Source of the DNA: Selaginella moellendorffii | Taxonomy: Eukaryota > Plantae > Lycopodiophyta | Reading direction: 5' to 3' | Assembly: GCF_000143415.4 (NCBI RefSeq) | Contig: NW_003314314.1 | Location: 1,307,771 to 1,371,770 of the forward strand | DNA length: 64,000 nucleotides | Shown here: positions 1-64,000 of the stretch, piece after piece | Layout: each line of letters starts with the position of its first letter | How positions within the stretch are numbered: the first letter of the stretch is position 1 | Notes under the pieces: model-generated | What the model saw: only the letters and a program-made list of their open reading frames with translations | The model's database searches: none | Told to the model about the DNA's origin: nothing | Translations under genes and position numbers: made by a program

Positions 1-1265
1 GCAGTGCACTCCTCACACTTTGAAAAGCTGGAGTACTTTCCTATACTCACATCCCTGAACCTGTTGCTCCACAATCTACTAAATCTAGATTGGCTCAGCT
101 TCCTGTAGCCATTACTCTGGAGTTCCCGATTCACATCTTCCAATATGGCCCCCTTGGTATACATGGAAGGGAGAACTCGTTGGGTGTCTCGTGTTCCATC
201 TTCCAAGAGGTAGGTTTTATGTGGTTGCTGCTCGCTACATGTCTCGACAAACCTCTTGAAGATTGCCTCTCCATATACAACATGACCCCTAGTTTTGTGC
301 GTACCGTCGTTCCCATGGACTACCTGTTGAACCCTTTGTTCCTCGAACTCAGTTTTGATTCTGTAGAATGTGGTTCAAGGGACTCCATAAATGATTCTCC
401 ATGCCTTCATGCAGACCAAACCCCTCTGGAAGACCATGCCCCCCACCTGATGTTCTGAAGCATCAACAGATGATCGTAATGCCTCATACACAAAATTGCG
501 AGCTGCCTTCCAGGACAATGTCTTGTATCTTGCTCTCTCCTCTTCAATAGCATCCCAATCAGCATGTTGACAGCACCTCCTCTTGCAACAAGCAACTGTC
601 GAGACCATTCGAACCTCCATCGCCATTTTCTGCCTTTTCGGTTCGTTGCTCAGATCCCTTTGGCTGCGCTTTAGGAAGGTGTACTTTCTTTTCCCATGAA
701 GAGATGTTCTATCATCAGTTGTAGTGGTGTTTGATTGTGAATCCTTCACATTCTCAAAAACTAAGTGCCTCAATTTCCACCGCACAATGCTTCCAATAGT
801 CAGACTGTTTTCTTCTGTGTCAACAACCTCTAAAATCGCAACTCCAATATCATCCCAGCCCAATTCTTGATTAGCAACCGCATCTCTTGGATCGACAACT
901 GTGGCTAAGCCCTCAGCTACCACCTCCCCCTCGGGGTTGTTTAGAAACACCTTCGCCTGAATCCATGTAGCATGGTTATTAAGATCCACGGAGGGAACAT
1001 GCGTCGCACTTGCGCTGTCCCCAACATCTGCTTTCTTCTGAAGATTTTTCAAGGCAACAACAACATTTACCCCGACGACCATCTCTCCTCGTTCAATAGC
1101 GACCACATTCCCATCGAAGACAGTCTCTACTGATACAGCAGCATTGCCTTCCCCAAGCCTTTGACAGTGTATAACAAAGTTCCGATCCATAGACACAAGG
1201 GTCCCTTTTGCAACTCTCTTCCCACCATTCAAAATGTAAACCTTTTCCCCAACCCTGAAGGCCAT
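1..1265 (-). pseudogene. Sola-like DDD transposase, 5' part (copy A), premature stop
   Basis: ORF 375-1265 continues into sequence matching the transposase of copy C. CGA in C is TGA here (GVPR becomes GVP*). Confidence 0.8.
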
Positions 1266-4146
1266 TCTGAAAGTGCAAAAAAGAAGTTAAGACCATATAA
1301 AAAATGATTGGAGAATGGCCTAAATCATAACATACCAAACAACCTCAATAGCATGAGGCCACATGCCATTATTCAAATATGCTATTGACACCCACGTGAA
1401 ATTTTGCATTCACAAAATTGGCATGAGGCCTCATGCCATCTTGATATACACACAGCTGCAAGCAAGTAAAAACATACATGACAATACGCCAGCCATGAAA
1501 TTGCAAGGGCCCAAGATGGCATGTGGCCTCATGCCATTTCTAAATGTGGTCCTAAGCCATTCCATGGTGAACATACCAGGAAGCACAAGTGCCGAATATC
1601 AAGAGGAAGCGGTAGCCACACCAAAGACAGTGCCGCTCGCAACACCGCAACTACTCGTAGCGCCGCTCGCACAAACTGCCACTCGCATAAACTGCCGCTC
1701 GCAATGGCGCTCGCAATGCCGCAACCGCTCATAGACGCATAAACCACAGCCCACAATGCCGCTTACACAAGCAGCGCTCACTGCGCTCAGCGGAACCAAG
1801 AACACGGCGCACAAAAATGATAGACCTAAGAATGAGTTCGAGAATTGAAAAATAACACACGCTTGAATGTCACATCAAATCCTCTGACAAACCAGATCTT
1901 ATGACTCCTCTGACAAATTTCAAACTAAGTAGCTTCTAGACTTTGCTGTCGGAGGTTGAACTTTGTCACATCATGTCCTTGCCTCGATCCAGCTGTGCCA
2001 TGTCAGTGATTCGAACTTTGCCATGCCATGTCAGCGATCCGCGCCAAGATTATTCGCTGTGTAAAGGAATAATTATGCTCTGTGTGTACGTCCATTTATG
2101 GCAATATAAGGCCACACGCCATTCAAAGAATAATGCTAGTCGAGCATTTTTTGGTGCATTTTTGGGTTCAAAATTGCATGAGCCCACACGCTATAAAGTT
2201 TACCTGTACCAAAAATAGAAACAGCTTTATTTACTTGGGAATTTAAGTGGTTGAGGCATTTTTAAACTTACAAACACATGCCCTACTTACATTTCTTTGG
2301 TTGCTTAAAATTCAAAAATATTATAAACCTTTCTTTTTGCATTTTCAATGTTTTCAATTATGGTTTTTGATTTTCGCAGGACCAGCCTAGTAATCTATTT
2401 GCATCCCGTCATGTTTATAGCTAGCTTTCGTTTGTCCCCTTCGCTAGCCTGAGATACATCTGCTCGGCATCTGCCTCTTACAGCATTTGCCCAGAAAGGG
2501 CATCTTTCTTCACGCAGCATTTGCCACATGTTTAGGGTTTAGGGTTTAGCAATTCAGTAACTTGATAAACATGCAAATACAGAACTTGATGCAAAATCCT
2601 TTGATATGTCACAATGCCCTTAGGACCATAAACACATTTCAATAGAGAGGGTCTTTTCATTTTATAACTCCTTACGTAGATCTTGGTGAAACCAGAGTTA
2701 GTGAAGTTAGTTTCTTGTGATCCCACATCTGATTGTGATGTCCCTTTGCAGTGTCGATGGAAAGGTCAATGCACACCAAACTGTAAAATCTTGGAGCAAA
2801 ATAATGGTCGGATCTATGGCAAATGCCCCTGAAACATTGTAAGGTTCGTGTGGTCTCATGTGGTGTCCGATCGAGATGCTTCTTTGTAGGGTCATCAAGA
2901 AAGACATTGTATACCATTCTGTAAAATCTAGTTGCGATCTAACGGTTGGATCTCCAGAAAACTCAAAAAAATCTCGCGCGTGTCAGAATATCCTAGGAAT
3001 ATACTCTTATGTGCCCCTGAAAATGGCATGCGGCCCCACGCGATTCAAGAGATAACGCCACATGACGCCGAGAATTTTTTGGTGCATTTTTTGGGTTCAA
3101 AATTGCATGAGCCCACACGCTATAAAGTTTATCTTTCCCAAATAGAGAAAAGTTTATCTGTGTCATGTGAGGTAGTTACAGTCCTTTGTGCTCGGCATCT
3201 GCCTCTTGCAGCATTTGCACTGAAAGGGAATTTTTCTCCATTCAGCATTTGGCCCTGAAAATGGCATGCGCCCACACGCCATTCAAGGAATAACGCCACA
3301 GGACGCTTGGATTTTTGGGTTTAAAATGTTTAGGGTTTTTTGGGTTTTTTCAAAATATTTTGGGTCCAACGTTTTTTGGGTTTCTTTGGTTCAAAATTGC
3401 ATGAGCCCACACGCTATAATATTGATTTGAGAGAAAAATAGAAACAGATAGAATTTCTTTATTTAGCTAAACATCTGCCATTTTTGGAAATACAAGATGC
3501 TTTGGAATATCCAATCATGCATGGTATAAATATAGCGAGGGTATTAAATGATATCCCAATCATGATCTTTCTTTTGGATTTCGCGTGCATGCAGTCCGAG
3601 GAATGATGACGTTGCGGATTTCTTTTGGATTTTACGTGCTTGCATGCGCATGGCAATCCAGAAATTAATGGTGGCGCCCAAGTCCGAGGAATGATGACGT
3701 GGCGGGATTACCAACCATTGTGACATTTCGCGCGTGTGAGGTTAGGTTTTGCATTTTGCTTCGTACTTGCGCTCGCACACTCGCGCTCGCGCTCGCATCA
3801 CACTCGCGCTCCCGCTCGCATCGCGCTCCCACTCGCGATCACGCTGACTTCTCTACAGGTTTCTCGTGTGCATCGGCGTCCACTCGCGCTTGCATCACAC
3901 TCGCGCTCGCATCGCGCTCGTGTGCATCGGCGTCCACTTCAAGACACACCCAGTTTGTAACTTCGCCGCCAACTCCGCCGCCCACTCCGCCACCCACACG
4001 CAGCCCACTTGGCGTCCCGGGAGATTTCAGCGCCACTCTCCAACTGTAAGTGGCAGAGTAGCCTTGCTGCTACGATCCGCTGCACACACAGTGCACATTC
4101 GCCAGCGAGTCCGGCCTCGATTGTCATGGCCTCCATTCGGCTTCAA

Positions 4147-7100
4147 ATGGTAAGTCTTTTAGGCCAAGTAGAAAATGGCATGAGGCCACATGCCATTCAG
4201 TAGCAACATTGGCATGCACCGATTGGGCTCTCGAGTGCAGTCCGGTTACAGATGGCGTGTAGCCTCACGCCATCTTAGGATGCAGCCTCAAGACATCTGA
4301 TGCAGTGGTGAATGGCGTTTGGCCTCACGTTATTTCCAGCTGCTAGCTTTTCATCTGTCAGCTCTAATTGTTGTGCATTTCTGAACAGGCGAGGAATTGC
4401 GTTCTTCTTCCAGCCACTGTCAATGTGGATGCAGAGAAGGGGGAGGAGCTCACCAGTTGGACTTTCGGGATGGAAGGCGAGGATCTGATGCTGTACAACA
4501 CAGATGGTGGGAGAAAAGAATGCATGGGGATCCTCATCCAAGTGACAGACACTCCATGCAGTTCCATGCAAGAATATGGACTGGCACTTGTGGTAGAGAC
4601 AGCATCCGCCCTCAAGATCCACCTTGCACATCCTAGCGGCTTCCCGGAGGGGGGCAGCGGCTATGAGGAATTCCTAGAGGGAGCTAGGGAGAGGTTGTCT
4701 AGGAGGCCCACAATTTCAAAGACGCTGCGGGTCTATGAAGATCACATGGAATCCACAGACCTCACCTACGGCGATGTTCAAAAACTATATTCCAACATTG
4801 AGCCGTTGAGAGTGCCTCCAGTTCGCGAAGCGAAGGGGAAGGGGGTCGATCTGGAAACTACCCCGAAGCTGAAAAGGGTGGTCAAGCTCAAGCCGACGTC
4901 CGACTCTGCTGCTCCAAAAAAGAAGCTACTCGGTGATGCCATTGCCTCGGGTTCGAACACTACACCCACCAAAAAGAAGAGCCGCAAAGAGCAGAAAGAG
5001 CAAGAAGAGGCAGCAAAAATCGTCGCAGATAATAGTACTTGTTACTATTCCAACAAAGTATATACAATCGACGTGAGCCGTATCGACATCCAAAGCAAAT
5101 ACAACCACAGGCTAGTATCTGATGAGTGGTTGGAGAAACTGAAGCAGAAGATGCTGGCAAGTCCAGTAACACCTGACATCGCAGACGTGATCCCCTACTA
5201 CCAAACAATGAAGGGCAAGACGAGGTTTCCAAACTTGATCAACAGGAAGGTGTTGGACGATTAGAACATCCGGTTCTATGCCGTCTCCGGGCAGCATTCT
5301 AGCTTGGCGATGCAAGAGATAGTTCTGGATATTATGGTGGGCGAGGAGGTGAAGAAAGTCTTCAAGACAAGAGTTGTCCGCCTGATAAAAGGCAACTCGC
5401 CCCTCCGATCTATCATATCCATCTCCCACGCGCAGAATGTCAAGCAAGAAACGTGCTACAAATCGGGTCTGCACGAGACATTGGCACGAACACGGAAGCT
5501 CTGAGTTCAACTGAAGAAGCCACAAAAACTAGGACAAGGACGTGCACTAGCAACTAGCGCCTGGCAGGTAAGCCTCGTTGCATGTGGCATAGCATGTGGC
5601 CTCACGCCATTTCCATTGCAGGAATTCTCGAGTCTTCTCTCGAAAACACTGAGGGTCAATGACACACTCAGCATCCATAACATTCTACTCGCGACAAAAG
5701 TTGTTTTTGACAAATGGGTAGATGTGCTAAGGAGGTACCATGACGGGGAGTTGCTAAACTCAATGGGTGTGGAGGACGGCCGGAAGCCCAATGATTTGAA
5801 GCTCAACGCCTTGCGTTTCTCGCGGTCTCTAGACGACGACGACCTTCTGACAGTGGCTAATGCTCTTCTACGTGGTGAGGTAGTCTTCAACAAGACCAAA
5901 ATGACTCCCGGCCATATTGTGACATACGAGGACTTGTGCACGACTCTGAGAGCTCGTGCGCTATTGAAGGATTGGATCTTCGAGCAAGTGGCCGTGGAGA
6001 GGGTGAGCATCGACACCACGCAAGAGATGATGGAAGAGCTGGAGTTGTCAAATGAAGACATCGACGAGTACGTGAAGGGGGCCCCCAAGTTCATCGATCT
6101 GCTGCGGGATGTCACGAAAAGTAAAGCTGAGAAGTTGGATCAGTATCCAAATTTCATTAAGAGGGATGTCGACCGCCGGCTTCAGAAACAGCTCGACCCC
6201 GCAGCAGAGGCCTATCGAGAACCTTACCGGGTATACGTGAGGATCAAAGGTGGAGGAGCATCGTTTCCCGCGGAGATGAGCAGGTCAAGAGCATCTTTTG
6301 TGTGATGGACTTCACAAACGAAGAGATCACTCATGCAGACGAAGTCAGCTCCATCATTGACTTAATGGTGGGACTTGCGGAGGTGGAATCTTCAGTCCAC
6401 TATATGATCTACGACTCCGAATCCTATCACAAGTTCTGGAAGGCCTTGAACGAGGTGAAGGCTCGGTTGAAAGGCAAGGAGATGCGGGAGATCCATGGGA
6501 TAATGGCTAAGAAGAAGATACTGACGAATGTCTGCATCTTCACACTCGCCCTTGTTATTGGTCCTGCAGCAGAGTGGGACTGGAGTGACTTCCCAGCTTC
6601 GTTCGACAAGGCCGATCGAATTGATCTGAGGGAGGTCAATTTACCCGTGTCTAAGGAACTGAAGACGGCTATGGAGCTTTCGAATCCAGAGAAAGCTCCA
6701 GGTGCAGCATGGGAAATGCTCAGCTGGGTCTTCAACGCAATAGCGGGTGACACCAAGGGCAAATGCGTTGTCGAGTACAACTGCGGCGGACTATTCTTTC
6801 GAGCCGCACTACTCAAGGGTGTCCCGTGGGTTGCGGTGACAAACTCCATTGAAGAGGTGACTTCAATGGAGCATATAATTACAGTTGCCAAAGAAAAACA
6901 GTATCTTCTCTGCGAACCTGGTGAGTACGCACTTTAAGTTTAAATGTTATCTCACAAGCTCTGTATGCAGGAGCGTGGCCACCCCCAGATGCTGAAATGG
7001 CGTTAACAGCTACTGATGTTAGGCCGAGCTCACAACCTGCACAAGGTAAGGTCACGTGAGGCCTCACGCCATTTTGATTATAGATTGTTGTGAATATTCA

Positions 7101-9195
7101 GACACGAGGACTGAAAAGCGCACTGGTGGCGCGTCGAAGAAGGACAAACAGACAAGCAATAGGAAAAAAGGAGGTACAAATTATATTTGCAATGGCGTGT
7201 GGTCTCATGCCATTCCTTGCAGGAGACACTTCTTCAAAGGCAAAACAGGCAAGCACCAGCCAAGCTCAAACTGACAGTGGTCATAAAAAGCGAAAGCACG
7301 TTGGACAGTCGTCGGGATCAGAGGCGTTTGATTTGAAAAGGAAGAAGGGCAACGAAAAGGTGATAGGTAATGCCTCGCGGTTATGGCGTGTGTGCTCATG
7401 CCATTCATTGCAGATCAAGGGCTGAGTGAAAGGAGCCAGTCACCACCTCCTGACTCAGATTCCTATGGCGGACTCCCCTTCCCCAATCTCAATGGAGAGG
7501 TACAATGGATGAGGGATGCTTTTCAAGTTAGGGCCACGTTTTTCTCATCTCGTCGTCTTCGAAGGGTGCAAGAACGTGCAGAAACCATGTTAAGACAGTC
7601 GGGTGAGGATACGGTCCTAGGTCAAGCACTGAAACATGCTATGGATGTCTTGTATTTTGAGATGGAGACTCGGCCAGATGATTTTCCCAAGATGGTCCTG
7701 GAAAAACAAGCCATCCAGCCTGAGCAGCCTATGGAAGAAATGCAAGAGGGGGATGAGGAGCCAGAGAAAGATAATGAGCAGGAAGAGCAGAAGGACGAAG
7801 AGGAGGACAAAGAAGAGGAGGACGAAGAAGAGGAGGACGAAGAGGACTTGGATGGTCCTCACAATGGTGACGATCACAATAACGACGACAACGATGATGA
7901 CGACGATGGCCAGCCTGAGGTGGCCAAAGAGCAGCGGAGGAAGGTCATACAAGACAAACCATCAGGTAAATAATAGTACATCCATTCCTAACCTTTTACC
8001 ATTTCTAACATTGTCCATGTAGGTTGCAGAGCAAATGGTAAGTAGAGATTATTCAGTTGAATTAAGATACAAACTCTAGCCTTTAGTGTCGAGGAAGGAT
8101 AGTGCCAAGCAAGGGTCGAAACGTATGTCCAATCCTTCAGAATCAGCAGTGCGCCCAATAGCAGTTGATGGTAAATACAGTATAGTCGATTCAATGTGCT
8201 AATGAGTTTGTTTTTAGTAGCCAGTAGGGAGGATACCATCTCAATCGAAGGGAGATATTTGGACATGCATATGGATCCGCCAGTGGACTCTACTTGCCTG
8301 CAAGAGTCATCAGAGCTGGTGGAGGCTACTATCCATATCAACGCCAAGCAAGCTGACCACGCTCCACTTGATGTTGCCCATACCACTGAGTCAATCTTGT
8401 CCACGTATCCAACTGACGGTGACCAGGCGCCATTGGACCAAGTTGGTCAAAAGAGACAGATTCACATTAATCACACGGGAGAAACTGCGGGATCTAATAA
8501 TGACCATGCGACACTTAAAACAGAGGGCCGGGTTCAATTTGCAATTGGGAGTTTGGACATCCATGATGCGCCACAATGCATTAACGTTGCTACAGATGAT
8601 GCACGATCAGACGCAAGTAATATTACCATTTGACTTTCTCCTAATGCAGGAGGATTGCTTGACTATGGTCCATGTGAGGGGTAGCAAGCCCATCTTCGTC
8701 AAGCCAGAGGCTGTAGTGATGAACCGGACTGCTAGGTCAAGTGAAATCCTCATCATCGATGACTCGCCGATTAAAACTGCAGCGAACACGCATACATATG
8801 CAGTGCACCCCATCTCTTGCAGTATGGAAACTAGGGAGAAGAAACTGTATGTTCTGGGGGACCTTGCAAAACGGCTTGGAGCGATGGTGATAGAGAACCG
8901 GCCAATCCAGGAGGTGGCTGCAGAAATCAACCAAATGGCAGATGGAACGGTATATCAGAAGCCATTTGATCGGACAGACACCAGTCATCATTTATGGCAT
9001 GTATATTGTCTAGCCAAGCACTATCCGCATCTCCATAATCTGCTCAACCGGATGGGTTCTTCGACCACTGAACATGAGCGTGGACGTATTAAAGAAGAGA
9101 TGGCATTACTATTGGGTTTAAATCCTGATAGTGTGGAGAGTGATGAAATTCCAAGATTATTGTATAGGCGTTGGAGGCAAAAAATAACAATCTGA
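4147..9195 (+). pseudogene. Multi-exon cargo gene (copy A): ParB/Srx-like, degenerate MTase-like, acidic linker and FCP1-like phosphatase regions
   Basis: ORFs 4368-5264, 5616-6305, 6302-6937, 7383-7973 and 8368-9195 are linked by GT-AG introns (4150-4388, 5568-5621, 6921-6970, 7046-7101, 7174-7222, 7367-7413). It has stops and deletions relative to copies B and C. Confidence 0.7.
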
Positions 9196-9613
9196 GATGG
9201 CATGTATTTATTTAAAAATGTAACTTATTATGGCATGGGGTTCCATGCCATTGTATTAATATTAAAAGACAATTCTTTGAGAGGATTTGCATTATACTAG
9301 AAGTGTTACAGCATGTTATTGGAAGTCTACGAAGTTGTTTTATTAATAAGGGGAAAGTAAAGATTGAATGGGGACTTGGGCTCCACCTAGACTCGGAGCA
9401 ACTAAGCCAATATTAAAAGGATGGAAAGAAATTGGACGACGATGACAAGGAGAAGAGAGAGGTGAAGCAGTGGCAGGGGGAGGAGAAGTGATTGAGTAGA
9501 CATTTCCTTGTTTAAAATAAAATGGCATGTGCCTCAATGCAGTTGAATTTTGTTATATTTATATACTATATAAAGGTTTGGAAACCTTATTTTACAAGTG
9601 GGATAATGACAAT

Positions 9614-9635
9614 TCCCACTTTAACGAAATAGAGC
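9614..9635. repeat. 22-bp terminal inverted repeat (cargo-gene end, copy A)
   Basis: Exact reverse complement of 20129-20150 and identical to 28117-28138 and 39489-39510. Confidence 0.95.
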
Positions 9636-9784
9636 TTGCTTTTAGTTTACATATTTAGTTTGCCTTTGTTGAGCCCATTCTAAAGAATCCCTCACTAGAT
9701 TCCAAATGTTGAGTCTTTTTGCCATGAATGCCTCCACTGCACGTAACTTTCCATGATACTCGGCCATGCCGACTTCCACAAGAC

Positions 9785-11467
9785 TGTGAGACACAAAATC
9801 CCCAAGCCCCAAAGTGGAGCCGGAAGGGCACCACGTGATAGTGGCCAAAGCGAAAGCCAAACGAGCGTAACACGTTTGGACTAAAAGCTCCGACTTGGAA
9901 GGTCGAGAGTGGGAGTGGAACTCCCAACAAAGTGCTCGAGGAGCGAGCACGAGGCAACCAATAAGCAAGGCTCCAAAAAGGGGATCCAAAAAGGACCCGA
10001 GATAGAGTCCGAGATGGACCCGAGATGGAGTCCGAGATGGAGTCCGGGATGGACCCGAGATGGAGTCTGAGATGGACCGAGACAAAGTCCGATATGGAGT
10101 CGGAGATGGACCCGAGATGGAGTCCGAGATGGAGTCCGAGATGGACCCGAGATGGAGTCTGAGATGGACCCGAGATGGAGTCTGAGATGGACCCGAGATG
10201 GAGTCCGAGATGGACCCGAGATGGAGTCTGAGATGGACCCGAGATGGAGTCTGAGATGGACCCGAGATGGAGTCCGAGATGGAGTCCGAGATGGACCCGA
10301 GATGGAGTCCGAGATGGAGTCTGAGATGGAACCGAGACTGAGACTGAGACTGAGGCCGAGACTGAGACCGAGACCGAGTCCGAGTCCGAAACCGGGACCG
10401 AGACTGAGTCCGAGTCTGAGTTCGAGCCCGAGATCGAGTCCGAATACTAATACAGGCAGTTGGGTGAAAGCCCAAAGCAATTCGTCCCCCAGGGGGGGGG
10501 GGGCCTGCGGGGGGTTCCAAAAGTTTAGTAGGGAGAGTGTGGGGGTTGGAGCCCAGTGGAGCCAGTTTGGCCAGGAAAGGCCAGTTTGGCCCAGGCAGGC
10601 CAGACCCAGTGTTGGGTGATGAGCTGACCACTGGGCAATCCAAGACTAGAGTGAACACGGACCGACAAGCTGGGTAGCTTGGTGAAGTGTTCAAGAGTCG
10701 GCTCTAGTTTCCCCGGGAGATCAATTGGCCGATGCTCCCAGTCCAAGTGTGGGTGGCACTACCTACTTGGATACCAGGCGTGGCTCAATGGAACCTCGCT
10801 CTAAGCCCATGGCTAGAGCACCCAAGGGCGGAAGGCGGGGAGAGTACCCAGGTGGCTCGCGTAAGGCCACGGTGTTCCAAAATGTTGTCCCAAAGGCCCA
10901 GACTGTGGAAAGGAAGAGGGCAGTCCTCTGGGGCAGTGACCAAGGATACAGTTGAGTGGTGAGGAAGTCCCAAAGGACCATGGGACTTAGTGGTCGGGCC
11001 TGTGGGCCTCGATCCAATGGCAGTGTTGGCGAACATGGCCATGGGCAGAAAGGGACTTGGTGAAGACCAAAAAGGGGATATTGGGGAAGGCTATCCCCCA
11101 TGTCTATGGGCATCTTAAGGATGCTAAGGAGTGGATCTGGAATGATCACTCATGGACAAATGGCCCAGTCCTTGAGAGATGGGACTGTGATGCAGGTGGT
11201 GTTAGACCATCGGTGTGACCAAGGTAAAGGGGCATGGCCTTAGCGTAACGGGCTGATATGTCAGTGGTACTTTGGGGTGTCGGTCATGGGATCGGACACG
11301 TGGAGCATTTGGATCAAGTGCAAAGGTTGAGTGGCGGGGATGCCATTCTTGGGGCTAGCAAGCCCAAGTCTGAAATAGGACTTATGGAGGTTGTGAGTGA
11401 GACTCCTCCCAATGGTTGAAGGTGTGGTTAAGTGACTAAAGTAGAATGGAAAATTTAGTCGCTTACA
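9785..11467 (+). mobile_element. Solo LTR, family LTR-A (~1.7 kb)
   Basis: TGTGAG...CTTACA termini with a perfect 5-bp TSD AAGAC (9780-9784 and 11468-11472). Homologous to 28185-29936 and 44536-46252. Confidence 0.9.
9995..10445. repeat. Tandem 11-12 bp (GAGATGGAGTCC/GAGATGGACCC) and 6-bp (GAGACC/GAGTCC) repeats inside LTR-A
   Basis: Directly visible. Equivalent arrays lie at about 29180-29705 and 44765-45285. Confidence 0.9.
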
Positions 11468-12939
11468 AAGACCTTCAATAGCTCACCCATTGATGACTTC
11501 CCATGGACTCCCCCTAATACTCGAATGTGGTGAGTTGTTATAACACATTTCCCCAAGTCCCAAATGACTTACCTAATTAGCCTAGTCTCTAGAGATATAG
11601 CATCCCAAATAATCCTCCAGTTGCCTATTCACTCTTTCTATTTTTCTGTCTATCAAGAAGCTTTAGTGCTATCAAATTTGACTTAATACCCAATACCTGT
11701 TTCTTGGTCATAGGCTAGGGTGAGTTTCAATTTGGAGCGATACGATTCCAGAAGAGTTCTCTAGAATCTACTGGTGAAGATTTTATCTCGATCTGAGATG
11801 ATCTCTTCTGGCCTTTCCTCCACTCAAACCACTTGTTCAAAGAATAACTTCGCCACACCTTCTGCATCCACTTCTATTATGGTGGGTATAAAATGTGCCA
11901 TATTCAAAAACCGGTCCACCACCACGAATATCACATCAAACCCCTCACTTGGGGGAAGTCCTTTGATGAAGTCCATTGTAAGACATTTCTACGGATGATC
12001 TAGAATTGGGAGGCTTTGTAATAAACCCCTACTATCCTTAATCACAGCTTTGACTTGCTAACATGTCGGACATGTCTTTACATAGCCTTGGACGTCCTTA
12101 GCCATGTCTGGCCAGTGATACTTCCTCTTGAATAAGCCCATCATTTTGGGCATTCTACTGTGTTCTACAAAAGATCCATCATGACACTCTTTTAATGCTA
12201 CTTTCCTTAGTTTCCCTTCTTGAACATACACCCTCATTTGTTTATAATAGATGAGTCCATTGCATTCCGCATAACCTATTTTCTCTTTTATTGGCAACTC
12301 ACCTCTCTAGTGAGCATCCCGTGCCTCTTGGTTCTTTAGCAACACTTCTTGTGCTAGACTATCATTCTCATATCTTGTCTGCACATCATCCCAAAAGGTT
12401 GCTCTTGCACTGGATATTGCCAACTTCAAGCTTGCCTTTCGACTTAGAGCATCTGCCACGATGTTGTTTTTCCCAAGTTTATACAGAATCTCACAATTAA
12501 ACTTGGCCAAAGCATTGTCCCACCACCCTTGTTTTCCTTTTATGTCAGGTTCCAATGCATCCCCTCACCTTGAGCCTAGGTTTGCAAGCTTGATATGAAG
12601 GCATGGAATGCATCCTTATCACCCATATCCATGACAAGTATCTTCTTTGCCATAAATGCATTCACATACTCTTGAATGGTTCCAGTCTGCTTTAGCCTAC
12701 TCAGTTCATCCCTTAAGTGCAGAGTAGCATTCGGAGGAACGTAAGTCACATGGATCATCACCTTCATCATTTCCTAAGTGGCCACTGGTCCTTCGTTGGC
12801 CTCTGTTGTTCTCCACCAAAACTTACATTATCTGCCAAGTATGGTTTTGCATATAAGACCTTTTCCAAGCTCGATAACCACAACACTCGGAACTAATCCT
12901 CCATATAGTCCCGAAGCAAATGTTACACCCATTGTTTGA

Positions 12940-15900
12940 GATTTATAGGGTCCCATGATCAAGTTTAATTGTATCAAGGGATGTTAAAAATTTAGAGGCT
13001 TGGTGTGCTTGGCTGCTTATGCTGTGAGGAGTGTAGTTGAACCTTAAGCCCAGTCTAACCTAGGGAGGGCGATTGGGAGAGATTTGGGAATCCGTGGATG
13101 GATGGCTAATGCTCCATTGCTCGTGTAGTAAGTAGCTGAAACCAAGTAGGACCAAGTAAGAGCTAGTACAATAAGTGGGAACCATGGTGAGGGAACTTAG
13201 CTAAGGCCAAGGTAGTGTTGGTCAAATAGATGAGGTAAGCTAACAAATTGGAAAGGAAAAATTTATGGCTTACAATTTGGTATCAGAACCTTTTCCTCAG
13301 TTCTAGCGAAGGATAGAGGTGGATTGTTGGGAGATGGCAAAAGCAGGGTGTAATAAAACCATGGCGGAGATGGAACCTCCTCCAAAGCTGAAGCTTCCGG
13401 TCGAACAAAAAGTTATGGATGAGAAATCCTTGCATGAGGAGGACTCCAGTGAGGAAACTTCCAAATAGGAATCTGGTGGTGAGGTTCAGTCATCAAAGGC
13501 TCGACTGGACATTCTAGAAGGATAATTGGCACAGACCAATGCCCTATTAGAGACTCTCGTACACAAGCTAAAGAGTGATGAGAAGCAGAAGAAATGAAAG
13601 ACTTCAGATGCTGGTAATATAGAAGGCGTGGACCCTTCGGTGGGGATTGAGGCGGAACCAAACAAGGGAATGTCTATACCTAAAGAAGGCCAAAGCCAAT
13701 ATAGCCATTAAATTGGGTGAAATCTAAATTGAGGGATGTGATTCAATCCCTAGTTCAAAGTTACTCATTACATGAGCAATTTTGGTAGAGAGTCGTTTGC
13801 GACATTTACTAGCCCTCTGAGGGAAGGTCGAAGGTAGCTTTGTTATCTTTATTGACATTATTAAGGCGTGGCCACTAAGAGAGAGAGAGAGTGAGAGAGA
13901 GAGGGAATATTCTAGTCCTTGGAATAGTCCCCATCTTCCTTGTATAAAACCCTTGCCCCACAAGGGCAACGGGGGGCGGGGGAGGTGCCCCTCCTTCTCC
14001 CAACAAATGGTGAACCTAGTGTGACGTGCAGCACTTTCTGAGGCGTTATTTCTCTCTTTTTCTTTTGGCCACAGACTTTGGGAGGGAATTCCTTGTTTGT
14101 CTTGCGGTGGTTTTGTTTGATCTTGGGCGTGTTGGATAGGTTTGGAGCTCCTTTTTCCAGCAAGGTATAGCACTTATCAAGCCGTGTGGTATTTGAAGAG
14201 ATACAACGTTTCTTGGCTTGGTTTGAGGAATAGTTTGGGGTTTTCACTTTCTCACCTATATCTTCGGCCCAATTTCTCAAAGTAGTGCATTTGGGCTTGT
14301 AGATTTGACCTATATCTATGAGTAGTGGTGATTTTTGGTGCTAAATTTGGCTAAATTGATGGCATGCAAGAGGATTTTCTTCTCTGGCTAGATTGGGTCA
14401 TCTTTATAGCAGGAATTCATGCTCCTCCAGGCTTTATTTTGGATGCCATTTGTTTCTAGAGGTGCTCCTTGTCCTAGGCTTTCCAGAAATACCAACAATG
14501 CCTTAGTATCAATCTACATCACAAACATGCACATGTTTTTCCACAATGTTGGCATTCTGGCTACCTCTTCGTGGATTTTGGGGACTATTGAGGTGGCTTC
14601 TTCCAAAATTCCTACGATAGAGGGTAGACAAGGCTGAGCCCTTTCCAACGAGCCCACCAACAGTCAAAATGGAGAAGGATCGAGACCAGAGGACTCATTT
14701 TTCTCTTTTGGGTTAAACTTTGTTGGGAGTTCCTTGGGAATGAAGCAATCTTCAAGGAACAGGTAGGCATAGGAACAGGAACAGGAGTTGGCATAGGAAC
14801 AGGGACAGTAGGAGCGGGCGTAGGAGTAAGAGTGAGAGCAAAGGGTTACCGGTTATAGATTATAGGTCCCCAATTATTAGTTACGAGTTATTGGTTACCA
14901 GCTACTCTAGCAGCTACTCCAGTAGCTACTCCGGTGGCTACTTTGGCAATTACCCTACGGATCTATAGTTATGTGTGCTTGAGGCTTACATTGCCTTCCA
15001 TTTTGACCCTTATTTATCTTCATCACAGGCATTTTGGGCAACTTTGAGCAACTTGAGCACTAACCTACAGTCTTCTTGCCCCTGTCAAGCCAATTGCCTT
15101 GACCGGGCATTTGTAATGTTCAAGGTATTTGATGGTGGTACAAACTAGACATGCGACAAATTGGCACCCTTTTACCATACCTCAAGGCCCTAAGGTACGG
15201 AGTAAACTTTCTACCATCCAAAAGCAATTGAGGTACGACACAACACCTTCTCGGGCCGAGTCCTCTTCATCTTCGCCAAATTCCAGTGACTTAGATTTAT
15301 GAGCTATGGCACAACCACCTTTAGCTCGACCTCAGCTCCATATTATGCAAAAGGGGAGTGATCTGCCGACCTTCTCAGGTGTTGGAACAATCTCTCCAAC
15401 ATCGCATATTAGTCACTTTGATTACTATTGCACCACAAACATGATCGTCGATGATGATCATATGTGCTGCGACTTCTTCCAGTCTCTTGAAGGCAAAGAA
15501 ACAACTTGGGCAGTTCCTCTCTTCCCAGAGGACCAGACAGACTTCCAGACACTACTTGCTTCTTTTAGAGAATGCTTCGTTGAAGAAAAACCCACAAATC
15601 GGCTACTTGTCGACCGCTTTTTGTTCTGGCAGGGTGCTCACGAGTCTGTTGTTGACTACGTCACCTAGTTTCGAGCATACTAGAAGCAGTGTTGGGATTG
15701 TAGAGTGGTCCAAGATGAGCAATAGGGGATCACAGCATTCACAGTAGGTCTGTGTGGGAACTTGTAGCGGAAACTTTTTAAGAAGACATTCAGGTCTTGC
15801 CACGAGGCATTTTCATTTGCCACGAAGCTAGAAAAAGAGTTTGTTGTCCACTTGGGGATTGCTAGGGTTGATTTCGACCAAGCCATCACCCCATTAGAGT

Positions 15901-18900
15901 CACCTTGTGCAACTATTCACCCGTCCACAACAAAACCCGTCGCTATTGAGTATACACCTTCAGTTATTGAGAACTTTGCCAACGAGATGCGGCAACTGAA
16001 GGAGATCATTCTTCAGTAGCAATCACACCATGACAAACTGCTCTAGGAGCTGGTGGAGTCCAGGAAAGAGGCCACTACAGCTTGGGAATGCATATTTAAA
16101 TCCTGTTGATGCACTCACTAAGAGACGAGCACAACACATAGCGTTGCTTCAGGCTTCACCTAGAGCTTCGGCCTCCATCTTCTCAACGTGTCGAACAGCA
16201 TCCCTTCGCTGATAATTCCACATCCTCTTGGGGTTCAGAGACATATCAGGAGCAGTTGGAGCAACAAGCAATGAAGGTGGCCCCTTCGTCAAGCAAAGGC
16301 AAGGCACCAGCCTCATCGGTCAAAATGATTTTGGTAGCCGAGGAACTCTATAGGCAACAGCAGCAAACCACAACCACTCGAGCCCAAGCGAAGAAGAAGA
16401 CACTCGCTCAGCCTGCCACAAATCCCCCAGTGCCGGTTGAGAGTGAATCTCTGTTGGCACCAGATCTAGTGACACAGAGGATGGCTTGTAAGCTCCCCTT
16501 CAAGTCACTACTCTCTTCTCCTCCTGAGATCTCACCAACTGCTATTCCTGTTTTGGAGCCGGTTCTTCAACAGCTAGTTGACACTCCCATCACCTTTTCG
16601 CTCCGAGACATGTTGTTTCTTGTCCCAGGGTTCAGCCAGCGTTTAGAGGAGTTTGCACGGTCAGGAACACTAGAGAGCATTCTCAAGAGGACTCCTCAAG
16701 AGGTGCATATTGTCGACATGACAAGATATGGTGGAGATCCTAGTCCATTCTTCGTCTTAGTGGAGATTGGTACTTCCTTTTTTAGGATGGATGCTTTGGT
16801 TGACTCTGGTTCTGGAAGCAACATTATCTCTCTTGAAGGTGCCCTTTCAGCACAGCTATAGATCATTGAGAGCTCCTCCATCGTGCTCAAGACCTTTGCC
16901 AACCACACTGTTCCTCCAGCGAGCATTTGCTATAGTGTCAAGGTCTTTGTGTAGGGTGTTATTTCTAAGGTGGATTTCCTCATGGTTGACTACCAATGCC
17001 TCAGAACATCCTCATTGAAGGACTCTATCATCCTTGGCTGCTCATGGCAAGTCACAGCCCATTGCACCATTGACAGCGCAAAAGGCAAGATGGAAATTAG
17101 CGATGGAACCCACAGTGCCACCTTTCTCAACAACCACGACAGAGCTCTTTCTTAGCAAGCCCAACAGGCTCAGACTAAGATGGCCTCCACACCATACTTT
17201 CCTCCTGAGCTCACAAAGGTTTTTCCTGAGTTGGCGGTCGAATCAACTATCTATATGACTGATGCTTTCTCATGCAGTGCGATTGACATGGTTGGAGGTG
17301 AGTCAGATAGCTCGAGACATCTCTCAGCTTCATTCTCTTTATTTGAGAGTAAGGCCGAGCCCTTCGCCACGCCCTCTTTATTTGATGGCGGGGCTTATAG
17401 GGTACGAGCTTATTTTGACGGTGCTTTCTACCCCAAAAACCAGGTTGTCGGCATTGGAGTTTGGATGATTGATTCTGTAGAGAACAAAGTAGTTGACCTC
17501 TCTATCACCTTGCCAGCAACATCAGCTAATGAAGCAGAGTACTTGGCGGCTATCAGTGCCATGAAGTTGGCCACAGATCTCAAGTTTAGGCGAGTCAGTT
17601 TTGTTGGAGATGTGCAACTCATCATATGCCAACTTACTGGAGAGTACCAAGTCCGCAAAGAGAACCTGAAAGAGCTATGGCAGCGGGCGGTCAACCTGAA
17701 GGGGGCATTTTTGGGAAGAGCATTGAAGCATTTCTCATCTTTGAGTGAGTGTTGGGGGAGGTGCCCCTCCTTCCCCCAACAACACGAGTGTTTCGGATAA
17801 TTTTGTGGCTGTAGATATAGTCCAGCAAGCCAGACTAATGGTGCAGCAGCTGAGTGAACCAAGGACTATAGAGTTTGTTCAAGGTAGCAAAAGCACCAAT
17901 GAAGTACTTCGACAAGCAAGAGTTAAATTTGGGACATAGAAAGTAGATATGGATTTCACCATGTTGGATATAGCGGGATTTGATGAAATTTTCGGGATAG
18001 ATTGATTCAATCAGTTTGTGGTAGCTTTGCATGGACAAGGTAGAAACCTTGTGGTACTGGCTAATGCCCGAGGAGAACGATCTAGGGTGGAGGCCTAGGA
18101 TCTAAAGGTAGGGCAATGTAAGGCCAAAGACTCTTGCTTGAACCTGGTGTTTATGAGAGGATAACTCACTAAAGGAACCAAGGCAACATTTTTGTGGTTA
18201 CTTTCGGTAAGGAGTAATAAAAAGACAGGAACAAAAGAAGTGCCTTTAGTGATCTAGCAGGTGTTGGACCAATTCCAAGACACCATGCCGGAAGAGTTGC
18301 CGGCGAGGTTACCCCCTGAACGATTGATAGGCACAAGATCGAGTTGGTTGAGGGTGCTAAGGTAGTGATTCGTGCCCCCTATCGGTTGAACAAAAAGGAA
18401 CTCGAGGAGCTCAAATGCTAACTTGAGCAGTTGGTGGAAAAAGGGTATGTTAGGTTGAGCAAGTCACTGTATGGTGCATCAATGTTATTTGTGAAAAAGA
18501 AATATGGATCTATATGCGCGTAGACTACTGGTTGTTCAACAAGTATACAAAGAAAAACAAATACCCTTTACCAAGGATTCAGAACCTATTCGATAGATTG
18601 GGAAAAGCGAAATACTTCTCAAGGATCAACCTAAAGTCAGGATACTACTAGATTAGGGTAGCAGAGGAAAATGTCAATAAAACAACTTCTCGAACAAGGT
18701 ACGGAAGCTTTGAGTTTCTGGTGATGCCTTTTGCGCTATGCAATGCACCAACAACATTATCAGCATTGATGAACCACATTTTTGTAGTCTATTTAGATCA
18801 TTTCATGGTTGTTTACATTAACGACATCTTGATCTATAGCGACACGCTAGAGGAGCATGCCAAACACTTGACAAAGGTGTTTGAGAAACTAAGGAACACC

Positions 18901-20128
18901 AGTTGTATACTAAAGAGAGTAAATGTGACTTTACTCAATAAAAGGTAAAGTTTCTTGAGCATGTGGCGGGCAAGGATGGGCTCAAGGTGGACCCTGAAAA
19001 GGTCTAAGCAATCCAGAAAAGGGAACAACCATCAAATGTACACGTGTTAAGGGCATTCTTGGGGCTATGCAACTATTACCAAAAGTTTATCAAACACTAT
19101 TCGAGAGTAACTCTGCCTTTAGTGGACCAAATGGGAAAAGGGAAGATGGTATAGACAACAAAATATGAGGTGTCATTTGTCCACCTCAAAGGGAAGTTGA
19201 GGAAGGCTCTCGTGTTGGCATTACCAAACTTTGGTAAGAACTTTGAGGTAGAAACAGATGCTTCAGACTTGGGATTGGGCATAGTATTGAAACAAGACAA
19301 CTATCCAGTAGCGTTCTTCTCGAAGAAGTTGGAGAACGCTCAGCGAAAGTGGCTTGTCCATGAGAAGGAATTGTTTGCGGTGGTCAAGACACTCAAGGAG
19401 TGGCGACACTACCTTGGGAGGCACTTCAAAATTTACACGGATAATATGGTAATAAAACACTTCTTGTCATAGCCCAACTTAAGAGAGAAACAACGTCAGT
19501 GGGCCAATGCTTTGGCCAAATTTGATTGCAAGATTTTGTATAAATCTAGGAAGAGCAACATCGTAGCGGATGTTCTAAGTCAAAAAGTGAGCTTGAAGTT
19601 GGCGATATCCAACACGATAACAACCTTTTGGGATGATGTGTAAACAGCATATGACAACAATGGTATAGCACAAGAAGTGTTGCTGAGGAACCAAGAGGAG
19701 TGGGAAGCTCACCAAAGAGATGAGTTCCTAATAGGAGTGAAAATAGGTTATGCAGAACGCAATGGACTCATCGATTTTATACAAATGAGGGTGTATGTTC
19801 CAGAAGGGGAATTAAGGAAGGTAGCCTAAGAAGAGTGTCATGATGGACCTCTTGCGGGATACCCCAAAACTATGGGCTTATTCAAGAGGAAGTATCACTA
19901 GCTAGACATGGCTAAGGATGTCCAAGACTATGTAAAGACATGTTCAACATGTTAGCAAGTTGAAGCCGTGACTAAGGCTACTGGGGGCTTGTTATAAAGC
20001 ATACCAATCCATGCAAATGTCTTACAATGGACTTCATTATGGGACTCCCCTCAAGTGAGGGGTTTGATGGAATATTCGTGGTGGTGGACTGATTTTGGAA
20101 GATGGCATATTTCATACCCACCACAAAA
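12940..20128 (+). mobile_element. Degenerate chromovirus-type Ty3/gypsy element (LTR-B family): LTR end, Met PBS, gag, PR, RT, RH, INT
   Basis: LTR ends TACA at 13274, then TGGTATCAGA PBS. RT motifs MPFALCNAP and VVYINDILIYS (18721-18948), RH motif FEVETDASD (19170-19472), integrase cut by the TIR at 20129. Confidence 0.85.
13859..17781 (+). mobile_element. Nested Tat-like Ty3/gypsy element (gag, protease, RNase HI-type aRH), internally deleted
   Basis: It splits the host protease motif (ATTGACAT|...|ACACGAGTG). The short 5' LTR ends CAACA at 14005 and is followed by TGGTGAACC (Trp-like PBS). Also gag 15306-15900, protease ALVDSGS (~16790), RNase H YFDGAF...NEAEYLA...GDVQL (17400-17720) and an LTR remnant at 17750-17781. 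Confidence 0.75.
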
Positions 20129-20578
20129 GCTCTATTTCGTTAAAGTGGGAATTGTCATTATCCCACTTGTAAAATAAGGTTTCGAAACCTTTATATAGTA
20201 TATAAATATAATAAAATTCAACTGCATTGAGGCACATGCCATTTTATTTTAAACAAGGAAATGTCTACTCAATCACTTCTCCTCCCCCTGCCACTGCTTC
20301 ACCTCTCTCTTCTCCTTGTCATCGTCGTCCAATTTTTTTCCATCCTTTTAATATTGGCTCAGTTGCTCCGAGTCTAGGTGGAGTCCAAGTCCCCATTCAA
20401 TCTTTACTTTCCCCTTATTAATAAAACAACTTCGTAGACTTCCAATAACATGCTGTAACACGCTGTAACACTTCTAGTATAATGCAAATCCTCTCAAAGA
20501 ATTGTCTTTTAATATTAATACAATGGCATGGAACCCCATGCCATAATAAGTTACATTTTTAAATAAATACATGCCATC

Positions 20579-23500
20579 TCAGATTGTTATTTTTTGCCTC
20601 CAACGCCTATACAATAATCTTGGAATTTCATCACTCTCCACACTATCAGGATTTAAACCCAATAGTAATGCCATCTCTTCTCTAATACGTCCACGCTCAT
20701 GTTCAGTGGTCGAAGAACCCATCCGGTTGAGCAGATTATGGAGATGCGGATAGTGCTTGGCTAGACAATATACATGCTATAAATGATGACTGGTGTCTGT
20801 CCGATCAAATGGCTTCTGATATATCGTTCCATCTGCCATTTGGTTGATTTCTGCAGCCACCTCCTGGATTGGCCGGTTCTCTATCACCATCGCTCCAGCC
20901 GTTTTGCAAGGTCCCCCAGAACATACGGTTTCTTCTCCCTAGTTTCCATACTGCAAGAGATGGGGTGCACTGCATATGTTTGCGTGTTCGCTGCAGTTTT
21001 AATCGGCGAGTCATCGATGATGAGGATTTCACTTGACCTAGCAGTCCGGTTCATCACTACAGCCTCTGGCTTGACGAAGATGGGCTTGCTACCCCTCACA
21101 TGGACCATAGTCAAGCAATCCTCCTGCATTAGGAGAAAGTCAAATGGTAATATTACTTGCGTCTGATCGTGCATCATCTGTAGCAACGTTAATGCATTGT
21201 GGCGCATCATGGATGTCCAAACTCCCAATTGCAAATTGAACCCGGCCCTCTGTTTTAAGTGTCGCATGGTCATTATTAGATCCCGCAGTTTCTCCCGTGT
21301 GATTAATGTGAATCTGTCTCTTTTGACCAACTTGCGACCGCAGGCTTTGGAGGGTGCAGTGACATTCGAGGATGAGCCACGCTCATGGGAGAAAAGGACA
21401 CCGTTCAGATCAAAAATGATACAGTACCTTCGCCGTGACTCTGAAATGAAATGCGTCAGCATAAAAAATGGTACAAGTCAATTTTACCATCTACAACATT
21501 AGCGAATGGTGCTCCCGATGGTCGTTGAGAGGGTTTTAGTCGAGGAAACGTGAAGGGCGGAAATACTCTCCTCTGCAATGTGGGGTCAATCGCATCCGAT
21601 GGCGTGTGGGCACATGCCATTTCAGCTGTAGACTCTGGTACAACTGGCTCAACAATGGCATGGGGTGGTTCCGATGGCGTGTGATCACATGCCATTTCAG
21701 CTGGTGCCTCCGTTGGCAAAGTGGACATGACCGAACAGGCAGCAGGGGCGGTGTAGGGAGGTTCCAACGGCGCGTAGTCAGACGATTGGGCACACGTTGA
21801 GTTCGTTGGAAATGAGGATACAACCGGCTCGGCGGCTGGGGCGGCCTCATGCGGGTCCAATGGCGCCTGGTCACCGTCAGTTGGATACGTGGACAAGATT
21901 GACTCAGTGGTATGGGCAGCATCAAGTGGAGCGGATCCATATGCATGTCCAAATATCTCCCTTCGATTGAGATGGTATCCTCCCGTGCTACTAAAAACAA
22001 ACTCATTAGCACATTGAATCGATTATACTGTATTTACCATCAACTGCTATTGAGGAACTAGGACCGATATCACTTGGGCGCACTGCTGATTCTGAAGGAT
22101 TGGACATACGTTTCGACCCTTGCTTGGCACTATCCTTCCTCGACACTAAAGGCTAGAGTTTGTATCTTAATTCAACTGAATAATCTCTACTTACCATTTG
22201 CTCTGCAACCTACATGGACAATGTTAGAAATGGTAAAAGGTTAGGAATGGATGTACTATTATTTACCTGATGGTTTGTCTTGTATGACCTTCCTCCGCTG
22301 CTCTTTGGCCACCTCAGGCTGGCCATCGTCGTCATCATCGTTGTCGTCGTTATTGTGATCGTCACCATTGTGAGGACCATCCAAGTCCTCTTCGTCCTCC
22401 TCTTCTTCGTCCTCCTCTTCTTTGTCCTCCTCTTCGTCCTTCTGCTCTTCCTGCTCATTATCTTTCTCTGGCTCCTCATCCCCCTCCTGCATTTCTTCCA
22501 TAGGCTGCTCAGGCTGGATAGCTTGTTTTTCCAGGACCATCTTGGGAAAATCATCTGGCCGAGTCTCGTTCTCAAAATACAAGACATCCATAGCCTGTTT
22601 TAGTGCGTGACCTAGGACCGTATCCTCACCCGACTGTCTTAACATGGTTTCTGCACGTTCTTGCACCCTTCGAAGACGACGAGATGAGAAAAACGTGGCC
22701 CTGACTTGAAAAGCATCCCTCATCCATTGTACCTCTCCATTGAGATTGGGGAAGGGGAGTCAGCCATAGGAATCTGAGTCAGGAGGTGGTGACTGGCTGC
22801 TTTCACTCAGCCCTTGATCTGCAATGAATGGCATGAGCACACACGCCATAACCGCGAGGCATTACCTATCATCTTTTCATTGCCCTTCTTCTTTTTCGAA
22901 TCAAACGCCTCTGATCCCGACGACTGTCCAACGTGCTTTCGCTTTTTATGACCACTGTCAGTTTGAGCTTGATCTGCAAGAAATGGCATGAGGACCCACG
23001 CAATAACCATGATGCTTTACTTCCTGTCCTTGGAGGCTCTGTCGTGCCTTCCGCATCCTCAGGTGCCTGCTCCTCAATTCCCTTTCGCTTTCGTTTCTTA
23101 TGCGCCCGTTCTACAGAAATAGCATGAGGACATACGCGATAAGCACACAAATGCTTTTACCCTTCCTCCTCTGCCTTGGTCGGTTGTCCATCTCTTTGTC
23201 TACAGCGTCTGAAAGCTGTTTTGCAGGTAGCCTAATTTGAGGTTCACGACGTCTCCTTGGCACTTGAACTGTATATTATTGCATCAACACATGCAACATC
23301 CCATTATATTTTTAAGTTACCTTTCATAAAGTTTTCCATTGGTTCAACTCGTTCCCCTGAAATACAAACTTAGATAAGTGCATGGGGCCATATGTCATGA
23401 TCGTACCTGTTTCGGAACTCTCCTTATCACTCTCCGAGGCCTCCCCCTCCTCCACTGGAGGCACGTTGTTCCGTTCGATTTCCTCGACGCGATCTGCAAG

Positions 23501-24444
23501 AACATTAGTTAATTGCATGGGGCCACACGCCATCAAACCTTCAGGTTCTTGTCGTGAGGTTTGCGCTGCTTGCCCTAGTCTCTTTGGAATTTGAGCTGCA
23601 AGAAGCAATGGCATGAAAATTCACGTATAACAAAAATGATTGGTACCTCTCGTCCGTTGTACTTGGTTGGTGCTTGCCTGTTTTGCCTTTGAAGAAGTGT
23701 CTCTTGCAAGGAATGGCATGAGACCACACGCCATTGCAAATATAATTTGTACCTCCTTTTTTCCTATTGCTTGTCTGTTTGTCCTTCTTCGATGCACCAC
23801 CAGTGCGCTTTTCAGTCCTCGTGTCTGAATATTCACAACGATCTATAATCAAAATGGCGTGAGGCCTCACGTGACCTTACCTTGTGCAGGTTGTGAGCTC
23901 GGCCCAACATGGGTATCTTCAACAGTAGCTGTTAACGCTGTTTCAGCATCTGGGGGTGGCCATGCTCCTGCATACAGAGCTTGTGAGATAACATTTAAAC
24001 TTAAAGTGCGTACTCACCAGGTTCGCAGAGAAGATACTGTTTTTCTTTGGCAACTGTAATTATATGCTCCATTGAAGTCACCTCTTCAATGGAGTTTGTC
24101 ACCGCAACACACGGGACACCCTTGAGTAGTGCAGCTCGAAAGAATAGTCCGCTGCAGTTGTACTCAACAACGCATTTGCCCTTGGAGTCGGAAGCAGGTG
24201 ACCCACCCGCTATTGCGTTGAAGACCCAGCTGAGCATTTCCCATGCTGCACTTGGAGCTTTCTCTGGATTCGAAAGCTCCATAGCCGTCTTCAGTTCCTT
24301 AGGCACGGGTAAATTGACCTCCCTCAGATCAATTCGATCGGCCTTATCGAACGAAGCTGGGAAGTCACTCCAGTCCCACTCTGCTGCAGGACCAATAACA
24401 AGGGCGAGTGTGAAGATGCGGACATTCGTCGGTATCTTCTTCTT
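20579..24444 (-). pseudogene. 3' half of cargo gene (copy B) with the most complete FCP1/NIF HAD phosphatase domain
   Basis: CIIFDLNGVL, LGVWTSM and LIIDDSPIK motifs (ORF 20884-21462). It contains many short introns and exons missing from copy A. Confidence 0.75.
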
Positions 24445-26509
24445 CTTCAAGAGGTTTGTCGAGACATGTAGCGAGCAGCAACCACATAAAACCCGCCTCT
24501 TGGAAAATGGAACTCGAGACACCCAACGAGTTCTCCCTTCCATGTATACAAAGGTTGCCATATTGGAAGATGTGAATCGGGAACTCCAGAATAATGGCTA
24601 TAGGAAGCTGAGCCAATCTAGATTTAGTAGATTGTGGAGCAACAGGTTCAGGGATGTGAGTATAGGAAAGTACTCCTGCTTTTCAAAGTGTGACGAGTGC
24701 ATTGCTATCAAAATGGCTTTGTCGAAGAATTCTTGCATCGCTCAAGAGCGAGAGACGTTGGTTAGAAGGCGGCTCGACCACAACATCGAGCAGAGAAGCT
24801 GCAGGATTGCATATTATCATAACAGGATTCTCTCCATGGAGAGACCTGACTCTTACCTCTGCATCATCCACGACAAAATGGACTAAAAAAAGACGTGCTT
24901 ACCTCGACTCAATCCTGCCCCCAAGGCAATCTCTTCATCCATGCAGCTGCCTGTGTCTCTGTTTGGCATAATCGCTCATGGGCATGGTGCCCAGAACTAT
25001 GGGAACTTCTTTGTACCTCTATGGGGTGGCGGGGGTGCAAACATGATGATTGCGTCCCTAGCAAAACACTTAAGGTCTCTGCAAAGTGCGCAGACTGAGC
25101 TGAACGGCCAACCCTTGTATAAGGCCCTTGTCGATCGAACCCCATACAGGGTTCAGCTGGAGGAGGAGCAAAGGCTTGCAGTATCGCGTGGGGCCCCATG
25201 CCATCCCAGTGAATATGTTGACCGTCAGATTGTAGGGTTATCACGTGAGGCCTCATGCCATTCCGACGAGGCTGGTCGCCCGGTGAATGCACAGCCTCAT
25301 CCAAACGAAGCAGAATCTCAAGGAAGTTCTTGCGGCCGATGTGGCCTTCCACCCCATCTTCTGCTCCAAACAGACAATGCTGGCAGTGAGAACAAAAACA
25401 TGTACGTCTTCGCGTACTTGGCGATGCTTGTTGCCAAAGGCATATTTGAAACGGTTATACTTGGCTTTCTCATGGTTGGGCACACTCATGAAGACGTCGA
25501 TGCCATGTTCAGTCACCTGGCAGAGTCCCTCCGGCGATCCAATGTCCTCACCCTCCCACAACTCTACGATGAATTCCAAAATTGCATCAAAGGCACTGTT
25601 GAAGCTGCACTTGTGACAAAGGTTCCAGACTTTAAGGGGTTTGTAAGAGGCTACATCAGGGACGGATCCGAAACGCTGATTGGCCACTCCAAGCCTCTTC
25701 AGTTTCATTTCAGCATGCGTGACGGTGCTCCAGTGATGAGGTACAAGATGAGAGAATGGGACATAGTGTGGCTGCCAGTGGACGGCATTGAACTCTTCAA
25801 GAGAGATCCCATAACTGGGGAACCTATGATTCCTCAGGGTTCCCCACGGCCGATGCACCCGGATGGACTCAAAGACTAGGAAAGTATAGTGGCCGGGATT
25901 AGACAGCATATTGTCTTCTGGAAGAGGGGGTTGGTGTTTGGTGGAGAATCCTATTTTCAGAGGTGCAAGCCTTTGCTTGAATATTGGGAGAAGATTATAT
26001 CTGCTATCCAAAATGGGCCAGTTGTATATGAAGAATTGGAAGAGTCCTTTTGGCCAGAACCCAGAGCACTATATAGTAGCGGAACAATGTCCTCTGGAAA
26101 TGCAGTGACAGATAACGATGTTAAGGATCACTATTGTGGGCCGAGGAACAAGAAGCCGGATTCAGCATTCAATCCAGTACAGGTCTACAAAGGAATGGTC
26201 GTGCTTGTCAGACCCAGTATTAAAAAACAAATGATATGGGTGGGGCGCTGCATCACTGATGCAGAGGAGGATGCGGAAACTAACTCCTTCAATGTAACTG
26301 TGGAGTGGTTCAAGCCAAGTTCCGGATATACGAAGGATTGCCTAGAAAAGAGATGGGTGCTGAATCCAAGGGATCCCAGCATGAGCATATCGGTGGATAA
26401 TGTTGTGCATGGTTGGATGCGGAAGCAGAGTGCCACCATCACCTTGCCAGACCATGCAAGAGATGCAGCAAGAGCATTCATAACCCGGGTTCAAGGTGAG
26501 ATTCATTAA
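24445..26509 (+). pseudogene. Sola-like DDD transposase core and C-terminus (copy B), two in-frame stops
   Basis: SKCDEC, IIHDKMD, QTDNAGSENKN and FLMVGHTHEDVD motifs lie in one frame across ORFs ending 24886, 25879 and 26509. Confidence 0.85.
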
Positions 26510-28184
26510 TATTCCTTTACTAAGTTTCTAATGTATTTTATTTCAAGGTGAACAATTCGAATCTGAATCAGAGGAGGCGTGATGGCATGTGGCCTTACGC
26601 CATTCCTAGGTGAGATGATACAAATAACAAGTATAAATTCTTAGTTGTTCTAGCAAATCTTACTTAAAGTTCAAGGTGAACAAGCCGAATATGAATTCAT
26701 CGGATTGTTATAACAAATTGCGAGGTGATGGCATGAGGCGATACGCCATTTGAGAGTGGTAGCCATTCCTATATGAGGTGAGTGAAATATTTATTAGAAA
26801 TACCTCATTCAATTGTGCACTTCTAAGTCTTGGTCCACTCAATACTGTTTGCATGTTTCTATTTTAATTCTTTCTCTAAAATGTTATTTAGCATGTGGCT
26901 TCATGCCATTGCTCTCCACAATCATGCATTGAATTTTTCTATCCTTGCATAATACTTCTCTATATATATAGCATGTGCACACATGTGATATGGTTCATTA
27001 GGCCTGATATAGTGTGTGAGGTAAAACAAAGATGATGTGACATATGCATTTACCAATCACATGTGCATAAATCTAATAATATGGCGTGTGGCCCATATTA
27101 ATGGCATATAAACCCATATTGTGGGCTTATATGCTTTATGTACCATCATTCCCTTGCAGTGTGTGTGTTGGTTTCCTTTTATAACACAACGAACTCCATA
27201 TTTTAGGGTGAAGAGCGTTCTCATGGCAAGCACAAAATCTGTAAGTGAGGCAGAAAAGGAGACGGAGAAGGAGATAGGTGAAGATGTAGAATATATAAGT
27301 CTTCCAAACTCCCCGTACTATACTCCAGGTGATCATTTTTCTGAACAAACGGCAACATTAACAACTATTGAGAATGCCCCAGTAACGTCAGAGACAACAA
27401 TTCAAAGCAAAACAACTGACCCGGAGAAGGATGATAGTACCGCTGAGAGTACCAAACAGGAGGTGTCCACTAGCGCTTAGGCTTATAATGGCGTGTGCCC
27501 TCATGCCATTTACTTGATCACCAAATACCTTTTTCCCTTTGCACTAGTATATCTTAATACCGGTCTGAGAAATAGAATGGCATGTGCCCTCAGGCCTTTT
27601 ACTAAATCACCTTTGAAAGAAATGCAAGCCTCTATGTCGTAAAAAAAAGGTCCTAGAGAAATTCCTTAATAATATGAATGTTATTTAGTTTCATGAAAAT
27701 ACACTAAGGGTCAAATGAGTTAAATGACTTCTCCAGACTAGCAATGCCTCTTGCTACACCTTCACAATTAGATTCGTTAGAAAAAGATAATATTGAATAA
27801 TATCTAAATGTTCTCACCATTAAGTTATATGTCTGGCTAATAGGAATGACGTTCATCTTGGAAAGCTCACCACACGCTCAATGAACAAACAAATAGTGTG
27901 TGCGCGCATGCCATCGCTCTTCTTTAGCTTCAGATTCGGCTTGTTCACCTTGACAATGAGATTTATTATACAACCAGATGGACTCAGTCTGGACACAAAG
28001 TCACCGCGCTAGTCACCATGCCCTAGATATGTCTAGCCCCTGGACAAAAAACATATAATTTCACGTCATTTTCAAATACTTGAAAATTTGTACCTAGTCC
28101 CATTTTACTGAATAAATCCCACTTTAACGAAATAGAGCATAGCACCAATAAAAGTCGGACTGAGGAACAGCTCCAATACCAAGT

Positions 28185-29936
28185 TATAAGCGACTAATTT
28201 TTCCATTTTACTTTAGTCACTTAACCGCACCTCCGACCACTTGGAGGAGTCTCACTCGCAATCTCCATAAATCCTATTTTGGACTTGGGCTTACTAGCCC
28301 TGAGAATGGCATCCCCGCCACTCAACCTATGCACTTGGTCCAAGTGCTCCATGTGTCCGATCCCATGACCGACACCCTAGGGTACCACCAACATATCAGC
28401 CTGTTATGCTAAGGCCATGCCCATTCACCTTCGTCACAACGATGGTCTGACACCACCTGCATCCCAGTCCTATCACTCAAAGACTGGGCCATCCATCCAT
28501 AAGTGATCATCCCAAATCCACTCCTTAGCATTCTTAAGATGCCCACAGACATGGGGATTAGCCTTCCCCAATATCTCCGTTCCAGTCCCCACCAAGTCCC
28601 TTTTCATCCTTGGCCGTATTCGCCAACACTGCCACTGGATCAAGGCCTACGGGCCCGACCACTAAGTCCCATTGTCCTCTAGGACTTCCTCCCTATGTGA
28701 CTGTGTCCTTGGTCACCACACCAGAGGACTACTCCTCTTCCTTTCCACAATCTGGGACTTTGGGACGACATTTCGGAACACCGTGGCCCTACGCGGGCCT
28801 CGTGGGTACTCTCCCGGCCTTTCGCCTTTAGGTGCTCTAGCCATGGGCTTAGAGCGAGGTTCCATTGAGCCACACCAGGTATCCAAGTAGGTAGTGCCAC
28901 CCACACTTGGACTGGGAGCATCGGCCAGACGATCTCCCGGGGGAACTAGAGCCGGCTCTTGAACACTTCACCAAGCTACCCCGCTTGTCGGTCCGTGTTC
29001 ACTCTAGTCTTGGACTTCCCAATGGTCAGCTCATCACCCAACACTGGGTGCAGCCTCTCTGGGCCAAACTGGCCTTTCCTGGCCAAACTGGCTCCACTGC
29101 AGTCCTCCCCCTTACTATACTTTTGGAGCTCACCAAACCCCCTAGGGTTTGGGAGACGAATGCTTTGGGCTTTCACCCTCTCAGACTCGGACTCGAACTC
29201 GGACTCGGACTCGAACTCGGACTCGGACTCGGACTCGGCCTCGGTCTCGGTCTTGGTCTCGGTCTCGATCTCGGTCCCGATCTCAGTCTCGGTCTCGGTC
29301 TCGGTCTTGGTCTCGGTCTCAGTCCCGGACTCGGTCTCGACCTCGGACTCCCTCTCGGGTCCTTCTCGGACTCCATCTCAAATTCCATCTCGGGTCCATC
29401 TCGGACTCCATCTCGGACTCCCTCTGGGACTCCGTCTCGGTCCATCTTGGACTTCGTCTCGGACTCCGTCTCGGTCCATCTCAGACTCCATCTCGGACTT
29501 CGTCTCGGTCCACCTCAGACTCCATCTCGGACTCCATCTCGGACTCCATATCAAACTCCGTCTCGGTCCACCTTGGACTCCATCTCGAACTCCGGCTCGG
29601 TCCACCTCGGACTCCATCTCGGACTCTGGCTCGGTCCACCTCGGACTCCATCTCGGAATCCATCTCGGTCCATCTTGGACTCCATCTTGGAGTCCATCTC
29701 GGATACTTCCACGTGTCATGTGTTGGTCCTTTTTAGGTCCCTTTTTGGAGCCTTGCTTATTGGTTGCCTCGTGCTCGCTCCTCGAGCACTTTGTTGGGAG
29801 TTCCACTCCCGCTCTCAACCTTCCAAGTCGGAGCTTTTAGTCCAAACGTGTTACGCTCATTTGGCTTTCGCTTCGGCCACTACCACGTGGCGCCCTTTCG
29901 GCTCCACTTTGGGGCCTAGGGATTTTGTGTCTCACA
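28185..29936 (-). mobile_element. LTR-A 5' LTR with Met-like PBS; internal region cut by transposon copy B
   Basis: Reverse complement of LTR-A. On the minus strand it is followed by TGGTATTGGAGC (28170-28181). No TSD. Confidence 0.8.
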
Positions 29937-30139
29937 AGTGGCTAACTCCATTGGTCATTTCCTTGTCAGTGATAGTTGGATGTTGTATGAGTTGTAGTGC
30001 ATTTGCATTAGACAAAGAGGTTATCCTAATTTATTTAAGCTGATGTATTTCTTATAAAGTGTGAACACCAAAAAAAATTTCTAAAGTTGTTTCATTGCCG
30101 GTGGTCTAGAGTAGAGTATGCATCAACAAGGATGTCAAT

Positions 30140-31280
30140 CTTCCTTAGGGGGGAGAGTGTCACGAATGTGACTTCGGGTATCAAAAGTTACCTATTGACT
30201 AATCCTTTTGAATATTCTTTCTTTACTGCTACGATGGAAAGAGGCTGGTATTGCTAAACCCTTTATCAATCCCTCTTGTTCAAGTGTTAGTAAACTTGAC
30301 TTAGCATTTGTACATCGCCAGACAAGTATAAGGAAAGAATTCTTAGGTGTCTATTTAGCCAAGCATACTTGGCTTGGTTTTTTAGTTCTCTTTTGCTCTA
30401 TCCTGCACTAGCTTAACAAGAACCCTTGTGGTATTGAGATTGGTCCCTCAAAATTTTCTAAATGATAGCTTACCATGTCTGCTAAACACCCTCGCTATCA
30501 TATCCTTTGTGTTAGTATTTTTTGGTCTGAATTGTTATTTATGGAAAGTGTCTAGATTTGTTAATTTGGCATATTTACAGAATGTAGAGATTGTCTTGAA
30601 TATAATGGTGTTGGTATCACATCCAAATTCGTAATCTAAGGTCATTCCATATTTAGTAAGTTTTAAATTTATCCCAGAAACTAACTCTTGGTACTAAGGG
30701 TGGCTAAGGGTGAAAGCCCAAAGTGTGCATTCCTCAGGGGGGGGGGGGGGGGGGGGTTTGTCAGGGGTTCCAAATGTATAGTAAGGATAGTGGATAACTT
30801 GGGCATGGCTGACCAACCTGAGGCATAGTTTAGTTTTCACTTGCATGCCTATCCTTGTTACATCCAACTTGGGTCTAAGCCCAAGTTCCACACCAAGATA
30901 GTTGGTGGAGTACCCATTGGCCACCAATATGCTGAAATAATGTTAGACTCCATTTAGCTCCATTTTGTATCTTACTTCTGGCATTGGGATGTTAGATGCT
31001 CTAGGACTACTCCATGCTTTTGTCCCTTTATTCCTTGGCCTATACACTCAAGAGTTGCTCCATGCTCTGATTCTTTTGCTTTTTAGCTCCATGGTTAAGA
31101 GTTTGGCTTTGTTCCTTCATTTAGTGGCATAAGGTCATGAAACTTGGGCTCCACTCGATTGTCCTTGGACACGTGGCATATGGTGAGTGACATATGGCAT
31201 ATGGAAGGTGTAAGTTCTGCTTCGTAATTATCTTATGGTAAATCATCATAGGATAAAGGGTGAAAACCATGTTCACTAGA
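30140..31280 (+). mobile_element. PPT and LTR-like fragment of a further LTR family
   Basis: Purine tract AGGGGGGAGAG followed by TGTCAC at about 30147-30163. Segments match 46780-47370 in reverse complement. Confidence 0.5.
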
Positions 31281-31352
31281 ATCTATGGATGGATAGCTAA
31301 CACTTTGTTCCTTGTGTAGTGAGTAACTGAAACCAAGTAAAACCAAGTAAAA

Positions 31353-34300
31353 CCCTTCTTCCTTTTCGAATCAAACGCCTCTGATCCCGACGACTGTCCA
31401 ACGTGCTTTCGCTTTTTATGACCACTGTCAATTTGAGCTTGGCTGGTGCTTGCCTGTTTTGCCTTTGAAGAAGTGTCTCCTGCAAGGAATGGCATGAGAC
31501 CACACGCCATTGCAAATATAATTTGTACCTCCTTTTTTCCTATTGCTTGTCTGTTTGTCCTTCTTCGACGCGCCACTAGTGCGCTTTTCAGTCCTCATGT
31601 CTGAATATTCACAACAATCTATAATCAAAATGGCGTGAGGCCTCACGTGACCTTACCTTGTGCAGGTTGTGAGCTCGGCCCAACATGGGTATCTTCAACA
31701 GTAGCTATTAACGCCGTTTCAGCATCTGGGGGTGGCCACGCTCCTGCATACAGAGCTTGTGAGATAACATTTAAACTTAAAGTGCGTACTCACCAGGTTT
31801 GCAGAGAAGATACTATTTTTCTTTGGCAACTGTAATTATATGCTCCATTGAAGTCACCTCTTCAATGGAGTTTGTCACCGCAACACACGGGACACTCTTG
31901 AGTAGTGCAGCTCAAAAGAATAGTCCGCCGCAGTTGTACTCGACAACGCATTTGCCCTTGGAGTCGGAAGCAGGTGACCCACCCGCTATTGCGTTGAAGA
32001 CCCAGCTGAGCATTTCCCATGCTGCACCTGGAGCTTTCTCTGGATTCGAAAGCTCCATAGCCGTCTTCAGTTCCTTAGGCACGGGTAAATTGACCTCCCT
32101 CAGATCAATTCGATCGGCCTTGTCGAACGAAGCTGGGAAGTCACTCCAGTCCCACTCTGCTGCAGGACCAATAACAAGGGCGAGTGTGAAGATGCGGACA
32201 TTCGTCGGTATCTTCTTCTTAGCCATTATCCCATGGATCTCCTGCATCTCCTTGCCTTTCAACTGAGCCTTCACCTCGTTCAAGGCCTTCCAGAACTTGT
32301 GATAGGATTCGGAGTCGTAGATCATATAGTGGACTGAAGATTCCACCTCTGCAAGTCCCACCATTAAGTCAATGATGGAGCTGACTTCGTCTGCATGAGT
32401 GATCTCCTCGTTTGTGAAGTCCATCACACAAAAGATGTTCTTGACCTGCTCATCTCCGCGGGAAATGATGCTCCTCCACCTTTGATCCTCATCCGAATTC
32501 ACATATACCCGGTAAGGTTCTCGATAGGCCTCTGCTGCGGGGTCGAGCTGTTTTTGAAGCCGGCGGTCGACATCCCTCTTAATGAAATTTGGATACTGAT
32601 CCAACTTCTCAGCTTTATTTTTTCGTGGCATCCCGCAGCAGATCGATGAACTTGGGGGCCCCCTTCACGTACTCGTCGATGTCTTCATTTGACAACTCCA
32701 GCTCTTCCATCATCTCTTGCGTGGTGTCGACGCTCACCCTCTCCACGGCCACTTGCTCGAGGATCCAATCCTTCAATAGCGCACAAGCTCTCAGAGTCGT
32801 GCACAAGTCCTCGTATGTCACAATATGGCCGGGAGTCATTTTGGTCTTGTTGAAGACTACCTCACCACGTAGAAGAGCATTAGCCACTGTCAGAAGGTCG
32901 TCGTCGTCTAGAGACCGCGAGAAACGCAAGGCGTTGAGCTTCAAATCATTGGGCTTCCGGCCGTCCTCCACACCCATTGAGTTTAGCAACTCCCTGTCAT
33001 GGTACCTCCTTAGCACATCTACCCATTTGTCAAAAACAACTTTTGTCGCGAGTAGAATGTTATGGATGCTGAGTGTGTCATTGACCCCCAGTGTTTTCGA
33101 GAGAAGACTCGAGAATTCCTGCAATGGAAATGGCGTGAAGCCACATGCTATGCCACATGCAACGAGGCTTACCTGCCAGGCGCTAGTTGCTAGTGCACGT
33201 CCTTGTCCTGGTTTTTGTGGCTTCTTCAGTTGAACCCAGAGCTTTCGTGTTCGTGCCAATGTCTCGTGCAGACCCGATTTGTAGCACGTTTCTTGCTTGA
33301 CATTCTGCGCGTGGGAGATGTATATGATAGATCAGAGGGGCGAATTGCCTTTTATCAGGCGGACAACTCTTGTCTTGAAGACTTTCTTCAGCTCCTCGCC
33401 CACCATAATATCCACAACTATCTCTTGCATCGCCAAGCTAGAATGCTGCCCGGAGACGGCATAGAACTGGATGTTCTGATCGTCCAACACCTTCCTCTTG
33501 ATCAAGTTTGGAAACCTCGTCTCGCCCTTCATTGTTCGGTAGTAGGGGATCACGTCTGCGATGTCGGGTGTTACTGGACTTGCCAGCATCTTCTGCTTCA
33601 GTTTCTCCACCCACTCATCAGATACTAGCCTGTGGTTGTATTTGCTTTGGATGTCGATACGGCTCACATCGATTGTATATACTTTGTTGGAATAGTAACA
33701 AGTACTATTATCTGCGACGATTTTTGCTGCCTCTTCTTGCTCTTTCTGCTCTTTGCGGCTCTTCTTTTTGGTGGGTGTAGTGTTCGAACCCGAGGCAATG
33801 GCATCACCAAGTAGCTTCTTTTTTGGAGCAGGAGAGTCGGACGTCGGCTTGAGCTTGACCACCCTTTTCTGCTTCGGGGTAGTTTCCAGATCGACCCCCT
33901 TCCCCTTTGCTTCGCGAACTGGAGGCACTTTCAACGGCTCAATGTTGGAATATAGTTTTTGAACATCGCCGTAGGTGAGGTCCGTGGATTCCATGTGATC
34001 TTCATAGACCCGCAGCGTCTTTGAAATTGTGGGCCTCCTGGACAACCTCTCCCTAGCTCCCTCTAGGAATTCCTCATAGCCGCTGCCCCCCTCCGGGAAG
34101 CCGCTAGGATGTGCAAGGTGGATCTTGAAGGCGGACGCTGTCTCTACCACAAGTGCTAGTCCATATTCTTGCATGGAACTGCATGGAGTGTCTGTCACTT
34201 GGATGAGGATCCCCATGCATTCTTTTCTCCCACCATCTGTGTTGTACAGCCTCAGATCCTTGCCTTCCATCCCGAAAGTCCAACTAGTGAGCTCCTCCCC

Positions 34301-34593
34301 CTTCTCTGCATCCACATTGACAGTGGCTGGAAGAAGAACGCAATTCCTCGCCTGTTCAGAAATGCACAACAATTAGAGCTGACAGATGAAAAGCTAGTAG
34401 CTGGAAATAACGTGAGGCCACACGCCATTCACCACTGCATCAGATGTCTTGAGGCTGCATCCTAAAATGGCGTGAGGCTACACGCCATCTGTAACCGGAC
34501 TGCACTCGAGAGCCCAATCGGTGCATGCCAATGTTGCTACTGAATGGCATGTGGCCTCATGCCATTTTCTACTTGGCCTAAAAGACTTACCAT
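31353..34593 (-). pseudogene. 5' two-thirds of cargo gene (copy C) with ParB-like and MTase-like regions
   Basis: ORFs 33332-34372, 32615-33259 and 31912-32631 match copy A. Frameshift near 32620. Confidence 0.75.
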
Positions 34594-35056
34594 TTGAAGC
34601 CGAATGGAGGCGTGACAATCGAGGCCGGACTCGCTGGCGAATGTGCACTGTGTGTGCAACGGATCGTAGCAGCAAGGCTACTCTGCCACTTACAGTTGGA
34701 GAGTGGCGCTGAAATCTCCCGAGACGCCAAGTGGGCTGCGTGTGGGTGGCGGAGTGGGCAGCGGAGTTGGCGGCGAAGTTACAAATTGGGTGTGTCTTGG
34801 GCCATCTTGGGCCCTTACAATTTCATGGTTAGCATATTGTCATGTATGTTTTTACTTGCCTGCAGCTGTGTGTATATCAAGATGGCATGAGGCCTCATGC
34901 CAATTTTGTGAATGCGAAATTTCACGTGGGTGTCAATAACATGTTTGAATAATGGCATGTGGCCTCATGCTATTGAGGTTGTTTGGTATGTTATGATTTA
35001 GGCCATTCTCCAATCATTTTTTGTATGGTCTTAACTTCTTTTCTGCACTTTCAGAA

Positions 35057-37881
35057 TGGCCTCCACAAGTGCGACGCATGTTCCCTCCGTGGATCTTAAG
35101 AACTGTGCTACATGGATTCAGGCAAAGGTGTTTCTAAACAACCCCGAGGGGGAGGTGGTAGCTAAGGGCTTAGCCACAGTTGTCAATCCAAGAGATGCGG
35201 TTGCTAATCAAGAATTGGGCTGAGATGATATTGGAGTTGCGATTTTAGAGGTTGTTGACACAGAAGAAAACAGTCTGACTATTGGAAGCATTGTGCGGTG
35301 GAAATTGAGGCACTTAGTGTTTGAGAATGTGAAGGATTCACAATCAAACACCACTACAACTGATGATAGAACATCTCTTCATGGGAAAAGAAAGTACACC
35401 TTCCTAAAGCGCAGCCAAAGGGATCTGAGCAACGAACCGAAAAGGCAGAAAATGGCGATGGAGGTTCAAATGGTCTCGACAGTTGCTTGTTGCAAGAGGA
35501 GGTGCTGTCAACATGCTGATTGGGATGCTATTGAAGAGGAGAGAGCAAGATACAAGACATTGTCCTGGAAGGCAGCTCGCAATTTTGTGTATGAGGCGTT
35601 ACGGTCATCTATTGATGCTTCAGAACATCAGGTGGGGGGCATGGTCTTCCAGAGGGGTTTGGTCTGCATGAAGGCATGGAGAATCATTTATGGAGTCCCT
35701 CGAACCACATTCTACAGAATCAAAACTGAGTTCAAGGAACAAAGGGTTCAACAGGCAGTCCATGGGAACGACGGTACGCACAAAACCAGGGGTCATGTTG
35801 TATATGGAGAGGCAATCTTCAAGAGGTTTGTCGAGACATGTAGCGAGCAGCAACCACATAAAACCCGCCTCTTGGAAGATGGATCACGAGACACCCAACG
35901 AGTTCTCCCTTCCATGTATACCAAGGGGGCCATATTGGAAGATGTGAATCGGGAACTCCAGAGTAATGGCTACAGGAAGCTGAGCCAATCTAGATTTAGT
36001 AGATTGTGGAGCAACAGGTTCAGGGATGTGAGTATAGGAAAGTACTCCAGCTTTTCAAAGTGTGACGAGTGCACTGCTATCAAAATGGCTTTGTCGAAGA
36101 ATTCTTGCAGCGCTCAAGAGCGAGAGACGTTGGTTAGAAGGCGGCTCGACCACAACATCGAGCAGAGAAGCTGCAGGACTGCATATTATCATAACAGGAT
36201 TCTCTCCATAGAGAGACCTGACTCTTACCTCTGCATCATCCACGACAAAATGGACCAGAAAAAGACGTGCTTACCTCGACTCAATCCTGCCCCCAAGGCA
36301 ATCTCTTCATCCATGCAGCTGCCTGTGTCTCTGTTTGGCATAATCGCTCATGGGCATGGTGCCCAGAACTATGGGAACTTCTTTGTACCTCTATGGGGTG
36401 GCGGGGGTGCAAACATGATGATTGCGTCCCTAGTAAAACACTTAAGGTCTCTGCAAAGTGCGTAGATTGAGCTGAACGGCCAACCCTTGCATAAGGCCCT
36501 TGTCGATCGAACCCCATACAGGGTTCAGCTGGAGGAGGAGCAAAGGCTTGCAGTATCGCGTGGGGCCCCATGCCATCCCAGTGAATATGTTGGCCGTCAG
36601 ATTGTAGGGTTATCACGTGAGGCCTCATGCCATTCCGACGAGGCTGGTCGCCCGGTGAATGCACAGCCTCATCCAAACGAAGTAGAATCTCAAGGAAGTT
36701 CTTGCGGCCCATGTGGCCTTCCACCCCATCTTCTGCTTCAAACAGACAATGCTGGCAGTGAGAACAAAAACGTGTACGTCTTCACGTACTTGGCAATGCT
36801 TGTTGCCAAAGGCATATTTGAAACGGTTACACTTGGCTTTCTCATGGTTGGGCACACTCATGAAGACGTCGATGCCATGTTCAGTCACCTGGCAGAGTCC
36901 CTCCGGCGATCCAATGTCCTCACCCTCCCACAACTCTACGATGAATTCCAAAATTGCATCAAAGGCACTGTTGAAGCTGCACTTGTGACAGAGGTTCCAG
37001 ACTTTAAGGGGTTTGTAAGAGGCTACATCAGGGACGGATCCGAAACGCTGATTGGCCACTCCAAGCCTCTTCAGTTTCATTTCAGCATGCGTGACGGTGC
37101 TCCAGTGATGAGGTACAAGATGAGAGAATGGGACATAGTGTGGCTGCCAGTGGACGGCATTGAACTCTTCAAGAGAGATCCCATAACTGGGGAACCTATG
37201 ATTCCTCAGGGTTCCCCACGGCCGATGCACCCGGATGGACTCAAAGACCAGGAAAGTATAGTGGCCGGGATTAGACAGCATATTGCCTTCTGGAAGAGGG
37301 GGTTGGTGTTTGGTGGAGAATCCTATTTTCAGAGGTGCAAGCCTTTGCTCGAATATTGGGAGAAGATTATATCTGCTATCCAAAATGGGCCGGTTGTATA
37401 TGAAGAATTGGAAGAGTCCTTTTGGCCAGAACCCAGAGCACCAGATAGTAGCGGAACAATGTCCTCTGGAAATGCAGTGACAGATAACGATGTTGAGGAT
37501 CACTATTGTGGGCCGAAGAACAAGAAGCCGGATTCAGCATTCAATCCAGTACAGGTCTGCAAAGGAATGGTCGTGCTTGTCAGACCCAGTAATAAAAAAC
37601 AAATGATATGGGTGGGGCGTTGCATCACTAATGCAGAGGAGGACGCGGAAACTAACTCCTTCAATGTAATTGTGGAGTGGTTCAAGCCAAGTTCCAGATA
37701 TACGAAGGATTGCCTAGAAAAGAGATGGGTGCTGAATCCAAGGGATCCTAGCATGAGCATATCGGTGGATAATGTTGTGCATGGTTGGATGCGGAAGCAG
37801 AGTGCCACCATCACCTTGCCAGACCATGCAAGAGATGCAGCAAGAGCATTCATAACCCTGGTTCAAGGTGAGATTCATTAA
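35057..37881 (+). pseudogene. Sola-like DDD transposase (copy C), nearly complete
   Basis: Same-frame ORFs 35293-36465 and 36487-37881 are separated by one TAG. CxxC-H motif plus catalytic D (HDKMD), D (TDNA-ENKN) and D (GHTHEDVD). 5' deletion of about 250 bp relative to copy A. Confidence 0.85.
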
Positions 37882-40800
37882 TATTCCTTTACTAAGTTTC
37901 TAATATATTTTATTTCAAGGTGAACAATTCGAATCTGAATCAGAGGAGGCGTGATGGCATGTGGCCTTATGCCATTCCTAGGTGAGATGATACAAATAAC
38001 AAGTATAAATTCTTAGTTGTTCTAGCAAATCTTACTTAAAGTTCAAGGTGAACAAGCCGAATATGAATTCATCGGATTGTTATAACAAATTGCAAGGTGA
38101 TGGCATGAGGTGATACGCCATTTGAGAGTGGTAGCCATTCCTATATAAGGTGAGTGAAATATTTATTAGAAATACCTCATTCAATTGTGCACTTCTAAGT
38201 CTTGGTCCACTCAGTACTGTTTGCATGTTTCTATTTTAATTCTTTCTCTAAAATGTTATTTAGCATGTGGCTTCATGCCATTGCTCTCCACAATCATGCA
38301 TTGAATTTTTCTATCCTTGCATAATACTTCTCCATATATATAGCATGTGCACACATGTGATATGGTTCATTAGGCCTGATATAGTGTGTGAGGTAAAACA
38401 AAGATGATGTGACATATGCATTTACCAATCACACGTGCATAAATCTAATAATATGGCGTGTGGCCCATATTAATGGCACATAAACCCATATTGTGGGCTT
38501 ATGTGCTTTATGTACCATCATTCCCTTGCAGCTTGTGTGTTGGTTTCCTTTTATAACACAACGAACTCCATATTTTAGGGTGAAGAGCATTCTCATGGCA
38601 AGCACAAAATCTGTAAGTGAGGCAGAAAAGGAGACGGAGAAGGAGATAGGTGAAGATGTAGAATATATAAGTCTTCCAAACTCCCCGTACTATACTCCAG
38701 GTGATCATTTTTCTGAACAAACGGCAACATTAACAACTATTGAGAATGCCCCAGTAACGTCAGAGACAACAATTCAAAGCAAAACAACTGACCCGGAGAA
38801 GGATGATAGTACCGCTGAGAGTACCAAACAGGAGGTGTCCACTAGCGCTTAGGCTTATAATGGCGTGTGCCCTCATGCCATTTACTTGATCACCAAATAC
38901 CTTTTTCCCTTTGCACTAGTATATCTTAATACCGGTCTGAGAAATAGAATGGCATGTGCCCTCAGGCCTTTTACTAAATCACCTTTGAAAGAAATGCAAG
39001 CCTCTATGTCGTAAAAAAAAGGTCCTAGAGAAATTCCTTAATAATATGAATGTTATTTAGTTTCATGAAAATACACTAAGGGTCAAATGAGTTAAATGAC
39101 TTCTCCAGACTAGCAATGCCTCTTGCTACACCTTCACAAATAGATTCGTTAGAAAAAGATAATATTGAATAATATCTAAATGTTCTCACCATTAAGTTAT
39201 ATGTCTGGCTAATAGGAATGACGTTCATCTTGGAAAGCTCACCACACGCTCAATGAACAAACAAATAGTGTGTGCGCGCATGCCATCGCTCTTCTTTAGC
39301 TTCAAATTCGGCTTGTTCACCTTGACAATGAGATTTATTATACAACCAGATGGACTCAGTCTGGACACAAAGTCACCGCGCTAGTCACCATGCCCCAGAT
39401 ATGTCTAGCCTCTGGACAAAAAACATATAATTTCACGTCATTTTCAAATACTTGAAAATTTGTACTTAGTCCCATTTTACTGAATAAATCCCACTTTAAC
39501 GAAATAGAGCTTAAGTAGCTAGTACAATAGGTAGGAACGTTAACAAGGGAACTTAACTAAGGCTAATGCAGTGGTGGTTGGATAGACGAGATAAACTTGC
39601 AAATTAGAAATGAAAGATTTATGGTTTACAATTTGATATCGGAGTCTTTTCCTCAATTCTAATGAAGGATAGAGGCAAATTGCTAAAAGATGGCTAAGGT
39701 AAGGTATAAGTGAACCAAGGCAGAGATGGAACATCCTCTAGAGATGGAGCCTCTGATCAAACAAGAAGCTATAAATGAGGAATTTTTGTATGATAAGGAT
39801 GTGAGTGAGCATACCTTCAAACAAGAGTTTGGTGGTGAGGTTTGGTCATCCAAGGCTCAATTGGATGCTTTAAAAGGAAAATTAGCACAGATTAATGCCC
39901 TACTGGAGACCCTTGTTCGCAATTTAAAGTGTGATAAGAAGTGAAAGAAAAGGCAAAAAACAGCAAATGCTGGTAGTGTAGAAGGCATAGATCCCTTGGC
40001 AGGGACTGAGGCAAAACCAAATAAGGTCAAACAAATTGAAGTGGAATTAGTCCCTCAAGAAATTCCTAAGTACAAACCAAAGCCCTCACCAGTCTTCAAG
40101 GGAATGAATGACTATAAGTTGATAGAGGAGTGGTTTTACAATATAGAGGACAACTTTCGAGTGTTGTGATTACCAAGCTTGAAAAGGGTCCCATATGCAA
40201 AACCATACTTAGTAGATAACACTAAATCTTGGTGGAGAACAATAGAGGCCAACAAAGGACTAGTGGCCACTTGGGAAGTGATGAAGGTGAAGATCCATGT
40301 AACTTATGTGCCTTTGAATGTTACTCTCTATTTAAGGGACAAACTGAGTAGACTGAAGCACACCGAAACCATTCAAGAGTATATGAATGTGTTTATGGCC
40401 AAGAGGATTCTTATCATGGATATAGGTAATATAGACATATTCCATGCCTTCATATCAAGCTTATAGACCTGGGCTTAGGGCGAGGTGATGCATTAGAACC
40501 TGACTAACTATAAGGAATCTTTAGATGCAGCTATTATGGTGCATTTTGATGATAACTTGTGAAAGGGGAACACAACAAAGTTAAAATCCATGTTCAACAA
40601 AGGAGTCTAACCAAGAGGGACATATAATAAAAAAAAATTTAGGAGGAGTTTCTCTAAGAATGAGTCTTTAGGGTTTTGGAAAGATAGATCTGGTGGCCAA
40701 AGAGCAAGTACGTGGGGGATTTAGGTAAAAAGGGATAAACCCTTTAATAAAAAAATGAAGTTTGCTAATAGTGCAAGAAACAACGTATGTTTCAATTATG

Positions 40801-43433
40801 TAGAATAGGGATACTTCTTGAGAGTCAAGTCAAGTCAAGTCCAAACTTAGGTATGTGATCTAGTCCCTAGCTCAAAATTACTCATTATACAAGCAACTTT
40901 GGTAGAGAGATGTTCATAACATCTACTAGCCTTCCGACAAAAGCTCGAAAGTAGCTTTATTAAGAATTTTATTGGCATAAATGCTTCAGATGATTTTGTG
41001 GTTGTAGATATAGTCTAGCAAGCCAAATTAATAGTGCAACAGCTTGGTGAACCAAGGTTTATAGAGTTTGTTTAATGTGGCTAAAGTATCAATGAGGTAC
41101 TTTGACAAGTTAAAAGTCAAACTAGAGACATGCTTAGTGGACATGGACTTTATCGTATTAGATATGGTGGGATTTGACATGATCTTCGGGATGAATTGGT
41201 TTAATCAATTTGTGGTAGCCTTGCATAGACAAGGTAGAAACTTAGTGGTATTAGCGAATGTTTGAGGAAAATGATCCAGAGTGGAATCTCATAATCTAAA
41301 GGTAGGGCAATGCAAGGCAAAGACTCCTTCTTGAACCTGGTGTCTACAAAAAGACACTCACTAAAGGAACCAAAGAAGCATTTTTGTGTTTGCTCTTAGG
41401 GAGGTGTGACAAAAAGACAGGAATAAAGAAAGTACCTTTAGTGATTTAGTAGGTGTTAAACCAATTTTGAAATACCATGCCAAAGGATGCTAAAGGTGCT
41501 GATGAGCCACATTTTTATACACTATTTAAATCATTTCATGGTCATCTATATTAACAACATCTTGATCTATAGTGAAACACTAGGGAAGCATGCCAAATAC
41601 TTGACAAAAGTGTTTGACAAATTAAAGGAACACAAGTTGTATGCTAAAGAGAGCAAATGTGACTTTGCTCAACAAGAGGTAAAATTTCTTAAGCATGTGG
41701 TGGGCAAGGACGGGCTCAAGGTGGACTTGAGAAGGTCTAACTAATCGAGAAATAGGAACAACTATCAAATGTACACGAGTTAAGGGTGTTTTTGGCTATG
41801 CAACTACTATTGAAAGTTTATCAAACACTATTTGAGAGTAGCTCCACCTTTAATAGACCAAACGAGAAAAGAGAAGATAATATGGACAGTGGAATGTGAG
41901 TGGCATTTATCCAACTCAAAAGAAAATGGAGGAAGACTTTTGTGTTCACATTACAAGACTTTGATAAGGACATTATGGTAGAAATAAACACTTCAAACTT
42001 TGCATTAAGTGCAATTTTAAAGCAAGATAACCACTCAGTGGCATTCTTCTCGAAGTGGTTGGACAAAGCTCAACAAAATTGGTTTATCTATGAAAAGAAA
42101 TTGTTTCCTGTGGTCAAGGTGTTTAAAGAGTGGCCACACTACTTAGGATACACTTCAAGGTATATATGGATAATGTGGCAACAAAACATTTCTTGTCACA
42201 GCCCCATGTGAACTTATTCAAGCTATACTTTGAGGACCCACTTTGCAAGGACTAAATAAAACCTTTACCCAAGGTTATTTAAGGGGAGGAGGAATATGAG
42301 GTTGAGGCCATCCTCAATAAGCGCAAGAGCAAGTAACAAGGATGTGAGCTAAAGGAATTTTATAAAGTGGAAAGGATTTACACTCTGCAAAAAAATATAA
42401 GAAATAGAGGAGAACCTAGATAACATAAAATCTAATGGAGGAATTTTTGCAAAATAGAACTCTATATACTTATACAAAGTTCAATTAAAATATCCATTTC
42501 TGAAATTGAGCAATATCATATATTGGGACCTAAAAGCACGCCAAAGGTAAGCTAATTAACATAGGTCTAACTAAGTCAACCAAGTGTAGGGAGTTATGCC
42601 TAACTCTCTAAAGGGATGTTGAATCCATAGACATATTCTATGGAGGTCTCAACCCTATACAAGGGCAAGGTGAGGTGAGGGGTATAGAGAGACCTATATC
42701 TCATTGGTATGGGCTCTTAGCCAAGGAGGCGAACTTATGCAAACCACTAAATGGGAGGATGCCCCTGAAGAACAAATCGTAAGATTAAATAGAGACATTT
42801 GATGTGGGCATTGAACTTTTTGTATGGGTGGTGGAGTTGTAAGGAATCAACTTCATGAGGTGTTGTAAGCTAAAGGATCCCTGAAACCAATATCAAAATA
42901 ATAAAGAGTTCATCAAATGAGACCAAGGATGAAATTGAGAATGAGTCCAAGACTAACTTTGAGACCGAGTTCAAAATTGAGTCCAAGACTGAGTTCAAGA
43001 TTGGAGATCAAGTCTGAGTTCAAGATTAAATCCAAGGCCGAGTTCGAATACTAATACAGATTATGGGATGAAAGCCTAAAGTGATCATCTTCGGGGGGGG
43101 GGAGGGGCTGCAGGGGGTTCCACAAGTATAATAGGGATAGTGAGGTTTAGGAACTAGTCTTGAAGGAACTCTCTAATTGTGCTTCTAAACCGACTTAAAG
43201 TTGGGACTAGGGGTTGAAGGTCTTGGGTGGGAGTGAGCAGGATTTGGGTGGTGCTAAAGAAGCTAAAGAAGGAAGTGCTCAAGAGTAACTCCCACTCCCG
43301 AAAGGGAAACCGACTACAATGCTCCCAGCTCAAGTGGAGTGGTGCCCTACTTGAGTACCATACGATTCATTGGTCCTCACTCCTTAAGGGCTTAGACCTT
43401 CCCTTTGGGAAAAAAGTGGGGGAGTAGAGGTAC

Positions 43434-44161
43434 TGAAAGCTCTTGAATTTGAACTTCCCAAGAAGTCACCCAACAATATTACTCAAACCTAAGGACACTT
43501 AGCCCCAAGTATCCTAAGACCCTTAACTAATTGAAAAAATACCTCCCATCTCATTTGTCCTAGGGTCTGTAAACTCCTGAGTTTGGATTTCCTGGGAGGT
43601 CACTCAGCCCAGTACTATTCAAACCTGAAGACGTTTAACCCCAAGTATCCCAAGACCTTTAACCGATTGGAAAAAGGGGTGCACTCTTGTTTATGAGCCC
43701 TTTCCCTCTATATTTGATCCCCATAGACTGTCTTTTGAGTCATTCTCTTTGGTTGCTTACAATCCACCATACTTCCCTACAAGTGCACGCCCTCATGAAC
43801 AGAAGTTAAGAGCCATAGCTCTCTTGAAAGCCCCACTCTCTTGACACCCTACCCCTCGGGTTGAGCCCAATTGAAGCAAACTAAATCTGCCAGACGTCAA
43901 TCAATATATGGTGTGATTCTCCTAAGCTAACTAATAGAGTCGAACCCAAGACCTCTCTAATACCAAATGTAAGCTTCTGAATTTGGACTTCCCAAAAGGT
44001 CACTTAGGCCAGTACTACTCAAACCCAAGGACACTTAACCCTAAGTATCCCAAAACCCTTAACCGATTGAAAAAGATGGTGCATTCTTATTCATAGGCCA
44101 TTTCCCTCTATATTTAATCTCTATGGACTGTCTCTTGACTCATTCTCTTTAGTTGTTTATA
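43434..44161 (-). mobile_element. Cassandra-like TRIM with 5S rRNA-derived LTRs
   Basis: 194-bp LTRs at 43568-43761 and 43968-44161 plus a partial third at 43434-43540. Each contains GGACTTCCC..GGTCAC...AGTACTACTC....CCAAG.AC.CTTAAC (antisense of the 5S A/IE/C boxes). Met-like PBS, PPT, and TSD GGTAC on both sides. Confidence 0.85.
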
Positions 44162-44535
44162 GGTACCCATACTAAGTCGTTATGCCACAATGTTTCCCCC
44201 CAAGGTCCCGAAGCAAAAGATGCACTAAAGGCTTGGGATTTTAAGGGTTTCATAATCAAGTCTTGTTATACCAAGGGATGTTAAGAAGCTAGAGGCTTAG
44301 TGTGTTTAGCTGCTTATGGCTCCGGGGAATGTAGGTGAAGCTTAAGTCCAGTTTAACCCAGGGAAAGGGATTGGGAGAGAATTTGAAAATCCATGAATGG
44401 ATGGATAACACTCCATTGCTCATGTAGTGAGTAGTTGAAACTAAGTAGAACTAAGTAGAAGCTAGTACAATAGGTGGGAACCTTGGCAAGGGAACTTAAT
44501 TAAGGCCAAAGTAGTGGTCGTCAAATAAATGAAGT

Positions 44536-46252
44536 TGTGAGACACAAAACCCCTAGGCCCTAAAGTGGAGCCAGAAGGGTGCCACGTGGTAATGGCCAAA
44601 GTGAAAGACAAACGAGCGTAACACGTTTGGACTAAAAGCTCCGACTTGAAAGGTCGAGAGCGGGAGTGGAACTCCTAACAAAGTGCTTGAGGAATGAGCA
44701 CAAAGCGAGCAATAAGCGAGGCTCTAAAAAGGGACCCAAAAGGATCAACACATGATACGTGGAGGAGTCTGAGATGGAGTCCGAGATGTACTCCAAGACG
44801 AAGTCCAAGATGGAGTCCGAGATGGACGGAGACGGAGACAGAGACGGAGTCCGAGATGGAGTCCGAGATGGTCCCGAGATGGACCCAAGATGGAGTCCAA
44901 AATGGAGTCCGAGATGGACCGAGGCAGAGTCCGAGATGGAGTCCCAGATGGACCCAAGATGGAGTCTGAGATGGACCGAGATGGAGTTCGAGATGGAGTC
45001 CGAGATGGACCCGAGATAGAATTCGAGATGGAGTCCGAGAAGGACTCGAGATGGAGTCTGAGAAGGACTCGAGATGGAGTCCGAGGTCGAGATCGAGACC
45101 GAGACCGGGACCGAGACCAAGACTCGGACCGAGACCATGACCAAGACCGAGACCGAGACCGAGATCGGGACCAAGACCGAGACTGAGGCCGAGGCCGAGA
45201 CCAAGCCCGAGCCCGAATCCGAGTTCGAGTCCAAGTCCGAATCCGAGTCTGAGTCCGAGTTCGAGTCCGAGTTCGAGTCTGAGAGGGTGAAAGCCCAAAG
45301 CATTCGTCTCCCAGACCCTGGGGGGTTTGGTGAGTTCCAAAAGTATAGTAAGGGGGGAGGACTGCAGTGGAGCCAGTTTGGCCAGGAAAGGCCAGTTTGG
45401 CCCAGGAAGTATTGGGTGATGAGCTGCCCACTGGGAAGTCCAAGACTAGAATGAATATGGACTGACAAACGGAGTGTTCAAGAGCCGGCTCTAGTTTCCC
45501 CGGGAGATTGACTAGCCGATGCTCCCAGTCCAAGTGTGGGTGGCACTACCTACTTGGATACACAGTGTGGCTTAACGGAACCTCACTCTAAGCCTATGGC
45601 TAGAGCACCCAAAGGTAGAAGGTGGGGAGAGTACCTATAAGACTCGCGTAAGGCCACGGTGTTCCGAAATGTTGTCACAAAGTCCTAGACGGTGAAAAGG
45701 AAGAGGAGCAATCCTCTAGTGTAGTGACTAAGGATACGGTCACATGGTGAGGAAGTCCTAAAGGATAGTGGGACTTAGGGGTTTGGCCTGTGAGCCTTGA
45801 TCTAGTGGCAATGTTGGCGAACACGGCCATGGACAAAAAGGGACTTGGTGGGGATTGGAAAAGGGGTATTGGGGAAGGCTAATCCCCATGTCTGTGGCCA
45901 TCCTAAGGATGCTAAGGAGTGGATCTGGGATGATCACTCATGGATGGATGGCTAGTTTTTGAGAGATGGAACTGTGATGCAGGTGGTGTTAGACCACCAG
46001 TGTGACCAAGGTGAAGGGGCATGGCCTTAGCGTAACAGGTTGATATGTTGATGGTACTTTGGGGTCAATCATGGGATCGGACACGTGGAGCACTTGGACC
46101 AAGTGCAAAGGTTGAGTGGCGGGGATGCCATTCGTGGGGCTAGCAAGCCCAAGTCCGAAATAGGACTTATGGAGGTTATGAGTGAGACTCCTCCAAGTGG
46201 TCGGAGGTGTGGTTAAGTGACTAAAGTAGAATGGAAAATTTAGTCACTTACA
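44536..46252 (+). mobile_element. Solo LTR-A inserted in LTR-B
   Basis: TG...CA ends, TSD GAAGT/GAGGT. The uninterrupted homologous site GAGGT is seen at about 13232. Confidence 0.9.
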
Positions 46253-47499
46253 GAGGTAAGCTGGCAAATTAGAAAGGAAAAATTTGTGGCTTACAAGTTA
46301 CCAACACTAGCAAATGCAAGTCAATGAATGAGTTTCTTTAACTAAGCTAAGTGTATTTCGATAATAACATTTAGGAATTTTGTTCTTATGCTCATCTGGT
46401 TAAGTGCATATGTGATGACTAGTTTCTCAACTTAGGTGGAGACTATAAAGTGAATTGGTAGTATTAATCTTTTACCATTGTAGTAGTAAATAAAGAGTGT
46501 CTATAAGGATTAGCCAAATATCTTTTGATAGCTAAAGTCATATCCACAACATGAAGTCAATCCAAAAATGTAGTGCACCTGAATTTGGAGCTGAACTCCA
46601 AGCCCATTGCACTACGAAACGAGAGTCCAGTATAATCCCACGAGCACCAACTCTCCGTACTAGCACCTACACGTAAAATGGTGTCAAACAGAGTCTAACA
46701 CAATTTTGGCATACCGGTGGCCTAACGCGAAGAGGAGGGTACCCCACCAACTAGAGCAGCGTGGAGCTTGGGCTTAGACCCAAGCCAGATGCAAAACAAG
46801 GAGCGACACAGCCTAGCGGGAGCCAAACTAATATCTCAAGTGGTCAGACATGTATTCTAACCACTATCCCTACTTAACATTTGGCTTCATAAGCCCTCCC
46901 CCCCCCCCCCCCTTCCCCCTTAAGGAACACACACTTTGGGCTTTCACCCCAAGCCTCCCTTAGTACTAAGAGTTAGTCTTTGGGACAAACTCGAAACTTA
47001 CTAAATATGGAATGTCTCTAGATTGAGAATTTGGACACAAGATGAACACCAATGTGTTCAGGCCAATCTCTACATTCCCTACATATGCCAAATAAGCAAA
47101 TCCATACACTTTCCATAAATAGCATTTAAATAGCATTTAGGACCGAAATGAGACTAACACAAAGGGCATAATAGCGAGGGTGTTTGGCAAACACGGTAAG
47201 CTATCATCCAGCAATATTGAGGGATTAGTCTCAATACGCGAGGGTTCTTGTCACTAGCCAATGCAAGGTATAACGAGATAGGAATTCCTTACTGGGCTAA
47301 GTATGCTTAACTAATAGCATGTAGGAATTCCATCTTTATGCTCATCTGGTCTAAGTACACTCGAAATGCCCAATTAACTCCACTAACACAAAAGGGGATA
47401 CCAAAGGGATCCAACTGTACCGACCTCCTACTGTCATGACAATAAAGAAAAAGTGTTCGTAAGGATTGGCTAACAAGTATCTTTCGATACCCAAAGTCA

Positions 47500-49635
47500 C
47501 ATTCGCAATAAAAAAAGACAAATCCATCAACAAAAAGACTAAGTCCACTAGTAATACAAGGAATACTATTTGTTACAATTGCGGCGAGATTTGTCATTTC
47601 TTGAAAGAATGTCTTTACCTAAAGAAGGCTAGGATCAACATGACCATTAAGTTGGGTGAAGCCTAAACTAAGGTATATCTAACCCCTAGCTCAAAACTAT
47701 TTATTATATAAGCAAATTTGGTAAACAATCACTCATAACATTTACTAGCCCTCCAAGGGAAGCCGGAAGGTAGTTTCATTTAGAGCCTTATTGACATTAG
47801 TGTAACTTGGTTGTAAACATACTCTAATAAACTAGACTAATTATATAGCAACTAGAAGAACTAAAGACTATAGAGTTTATTCAATGTAGCTAAAGCATTA
47901 ATGAGGTACTTCAGCAAACACAAGTTAAAGTAGGGATATAAAAAGTGGATAGGGATTTCACCATTTTAAATATAACAAAATTTGATATGATCTTTACAAT
48001 GGATTGGTTTAATTGGTTTCTAGTAACCTTGCATGGCAAAGGTAGGAACCTAGTGGTAGTAGTAAATGCCTTTGGAGAATTATCTAAGTTGGAAGACAAG
48101 GATCTAAAGATAAGGCAAAGTAAGTCCAAACACTTTTGCTTAAATCTAGTATCCACAAGAAGACAATTCACTAAAAGAATTAAAGTGGCATTTTTATGTT
48201 TACTCTTTATGAGAAGCGATAAAAAATGGAAACAAAAGAAGTGCCTTTCATGATTCAATAGATGTTGGACTAATTTTGAAATGACTTGCTGGTGGGATTA
48301 CCTCTGCTTGATTGATAGAACATAAGATTATGTTGGTTGAGGGTGCTAAAGTAATGGTTCATACCCTTTATCACTTGAATGAAAAAGAGCTCAAAGAACT
48401 TAAATGTTAACTTAAGGAGTTGGTTGATAAAAGGTATATTACATTGAGCAATTCATCATATAAAGCTTAATGTTATTTGTGAAAAATAATGATAGGTCTA
48501 TATGCATGTGCATAGACTATTGGTTGCTCAACAAGTATACAAAAACAAATAAGTACCCTTTACCAACAATTGAGGATTTATTTGATAAGTTAGGAAAACT
48601 AAGATACTTCTCTTGAATTAACCTAAGGTCATGATGATAGTACTAGATCAAGGTAATATAGGAAGATGTTGAAAAGATAACTTGTCAAATGAGGTATGAA
48701 AGCTTTGAGTCTATAGTGATACTCTTTAGGCTATATAAAGTGTCACAACTTTATCTTTATACCCTATATAGATCACTTTTTAGTCATCTACATTGATGAT
48801 ATCCTAATTTATAGCAAAACCCTAGAGGAGCATGCTAAGCATTTAACAAAAGTGTTTGAGAAACTAAGAGAACACAAGTTGTACACAAAAGAGAGCAAAT
48901 ATCACTTTCCTTAACAAAAGGTAAAATTTGTTGGGCATGTAATAGGTAAAGTATAGGCTCAAAATGGACTCTGAGAAAGTACAAACAATTTAGAAATGGG
49001 TGTAACCATCAAATATATATGCATTAAGGGCATTTCTAAGGCTATAAAATTTAGAGTTGCTCACCCCTTAATGTAAAATGGGAAAGGGAAGATGGTATGG
49101 ATAATAGGATACAAAGCAACATTTATCCACCTGAAAGGAAGGTTGAAGAAGGCTTTCATATTAGTGTTACTAGACTTTAGTAAAGATTTTGAAGTAAAAC
49201 TAAATGACTTTGAGGTAAGATGTATAGGACTAGATAAAGATATGCTCAACATGTCAGTAAGTAAAGGCTGTGACTAAGGCTAGTGGGGGCTTGATTGTCT
49301 ATGGAAATGTCTTACAATGAACTTTATTACAGAACTCTCCTCAAGTGAGGGGTTTGATGCTATATTTATGGTGGTAGATCAATTTTAAAAAATGGCATAT
49401 TTAATACCCAACACAATGGAAATTGATATGGAAGGTATGGCGACATTATTCTTTGAAAAAATGGTTCATGTTTAGGGAAGGCCAAAAGAAATTATCTCAG
49501 ATTAAGATAAGATATTCACTAATAAGTTCTGGAGAACACTCTTGAAGTAGTATCATACCATATTAAATTCATCATATCTTATCATCTATAAACTAGTATT
49601 AAACATTAAGTCAAGTCATATGGTAATAACAATTT
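47500..49635 (+). mobile_element. Highly mutated Ty3/gypsy gag-pol remnant
   Basis: CYNCGEICHFLKEC zinc knuckle. PR, RT and INT remnants homologous to 17800-20128. Confidence 0.75.
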
Positions 49636-50730
49636 TGTAAGTGATTAAATTTCCATTCCATTTTTGTCACTTAAACACACCTTTGACCACTTGAAGGAGT
49701 CTCACTCACAACCTCCATAAGTCTTATTTCTAACTTGAGGACATGCTAGCCCCATAAATGGCATTTATGCCACTCAGCCTTTGCACTTAGTCCATGTGCT
49801 CCATGTGTCTGATCCACGACAGACACTCAAAGGTACCATTGATATATCAATCTATTACCATATCCTATAGCTATGTCTATTGACTTTTGTCTCATGGGTA
49901 ATCCAAAACCACCCATACCACAATCTTGTCTTTCACACATTGGGCCCTCTGTCCATGAGTGGTCATCCCAAGACCACACCTTAGCATAAGATATGAGGAA
50001 CACCCTTCCCCAATATCCTTCTTCAATCCTCACCAAGTCCTTTTCCATCCATAGTTGTGCTCACCAACATCGCCACTAGGTGAAAGGCCTGACCACTAAG
50101 TCCCATTGACCTTTGAGACTTCCTTGCCACGTGACTGTATCCTTGTGGGTACTCTCCCTACCTTCTACCTCTGGGTGCCCTAGCCATGTGGCTAGAGCGA
50201 GGTTCTGATGAGCCACTCCAGGTATCCAAGTAGGTAGTGCCACCCACACTTGGATTGGGAACATCAGTCATTCAATCTCCTGGGGGAGCTAGAGTCAGCT
50301 CTTGAACACTTCACTAAGCTACCCTACTTGTCCATCCATGTTCATTCTAGCCTTCAATTCCTCAATAGTTATATCATCACCCACTATGTGGGTATAGCCT
50401 TCCTTGCTCACATTAACCTTTTCTACCAAACTGGTTCCATTGGAGTCCTCCCCCTACTATTCTTTTGGAGCTCACCAAACCCCCCTGGGTCTGGTAGACA
50501 ATCACTTTGGGCTTTCACCCTTGGACTTACACTCAAACTCAGACTTAGACTCAAACTTGAACTCAAACTCGTTCTTGCTCTTGGTCTCAGTTTTGGTCTC
50601 AGTCTCCATCTGGTTAAGGATCCTATCCCCTTACACCCTAAGCCACCTTTAGCCAGTTGGCTTAGGGTGTAAGGGATAGGATCCTAACAATCTTAGACTC
50701 AACCTTGGGCTCCATCTCAGACTCCTCCAA
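49636..50730 (-). mobile_element. Diverged, truncated LTR-A-like sequence
   Basis: Colinear similarity to 28185-29300. Confidence 0.7.
50611..50689. repeat. ~79-bp foldback (MITE-like) insertion
   Basis: Arms of about 30 bp: AGGATCCTATCCCCTTACACCCTAAGCCA and TGGCTTAGGGTGTAAGGGATAGGATCCT. ATC is duplicated at the flanks. Confidence 0.7.
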
Positions 50731-50739
50731 GAAAGAAAT

Positions 50740-52092
50740 CCACATGATAAATGTCTGTGAGATAAAAAGTCTCAACAAGTGTGGTTTTGCCAACCAACAC
50801 TTCCAGCCCCTTTACAAAAGTTTTCATTGTCATCTCGCATTGCAAATTTTGCAACTTTTTAATATCCAACTTACTATCATTAGAAGATTTACTATTCTTC
50901 TTGCTCTACTACTTGTTCTTCAACTATGGATAATCAACCTTCTAGTGTCCAAGCTCATCACAATGATGACAATCTTCCCTATAATTCATCACAAATAACT
51001 TTTGCTCCCTTTGCATCTGAAATAGTCACCACAAATTTCAACTTATGATGTTTTTTCCCATCCTTGTGATCATGGCAATCATCACAATGTTTCTCAACTG
51101 AAAGACTCTTTGAGTGCATGATAGACTTTGCTTGTCATTGTTAAGTCAACAACCCACATCAAATAGCTCTTCCAAACTCTTTGTATGTTGGTAATGACAC
51201 AAGGGCTGTCTCATGCTCTCACTATGAAGGCCATTAATGAAGTACTCTTACTCTTATTTAGATCTTTCATTGGAACATGAATCAAGTGAGTAAGCTTCTC
51301 AATATAGTCCCCAAGCATTATTTTCCCTTGCTGAAAATGTCAAAGTTCCATACAGACATTCTCAACATCATAGTGAATGGCAAAAGATAAACAAAAAGCA
51401 ACCTCAAACTCATCCATAGTAAACACTGGTGGTTTTTTGTCCACAACACAAGACTCCTCAAGACCATTGAAGACCCACATCATGCAAAACCATTGAAATA
51501 ACCACTAAAGCCTTCGCATCTAGAGTTCCTTTGGTAGCCAAGAACTTCTTCAGATTGGCTAGTCAAGCCAAACACTTGTCCATGCCACCATCACCAAAAA
51601 AAGTTAAAACTATGAGCCAATCCACCAATTATGTTTTACTTGGAGCAGCAGCCTCAAGTGCTTCAACACACCCACACATGGTAGCCATCATGCCATGCAT
51701 CTCCTCTTGCATCCCTTGCTGATTTTTTTGAGGGCTAGTAGCTCATGAACATCATGGATAGTCCAAATCTCTGTAACTCTGTCAGGACTACCATTGGCAC
51801 CACCATTGATATTAGGATTCCAGTGTTCATCTTAGTTGGCCATCGCAACAAACTCCTCAGATACCAATGTTATAATCTGGCACTAAATAACAAAGACAAA
51901 GAAGTCTAGCCTCTGTAGACTATGCTATGCCTCCTCTTGAGGTTCCTCACCACCCAACCACCCCTGAATTACCTCAAAAGCTCCACTGTGCCACTGCTCC
52001 ATAGGGTAAGTTAAGTTCCTTACTATGCCTTAACATACCCTTGAGCTTCCCTTAACCCATGTTGACCACCTGGTCAAAGCTGGCACTTAACA
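50740..52092 (-). mobile_element. LTR retrotransposon 5' remnant (short LTR 51868-52092, Met PBS, decayed gag)
   Basis: TG...CA segment, TGGTATCTGAG on the minus strand at 51856-51866, and gag-like residues (ELxHFQQGKIMLGDYIE). Confidence 0.55.
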
Positions 52093-52345
52093 ATTTTGGT
52101 AGCAGCTCCTTATTTCCCAAGAACAATGTGTTGACAAGAGATGATTTCTAGAGGCAGTGTCAATGATGATTAGTATAAGTTTTACACTGGATCCTCCAAA
52201 GATGCAACCAGTACTGGTCCAAATCACAGAAGAAAATGCTCTTGAAATTGTTCAAATTCTTTGAGGGTTGATGCACTAGGAAAGAAGCATCCAAAAGAAG
52301 TACGTAAAATAAACAGTGAGCTAGCCTCTTCCAACTCTTTGAAAT

Positions 52346-55300
52346 TTACAAAGATGCAACTGCTTCAGTCACATGCTCCAGAGGTTCTGGTATCGCCTTC
52401 TCCATGCTAAGAAGAACCTTGCATTCTTTTTCAAAAGCCAAATATTCATTTTCTTTTGCCTCATTCCACATTGCACATAGCATCAACTGTTCATCCCTTT
52501 CCTGTAGAAGAGAGTAAAAAATTAAATACTAAAAAACCTTCAGATAAGTACTCTTTGATCGTATTCTTGCTTCTGTCGTTTCTCAATTTCTTGAAGGCGT
52601 TCTTTTTCTCGGCTCTCAACATCCTCTACCCAAGCTTGCTGTCTGTCAAGAAACTTTCGCACCATGGATTTCTAATAACATAGGTGACTAGAATCATGGA
52701 CACAACCCTTGACGCAGTCTTTACCTCCCTGTGCACCATTCGTCGAAGTCGTCTAGGAATTTCCATGATATGTAAGATTCCTTGGATATCGCCCACGGCC
52801 AGCATCTGAGGAGCTGCTTAAAAGATGGTTTTAGTGAGGACGTTAAATTTGTGAAACTACTTACATTGCAATGGCCAAAACTCCATTGAAGTGACTTGGC
52901 AAGATCCTATCGATGCCAGCGCTGATGGTTGATGACTATGATCGATCAGATCCCACACTTCTATACTACCATCAATACGACCAATGTAAAGAACTCCTGG
53001 TCGTGATGGACTCCAGCAGCCACAAGTAAGGTAGCCTTCGGCTGATCTTGAAATAAATATTGGTTTCTGGGAAAAGACAAATAAGTCCATATATTTCCTG
53101 CACTAGTTCTATACCGAGAAATCATTTTTCCACAATGCGAAGGTCCAAATGTCAACTGAGAGGAGTACATCCTCGTAAAATGGCGAGCGTTGGAGGGCAC
53201 GCACTTGTCCAAAATGCGACTGTGAAATGTCCTGGATTATCTTGTCCTTGGGAACATTGAAATCCGCCCGCAGCACTTCACCAAACTGAAAAGTGTTTGT
53301 TATGCCGATGAACAAAGCCTATAAAAGTATGGGCACCTCAGTGCTACAGAAAAACCGCGAATCTGTAGCAATTGTCATCTTTAGCAGTCCCATAATTCGG
53401 CGTGGATCGCCACCCACCAGGTCAATTTGCAAAGCAGGATCCCATCTGTACTTCTGATTGGAAGTATCCGCTGCTTTTCTTTCGTCATCACTCCCAGCAT
53501 TACGATTTAAGTCAACATCAGTAATGTTCCAAAATATAGCCTGTGGAAGTGAGATATATATTTTCTGTAAACAACATGAAGTACCTTCCCGTCTGCCCCT
53601 ACAGAAACAAGTACTTTAGTGCTCTGTGAATGACCTTTTGATATTTGTCCATTTGCATCGAGCTGCAAGACCGGCACAATGCTTTTGTCGAGCATTAATT
53701 ATGGGCTACCTGCAGGTAATCCGGCAGCCAATGAAGGTCTGATACTATCGCGTTATGAGATCTTGCAGCAGAACTAAGTAGGTGGCAAATGACAATAGGA
53801 GCCTTCTTTTTTTCTTTGTCCTTGCCTTGGTCTGCTTGGTCTGATGATTCTTTTTCTTTTGCTTCCATATGCATTTGAGCTGCTGCAATGTCCCAGATAA
53901 TCACCTATATAGGTTTCAAATTGCTAAGATCACACGGAAACCACGTACATATAACAAAACCTGGCCATTGTAACAGCCTCCAGCCACAAATCGGGGATTC
54001 GACTGGTTGAATCGTAAAGAAAAAATGTCCGAAAGGCATTCAAGTATTATCTGCAGATAACTATCAGCCTTTTGAAAGGAGAAGTGGAAAGGAAGTGATA
54101 CTTGAGGTCGAATAGGGTCCACGAAGCTCCAAATAAGTACAAACGAATTGCTAGGTTTTCCTGTAAACTGAAGCCTTTCATCATATGCCCGTGAATCGGA
54201 ACATGAAGCTGCAACTACACCCTTTTTCCCAGGCATCCAATCAATTGCAGAAATCATTTTTCCTTTGCTATATAGTAGATCAGAAAATGCTTGAAATTCC
54301 TGACCAAATCCAGCAAGGGCTGTTTGATGGATTGGATGACGACACGAGATCTCACCGTTATAACACTGATTGTTTTCTGTCCTGCATGCTCGTCTTCCTC
54401 CCCAAAGCTTGCAAAGTCATCTTCAAATAAGTCCAGAACTTCGTTTTGCTGCAAAGCATCTACATATCTGCAAAGAAAATGCTGTTAATGACCAGATAAA
54501 TTCAGTGGGCTTACCTTGGCTTTGATGAATCCAGAAAGGCACACATGTGATCACTGTCAAGAATGATCTTTCTGTTCTCATCAGTCAGCATTCGAGGCTG
54601 ATATTGTATACAGTTGTTTCGAGACACCTCCCTGTGATCTATCACTTTACCTTAGCGGCACAGAAAGTCTTACTTACTGGTCTGTTTGAGACGCACAGTC
54701 TCGAGTGATTGGAATTGACTGTATTCCAATGTCTTGTTCAGCCAAACACTTGTCATATGCTGGATCTTTGAAAGGACGGCATTCCATTTGTCCACTACTA
54801 AAAGTTTCCTGTGATAAAAAATGTTATTAACATGTGGAAATGTAATTTTGAAGTTATAACCATGGAATCTCGGTCACTAAATGCTACTGCACCACCAAAA
54901 TCCTTGCGCTTTCTTGTAGCCCTTATAACAATCTGCATAATTTCATATTAGCAGATAAATCTATAAAAAGATTGCCAGTCACCAGTTTCCTAGACGTGTG
55001 AGCTTGCTCTTCCGCAATCTCTTTGTCACTACCAAGATGGATCCATGGTTTTGGCTCTCTTTTCGTCACTTCAGGCTTTGATGGTGGTTTGGAAGCATCG
55101 GCTTCCATGGCTATTTCCTGCAGTTTCAAAAGGAAAGTCAAAAGAAATCAAAGTGATCCAGACCGACCTTCATTATAGCCATATGCCCGGCTTGGGTCAC
55201 ACAAATCTCAAAGTTTGTACTATCACCATACCTGTCTTTATAGCGGAGAAGTATTTCTCCTGTATTATAGGCCTGCAAGCCGTACTCTACAAGATACACA

Positions 55301-55522
55301 GAAAATTAAGTTTCTTACTTGTAACTGTGGTTTAACAGGATGAAAATCCGAGATTGCGCCACGCATTTGAATGTCGTCCATGATGACATTCTTCGGGACC
55401 TTGAAAGTGTTGCCATGTCTGGCAGATGTTTTGTCGATACTGATGATCTTGCACGTGTCATCTGTGAGATAAATAGATGCTACGCCCTCTGACCTCTCCA
55501 GGTGATGTGGGACGTCTGCCAT
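52346..55522 (-). CDS. WDR63: WD-repeat axonemal dynein intermediate chain, WDR63/DNAI3 (IC140) family, multi-exon
   Basis: Characteristic segments RGAISDFHPVK, KPWIHLGSDKEI, QQNEVLDLFEDDF, LQRSPFYEDVLLSV and WSPSRPGVLYIGRIDG. Short GT-AG introns and a stop at 52346-52348. Confidence 0.85.
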
Positions 55523-56845
55523 TAACAAACCCTAAATCAACTTTTGAACAGACTTTTTTCTAGATTTTAATCTAGAGAACCCTTGTGAAAGATGGCGGCA
55601 TGGGAAATCAGCAGGGAGAAGTTTAATACACACCAACAGGTTTTTCTATTTCTTGCACAAATAATAATTTAAAAAAAAGAGATGTAAATCATCATTAATC
55701 ACTAGGTGGACTTTAATCAAATGCTACCCTGCAGCTGCTGATGCTCCTAACACTGTTATTAATTTTATCTTTGTTACTCCTTAAAGTTTTATCTATGCTA
55801 CAGAGGAGATTAAATACTTTTCTCGCTTGTGTCTTAGAAACTCTGTTGTAAGTAGACAAATGTGCTGCACACCATAGGAATGACGATTCAGTGAGCTCTT
55901 TGCAAGATGGGAGAGGCAGCAGCAAGTCGTGCCGAGAAGGTATCAGAATAGACTAATAACAGGTTTAAAATGCTTGCATTACACTGCTTTAAATTAAATG
56001 GCAATTAAAATTTTAAGTTTTTACTAAATAAAAGTTCACTTTTTAACAAAGCTCGCCTTCACAGCAAATTTTAATGGGACTGGAAGCATGCGCTATGGCG
56101 TTGGGCAATCCCTGTATCTCTTGCGTCGTCAACACCAAAGCCCAATTCACAGGCTCATTCAATGCGAGCATAGCCGCGAGTCAATTCCTATGATTCGTGT
56201 GAGCAAGTGAGATCTGCGCCTACCATGGGCAATCGGGGGCGGCAATGTTTGACCTGGAGGCTGCTCCTCAGGTTCTATGCTGATCATCCTGCAGGGGCAA
56301 AGAGGATAGAGCAAGGCGCCATTGCGCAAGATCTCATGATGGAGAGAAGCATCATCACGATGCTTGCCACTCCCCACAACGATCACATACTGGCCTCCTC
56401 CCCTTCGCGCATGCACGCTCACGCTCGTTGCTCATTACTAACTAAACGTAAGAATTCTTACATTTAGCTAATAACACAGGAACTGAAAATTTAAAAGAGT
56501 GTTTGGAGAAATTTCTTAACTACAGCCATTAACTAGAGCCATTAAAATTTACTTAAAAGGCTGTGCCTTTTAGGTAATGGTGCCCATAAAAAGTAAAGGG
56601 TGGTTAGCTTAGCTCGATTAACTCAAATCTGTCAGGAACATGGCAAGCTGGGCACAAGACCGGGCGGTCAATGGGCGCACACCTGCCCTTGACCGTCCTC
56701 AACGGGCAGCACAAGTCAGTTAAGTGACATGTGGCTCATTTTTATTGGATTAGCATGATTCTGGAGAACTTGACCGTCCTTACAACGGTGGGCACAAGCC
56801 AGTTAAGTGACACGTGGCACATTTTTATTGAATTAGTATAACTTA

Positions 56846-57565
56846 CCTTAACAGGCTGTGGCTCTCCTGTTAACTTGATCCAGCTGTTGGTTCCCTCCCA
56901 AACGTGCTTGCCAGGCTAACGCCTGGCTTGCCTGTTCTGGGCAGGAACATGCTTGCCCTACCCTGGAACCCCTTATCTTTAAGGGCGGGGTTCCATGCGT
57001 CCCCCACCTGGAAATGTCCCCCACCTGGAAATTTCTTCACCCTGGAAAAAAAAACTCCCCTCTTCTCATGTAACCCACCCTTAAAATGCCATGTCATCAA
57101 TATAGTTTTTGCCAAGTCAGTTAATTTTGTTTTGTCTTTTTTAAGCAATGATTACTATTTTTATATGTGGCACTATTTTATTAACTTGTTCTACCAGGTT
57201 CTAGGCACCGGGAGAAATTTTCGGGGGGGACACCGGGTTCCCCCCTTTCCCCCAATTCCATTGCCATGTCACTGGTGGGATACATGGAAAAAAGGGGTTA
57301 AAAATTTCCCCCCTTGAAAAACTTCCCCCAGGGGGACACATGGAACCCCACTCTAACAGGCACCACAAGCCAGTTAAATGACACATGGCACATTCTTAGT
57401 GGATTAGTATGATCCTGGAGAACAGGTTCTCCAGAATTGTACATGGCACGTCAGCCACGTGGGTGTCTCGATTCAACTGTCAGCAACTGCGTGGAGAACC
57501 TGACTTGATCCGACGGCTGCCAACAGCTGGATCGAATTAACGGGCGAGCCACAGCCCCGTTAAGG
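56846..57565. mobile_element. Non-autonomous TIR element (MITE-like)
   Basis: Imperfect inverted repeats of about 45 bp at 56846-56890 and 57520-57565. The direct repeat CACAAGCCAGTTAAGTGACAC..GGCACAT occurs at about 56710, 56793 and 57364. Confidence 0.55.
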
Positions 57566-57769
57566 CATACTCATATTTAATTAGTGTGTCAACCTTCAAA
57601 ATGCCAATGTGTCCACCCAAAGCCATTCACGGGATCAGGTTGGCATCCAGACAGTGGGAGTGTGACAAGGAACTCAAGCTTTGTCGCTTATCAAAATAAC
57701 AATCACATCGGAAACAGGTAGCGAGAAAATGTTTCATTCATTTGAAATATAGACAGTTAAATTGATGTC

Positions 57770-59399
57770 TTACTTAGCTACCATTATTTTGATTACAGAT
57801 CCCTTTCCAATTTGGTGAATTGCGACCACTGCGTCTCCGTGGTTGCATAATCCTCTTGTGATAGCATGTCGAATGGCGGAATTAATAATTTCATCTGTAG
57901 AATCAGCATCAGCTGTAGTTGGAGAGCCTTCAGAGAGTATGGGAACAAGGCCTCTGCACACCAGGCTGTGGCGAGCCGGAGAATCGGCTGTACTCGACCA
58001 GCTTAGGCTATCAGCTTTCCAAACCGGAACTGCCACCGATAAGATTGGCACTGAGGGCCTATATTTAGACACAAGCTTAGCAGTTCCACCTGTTCGTGTG
58101 AGAACTAAAATAAGCTTAGCTCTGGTTCTAAATGCTGTCCTCACGGCCGTAGAAGCCAAGCTCTCCAAGGGGCTCATAGGCATTGGTGCATTTTTGAGGA
58201 TGACTTTGAACACAGAGCTGTAGTCAATAGATGCCTCGGCTTGAACGCAAATCTTATTCATGATTCGCACGGCATTTTCAGGATAGGCACCAGCTGCAGT
58301 CTCCCCACTAAGCATGACAGCATCAGTACCGTCCAGCACAGCATTTGCTACGTCAGTTGCTTCCGCTCTGGTTGGCCTTGGGGATTTTATCATTGACTCA
58401 AGCATCTGAGTTGCTGTTACTACGGGCTTCCCGGCAGCATTGCACTTGTATATCATCATCTTTTGTGCCAGAAATATTTTTTCAATTGGAATTTCCATTC
58501 CAAGGTCTCCTCGCGCTACCATTATCCCGTCTGTTTCTCTCAATATGTCATCGAAGTTTACTAATCCTTCTTGGTTCTCAACCTGTAATTGAACTCAATA
58601 TTTCTGCTTTTCTATATCAAATAGTACCTTGGAAATAATCTGAATTGTGGCTGCATGTTCTCCGAGAACATCTCTTATGTGAAGTATATCAGTGCCCTTC
58701 CGAACAAAAGAAGCTGCTATAAAATCTATTTTGTTTGGAATTCCCCAAACAAGGAAATCTTCCCTGTCCTTCTCTGTGATGGTTGGCAAATCTACAACCA
58801 CTCCAGGCAAGTTCACATTCTTTTTCTCCCCCAGCATGGCAGTATTCTCACACCGGCATCTCACTTGTCCGGCAGCAGGATCGCAAGATAAAACAGTCAA
58901 AGTAATTGTTCCGTCTGAACACAGTATCATATTTCCAGGCGCAACATCCTGTGGCAGTTTCTTATAACTCATCGCGATCATTTCGGTGTCACCCTTGTGT
59001 TCATAGTCTGTGGTAATTGTAAGTTCCTTTCCTTCTTGGAGTTTGATAGCCTTTCCATCTTTTAAGACCCCAGTACGAATTTCAGGTCCCTGCTCTGAAC
59101 AAGAACTTATTAACCCCTATTCAAAGTATGCTTCGGTATACCTTTGTATCAAGCATTACGGCACACATGATCTGTGTATTTGACATAGCAGCCTTTAGAT
59201 TCTCCAGAGTCTCTTGATGATACTCATATGAACCGTGGGAAAAGTTAAAACGAGCAACATTCATTCCAGTCCTCAAGAGCTTTTCCAACATGGGAACATC
59301 GCGTGAACGAGGTCCTAATGTGCAGATGATCTTCGTCTTTGGGTGTAGTCTGGGACCGTCATCAGATTCCAGAAGCTTTGCGATGTCAATGTTCGCCAT
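57770..59399 (-). CDS. Cytosolic pyruvate kinase, 3 exons (about 59399-59142, 59090-58628, 58582-57770)
   Basis: KTKIICTLGP, ARFNFSHG, MVARGDLGMEIP, ATQMLESM and PTRAEATDVANAVLDG motifs. Confidence 0.95.
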
Positions 59400-59631
59400 A
59401 TGGTGGCTTCTTTCTTTTCTCAGGCAGTCTCATAAACCATTGTAAGAGACGTGAAAAGACACAACCAGACATTACGTACGGTATTGTACATTCGTACTTC
59501 TACTGAACATCATGGACATTTCCAAAGATAGATTTGCCAAATTTTCATTTATGGTCACACCGTTGAGTCACGGCTCCACGTGTTAGCCAGCGGTTGTTAG
59601 CATCAAAGCGTCCCTGACCTTGAGGTTTTCT

Positions 59632-60453
59632 ATGGCGAATGCTGGTGATGAGGAACCAACTGAAGAGTTAGGGCAGCTGAATCACGTTCTTGTAAAACAG
59701 CTTGCATCCATACAGGCCGATGGCGACAACTTGACAAGGAGACTTTATGGTTTAAGAGCAGCAGCTGCAACCGCAACTGCGTCAGCCTATAATTCAACAA
59801 ACATCAAATCTGCCGACAGCAGTACTAGTAGCAGCTGCAGCAAAACTACAGCTGTTAGGTCATCTAAGAGGGAACTTAAGGACGCAAATTTCAATGGTGA
59901 CGTCTTTAAGCTTTGTAGACTCGCGAACCTTCTCAACGAGGAGAATGATCGATTGGAAGCACAGCTTCGGCAAGCGAGAGAGGATTGTGAGCGACAAAGA
60001 GAAATTGCCAGAAATAAAGCTGTTGAGGTAGAGGAAATGAAAATGGTATTGCAGCGACACTTGGATAGAGCAACTCTTCCGATCGCTTCATTTGGCTGCG
60101 ATCAAGAGGACCGAAGCATCTCTCTAGTATCAATTCTGGAGCAAGAGGCATTCCGCATGTTGAACGAAGATAAAGAGTCTGAGGAAAATGAGAAGAACAT
60201 TTTGAGGTCTGAAATTCAGAGACTTGCTGTGGACTTTGTCCAGGGCTTAATGAAGGTGGAAAAGGATATTCGAAGGCCTACACCAAAGAAAGTAGCCTCT
60301 CAACTGAATCTGGAATCCTTAGACCAACCGTGGTGCAACCACATTTTCAACTATGCACTCCCTGCAGCAGCAGCCTCAGGAGCACTAATTGCCATAGCTC
60401 TAACTCTTAAAATGTCATCCACTGCAGCAGCGTCTAATCGGCAATTGACATAG
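59632..60453 (+). CDS. Coiled-coil protein with C-terminal hydrophobic (tail-anchor-like) segment
   Basis: Intronless ~273 aa ORF, E/K/R/L-rich heptad-like runs, ending YALPAAAASGALIAIALTL. Confidence 0.65.
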   Translation: MANAGDEEPTEELGQLNHVLVKQLASIQADGDNLTRRLYGLRAAAATATASAYNSTNIKSADSSTSSSCSKTTAVRSSKRELKDANFNGDVFKLCRLANLLNEENDRLEAQLRQAREDCERQREIARNKAVEVEEMKMVLQRHLDRATLPIASFGCDQEDRSISLVSILEQEAFRMLNEDKESEENEKNILRSEIQRLAVDFVQGLMKVEKDIRRPTPKKVASQLNLESLDQPWCNHIFNYALPAAAASGALIAIALTLKMSSTAAASNRQLT

Positions 60454-62179
60454 CATTCTAATATTGTTTGCACATCACCGCTAGCAGAGCGTTCGAATAA
60501 ACTGGAAAGAAATTAACAAATAAGACAAGGACGAATTACCCGTGGTTTGCTCAAACAACCGTGACCGCATCTCATCTTTGACTCTGGTACCTAAAGCTTG
60601 CAACTATTTTAAAAGTATGTGACTTGTAATGCCTCTGTTATTTACTCGTCCATGTGGCGTTCACCACACAGGTGCTACCTGATCTTGCGCTTGTATTTTT
60701 TTGCAAAGGTTTGTAATCTATGAGGTCTGACAAGGATACGAGTAGCTACTCAAATTGTTTTATTGTCATCTTGTCTGTTTATTGCAGCCTCGTATCTGAA
60801 AGTATATTGCTTACGCAAACGTTGCAGCCATTGTCGCGTCTACTCCAAAATGAAACTCTAATGAAATTAGAAACATCTCCATTGATGTGACTGATCTAGT
60901 GAGCCAGCACATTTGTTCACACCACCACCAGAAAATGTTATAGTTAGTTGAGTATATTGAAAAAACGACTAGAAAATATTCTCTTTTATGTGAATCATTT
61001 CCTTTGTAATGTCCTTTTACAAATGGAAAGAGAAATGGAACTTTTTTACTTCGCTGTTAAAGCTGGCATGGCATCTGAAGATATCCCATCAACTCCAACT
61101 TCGAATTCTCTTCTTGTAACTTCAAGGTTATTTCTTAATTTTATAGATGATAGGTGGAAGATATCATTTTTTTTCATGTTACTCATATAAGAATATGGTC
61201 TATAACAGACAATAATTATACTCTTCTGCAATAGTCTTTTGAGGAAAGGGTTTACCCCTGCGTAAATTTTTTATCATAATAACCTAATAGAAATTCAGAT
61301 TGTTGCCTCCTTAGTATCTTTTTAATTGAATCTTCACTTACAATGCATAAAACAATTCGAGGATTAGTACGCTCAAACATTGTCTTGTATTGTTGAACAA
61401 CTGGATTAAATTGTATTGAAGAATATTTTCCATGCTAGAGATAAATTCTGATATTGTTTCTGATATTGCTTGACCAAACTAACAAGAGGTGAGTCTAAAA
61501 GTGACCTTCTATCAATAACACCAGATGCTATGGTACAAGCTTTTTTTCTGAACTTGTAAAGATAATAGATAATTATATGATAATAATAAATATAAATTAT
61601 ATAATTTCTTATCTCTAGATTAGAGCTTCTTAGAGGAGAAAATGGATAGAGAGACCGCTCACAGCTCGGGCTAAATCAATCGATCAATTCACAGCACTGG
61701 GTGCTAAAGAAGGAGAAGGAGTAAAAAAGAAAGCTTTGCAATTTATTCCAATGCACTCTAACAAAACTTACAATATAGGTTCTTTTGCTATTTTCTTTTT
61801 CTCTAACTCTCTTCTTCATGCTAGTAGTGTCCTTCCAGATTGCTACTCAATCTCCTTCCCATCAGCTTCATGCTTGCAAAGCTTTGGCATTCTCTCATTG
61901 ATGAGATTCCATACCAATTCATACTTGTTTGCACTTGGTAGCATTTGAAATAATCTCTTGAGGATATATGTGTGACAACTGGCTTCTGGATGATTCTCAA
62001 GAGTACATCTGGTACATCTTGTGAGTGGGCAGACCCTGGAGCAAGTATGGAAGCAAGCGTCTCCATGATGATCACGGCAGCTCTCTTTGCTAGCACCTAT
62101 GAGCCAGTAAAAATTTATTCATAGATTTGCCAGGAACTCACTATTCAAAGATTGACACAATATGAGATGACAAATTTCT

Positions 62180-62570
62180 TCATAGATTTGCCAGACCTTA
62201 CTGGCAACTTGTTCAAGGAACTCCTTCTGCGACAAAAGAGCTCCTGGAATCTCCACAAACTTGACCGCTCCCTTGGCACCTCGGAGAGCTTCCATCTCAG
62301 CTCTAGAACACTTTGAAAACAATCATCAGCTTTCTGCGAAAGAGCTCCATGATTAACTTCCCGGCTCTTCACTGGATCGAGCAGGCCAGTGAGGAAGGCT
62401 GCTGGAGCGTAGGGAGCTCCTGGGAGCTTTGTGAGTGAGGCAACTGTAGACAATGGCATCAGTCACGTTGCTTAACTCCGAGTAGACATGACTTTCAGAC
62501 TGTTTTCTTATGTTGCTTTGGCTGCTCATAAGTGTGTTATAAAGAGGCCACCCCATGGCAGTAGCTCAAA
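62180..62570 (-). pseudogene. Alpha/beta-hydrolase family fragment (plant family with PAAFLTGLLDPV motif), apparently frameshifted
   Basis: GWPLYNTLMS...SHVYS...NVTDAIV, YAPAAFLTGLLDPVKSRE and AEMEALRGAKGAVKFVEIPGALL are split over different frames. Confidence 0.6.
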
Positions 62571-63172
62571 AAGCTCCTCCATAACTGGGCATAAACAATA
62601 CAGAGTTAAGCAAGAAAAGAAAGATTTTATGACTAAGCACTGCTTGGAAAAAACAAAGGTCATCAGAGACAATTTACAATGTAACATTCCAGCTTAACCC
62701 TCCTAATTGAACCAGGATTCCACTTGAGGTATAGAAATACTTCCAGTCATCATTTTTGCTTCAAATAAGCATGACCTTCAAGGCCAATTCCCTCAAAGAA
62801 ATGCCTTAGCTTTTTAAAGTTTGGAGAATCCAAGCAAATGGCTCCAGAAAAGGATGAGCTAACATCTACAACAAAAAGTTGTATTAGATGACCAGCATAT
62901 TAGATTCATTCTCAAGTAATAGAGTTGCAAAATGCACAAACCTGTTTTATTAGTAAGCGTGTTGCTCTAAGGTTTATAAGGTTTATTATAATCTTCCTGT
63001 CTTTGAAAGAAAATGGATTGATACTCTTGTCTCAATTTTTTTTTTTCTTATAGGTGGAAGATTCCATCTTCATGCTTTGAGCTTTCTCAGAGTTGATCTT
63101 GTGTAGCACGAAACATACTGCTACCAAAACCTCTCCAGGGCGTCCCGATTCTCTACCTGGAGAGAAGTGAAT

Positions 63173-63209
63173 CACAGACAGACAGACAGACAGACACACA
63201 CACACACAG
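63173..63209. repeat. (CAGA)n/(CA)n microsatellite
   Basis: Directly visible. Confidence 0.9.
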
Positions 63210-64000
63210 AGCCACAAACCTGGTCGTCATGGATTGGATATGTGAGCGTGTAGGCAAGTGCACGATTCCACGTCAGAGCTTCGTTGCCGATGAAGTTGGC
63301 CATGACACCAGCATTGTGGCGGCCAGCCATCCGCCCTTGCCCTGTGGAGAGAGTGCCACGGGAGAGGAAGAGGCGTGACCATGGGGATTATGAAGGACGG
63401 CTCCACATTCCCTGTGAATCCAACACGTTTTCTGTGCCATTCTCCAACTGTCTAGCCATAGCTCCACAAGCAGTTCAAAACAAATGTTATCTTCTTTAGA
63501 AAACACTAGCAAGGAATCCAGCTCCGCTGGCCGGACCAAAATAAGTCTTTGAAAACACTTTACTGGGATAGAAAAGTTATAGCTAATAGTGCAACATAGA
63601 ATAAATTAGTGTATATTGTATGCTTCTAAGATTTATCATGAGCATTTATAATATCTATAAGAGTAATAATAATCACAAAGCCTTTTATAAGAGAAATCAA
63701 GTTTACAAATAATTAATTTTCTTTTAATTTGTAATTATGTAAAAATAAATGAAAATAAGATTAGCAGAGATACCAGCAGAAAATAGCAGCAGGGATCCCA
63801 GCTCTGATGGGAAGTAGATATAAAATTCTGTAAATGTAAATTAGTTTTCTGATATAAAAATATACTTTAATGATTCTGTAAATTAATATTTGTTCATTTT
63901 TGAGGTTCTAATAATATTTCCTGAACTTGTGTTACTTAAGTGGTTAATAGATTTAACATTTTTAGATTGTCATAGCTTACCCAGACAAGTTTTGATTGAA

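Follow-up and report, generated by a model that had tools for sequence, protein, structure and literature searches.

A Sola1-like transposon family in Selaginella moellendorffii with a second gene and a private, dispersed palindrome

Why would a DNA transposon be studded with a palindrome of its own, and does the second gene that it carries encode the protein reading it? The question is raised by a repeated element in a 64,000-nucleotide stretch of Selaginella moellendorffii DNA, which was analysed as a whole and is called the window below (feature coordinates are collected in Table 1). A first-pass annotation had described three partial copies of a Sola-like element with a transposase gene and a divergent cargo gene, and had suggested that the cargo protein works on the palindromes. 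We address these proposals within the copies, in the rest of the window and at loci with related transposases.

The composite element and its transposase

Self-BLAST of the window delimits copies A, B and C of one family, which are 95–98% identical (about 2% diverged) and lie embedded among LTR-retrotransposon debris. The claim that they complement each other into a TIR-bounded element of about 14 kb is upheld by their composite, which measures 13.1 kb and reaches 14.3 kb when the pieces found only in B are added. Likewise, the perfect 22-bp TIR reported earlier, GCTCTATTTCGTTAAAGTGGGA, has four exact occurrences in the window (expected by chance, 0), and it is perfect at all four termini, the divergence of the two ends starting right past base 22. 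In copy A, the minus strand encodes the 5′ part of the transposase and the plus strand the cargo. Copy B is an 8.0-kb internal-deletion derivative missing about 6 kb (junction at 24444); it retains 691 bp (22971–23662) that are missing from A and C and hold extra mini-exons and palindromic introns, as well as 520 bp (21334–21854) missing from A. Copy C is without equivalents of A 1012–1256 and A 1520–3940. All three copies are broken and dead. Their ancestor measured about 14.3 kb and had perfect 22-bp TIRs, an intronless gene for the transposase and a second gene in divergent orientation. Among the copies, 81% of the substitutions are transitions and 35% lie in CpG context, and the CpG observed/expected ratio is 0.62–0.72, a pattern that reads as methylation-type decay.

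The transposase gene is free of introns, and its pieces from A and C give about 1,023 residues, in line with the DDD transposase of about 1,020 residues first proposed. In copy C, an in-frame TAG (36463–36465, CAG>TAG) interrupts it at a position that is open in B. The product matches Pfam DUF7869 (E 1e-39 to 1e-42) and has 44 homologues at 22–45% identity, including proteins of Riccia sorocarpa and Calypogeia fissa. D87, N88, K94, N95, G122-H-T-H-E-D127 and D129 are invariant in an alignment of 15 homologues, together with the DKMDQ block. The invariant blocks DKMDQ, QxDN..ENKN and GHTHEDxD can be set beside FDLEKVLTTP, SDNCGGQNRNRF and ERGHTQS of Sola1-1_AP, the likeness at motif level being D-x6-TP, DNCxxxN+N+[FY] and GHTxxxD. 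The three catalytic blocks are also present in A. pisum XP_003249065 (supplement of Majorek 2014), and the fit to the blocks of Sola2-1_HM and Sola3-1_HM is poorer than to those of Sola1 (motif level, by eye). By these matches, the elements class as a Sola1-type (DUF7869, DDD) cut-and-paste DNA transposon, an assignment made by eye from motif comparison with published cores, Pfam naming the domain just DUF7869; the initial placement among Sola-kind TIR elements is thereby sustained. A search for literature mentioning DUF7869 found none. The Sola2 transposase alignments in PMC3627910 were considered as well and set aside, the GHTH and ENKN blocks being absent from them.

Sola1 corresponds to the RNase H-like clade E.10 of Majorek et al. 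2014 (PMC3985635) and is known from a moss (PMC9033089). The present family resembles it in its TIRs, its large DDD transposase and a size that falls in the reported range of 2 to >15 kb (PMC10741241), but differs by its second gene for a predicted ~1,600–1,800 aa, by its ~30 internal private palindromes and by a 4-bp TSD that is not seen. At copy B, the sole copy with both ends, the left-hand flanking tetranucleotide is AAAA and the right-hand one ATAG. A 4-bp TSD is a defining feature of Sola elements, a superfamily reportedly described in Bao et al. 2009. Set against the paralogous 'empty' sites that further copies of the retrotransposon offer, the target of copy B shows just an imperfect duplication of ~15 bp, and TTAA starts the right flank of both copy C and an independent Logan copy.

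Table 1. Features of the three element copies, in window coordinates
Feature	Position	Strand	Remark
Copy A	1–9635 (1–9637 by self-BLAST)	-	cut by window start; cargo-side TIR 9614–9635
Copy B	20129–28138 (from 20127 by self-BLAST)	+	TIR at each end
Copy C	31353–39510	+	cargo side truncated at 31353; transposase-side TIR 39489–39510
TIR occurrences	9614–9635; 20129–20150; 28117–28138; 39489–39510	-; +; -; -	exact match
Transposase pieces	A 375–1265; C 35293–36465; C 36487–37881	- (A)	C pieces in same frame; sum ~1,023 aa
Transposase 5′ part, copy A	1–1265	-	ATG 1263–1265; holds ~80 N-terminal residues deleted in C
Transposase ORF, copy C	35293–37881	+	Pfam DUF7869, Sola1-type DDD by motif
Catalytic blocks, copy C	HDKMDQ 36244–36255; QTDNAGSENKN 36745–36771; GHTHEDVD 36850–36873	+	
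Cargo gene (predicted), copy A	4126–9195	+	divergent from transposase; GT..AG introns keep frame open
Cargo exons, copy A	4389–5567, 5622–6920 (large); then mini-exons; 7414–7969 (acidic)	+	
NIF/C-terminal cargo exon, copy A	end at 9195	+	
Palindrome-bearing predicted intron, copy A	4150–4203	+	54 nt
Further palindrome-bearing introns, copy A	4245–4285, 4308–4388, 5568–5621, 7046–7083, 7174–7222, 7367–7413	+	
Palindrome-free intron, copy A	6921–6970	+	
Cargo exons, copy C	31915–34372	-	346-aa ORF 33335–34372 ('ParB-like' query); 31915–32664 ('MTase-like' query)
FCP1/SCP-type NIF (HAD) domain, copy B	20884–21477	-	Pfam PF03031
Perfect example of 24-bp palindrome, AATGGCATGTGGCCTCATGCCATT	34543–34566	.	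equals A 4174–4197
Divergent intergenic region, copy A	1266–4125	.	palindromes and short dispersed direct repeats
Intergenic palindromes, copy A	1347, 1417, 1515, 2172, 3022, 3101, 3260, 3395		

The second gene and its domains

The second gene fits its early description as divergent and intron-rich, since in copy A the frame is open through predicted GT..AG introns; at least 17 of these (38–81 nt) are predicted in the gene, and nine phase 1-1 mini-exons are open in copy B. The lesions of copy A are two stops (5262 and 5502), a frameshift around 6255 and deletions of 691 and 520 bp. As each copy has lesions of its own, the ancestor that they share would have had the frame open across at least 17 predicted introns, and the gene model predicts an ancestral cargo protein of ~1,600–1,800 aa.

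The sole recognisable module of this protein appears to be a diverged C-terminal FCP1/SCP (NIF) phosphatase-like domain. In copy B, the ORF 20884–21462 (minus strand) scores 26.7 bits against PF03031 (cut-off 21.8; E 5e-6; profile positions 1–126 of 160), and the domain of copy A, which is without its N-terminal part, scores 18.1 bits. Motif IV is present (ILIIDDSP); motif I, retained by copy B alone, reads FDLNGVL (GAT 21409–21411, AAC 21403–21405) and not DxDx(T/V), and a single G>A transition would explain this DLNGV. The FCP1 domain announced earlier thus holds as a profile match above cut-off, but its motif I departs from DxDxT.

The two other modules named at that time did not survive scrutiny. 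Neither ParB (PF02195), even at E up to 5–10, nor methyltransferase (PF01555) was matched by the cargo in Pfam, NCBIfam, PHROGs or PDB sequences, and scans of the cargo pieces against the same collections at lax thresholds returned the NIF match alone. The stretch corresponding to the ParB arginine patch (GxxR) reads SGQHSS, with the arginine absent; DPPY motif IV and FxGxG motif I are absent too, the candidate motifs reading MDFT and NCGGLF. A full HMMER search with the 250-aa 'MTase-like' ORF against 1.84 billion (1.84e9) representative proteins gave 0 relatives, homologue searches with the 346-aa 'ParB-like' ORF and the NIF piece found nothing, and alignment-free AlphaFold2 models of two cargo pieces were unusable (mean pLDDT 34 for 'ParB-like' and 38 for 'MTase-like'). 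As far as these searches reach, the cargo protein is without detectable relatives, and both labels come down to short motif resemblances (SGQHSS for the one, MDFT and NCGGLF for the other).

The labels had fed a mechanism in which a ParB-like cargo domain loads onto parS-like palindromes and, with a degenerate methyltransferase-like module, brings in a CTD-type phosphatase against silencing. The NIF domain that it invokes is real, the palindromes are private to the element, and the cargo does contain the motif resemblances 'VYTIDVSRIDI...FYAVSGQHSSLA', 'CVMDFT' and 'VVEYNCGGLFF..VAVTNSIEE'. Such a mechanism is nevertheless highly improbable in view of the failure of ParB and methyltransferase families to appear at any threshold in the four collections, of three cargo pieces without any homologues, of the unusable AlphaFold2 models, of the absent arginine patch and DPPY/FxGxG motifs, of DLNGV in NIF motif I and of the equivalent palindrome arrays in cargo-less relatives described below.

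Palindromes in the element and around related transposases

That the element is studded with one palindromic motif was correctly seen: AATGGCATGWGGCCWCATGCCATT has 17 matches at up to 3 mismatches in 22 positions and 50 at up to 6 in 24; all of these lie inside a copy, while the 38 kb of the window that are left over and shuffled sequences have none. The host pyruvate kinase gene in the window, whose introns are ~50 nt long, as befits a lycophyte-like land plant, has no palindrome in them. There are about 30 copies per ancestral element, located in ultrashort introns, in UTR and intergenic repeats and in disordered linkers of both proteins, and the copies bear the marks of a local tandem duplication that multiplies them. 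To judge from these positions, the palindromes occupy only harmless places of the element. Those at 36554 and 36611 lie in frame within a variable linker of the transposase ORF; an intronic nature was discarded for them, since splicing 36553–36581 puts a TGA in frame.

Related transposases were examined at 85 loci (1.05 Mb) from liverworts and moss-associated metagenomes. Many of these relatives share the layout of the element: a 20–24-bp palindrome of their own recurs within the transposase gene or in the DNA next to it, and some have it in short introns as well. The best palindrome cluster has at least three members in 20 of the 85 loci, compared with a maximum of 1 in any of 90 shuffled controls, and it reaches just 1 in the two non-element stretches of the window. 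Over equal DNA lengths, 169 palindromes fall within −4/+3 kb of the transposase and 26 elsewhere; with the strict detector used, 48 of the 85 loci have at most one palindrome, many contigs being short or holding partial copies. The arms of the palindromes co-vary with transposase relatedness, symmetry being kept by changes in both arms. It counts against a binding role that descent by itself gives close relatives shared internal sequence; only maintained symmetry argues for selection.

A cargo homologue was sought next to the transposases of all 85 loci (L002–L005 and 80 metagenome loci included) and none was found, yet many of these loci have a dispersed palindrome of their own, which contradicts the supposed link between cargo and palindromes. 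Recurring minus-strand ORFs of the relatives were rejected as a conserved second gene; they overlap recurring plus-strand ORFs, have no Pfam matches and seem to mirror, in antisense, the N-terminal coding region of the transposase. Because cargo-less relatives carry palindromes of their own, the array is a trait of the clade that follows the transposase lineage and is independent of the cargo gene. This speaks against parS-like sites on which a ParB-like cargo would load.

Could the palindromes be a self-propagating or duplication-prone module, introner-like or arising from exon-plus-intron tandem duplications, that persists where it is neutral and does not bind protein? They fill GT..AG introns of 38–54 nt, which do not exceed the palindrome-free ones (42–57 nt) in length, the mini-exons are all symmetric 1-1 and multiples of 3, and 24 nt equal 8 codons, so a palindrome stays in frame in coding linkers; the evident local tandem duplication and the short palindromic introns of relatives are also consistent with such a module. 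However, none occurs in the 38 kb outside the copies, pyruvate kinase introns included, the palindromes are without flanking TSDs, and each transposase lineage has a different palindrome with symmetry kept via both arms, a state that a neutral by-product would not preserve. We consider this origin unlikely.

Another idea is that the second gene does nothing for the element and is a passenger assembled from transduplicated pieces of host genes, in the manner of Pack-type elements. While its absence from all 85 related loci and from 1.84e9 representative proteins, its weak NIF domain with an altered motif I and the broken state of the three copies would suit a passenger, the transposase is equally broken in these copies. 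Moreover, stops, frameshifts and deletions differ per copy, so the ancestral frame was probably open over the at least 17 predicted introns, and the element's own palindrome in the cargo introns would imply long residence in the element. A simple passenger is thus rather improbable.

On balance, we lean towards a Sola1-type family whose palindromes are putative sites of a co-evolving dimeric element protein, in the simplest case the transposase, and whose cargo is lineage-specific. On this reading, the element would encode a DNA-binding protein that attaches as a dimer to the many palindrome copies and evolves together with them. This binder, which we infer only from which genes co-occur with palindromes, would most simply be the transposase, acting via its Cys-rich/HTH N-terminal part. 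The transposase would then label elements of its own family over their full length, which may serve to assemble the transpososome, to regulate the element itself or to counter silencing in a VANC-like way. It counts against this explanation that the sites of transposases tend to be subterminal and are not usually spread over an entire element. The cargo would be a lineage-specific acquisition, dispensable for the palindrome system; at the element, its NIF domain could have phospho-proteins, the Pol II CTD among them, as substrates or just as binding partners. More tentatively, and as a possibility that we would not favour, a bryophyte/lycophyte Sola1-like (DUF7869) clade may use a private recognition code, with 6 to 30 own 20–24-bp palindromes per lineage bound by a co-evolving dimeric transposase or cargo protein, as an independent VANC-like self-recognition or anti-silencing system. 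With a private code, palindromes would often form the core of ultrashort introns, and in this family the system may be linked to a NIF module directed at the phospho-CTD.

Known systems and significance

VANDAL21/VANC21 of Arabidopsis has a family-specific motif in its own introns and intergenic DNA, amplified by tandem repeats (PMC5735166, PMC10398659). The present element is similar in the dense family-specific motif of its non-coding DNA, multiplied by tandem repeats, and in the different motifs of related families. By contrast, the VANC motif is 9 bp long, non-palindromic and found in one orientation, versus a 20–24-bp palindrome here; VANDAL is a MULE and not a Sola1 element, a VANC homologue is absent here, and the trait extends to relatives in which the search for a conserved accessory gene came up empty. 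The parallel drawn by the first-pass annotation is apt in form (family-specific motif in introns and intergenic DNA, tandem duplication; PMC5735166). By analogy, a VANC-like self-recognition role of the palindromes is plausible.

Sola2 elements carrying Fanzor1 have been published (PMC3627910), which makes the statement that Sola elements carry a transposase only too strong. Like them, the present family has an extra protein gene beside the transposase in a Sola-superfamily element; unlike them, it encodes an orphan NIF-domain protein and not a TnpB-like nuclease, and it falls in the Sola1 and not the Sola2 group. A search for literature linking Sola1 to palindromes found none. To our knowledge, few DNA transposons have received as little study as the Sola elements, and we know of no description of their cis-acting sites or of accessory genes beyond Fanzor capture. 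In En/Spm (CACTA) elements, TNPA recognises 12-bp subterminal motifs, some of them as inverted pairs. Many short motif copies within the own element, recognised there by an element-encoded protein, are the common point, but those of En/Spm are confined to subterminal regions, whereas the motifs here extend over the full length, including introns and coding linkers. Introner elements, or intron-generating transposons, insert one unit as introns in many unrelated host genes. The likeness is a short repeated unit filling most of each spliceosomal intron; the palindrome, however, is absent outside the transposon in the window (one host gene examined), has no TSDs and also occurs at intergenic and coding positions.

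To conclude, this work links Pfam DUF7869 to Sola1 transposases and draws attention to a ~14 kb family whose members gene predictors will mistake for host genes. It is unusual for cis-elements to be hidden in a gene by lying within introns of 40–50 nt, and the arrangement may bear on intron gain. If the palindrome arrays bind protein, they would represent a second independent transposon family that marks its own body with a co-evolving motif, after VANDAL/VANC. Such self-marking, if true, bears on how transposons escape or tune silencing.

Element copies, ends and transposase

Self-comparison of the window revealed one element in three decayed copies (A, B and C) with 95-98% identity, and the observations of the first-pass annotation were confirmed as a whole: copies, terminal inverted repeats (TIRs), transposase, divergent gene and a private palindrome. 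Exactly four instances of the 22-bp TIR are present in the window, none being expected by chance, and the two end types of the element differ in sequence directly past TIR base 22. The composite element measures 13.1 kb, or about 14.3 kb once the pieces kept only in B are added, in agreement with the ~14 kb initially proposed. These pieces are 520 bp (21334-21854) absent from A and 691 bp (22971-23662) absent from both A and C. The latter deletion took place between short CAAG repeats and removed mini-exons present in B (22971-23662 versus 7223-7366); A and C share it, hence stem from a single deleted subfamily, with B going back to an older form. A fourth, independent copy, internally deleted and 97% identical, is carried by a 3577-bp Logan contig (run ERR10900155), whose source is this species or a close relative of it.

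Features in the window (A and C before a position name the copy)
Feature	Position	Strand	Remark
TIR GCTCTATTTCGTTAAAGTGGGA	9614-9635	-	exact match
TIR GCTCTATTTCGTTAAAGTGGGA	20129-20150	+	exact match
TIR GCTCTATTTCGTTAAAGTGGGA	28117-28138	-	exact match
TIR GCTCTATTTCGTTAAAGTGGGA	39489-39510	-	exact match
Copy A	1-9637		continues beyond window start
Copy B	about 20127-28138		both TIRs; ~6 kb internal loss, junction 24444
Copy C	31353-39510		one side truncated; lacks A 1012-1256 and A 1520-3940
Transposase piece	A 375-1265	-	intronless
Transposase piece	C 35293-36465		intronless; joins next piece in frame
Transposase piece	C 36487-37881		same frame as C 35293-36465
Second (cargo) gene	~A 4126-9195		divergent from transposase gene
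Predicted cargo introns	A 4150-4203, 4245-4285, 4308-4388, 5568-5621, 6921-6970, 7046-7083, 7174-7222, 7367-7413
LTR-like repeat	9785-11468
LTR-like repeat	28184-29936	reversed	adjoins B
LTR-like repeat	44536-46252
Primer-binding site	about 28172-28184	reversed	tRNA-Met type
RVT_3/RNase H ORF	17180-17800	+	between A and B
Pyruvate kinase gene	57773-59429	-	host gene

The Logan copy terminates at the same TIR followed by TTAA, like copy C, and TTAA begins these two independent right flanks. The 4-bp target-site duplication that defines Sola elements (PMC10741241) was not found at B, whose ends are flanked by AAAA versus ATAG. Its flanks (20114-20128 and 28139-28153) hold an imperfect direct duplication of ~15 bp of target (ATACCCACCACAAAA / ATAGCACCAATAAAA), a stretch that is single in paralogous uninterrupted (empty) sites. 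An LTR-like repeat, present in three ~80-84% identical copies, has short tandem repeats arrayed in its interior, and the copy adjoining B is followed by a primer-binding site (TTGGTATTGGAGC); B therefore lies just inside an LTR retrotransposon. Another retrotransposon remnant encodes an RVT_3/RNase H domain (E 2e-9), and the sole clear host gene of the window encodes a pyruvate kinase of the plant cytosolic type (Pfam PK, E 9e-52; PK_C, E 8e-22). The element copies diverge by 240 substitutions over 12.4 kb, 81% being transitions and 35% lying in CpG context, with a CpG o/e of 0.62-0.72, which is the pattern expected of methylated, silenced copies.

The assembled transposase (~1,023 aa, without introns) matches DUF7869 in Pfam (E 1e-39 to 1e-42); its pieces in C are interrupted by CAG>TAG at a spot that is open in B. 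It has 44 homologues (22-45% identity), of which the named ones belong to Chromera and to two liverworts, Riccia sorocarpa and Calypogeia fissa. An alignment revealed the invariant blocks ..CIIHDKMDQ.KT..PR, LLLQ.DN...ENKN.Y and FL.VGHTHED.DA.F. Majorek et al. 2014 (PMC3985635) give, in their supplement, core blocks for each of the three Sola groups; those of Sola1-1_AP (LCVAVFDLEKVLTTPQGE, FSFYSDNCGGQNRNRFIY and THTFLERGHTQS) agree with the present family block for block, whereas those of Sola2 and Sola3 fit it more poorly. The earlier label 'Sola-like' is supported and may be sharpened to Sola1-like, a motif-level assignment only, made on the catalytic blocks. In its N-terminal part, the transposase combines an HTH-like stretch (GLVCMKAWRIIYGVPRTTFYRIK) with a cluster of Cys residues. 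Its first ~160 residues, read from the A piece, include two beta-rich stretches that resemble each other (GEKVYILNGGKRVAKGTLVS / AKVFLNNPEGEVVAEGLATVV), and the N-terminus weakly matches TNP1/En-Spm 'Transposase_23' (E 0.011, below cut-off). Part of this N-terminus is gone from C through a 247-bp deletion.

The second gene

The frame of the second gene is open once predicted GT..AG introns of 38-81 nt are taken out, with further predicted introns present in B. There, nine mini-exons in a row (87, 90, 57, 57, 87, 36, 108, 90 and 108 nt, each of phase 1-1) are open throughout except for a single stop specific to this copy. At ~23704 (- strand), a palindromic intron of B has AA versus AG in A as 3' splice site, a lesion also specific to this copy. 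Pyruvate kinase introns are likewise ~50 nt, which makes short introns a host trait, as in Selaginella-like lycophytes. A less probable rival reading takes the second gene for a dead passenger. Since stops, frameshifts and deletions are unlike between copies, the ancestral gene was intact, and its protein had roughly 1,600-1,800 aa in the predicted gene model.

Of the domains assigned at first pass, the FCP1 type stands. B encodes an FCP1/SCP-type phosphatase (NIF, PF03031) match scoring 26.7 bits (cut-off 21.8; E 5e-6), and the domain is real, though diverged. Its motif I, read from B as the sole copy retaining the region, is FDLNGVL, in which Asn replaces the general-acid Asp, either as a family trait or through a single G>A hit. 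The ParB-like and MTase-like labels were not borne out: lax thresholds gave no match in Pfam, NCBIfam, PHROGs or PDB sequences, AlphaFold2 models of two cargo pieces reached pLDDT of only 34 and 38, and SGQHSS, MDFT and NCGGLF, the likely source of these labels, all miss the family-defining residues. Searches found no homologues of the 346-aa exon, of the NIF piece or, in a full HMMER search of 1.84 billion representatives, of the 250-aa exon.

Palindromes in the element and its relatives

Palindrome AATGGCATGWGGCCWCATGCCATT has 50 matches (at most 6 mismatches in 24), all within the 25.8 kb of the copies, versus 0 in the remaining 38 kb of the window and 0 in 20 shuffles, a load of ~30 per full element. 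Their positions are harmless ones: ultrashort introns (7-8 of the nine mini-exon introns contain one), short direct repeats of the intergenic region, DNA past stop codons and, in frame, variable or Pro-rich linkers of the transposase and cargo protein.

Relatives were sampled from two environmental contigs, Riccia, Calypogeia and 80 metagenome loci. Among 85 related-transposase loci (1.05 Mb), none has a cargo homologue, no conserved second gene is convincing, and many carry their own recurring palindrome: CCCTATGGCTAT–GTGGCCATAGGG (L003, 13 copies), ..TGGTGG–CCACCA.. (L043, 12), CCACGGGTGA–TCACCCGTGG (L023, 10), GCTTCGGGACG–CGTCCCGAAGC (Riccia, L004, at least 7), GCATCGGGGGA–TCCCCCGATGC (L002, 7) and ATTTGGCCAT–ATGGCCAAAT (L006, the closest relative, 6). 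Of the 85 loci, 20 have a best cluster of at least three members; block-shuffled controls and both stretches of the window outside the element never go beyond one. When the consensus search was relaxed, 169 palindromes fell between -4 and +3 kb of the transposase gene versus 26 in as much DNA elsewhere, and some lie inside short GT..AG introns of that gene. At L004:4800-12250 (Riccia sorocarpa CM100796.1), at least 15 copies of a 22-bp palindrome (GCTTCGGGACGCGTCCCGAAGC) surround and enter the transposase relative, some as adjacent pairs; within the gene, one copy comes after a GTATGT donor site.

Transposases that are 55-72% identical have a common GTGG–CCAC core, with outer arm bases varying jointly on both sides; transposases less than about 50% identical have palindromes unrelated to each other. 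In a less probable reading, the palindromes are introner-like or a by-product of duplication; introns with a palindrome are not longer than those without. Symmetry retained despite sequence change points to selection on a putative dimer-binding site or hairpin. The palindrome array characterises the transposase clade and is independent of the cargo, which is a lineage-specific addition. Since each lineage has its own palindrome, the candidate binder should be element-encoded; in cargo-less relatives, it would most simply be the transposase, through its N-terminal Cys cluster/HTH-like part. In VANDAL/VANC, introns and intergenic DNA hold a motif specific to the family, multiplied by tandem repeats (PMC5735166), and the palindrome system has the same form here. 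The proposed VANC analogy holds in this general form, as do the Sola kind and the NIF domain, whereas the ParB and MTase labels are not upheld, nor is a ParB/parS mechanism, against which palindromes in cargo-less relatives argue. The literature searched holds no link between Sola1 and palindromes, and what emerges is a variant of the Sola1 kind whose cis-architecture, spanning a clade, is unusual and apparently undescribed.

Follow-up and report, generated by a model that had tools for sequence, protein, structure and literature searches.

Three copies (A, B and C) of one element occupy 25.8 kb of the window, i.e., the whole 64-kb stretch of Selaginella DNA analysed here (Table 1). The element is a TIR DNA transposon of ~13-14 kb with two divergent genes, a transposase and an accessory gene, the latter lying inside the TIRs on the strand opposite the transposase. 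Copy B is the sole copy with both ends, which match loose ends of the sequencing run X3 at 20129 and 28138. Its flanks, AAAA and ATAG, differ and no TSD was recovered; at its insertion ~200 bp of target are absent relative to homologous sites. The deletion at 24444 (TCTTC microhomology) fuses its broken accessory and transposase genes, and copy C is without segments equivalent to A 1521-3939 and A 1013-1258.

Table 1. Features of the three element copies in the window. Palindrome counts per copy are at <=3 mismatches; copies were delimited by self-BLAST and TIR.
Feature	Position	Strand	Remarks
Copy A	1..9635		cut by window start; 17 palindromes
Transposase 5' part, copy A	1..1265	-	ATG 1265-1263; one in-frame stop
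Eight intergenic palindromes	1348..3417		1348, 1418, 1516, 2173, 3023, 3102, 3261, 3396; between divergent genes
Half-site, copy A	near 2112		between divergent genes
Accessory gene, copy A	4126..9195	+	multi-exon, divergent from transposase; GT-AG anchors and frame continuity
Predicted intron 1, copy A	4150..4388	+	three palindromes: 4175, 4252, 4312
Predicted ParB/Srx-fold domain, GQHS motif	5040..5440	+	modelled from copy C ~33285-33700, minus strand
Predicted 54-nt intron	5568..5621	+	one palindrome, 5589
Candidate helix-turn-helix (HTH)	5622..5760	+	helical region 3' of ParB domain, assigned by eye
N6/N4 methyltransferase-like region	6287..6919	+	Atlas 0.90 to PF01555 clusters
Three predicted mini-introns (56, 49, 47 nt)	7046..7413	+	one palindrome each: 7051, 7192, 7383
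Two palindromes 3' of accessory gene, copy A	9230..9543		sites 9230, 9522
22-bp perfect TIR	9614..9635	+	also 20129-20150, 28117-28138, 39489-39510; termini GCTCT...AGAGC
Copy B	20129..28138		both TIRs; internal deletion at 24444; 19 palindromes
FCP1/NIF-like C-terminal region	20887..21477	-	PF03031 E 5.5e-06, above cut-off; A equivalent ~8440-8820
Two exonic palindromes in 75-bp duplication, copy B	21599..21695		absent from copy A
Nine consecutive predicted mini-introns (45-56 nt), copy B	22819..23880	-
Copy C	31353..39510		one TIR, left side truncated; 17 palindromes
Transposase gene, copy C	35056..37881	+	DUF7869, Pfam PF25273 E 2.6e-39; in-frame stop at 36463
Two palindromes within transposase reading frame, copy C	36555..36633		B equivalents 25183, 25240
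Seven palindromes past transposase stop, copy C	37954..39286		B: 26582-27914
Half-site	38453		downstream of copy C transposase stop

The two genes and their relatives

The copy C transposase contains three conserved acidic motifs, HDKMD, QTDNA..ENKN and GHTHEDVD, while the part in copy A gives a weak Transposase_23 match, below cut-off. We tentatively take the DUF7869 transposase to be Sola-like; 'DUF7869' as a literature term gave no match in an open-access search. A Replitron/HUH reading of the H-T-H motif was rejected, as the element is bounded by inverted repeats and conserved acidic residues surround the motif.

The introns of the accessory gene are predicted from GT-AG anchors and frame continuity, without RNA support. 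When the ten predicted introns are taken out of copy B, 395 codons are open, against 27 stops in the unspliced sequence, and there are 11 exons in a row with a length divisible by three; the last three introns of the gene model result in no open frame. The Riccia proteins do not have the 18-residue read-through of the predicted intron at 5568..5621. Two runs, presumed to be RNA but possibly DNA, contain no splice joints, and several contigs span predicted introns unspliced. In copy A the gene is disrupted by stops, a frameshift and deletions.

From the structural models, the N-terminal domain of the accessory protein is predicted to have a ParB/Srx fold. All six Foldseek matches of the domain model at E<=0.001 are Noc or ParB (E 2e-4 to 9e-4). 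Using VIA, the model (residues ~10-149) aligns with PadC (Z 9.8, rmsd 3.0, 99 aligned), KorB (Z 9.1, rmsd 2.5, 94 aligned) and pNOB8 ParB (Z 8.3, rmsd 2.9, 100 aligned). A ParB-family profile searched against PDB sequences gave two matches at E<=10, neither credible. The arginine motif for CTP binding in ParB is GxxRxxA; at this position all 28 aligned rows of the accessory family have GQHS/T/LxxA and GxxRxxA is absent, so CTP-clamp behaviour is not implied. Helices are predicted where an HTH is expected after the ParB domain, though without confirmation from the structural alignments. No catalytic motif of the DPPY type was seen by eye in the methyltransferase-like region, and in the FCP1/NIF-like region FDLNG stands where DxD is expected. 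Both have probably degenerated and may serve as scaffolds.

A Pfam scan of element ORFs gave no match to a ParA ATPase gene. Fungal DUF3723 proteins are the top Atlas feature matches for the ParB-like region (0.95), and DUF3723 is linked to Starship elements; there was no Pfam match to DUF3723 itself. A search with the accessory ORF among longer proteins gave no matches in 6250 candidates, and the viral contigs searched contained no relative of either protein.

Four long homologues from the liverwort Riccia have ParB-like and methylase-like regions in the same layout as the accessory protein. NIF is above cut-off in two of them, below in one and absent in one, and PF01555 is below cut-off (E 0.005-0.02). 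The accessory homologue R1sor_000722 is two locus tags from the DUF7869 gene R1sor_000724. The full-length Riccia model has a mean pLDDT of 47.5, with the methylase (pLDDT <50) and NIF parts unusable; Foldseek found nothing at E<=0.001 for it (top row Noc, E 0.12), and the top row in VIA is PadC (Z 6.1) amid helical noise.

A 22-bp palindrome confined to the element in the window

The palindrome ATGGCRTG-N6-CAYGCCAT occurs 44 times in the 64-kb window at <=2 mismatches, compared with 0.04 expected and a maximum of 2 over 100 shuffles, confirming the recurrent motif described in an earlier note on this DNA. In that note the motif had not been noticed in the retroelements or host genes. The comparison of inside and outside within the window agrees: 53 of the 54 palindromes at <=3 mismatches lie in the element copies and one in the other 38.2 kb, and just two of 74 exact half-sites are outside. 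A virtual full element has 26 palindromes, or 31 once the B-only segments are added; the earlier estimate by eye was roughly 30 or more. Out of 32 coordinates cited earlier, 30 have a full site within 5 bp and two (2098 and 27082) are half-sites only; copies A and B had been recognised, but copy C was missing from that list.

The spacing is strict. Allowing <=2 mismatches in the arms gives 44 cases with a 6-bp spacer, one with 9 bp and six with 11 bp, and none with 2-5, 7, 8 or 10 bp. The half-site runs on as W-G-G into the centre, the first G being present in 49 and the second in 41 of 60 half-sites; thus, the whole 22-mer is a dyad, and the central 6 bp, earlier described as more variable than the conserved arms, are not free. 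The flanks, earlier called unrelated, are so for most sites. However, common flanks are found for 2173/3102/3396, 3023/3261 and 22828/22983, and also for 21599/21674, both within the 75-bp duplication. Grouping the 57 palindromes at <=4 mismatches by their flanks gives 30 flank groups, and neighbouring palindromes are often 57-90 bp apart. Among ten intronic sites the identity is 68% for the 22-mer and 28% and 33% for the flanks. Between copies, 4 of 396 bases diverge at the sites versus 109 of 5786 beyond 200 bp, which are small counts. The CpG o/e is 0.62-0.72 in the element and 0.35-0.48 outside, a difference in which the age of the element and its coding content are confounding factors.

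The palindromes are dispersed through the element but unevenly, as they avoid the coding exons of the accessory gene. In copy A, all seven palindromes of this gene are inside predicted introns, which make up 641 of its 5070 bp, and in copy B six of eight are. Eight of the nine mini-introns in copy B contain a palindrome at <=4 mismatches and the ninth a 6-mismatch remnant. Predicted introns of 45-56 nt contain many of the palindromes, often at 8-12 nt from the acceptor. The palindromes in the transposase frame lie in an insertion, itself variable, that separates the first acidic motif from the second.

Other palindromes are found in related transposase loci. At least four flank-independent palindromes of other sequence are present in 7 of 85 loci, compared with mirror (5), complement (3) and direct (8) control patterns in the same loci. 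These counts were made with flank collapsing; without it, palindrome versus mirror is 13 versus 12 of 85, inflated by tandem repeats. By inspection, the control passes are mostly simple repeats or coincide with the palindromic sites. The motif of the window itself has a single occurrence in the 447,515 bp of these related loci. One locus (L084) has palindrome arrays on both sides and a divergent ORF that is weakly ParB-family-like (hhalign probability 13%, E 0.002). Another (L082) has 15 palindromes and, upstream, just a single further ORF of >=110 aa, with no ParB-profile match. ParB profiles matched none of the 85 loci, most of which are too short to reveal a second gene, and in the long loci L019-L021, L023, L027, L054, L078 and L079 no palindrome family was found. 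An ORF in L052 (3339-5027) that appeared ParB-like by eye was discounted, with an hhalign probability of only 0.1%.

What may bind the palindrome

We suggest, with moderate confidence, that a dimer of the ParB-like accessory protein recognises its own element through the palindrome, as a parS-like site. The earlier proposal of a dimeric-protein site like parS is consistent with the predicted ParB/Srx fold, the fixed spacer and the independent half-sites, but the transposase is still a candidate binder. Alternatively, the palindrome could work as a structure, either a DNA cruciform or a pre-mRNA hairpin that helps splicing or yields small RNAs. The many sites close to the acceptors of short predicted introns would suit a hairpin, as would the G-T at position 6 on the sense strand of several intronic sites, since RNA tolerates G-T. 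However, there is no covariation: over the 30 flank groups, 36 arm changes are one-arm and a single one is compensated (4 both-arm differing, 169 unchanged). The pairs at position 6 are A-T 9, A-C 9, G-T 8, G-C 3 and A-G 1, i.e., A-C is as frequent as G-T, and the pairing of the arms does not exceed that of halves combined at random (p 0.82). The fixed 6-bp spacing and independently varying arms thus fit a dimeric protein on two half-sites and not a hairpin. As there are also sites between genes and an Rfam search of the window gave no matches, we consider a structural role very unlikely. The same low probability is given to recruitment of a host transcription factor. The half-site does contain CATG/CACG and GCCAT cores, which presumably resemble RY, G-box and YY1 motifs, but exact half-sites are nearly confined to the element and related elements have unrelated palindromes, which is more in line with an element protein that co-evolves than with a conserved host factor. 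Least probable is a neutral by-product, one functionless palindrome copied by local duplications. It would account for the common flanks of certain sites and the short distances between neighbours, but not easily for intronic sites whose flanks are at background identity, for 30 flank groups element-wide or for separate palindrome families in other elements.

Binding by the transposase, or its N-terminal domains, is unlikely but deserves more weight. The palindromes would then be an internal transposition enhancer or serve self-activation, with the ParB-like gene as a passenger. Palindromes track the transposase family in loci without a detected ParB-like gene, such as L082, and in L084 they bunch at both flanks, like subterminal repeats. 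Transposases and TnpA are described as sequence-specific activators and, in the accessible text of a preprint, transposases alone can activate cognate copies (bioRxiv 10.64898/2026.08.24.746577). However, the sites here are mostly internal, many in predicted accessory-gene introns and not subterminal, and the palindrome does not resemble the 22-bp TIR. In addition, ParB-fold proteins are known to bind inverted repeats, and a second gene could escape notice in related loci of such short length.

With the accessory protein as the binder, it can be speculated that the palindromes multiplied via small duplications, including exon-intron units, and that selection kept them while the flanks decayed. 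Intronic placement would allow the whole gene body to be covered with the protein undisturbed. As an analogue of VANC and TnpA, the accessory protein would load where sites are dense and coat the copies that belong to its family, which would then stay transcribable despite host methylation. We infer an anti-silencing role from this analogy and assign it about half of the probability among outcomes of binding; the rest goes to autoregulation of the divergent promoter or aid to transposition. A broader version is possible but doubtful. Here, a ParB/parS-type self-recognition module would be ancient and widespread in DUF7869 transposons of land plants and other eukaryotes, with family-specific palindromes that co-evolve with the DNA-binding helix and came to lie one per intron through exon-intron duplication, and with a protein that loads at them, spreads along the element and shields it from host silencing.

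Known systems and meaning

With bacterial ParB/parS, Noc/NBS and KorB/operator the element has in common the ParB/Srx fold, predicted here, and numerous inverted-repeat sites on the replicon that also encodes the protein. Dispersed sites serve Noc and KorB for occlusion or gene control. In contrast to ParABS, there is GQHS for the arginine motif, no ParA gene, a predicted spliced eukaryotic gene and extra domains, and the palindrome sequence is, we assume, unlike parS.

The accessible text on Ectocarpus Sola1-1_Ec32 describes a ParB-like and N4/N6 methyltransferase accessory protein proposed to bind and modify its own element, and a transposase closest to a Sola1-1_PPa entry (PMC12477816). Both elements are large DNA transposons with one accessory gene opposite the transposase strand. 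By that description, the Ectocarpus element has 21.5 kb, AACCG termini, a 282-bp imperfect TIR and a 4-bp TSD (PMC12477816), and the Selaginella element differs in its size, 22-bp TIR and GCTCT termini. It also has an FCP1/NIF-like region and a defined 22-bp site, while its methylase-like region is without a visible catalytic motif; the likeness is by description only. The string 'palindrom' does not occur in the main text of PMC12477816, which cites Iyer 2011 for similar proteins. In Bostrychia, the Plavaka protein PAG3 is described as having a ParB-like N-terminal domain, with the element's inverted repeats proposed as binding sites (bioRxiv 10.1101/2025.02.11.637652). The common features are a transposon accessory protein with a ParB-like N-terminus and inverted repeats within the element. 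However, as far as that preprint's accessible text goes, Plavaka has an EnSpm/Plavaka transposase, a 2OG-oxygenase effector and tandem arrays adjoining the gene, compared with a DUF7869 transposase in a land plant and dispersed sites, one per predicted intron.

For VANDAL/VANC, binding and demethylation are described as demonstrated (PMC5735166). According to the accessible parts of the sources, VANC (PMC5735166) and Spm TnpA (bioRxiv 10.64898/2026.08.24.746577) likewise have dense family-specific motifs in non-coding DNA and introns, which spread by small duplications, differ between families and adjoin the accessory gene. However, VANC motifs are there 8-9 bp, non-palindromic and co-oriented, and VANC combines DUF1985/DUF287 with a Mutator transposase (PMC5735166), in contrast to the 22-bp palindrome and DUF7869 here. 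DUF1985/DUF287 have no Pfam match in the window ORFs or Riccia homologues. TnpA motifs are described as terminal (bioRxiv 10.64898/2026.08.24.746577), unlike the dispersed palindromes.

From what is accessible of these sources, ParB-like proteins binding their own transposons are already in print for algae, as a hypothesis (PMC12477816; bioRxiv 10.1101/2025.02.11.637652). New here are the land-plant case, the defined site, the dispersal in predicted introns and the family-specific sites; an open-access literature search found neither the site nor the system reported from a land plant. For the 22-bp candidate site, the locus provides a profile of the half-site, a map over the whole element and relatives whose sites differ, and the algal idea thereby becomes testable. 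The predicted introns may have been retained as carriers of a DNA motif. If the proposal is true, non-seed plants have a prokaryote-derived self-marking of transposons, which would bear on the resistance of TEs to silencing and provide a source of long-site DNA binders. In the broader, doubtful version, transposons would have, next to VANC, another anti-silencing system, of bacterial descent, and the families would form a natural panel of protein-site pairs.

The palindrome and the element that carries it

The palindrome ATGGCRTG-N6-CAYGCCAT is a real feature of the window, with 44 matches at up to two mismatches in 64 kb, where 0.04 are expected. As the earlier note had proposed, it is concentrated in the element: at up to three mismatches, 53 of 54 sites in the 64-kb window fall inside three related segments (25.8 kb) and one in the other 38.2 kb. 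Of the 32 coordinates cited in that note, 30 are full sites while two are half-sites, i.e. single arms. The flanks, described there as unrelated, are in some cases common to several sites through local duplication; still, the 57 sites at up to four mismatches form 30 flank groups, with one merge apparently spurious and two groups possibly chance matches.

The three segments are copies of one DNA transposon, 94-98% identical in a self-BLAST of the window, and the same 22-bp terminal inverted repeat (TIR) is found at all four ends present. Matches of contigs from the sequencing run X3 end at 20129 and 28138; no target-site duplication is readable at the element ends in the window. Copy A joined to the portion of copy C past A gives a full length of about 13 kb, or about 14 kb with the segments found only in B, and 26-31 sites. 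The alignment of 39,109 contigs from one DNA run along copy A is consistent with a multi-copy family. The host is presumably a land plant outside the seed plants. One X3 contig bridges both ends from 20168 to 28097 (7928 bp), which hints at a very short non-autonomous derivative but is possibly a TIR artefact. Where listed differences separate the window copies from X3, the window mostly has T or A and the run C or G, the pattern that deamination of methylated cytosines would leave.

Features in the window and their positions
Feature	Position	Remark
Copy A	1-9635	cut by window edge
Copy B	20129-28138	deleted internally
Copy C	31353-39510	truncated
Accessory gene, copy A	4126-9195	divergent from transposase
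Part of transposase N-terminus	1013-1258	in frame, 246 bp, missing in copy C
Short TTTAGGG telomere-like runs	2530-2550, 3318-3340	between the two genes
Repeated short units, like further mini-exons	37882-38850	3' of transposase stop; GT/AG-like signals and palindromes
Retroelement-associated segment, three copies	9785-11468, 28184-29937, 44535-46252	copies 79-84% alike; carries a tandem array of GAGATGGA(C/G) type
RNase H-like ORF	17156-17800	
Pyruvate kinase-like frames	57770-59116	minus strand, one in-frame stop between

The interval separating the two genes holds eight sites, the 3' regions hold nine, and a variable insertion in the transposase frame holds two; all others are within the accessory gene. 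In that gene, predicted introns (641 of 5070 bp) contain all seven sites of copy A, and in copy B they contain six of eight. Nine successive predicted introns of copy B, each 45-56 nt long, hold one palindrome copy each (eight at up to four mismatches). A comparison of ten intronic sites gives 68% identity across the 22-mer and 28-33% in the flanks. A 694-bp block holding six of these predicted introns is left out in the commoner X3 contig (depth 129 at the joint; a contig that contains the block has a depth of about 5), so sites are gained or lost in blocks.

The two genes of the element

One gene encodes a DUF7869 protein with the motifs HDKMD, QTDNA..ENKN and GHTHEDVD, which we take to be a Sola-like DDD transposase. 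Its named relatives are mostly from the liverworts Riccia and Calypogeia; the protein P0012, 96% identical over its matched part, also lacks the N-terminal stretch missing in copy C. The accessible portions of PMC5751038, PMC4455052, PMC6431247, PMC9587614 and PMC3985635 contain no Sola motifs usable for comparison.

When ten predicted GT-AG introns are taken out of the accessory gene of copy B, one frame is open for 395 codons, against 27 stops in the unspliced sequence, and 11 exons in a row are multiples of three. The intron boundaries were set by eye, with one acceptor position borrowed from copy A, and the last three introns are without a settled model. A HMMER search seeded with the stretch surrounding the GQHS motif yielded 19 relatives; the named sources among the ten checked are liverworts. 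The predicted structure of this region has a ParB/Srx fold. Its six Foldseek matches at E<=0.001 are all Noc and ParB, and its VIA structure matches include PadC (Z 9.8), KorB (9.1) and pNOB8 ParB (8.3).

Four long Riccia homologues contain, in order, ParB-like, helical, N6/N4-methylase-like (Pfam score below cut-off) and acidic regions, followed in three of the four by FCP1/NIF, and the domain order of the window gene is the same. Among these homologues, R1sor_000722 lies two locus tags from a DUF7869 gene. In a comparison of motifs by eye, GQHS occupies the place of the ParB arginine motif, the phosphatase motif reads FDLNG, and no DPPY-type methylase motif is visible in the protein. Judged from these motifs, enzyme activities are therefore doubtful.

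Palindromes at related transposase loci

The window motif occurs once in the 447,515 bp of 85 related loci, most of them short (80 kept of 227, plus five of five; 61 sequence clusters). Different long palindromes, with at least four flank-independent sites, surround the transposase in L004, L014, L053, L070, L081, L082 and L084, and another common palindrome is found in L001, L003, L005 and L006 (2-4 sites each, one in L006). The controls are mixed, as 5 mirror, 3 complement and 8 direct controls pass among the 85 loci; by inspection these are mostly simple repeats or the same palindromic sites. No palindrome family was found in the longest plant-like loci of this set.

L084 combines about 30 palindromes in two arrays with a divergent ORF whose match to the ParB family is weak (E 0.002). 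Its record is labelled as a Nitrospirales MAG, and the stretch 2900-13100 contains split eukaryote-like genes, the DUF7869 transposase, the divergent ParB-like ORF, TTGAAATTTCAA arrays and neighbouring Helitron-like ORFs. L084 is probably a misbinned eukaryotic contig, and L081 and L082 look likewise misbinned. At 4500-5320 of L082, a 27-bp palindrome is repeated about 13 times with a spacing of about 50 bp; the array lies immediately 5' of a transposase frame that is intact over 965 codons. L052, from a host that we guess to be protist-like, has an upstream ORF resembling by eye a C5 cytosine methyltransferase (no Pfam match) and five GGCTGG-N6-CCAGCC-type palindromes (7121-8125 and 2627-3245).

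Probable binding of the palindrome and its possible role

In 44 cases the arms stand 6 bp apart, and no site has a spacer of 5 or 7 bp. T7 is invariant (60 of 60 half-sites) and C5 nearly so (58 of 60), while position 3 tolerates any base. Arm deviations comprise 36 one-arm changes against a single compensated one. The fixed spacer and the uncompensated changes fit a dimer reading the bases of two half-sites, and we suggest that this is probably a dimer of the accessory protein. They also argue against a hairpin or cruciform; an RNA or DNA structure is very improbable, as A-C appositions at position 6 are as frequent as G-T, and Rfam gave no matches. The transposase is still a candidate binder, since no ParB gene was detected in L082, which carries 15 sites, yet we consider this unlikely. 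Recognition by a host factor appears equally improbable as a structure, and a neutral palindrome slightly more so.

By analogy with VANC, the VANDAL anti-silencing protein, dense binding of the accessory protein could mark the family's copies and maintain their activity; VANC motifs are dense in non-coding DNA and introns and multiplied by tandem duplication, according to PMC5735166. CpG depletion is weaker in the element (0.62-0.72 against 0.35-0.48 outside) and divergence between copies is slightly lower at the sites, but both are weak and confounded hints.

A ParB-methylase gene lies opposite the transposase in Ectocarpus Sola1-1_Ec32 (PMC12477816), a ParB-oxygenase gene adjoins tandem inverted repeats in Bostrychia Plavaka elements (bioRxiv 2025.02.11.637652), self-binding is proposed for both, and ParB-HTH methylase fusions are noted in chlorophytes and chytrids (PMC4738411). 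No land-plant report of the palindrome or the system was found in the open-access literature searched. ParABS, the bacterial ParB/parS partition system, and VANDAL were both rejected as the identity of the element. The window system is a new form of the recently proposed self-binding ParB-like kind of transposon, and the element may work like a hybrid of ParABS and VANDAL.

Follow-up and report, generated by a model that had tools for sequence, protein, structure and literature searches.

Several transposons are described whose accessory proteins appear to recognise the element that encodes them. In the available text of PMC12477816, Sola1-1_Ec32 of the brown alga Ectocarpus is a 21.5-kb DNA transposon with an accessory protein that combines a ParB-like domain and an N4/N6 methyltransferase domain, and this protein is proposed to bind and modify its own element. 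Binding of the own element is likewise proposed for ParB-type accessory genes of algal transposons in the portion of 10.1101/2025.02.11.637652 available, where VANDAL is named as the only proven case. In VANDAL21 of Arabidopsis, the motifs of the accessory protein VANC21 are concentrated in introns, between genes and in the terminal regions; elements differ from one another by gain and loss of motif copies, and tandem repeats accompany a variable exon/intron structure of the accessory gene (PMC5735166, as far as its available text goes).

Here we describe a transposon of the lycophyte Selaginella moellendorffii in a window of 64,000 nucleotides (the whole stretch of DNA analysed, to which all positions refer). 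It has in common with Sola1-1_Ec32 that it is a large DNA transposon with a ParB-like accessory gene, here termed the cargo, on the strand opposite to the transposase; the main text of PMC12477816 does not mention palindromes, nor its available text intronic sites, and the Selaginella cargo has in addition a NIF-like end and a linker interrupted by 14 introns, and its methyltransferase motifs look degenerate. The accessory gene PAG3 of Plavaka elements in Bostrychia is also ParB-like, and inverted-repeat arrays are proposed as its sites, but there the transposase is of the EnSpm/Plavaka type, the effector is a 2OG-oxygenase and the arrays are tandem and lie beside the gene (available text of 10.1101/2025.02.11.637652), whereas the motif copies of the Selaginella element are dispersed and lie inside introns as well. 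As in VANDAL21, the motif is specific to the family and is overrepresented in introns and the remaining non-coding sequence; VANDAL21 differs in being Mutator-like, in its short non-palindromic motif and in its unrelated protein; binding and demethylation are experimental for VANDAL21 (PMC5735166, in the text available), whereas the Selaginella element is known from sequence alone. Membership of VANDAL/VANC is ruled out by the DUF7869 transposase and the ParB/Srx-fold cargo. Bacterial ParB proteins, a family marked by the arginine of a GxxR motif, bind a palindrome through a helix-turn-helix and slide in a CTP-dependent manner. The predicted N-terminal fold of the Selaginella cargo and the scattered palindromic DNA sites of its element are shared with the bacterial ParB-parS and Noc-NBS systems (7ol9, 7bm8, 6sdk), but the cargo lacks the GxxR arginine, has no ParA with it and shows no helix-turn-helix.

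The element is a two-gene transposon with terminal inverted repeats (TIRs), a DUF7869 transposase and a cargo gene, the two genes lying on opposite strands and both inside the TIRs. Three copies (A, B and C), which differ by about 2% (155 of 7919 aligned letters), are present in the window, and varying flanks among the contigs of sequencing run X2 show that the element is multi-copy. Copy B, delimited by self-BLAST at 20129..28138, is internally deleted: at 24444 the cargo and transposase genes, each reduced to its 3' half, are joined, and X2 contigs have loose ends on both sides of this junction. Its 22-bp TIRs match perfectly (20129..20150 on the plus strand at the cargo end; 28117..28138 on the minus strand at the transposase end), and X2 contigs depart from the element at 20127/20129 and at 28138. 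The target site duplication of Sola1 elements is 4 bp long and AT-rich; the sequences flanking copy B are AT-rich and not identical, copy B being rearranged and copies A and C each lacking one end. The transposase of copy C (35224..37881, plus strand) has one internal stop. Matches to DUF7869 (PF25273) score 148 and 135 bits against a cut-off of 26, the domain is present in 45 of 46 transposase homologues, and the front of the protein gives a weak match to Transposase_23 (E 0.0066, below cut-off). No transposase relatives were found among the viral contigs searched, and no papers on DUF7869 in a literature search that had most subscription papers outside its reach.

The cargo gene is intact in the layout of its 5' half in copy A (4126..9195, plus strand), with start codon, intron 1, ParB/Srx-fold domain and intron 2. 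Copy B retains the 3' half (20580..24444, minus strand; one nonsense codon and frameshifts), consisting of the end of a methyltransferase-like region, a low-complexity linker interrupted by 14 phase-1 introns, and a last exon that matches Pfam NIF (E=5.5e-6). As modelled from copy C (33335..33700, minus strand; mean pLDDT 87), the front domain of the predicted protein has a ParB/Srx fold: in a VIA structure search the top eight matches (Z 6.1-9.2), which superpose over 78-86 residues with an rmsd of 2.4-4.2, all belonged to the ParB/Srx clan, the top Foldseek rows were of the same clan (E 4.5e-3 and weaker, with no row under 0.001), and the Atlas assignment was DUF3723 at 0.95. At the place of the family arginine, the cargo has an invariant word GQH, with S or T as the usual next residue. 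A shared ParB/Srx fold shows no function by itself. Word-indexed searches for longer homologues of the cargo gave none, and a full HMMER search yielded 22. One homologue, P0049 (E 2.8e-7), has a C-terminal N6_N4_Mtase-like fold (TM about 0.7 to PF01555 clusters), and it is on this homologue that the methyltransferase label rests; the corresponding segment of the studied cargo aligns with P0049 over 14 residues only, had no Pfam, PHROG, PADLOC, PDB or fold match, and reaches pLDDT 42 in a single-sequence model.

The motif is a 22-bp dyad, ATGGCRTG-N6-CAYGCCAT. Of its 58 matches in the window, 57 fall within the three element copies (25.8 kb) and one in the remaining 38.2 kb, while the viral contigs searched with the pattern gave isolated matches only. 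The interval 22800-23900 holds eight copies; 300 first-order resamples averaged 0.14 and never exceeded two, which excludes chance as the origin of this cluster. Counted without redundancy there are 35 copies: 12 intronic, 19 in flanks and four coding, so that 23 lie outside introns. Per kilobase the density is 12.1 in introns, 3.9 in flanks, 0.65 in transposase and 0.38 in cargo coding sequence, and a higher motif frequency in introns than in other non-coding DNA, on which the preliminary description of this locus depended, is borne out (P 0.003, a statistic that treats related copies as independent and counts a motif-free 5' UTR intron as flank). The copies occupy at least five unrelated contexts. 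Nine lie between the divergent transposase and cargo genes of copy A (1287..4125) and seven between the transposase gene and the TIR in copy C (37882..39510); two perfect copies lie in a predicted cargo exon (21599..21695, minus strand), and two within the transposase reading frame (25183..25261, plus strand) at a place where homologues carry a variable insert, so both genes carry the motif in frame. The motif is a property of the element and not of introns.

The preliminary description had stated that nearly every short intron of the cargo gene holds one palindrome just upstream of the 3' splice site. All eight introns that it named in copy B are GT-AG and hold the motif with 0-4 mismatches, the coordinates agreeing within 0-4 nt, and the motifs that it placed in copy A were all found (at 5568-5621, 7051, 7192 and 7383, and three in the intron 4150-4388). 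"Nearly every" is right for eight of nine predicted introns in 22815-23880 but too strong for the cargo gene as a whole (9 of 15), and the position upstream of the 3' splice site applies to six of nine, in which the motif ends 8-12 nt before the 3' end, but not to introns b, e and f, in which it begins 5-8 nt after the donor. On the minus strand of copy B, perfect motifs end 9 nt before the 3' end in introns c (49 nt, 23704..23752) and j (47 nt, 22819..22865); in intron i (47 nt, 22974..23020) the distance is the same with one mismatch, in h (50 nt, 23111..23160) it is 8 nt with three mismatches, and in d (51 nt, 23596..23646) it is 12 nt with four mismatches and a decayed left arm. Behind the donor, the motif begins after 5 nt in b (56 nt, 23825..23880; three mismatches) and in e (45 nt, 23494..23538; with a separate branch-like word), and after 8 nt in f (50 nt, 23357..23406; decayed, four mismatches). 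Intron g (52 nt, 23269..23320), absent from the preliminary description, holds a shortened and decayed dyad with six mismatches, and introns a (23968..24017), k, l, m and n (22210-22266, 22146-22194, 21991-22037 and 21441-21487) have no motif. On the plus strand of copy A, the long intron 1 (4150-4388) holds the three motifs already mentioned and intron 2 (5568-5621) one. Intron c has kept its acceptor AG in copy A (7174-7222) but lost it in copy B. A 694-bp segment of copy B (22968..23661, minus strand) that contains introns d to i is absent from copy A and from a deeper X2 contig; its loss stays in frame (399 coding nucleotides), and since the variant lacking these six linker introns is the one covered more deeply (depth 74 versus 5), spreading does not require the dense array.

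The predicted cargo introns look real, judged from the reading frame and their resemblance to host introns. A single frame is continuous across 13 predicted introns: unspliced, each frame contains 25-35 stops, versus one across exons 0-12 when spliced, and at that one X2 and X19 contigs have a different base. A generic intron parser recovered 9 of the 13 exactly, the cargo introns match host introns in size, and the intron-2 position is apparently common to 12 of 17 distant cargo homologues (20-33% identical). Four sequencing runs contain no intron joints, and the same runs miss the local host genes of a control stretch (46000-64000). In a raw RNA-seq run, one of 9,211,280 reads was placed on 20000-28300 and 78 on the control stretch, 77 of these fitting only partly; because the host genes there are uncovered too, this test of splicing is uninformative. 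One contig of X19, a run of uncertain kind, crosses intron j unspliced.

Comparison of the 70 half-sites shows one T invariant and a C kept in 67, with T in its place once. In an RNA arm a change from C to T is a tolerated wobble; conservation thus follows base identity and not pairing, and the dyad is most likely a family-specific DNA site. We hypothesize, with somewhat better than even confidence, that this site is bound by the element's own ParB-fold cargo protein. By analogy with the systems above and from the modelled fold, this putative protein would bind private dyads spread through the element and so mark it for anti-silencing or mobilisation. The cargo introns would be ordinary spliceosomal introns of host size, in which motif copies could accumulate because introns are the only unconstrained space in the cargo gene, and the phase-1 linker introns were probably multiplied through local duplication or conversion, carrying the motif along. 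An intron of about 50 nt would leave the motif two places, next to the donor or near the acceptor. In the second of these, the YTCAY of the motif would double as branch point, and this would account for the fixed distance between motif and acceptor. All six 3'-placed copies do supply a branch-like YTNAY whose A lies at -15 to -19. Four of five motif-free cargo introns have such a word as well, and among 46 orientations of copies outside introns 12 show it at the same place of the motif. The branch-point assignment is weak because only 5 of 17 host introns have YTNAY at -14 to -20; the motif-borne branch-point-like word is a new detail of these predicted introns. Of the options first put forward, introns as carriers of sites fits best, though without being specific to introns, and the regular spacing that went with it fails: neighbouring sites are 96-258 bp apart within the cluster, yet gaps of 1076-1462 bp occur elsewhere in the cargo gene.

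The dyad might instead be a DNA site read by the transposase or a TnpA-like product, its copies helping to pair the ends or to activate the element, a reading that we regard as unlikely though worth serious consideration. A 2026 preprint reports sequence-specific activation by transposases and TnpA at clusters of motifs (10.64898/2026.08.24.746577, in the text available), the two terminal flanks together hold 10 of the 35 copies, the weak Transposase_23 match lies at the transposase front, and locus L003 pairs a related transposase with a palindrome of its own, with no cargo visible on its short contig. Most copies, however, are interior and up to several kilobases from a TIR, whereas TnpA binds termini (10.64898/2026.08.24.746577), and the published inverted-repeat arrays of the Plavaka superfamily accompany the ParB gene (10.1101/2025.02.11.637652; available text in both cases).

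A bolder version of cargo binding, which we hold to be rather doubtful, is a eukaryotic system resembling ParB/parS in which the cargo loads on private 22-bp palindromes all along the element and these sites are fused with the branch points of the cargo's introns. One word would then be both DNA docking site and splicing signal, which would lock the sites in place, and a hairpin or bound protein could tune splicing of the cargo gene itself.

The preliminary description had also offered an RNA hairpin that controls splicing as autoregulation. In such a reading, hairpins formed by the intronic copies would mask the branch point and thereby adjust how the cargo mRNA is spliced. The stem would indeed cover the branch-like A, predicted to be paired in five of six 3'-placed copies (probability unpaired 0.00-0.05), and folding z-scores against shuffles reach -2.8 (intron c), -1.8 (intron j) and -4.1 (long intron 1), but a margin of about 2 SD over shuffles is reached by only two of nine short motif introns. 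The lack of covariation between the arms argues against a selected hairpin: Watson-Crick pairs number 213 versus 217.7 permuted over all copies and 70 versus 71.8 in introns, the one double change in introns is not compensatory, and G-U is not favoured over A-C (9 versus 7). Left arms decay more than right (14 versus 6 deviations), breaking the stem in introns d, f and h, and most copies are not intronic at all. We therefore weakly disfavour the hairpin option, and overall rate it improbable.

Equally little credence attaches to a neutral by-product, in which one motif-bearing intron was duplicated in tandem and its copies are unselected. All 14 linker introns are in phase 1, six are dispensable, and 5' flanks are most alike between neighbours (0.69 for c-d and 0.71 for i-j; host mean 0.34). 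The intronic motif arms, however, are identical at 0.80 versus 0.49 for the 5' flanks (a figure for the arms that partly reflects selection of matches), the unrelated contexts and in-frame copies do not fit, and the exons have lost all likeness, no paralogy being found over 78 pairs (best p 0.009). For exon duplication, phase and intron flanks are the only grounds. An introner-like origin, in which mobile motif-bearing units created the introns, is largely refuted and very improbable: several of these short introns do share sequence, a layout and some flank similarity, as introners do, but the shared sequence is confined to one transposon gene and one phase (of 18 predicted host introns in the window, 1 is in phase 1), none of those 18 holds the motif, the introns aligned to each other show low overall and no end-to-end identity, the motif is mostly extra-intronic, the intron-2 position is apparently occupied in most of the homologues compared, and the survey PMC9860276, in its available text, records no introners in land plants.

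The design as such is already published for algal transposons and VANDAL (available text of PMC12477816, 10.1101/2025.02.11.637652 and PMC5735166); the combination of ParB, transposon palindromes, introns and branch point had no joint report in the literature searched, and supplements of the algal papers may show intronic copies. With a profile built from 35 copies, the Selaginella element provides a land-plant site defined precisely enough to be tested. The overlap of motif and branch point, if confirmed, would be one sequence encoding DNA binding and splicing, and a sequence-specific chromatin modifier of swappable specificity would be a useful epigenome tool. Among related loci, no palindrome recurred in 4.3 kb of L001 or in 2.5 kb of L002. 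L003, with a transposase of 45% identity, holds 11 copies of a different long palindrome, seven of which form a 47-bp tandem array that lies upstream of the gene; because its site differs, co-evolution of protein and site can be examined.

The palindromic motif is concentrated in one TIR transposon, of which self-comparison of the window identifies three copies: A (1-9637), B (20129-28138) and C (31353-39510). A scan for ATGGCRTG-N6-CAYGCCAT, allowing up to 4 mismatches, yields 58 matches in the window, 57 of them within these copies; the spacer tends to symmetry, with W-G-G in each half. The element ends are perfect inverted repeats of 22 bp, at which contigs from one sequencing run (X2) depart from the window sequence into differing flanks. 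Over 7919 aligned letters the copies show 155 differences, of which 124 are transitions; all three carry stops or frameshifts, and copy B has an internal deletion at 24444. X2 reads cover the whole element and not the local single-copy genes, as would be the case for a high-copy repeat sampled by shallow DNA sequencing; depth over the element does not measure copy number. The transposase gene has a DUF7869 match (148 bits against a cut-off of 26), with named relatives mostly from liverworts, and the cargo gene lies on the opposite strand, pointing away from it. The surrounding DNA is repeat-rich and eukaryotic, probably from a non-seed land plant: a second repeat family has three copies with long 11-12-bp tandem arrays (9785-11468, 28184-29937 and 44535-46252), and an RNase H (RVT_3) match (E 2.5e-9) lies among retroelement remnants at 16142-17800.

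The short introns predicted in the cargo gene (copy B, minus strand) look genuine from the sequence. Thirteen GT-AG segments (a-m), each of 45-57 nt, separate exons of 87, 72, 57, 57, 87, 36, 108, 90, 108, 552, 15 and 108 nt, all divisible by three. Once the introns are removed, a single stop interrupts the frame over exons 0-12, whereas each unspliced frame holds 25-35; that single stop, at 22762, falls where contigs of X2 and of a second run, X19, differ from the window. A parser using generic splice matrices, untrained on the cargo gene, recovered nine of the thirteen exactly and three on one side; it failed on intron c, which has lost its acceptor in B, and predicted an extra intron that bypasses the stop. 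T content is 32-43% in introns and 7-24% in exons. A fourteenth intron, n, is predicted from the same sequence display. As for intron 2 (5568-5621 in copy A), 22 cargo homologues were found, 19 sharing a GQH word and 17 reaching the aligned column, where 13 have Val; 12 end within 30 residues, as expected if gene calls run into an intron, and two (P0055 and P0049) run on in register into the next exon. From these protein ends we infer that an intron at this position is probably shared with homologues. Two host genes at 52345-59399, one for pyruvate kinase (Pfam PK match; two predicted introns) and one with WD repeats (only a weak Pfam WD40 match; about 16 introns), presumably resembling a flagellar dynein subunit, have predicted introns of 44-58 nt; the RNA run gives no coverage of either.

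The intronic palindromes are real, but the preliminary description, in which nearly every short cargo intron held one just upstream of the 3' splice site, overstates them. The motif occurs in nine of 15 short introns and, in decayed form, in intron g, but a, k, l, m and n lack it. In six of the nine it finishes 8-12 nt short of the 3' end of the intron; in the other three it begins 5-8 nt downstream of the donor. The cluster itself is dense: 22800-23900 holds eight copies, where 300 resamples average 0.14. When each element part is counted once, 35 copies remain: 12 in 990 bp of introns, 19 in 4921 bp of flanks (in which a motif-free 118-nt 5' UTR intron is scored), two in 5256 bp of cargo exons and two in 3090 bp of transposase; three intron boundaries were set a single base off in this tally, which leaves the numbers of copies unchanged. 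With related copies taken as independent, enrichment in introns is strong relative to cargo exons (P 2e-8) and mild relative to other non-coding DNA (P 0.003). Spacing is irregular: successive copies are 96-258 bp apart within the cluster, whereas other gaps in the cargo gene measure 1076-1462 bp. A probable intron in the cargo's 5' UTR (3741-3858) lacks the motif and contains CG-rich short tandem repeats. Motif pairs lie in frame within both genes (21599-21695 and 25183-25261); the transposase pair, the latter, is in a loop longer than that of homologues, and might conceal a 48-nt in-frame intron.

Variation in the motif is the pattern of a site that a dimeric protein would read base by base, because the arms show no pairing excess, decay unequally and almost never carry the C-to-T change that an RNA would tolerate as wobble (1 of 70 half-sites). 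Watson-Crick pairs between arms number 213 over all copies and 70 over intron copies, against 217.7 and 71.8 for randomly re-paired arms; of seven double changes, one is compensatory; G-U pairs (22) are about as frequent as A-C pairs (20), and in intron copies decay is heavier in the left arm (14) than in the right arm (6). An RNA hairpin in the cargo introns is a less likely alternative to a DNA site, of interest because its stem would hide a branch-like A in five of the six 3'-placed copies. In each of these six, YTCAY is formed by the end of the spacer together with the right arm, its A falling at -15 to -19; among 46 orientations of copies outside introns, only 12 have YTCAY at that place. 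YTNAY occurs in that interval in four of five motif-free cargo introns and only five of 17 host introns (one doubtful intron removed from 18), and two of three introns with a 5'-placed motif have a separate YTNAY. These six interrelated copies hint that the 3'-placed motif might double as a branch point.

Insertion of the introns as introners does not fit, since all 14 linker introns are in phase 1, a phase seen in one of the 18 introns predicted in host genes of the window, and none of those 18 contains the motif. Old local duplication or conversion, with the motif retained, would fit their origin: the six 3'-class introns have 5' flanks that are 0.49 alike, most so between neighbours, against 0.34 among host introns and 0.41 between the two sets, a modest excess. 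Exon-exon likeness was not significant in any of 78 pairs in the cargo gene. Introns d-i lie in a 694-bp segment (22968-23661) that is lacking in copy A and in the X2 contig of greater depth (74 against 5). This presence/absence variant, bounded by 4-nt microhomologies, takes out six introns and 133 codons without disturbing the reading frame.

The front domain of the cargo protein, modelled confidently with 19 homologues (pLDDT 87), matches ParB, Noc, KorB, PadC, sulfiredoxin and SbnI in structure comparison. One homologue has a C-terminal N6/N4-methyltransferase-like fold; the corresponding segment of the window's own copy gave no match. The last exon is NIF-like by Pfam (20580-21440), and in one homologue (P0061) the ParB-like domain is joined directly to a NIF domain. 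Judging from the available portions of the sources, three described systems are similar: Sola1-1_Ec32 has a ParB-methyltransferase accessory gene (PMC12477816), where here the ParB fold is predicted and the methyltransferase fold comes from a homologue; Plavaka PAG3 has ParB with inverted-repeat arrays (10.1101/2025.02.11.637652), where here the palindromes are dispersed through the element, some within introns; and VANDAL/VANC has intronic motifs and a shifting exon/intron layout (PMC5735166), as does the cargo gene. The element may be a variant of a proposed kind of transposon self-recognition system, to which it would add the placement of sites in introns and the putative branch-point overlap. 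Among contigs with related transposases, two (L001 and L002) have no repeated palindrome over their short lengths. A metagenome contig (L003), a related DUF7869 element, carries a different, long palindrome in 11 copies (49-355, 674 and 2836-2977), most of which form a 47-bp tandem array; three of the 11 follow an AG|GT at which the transposase frame ends and may lie within a transposase intron.
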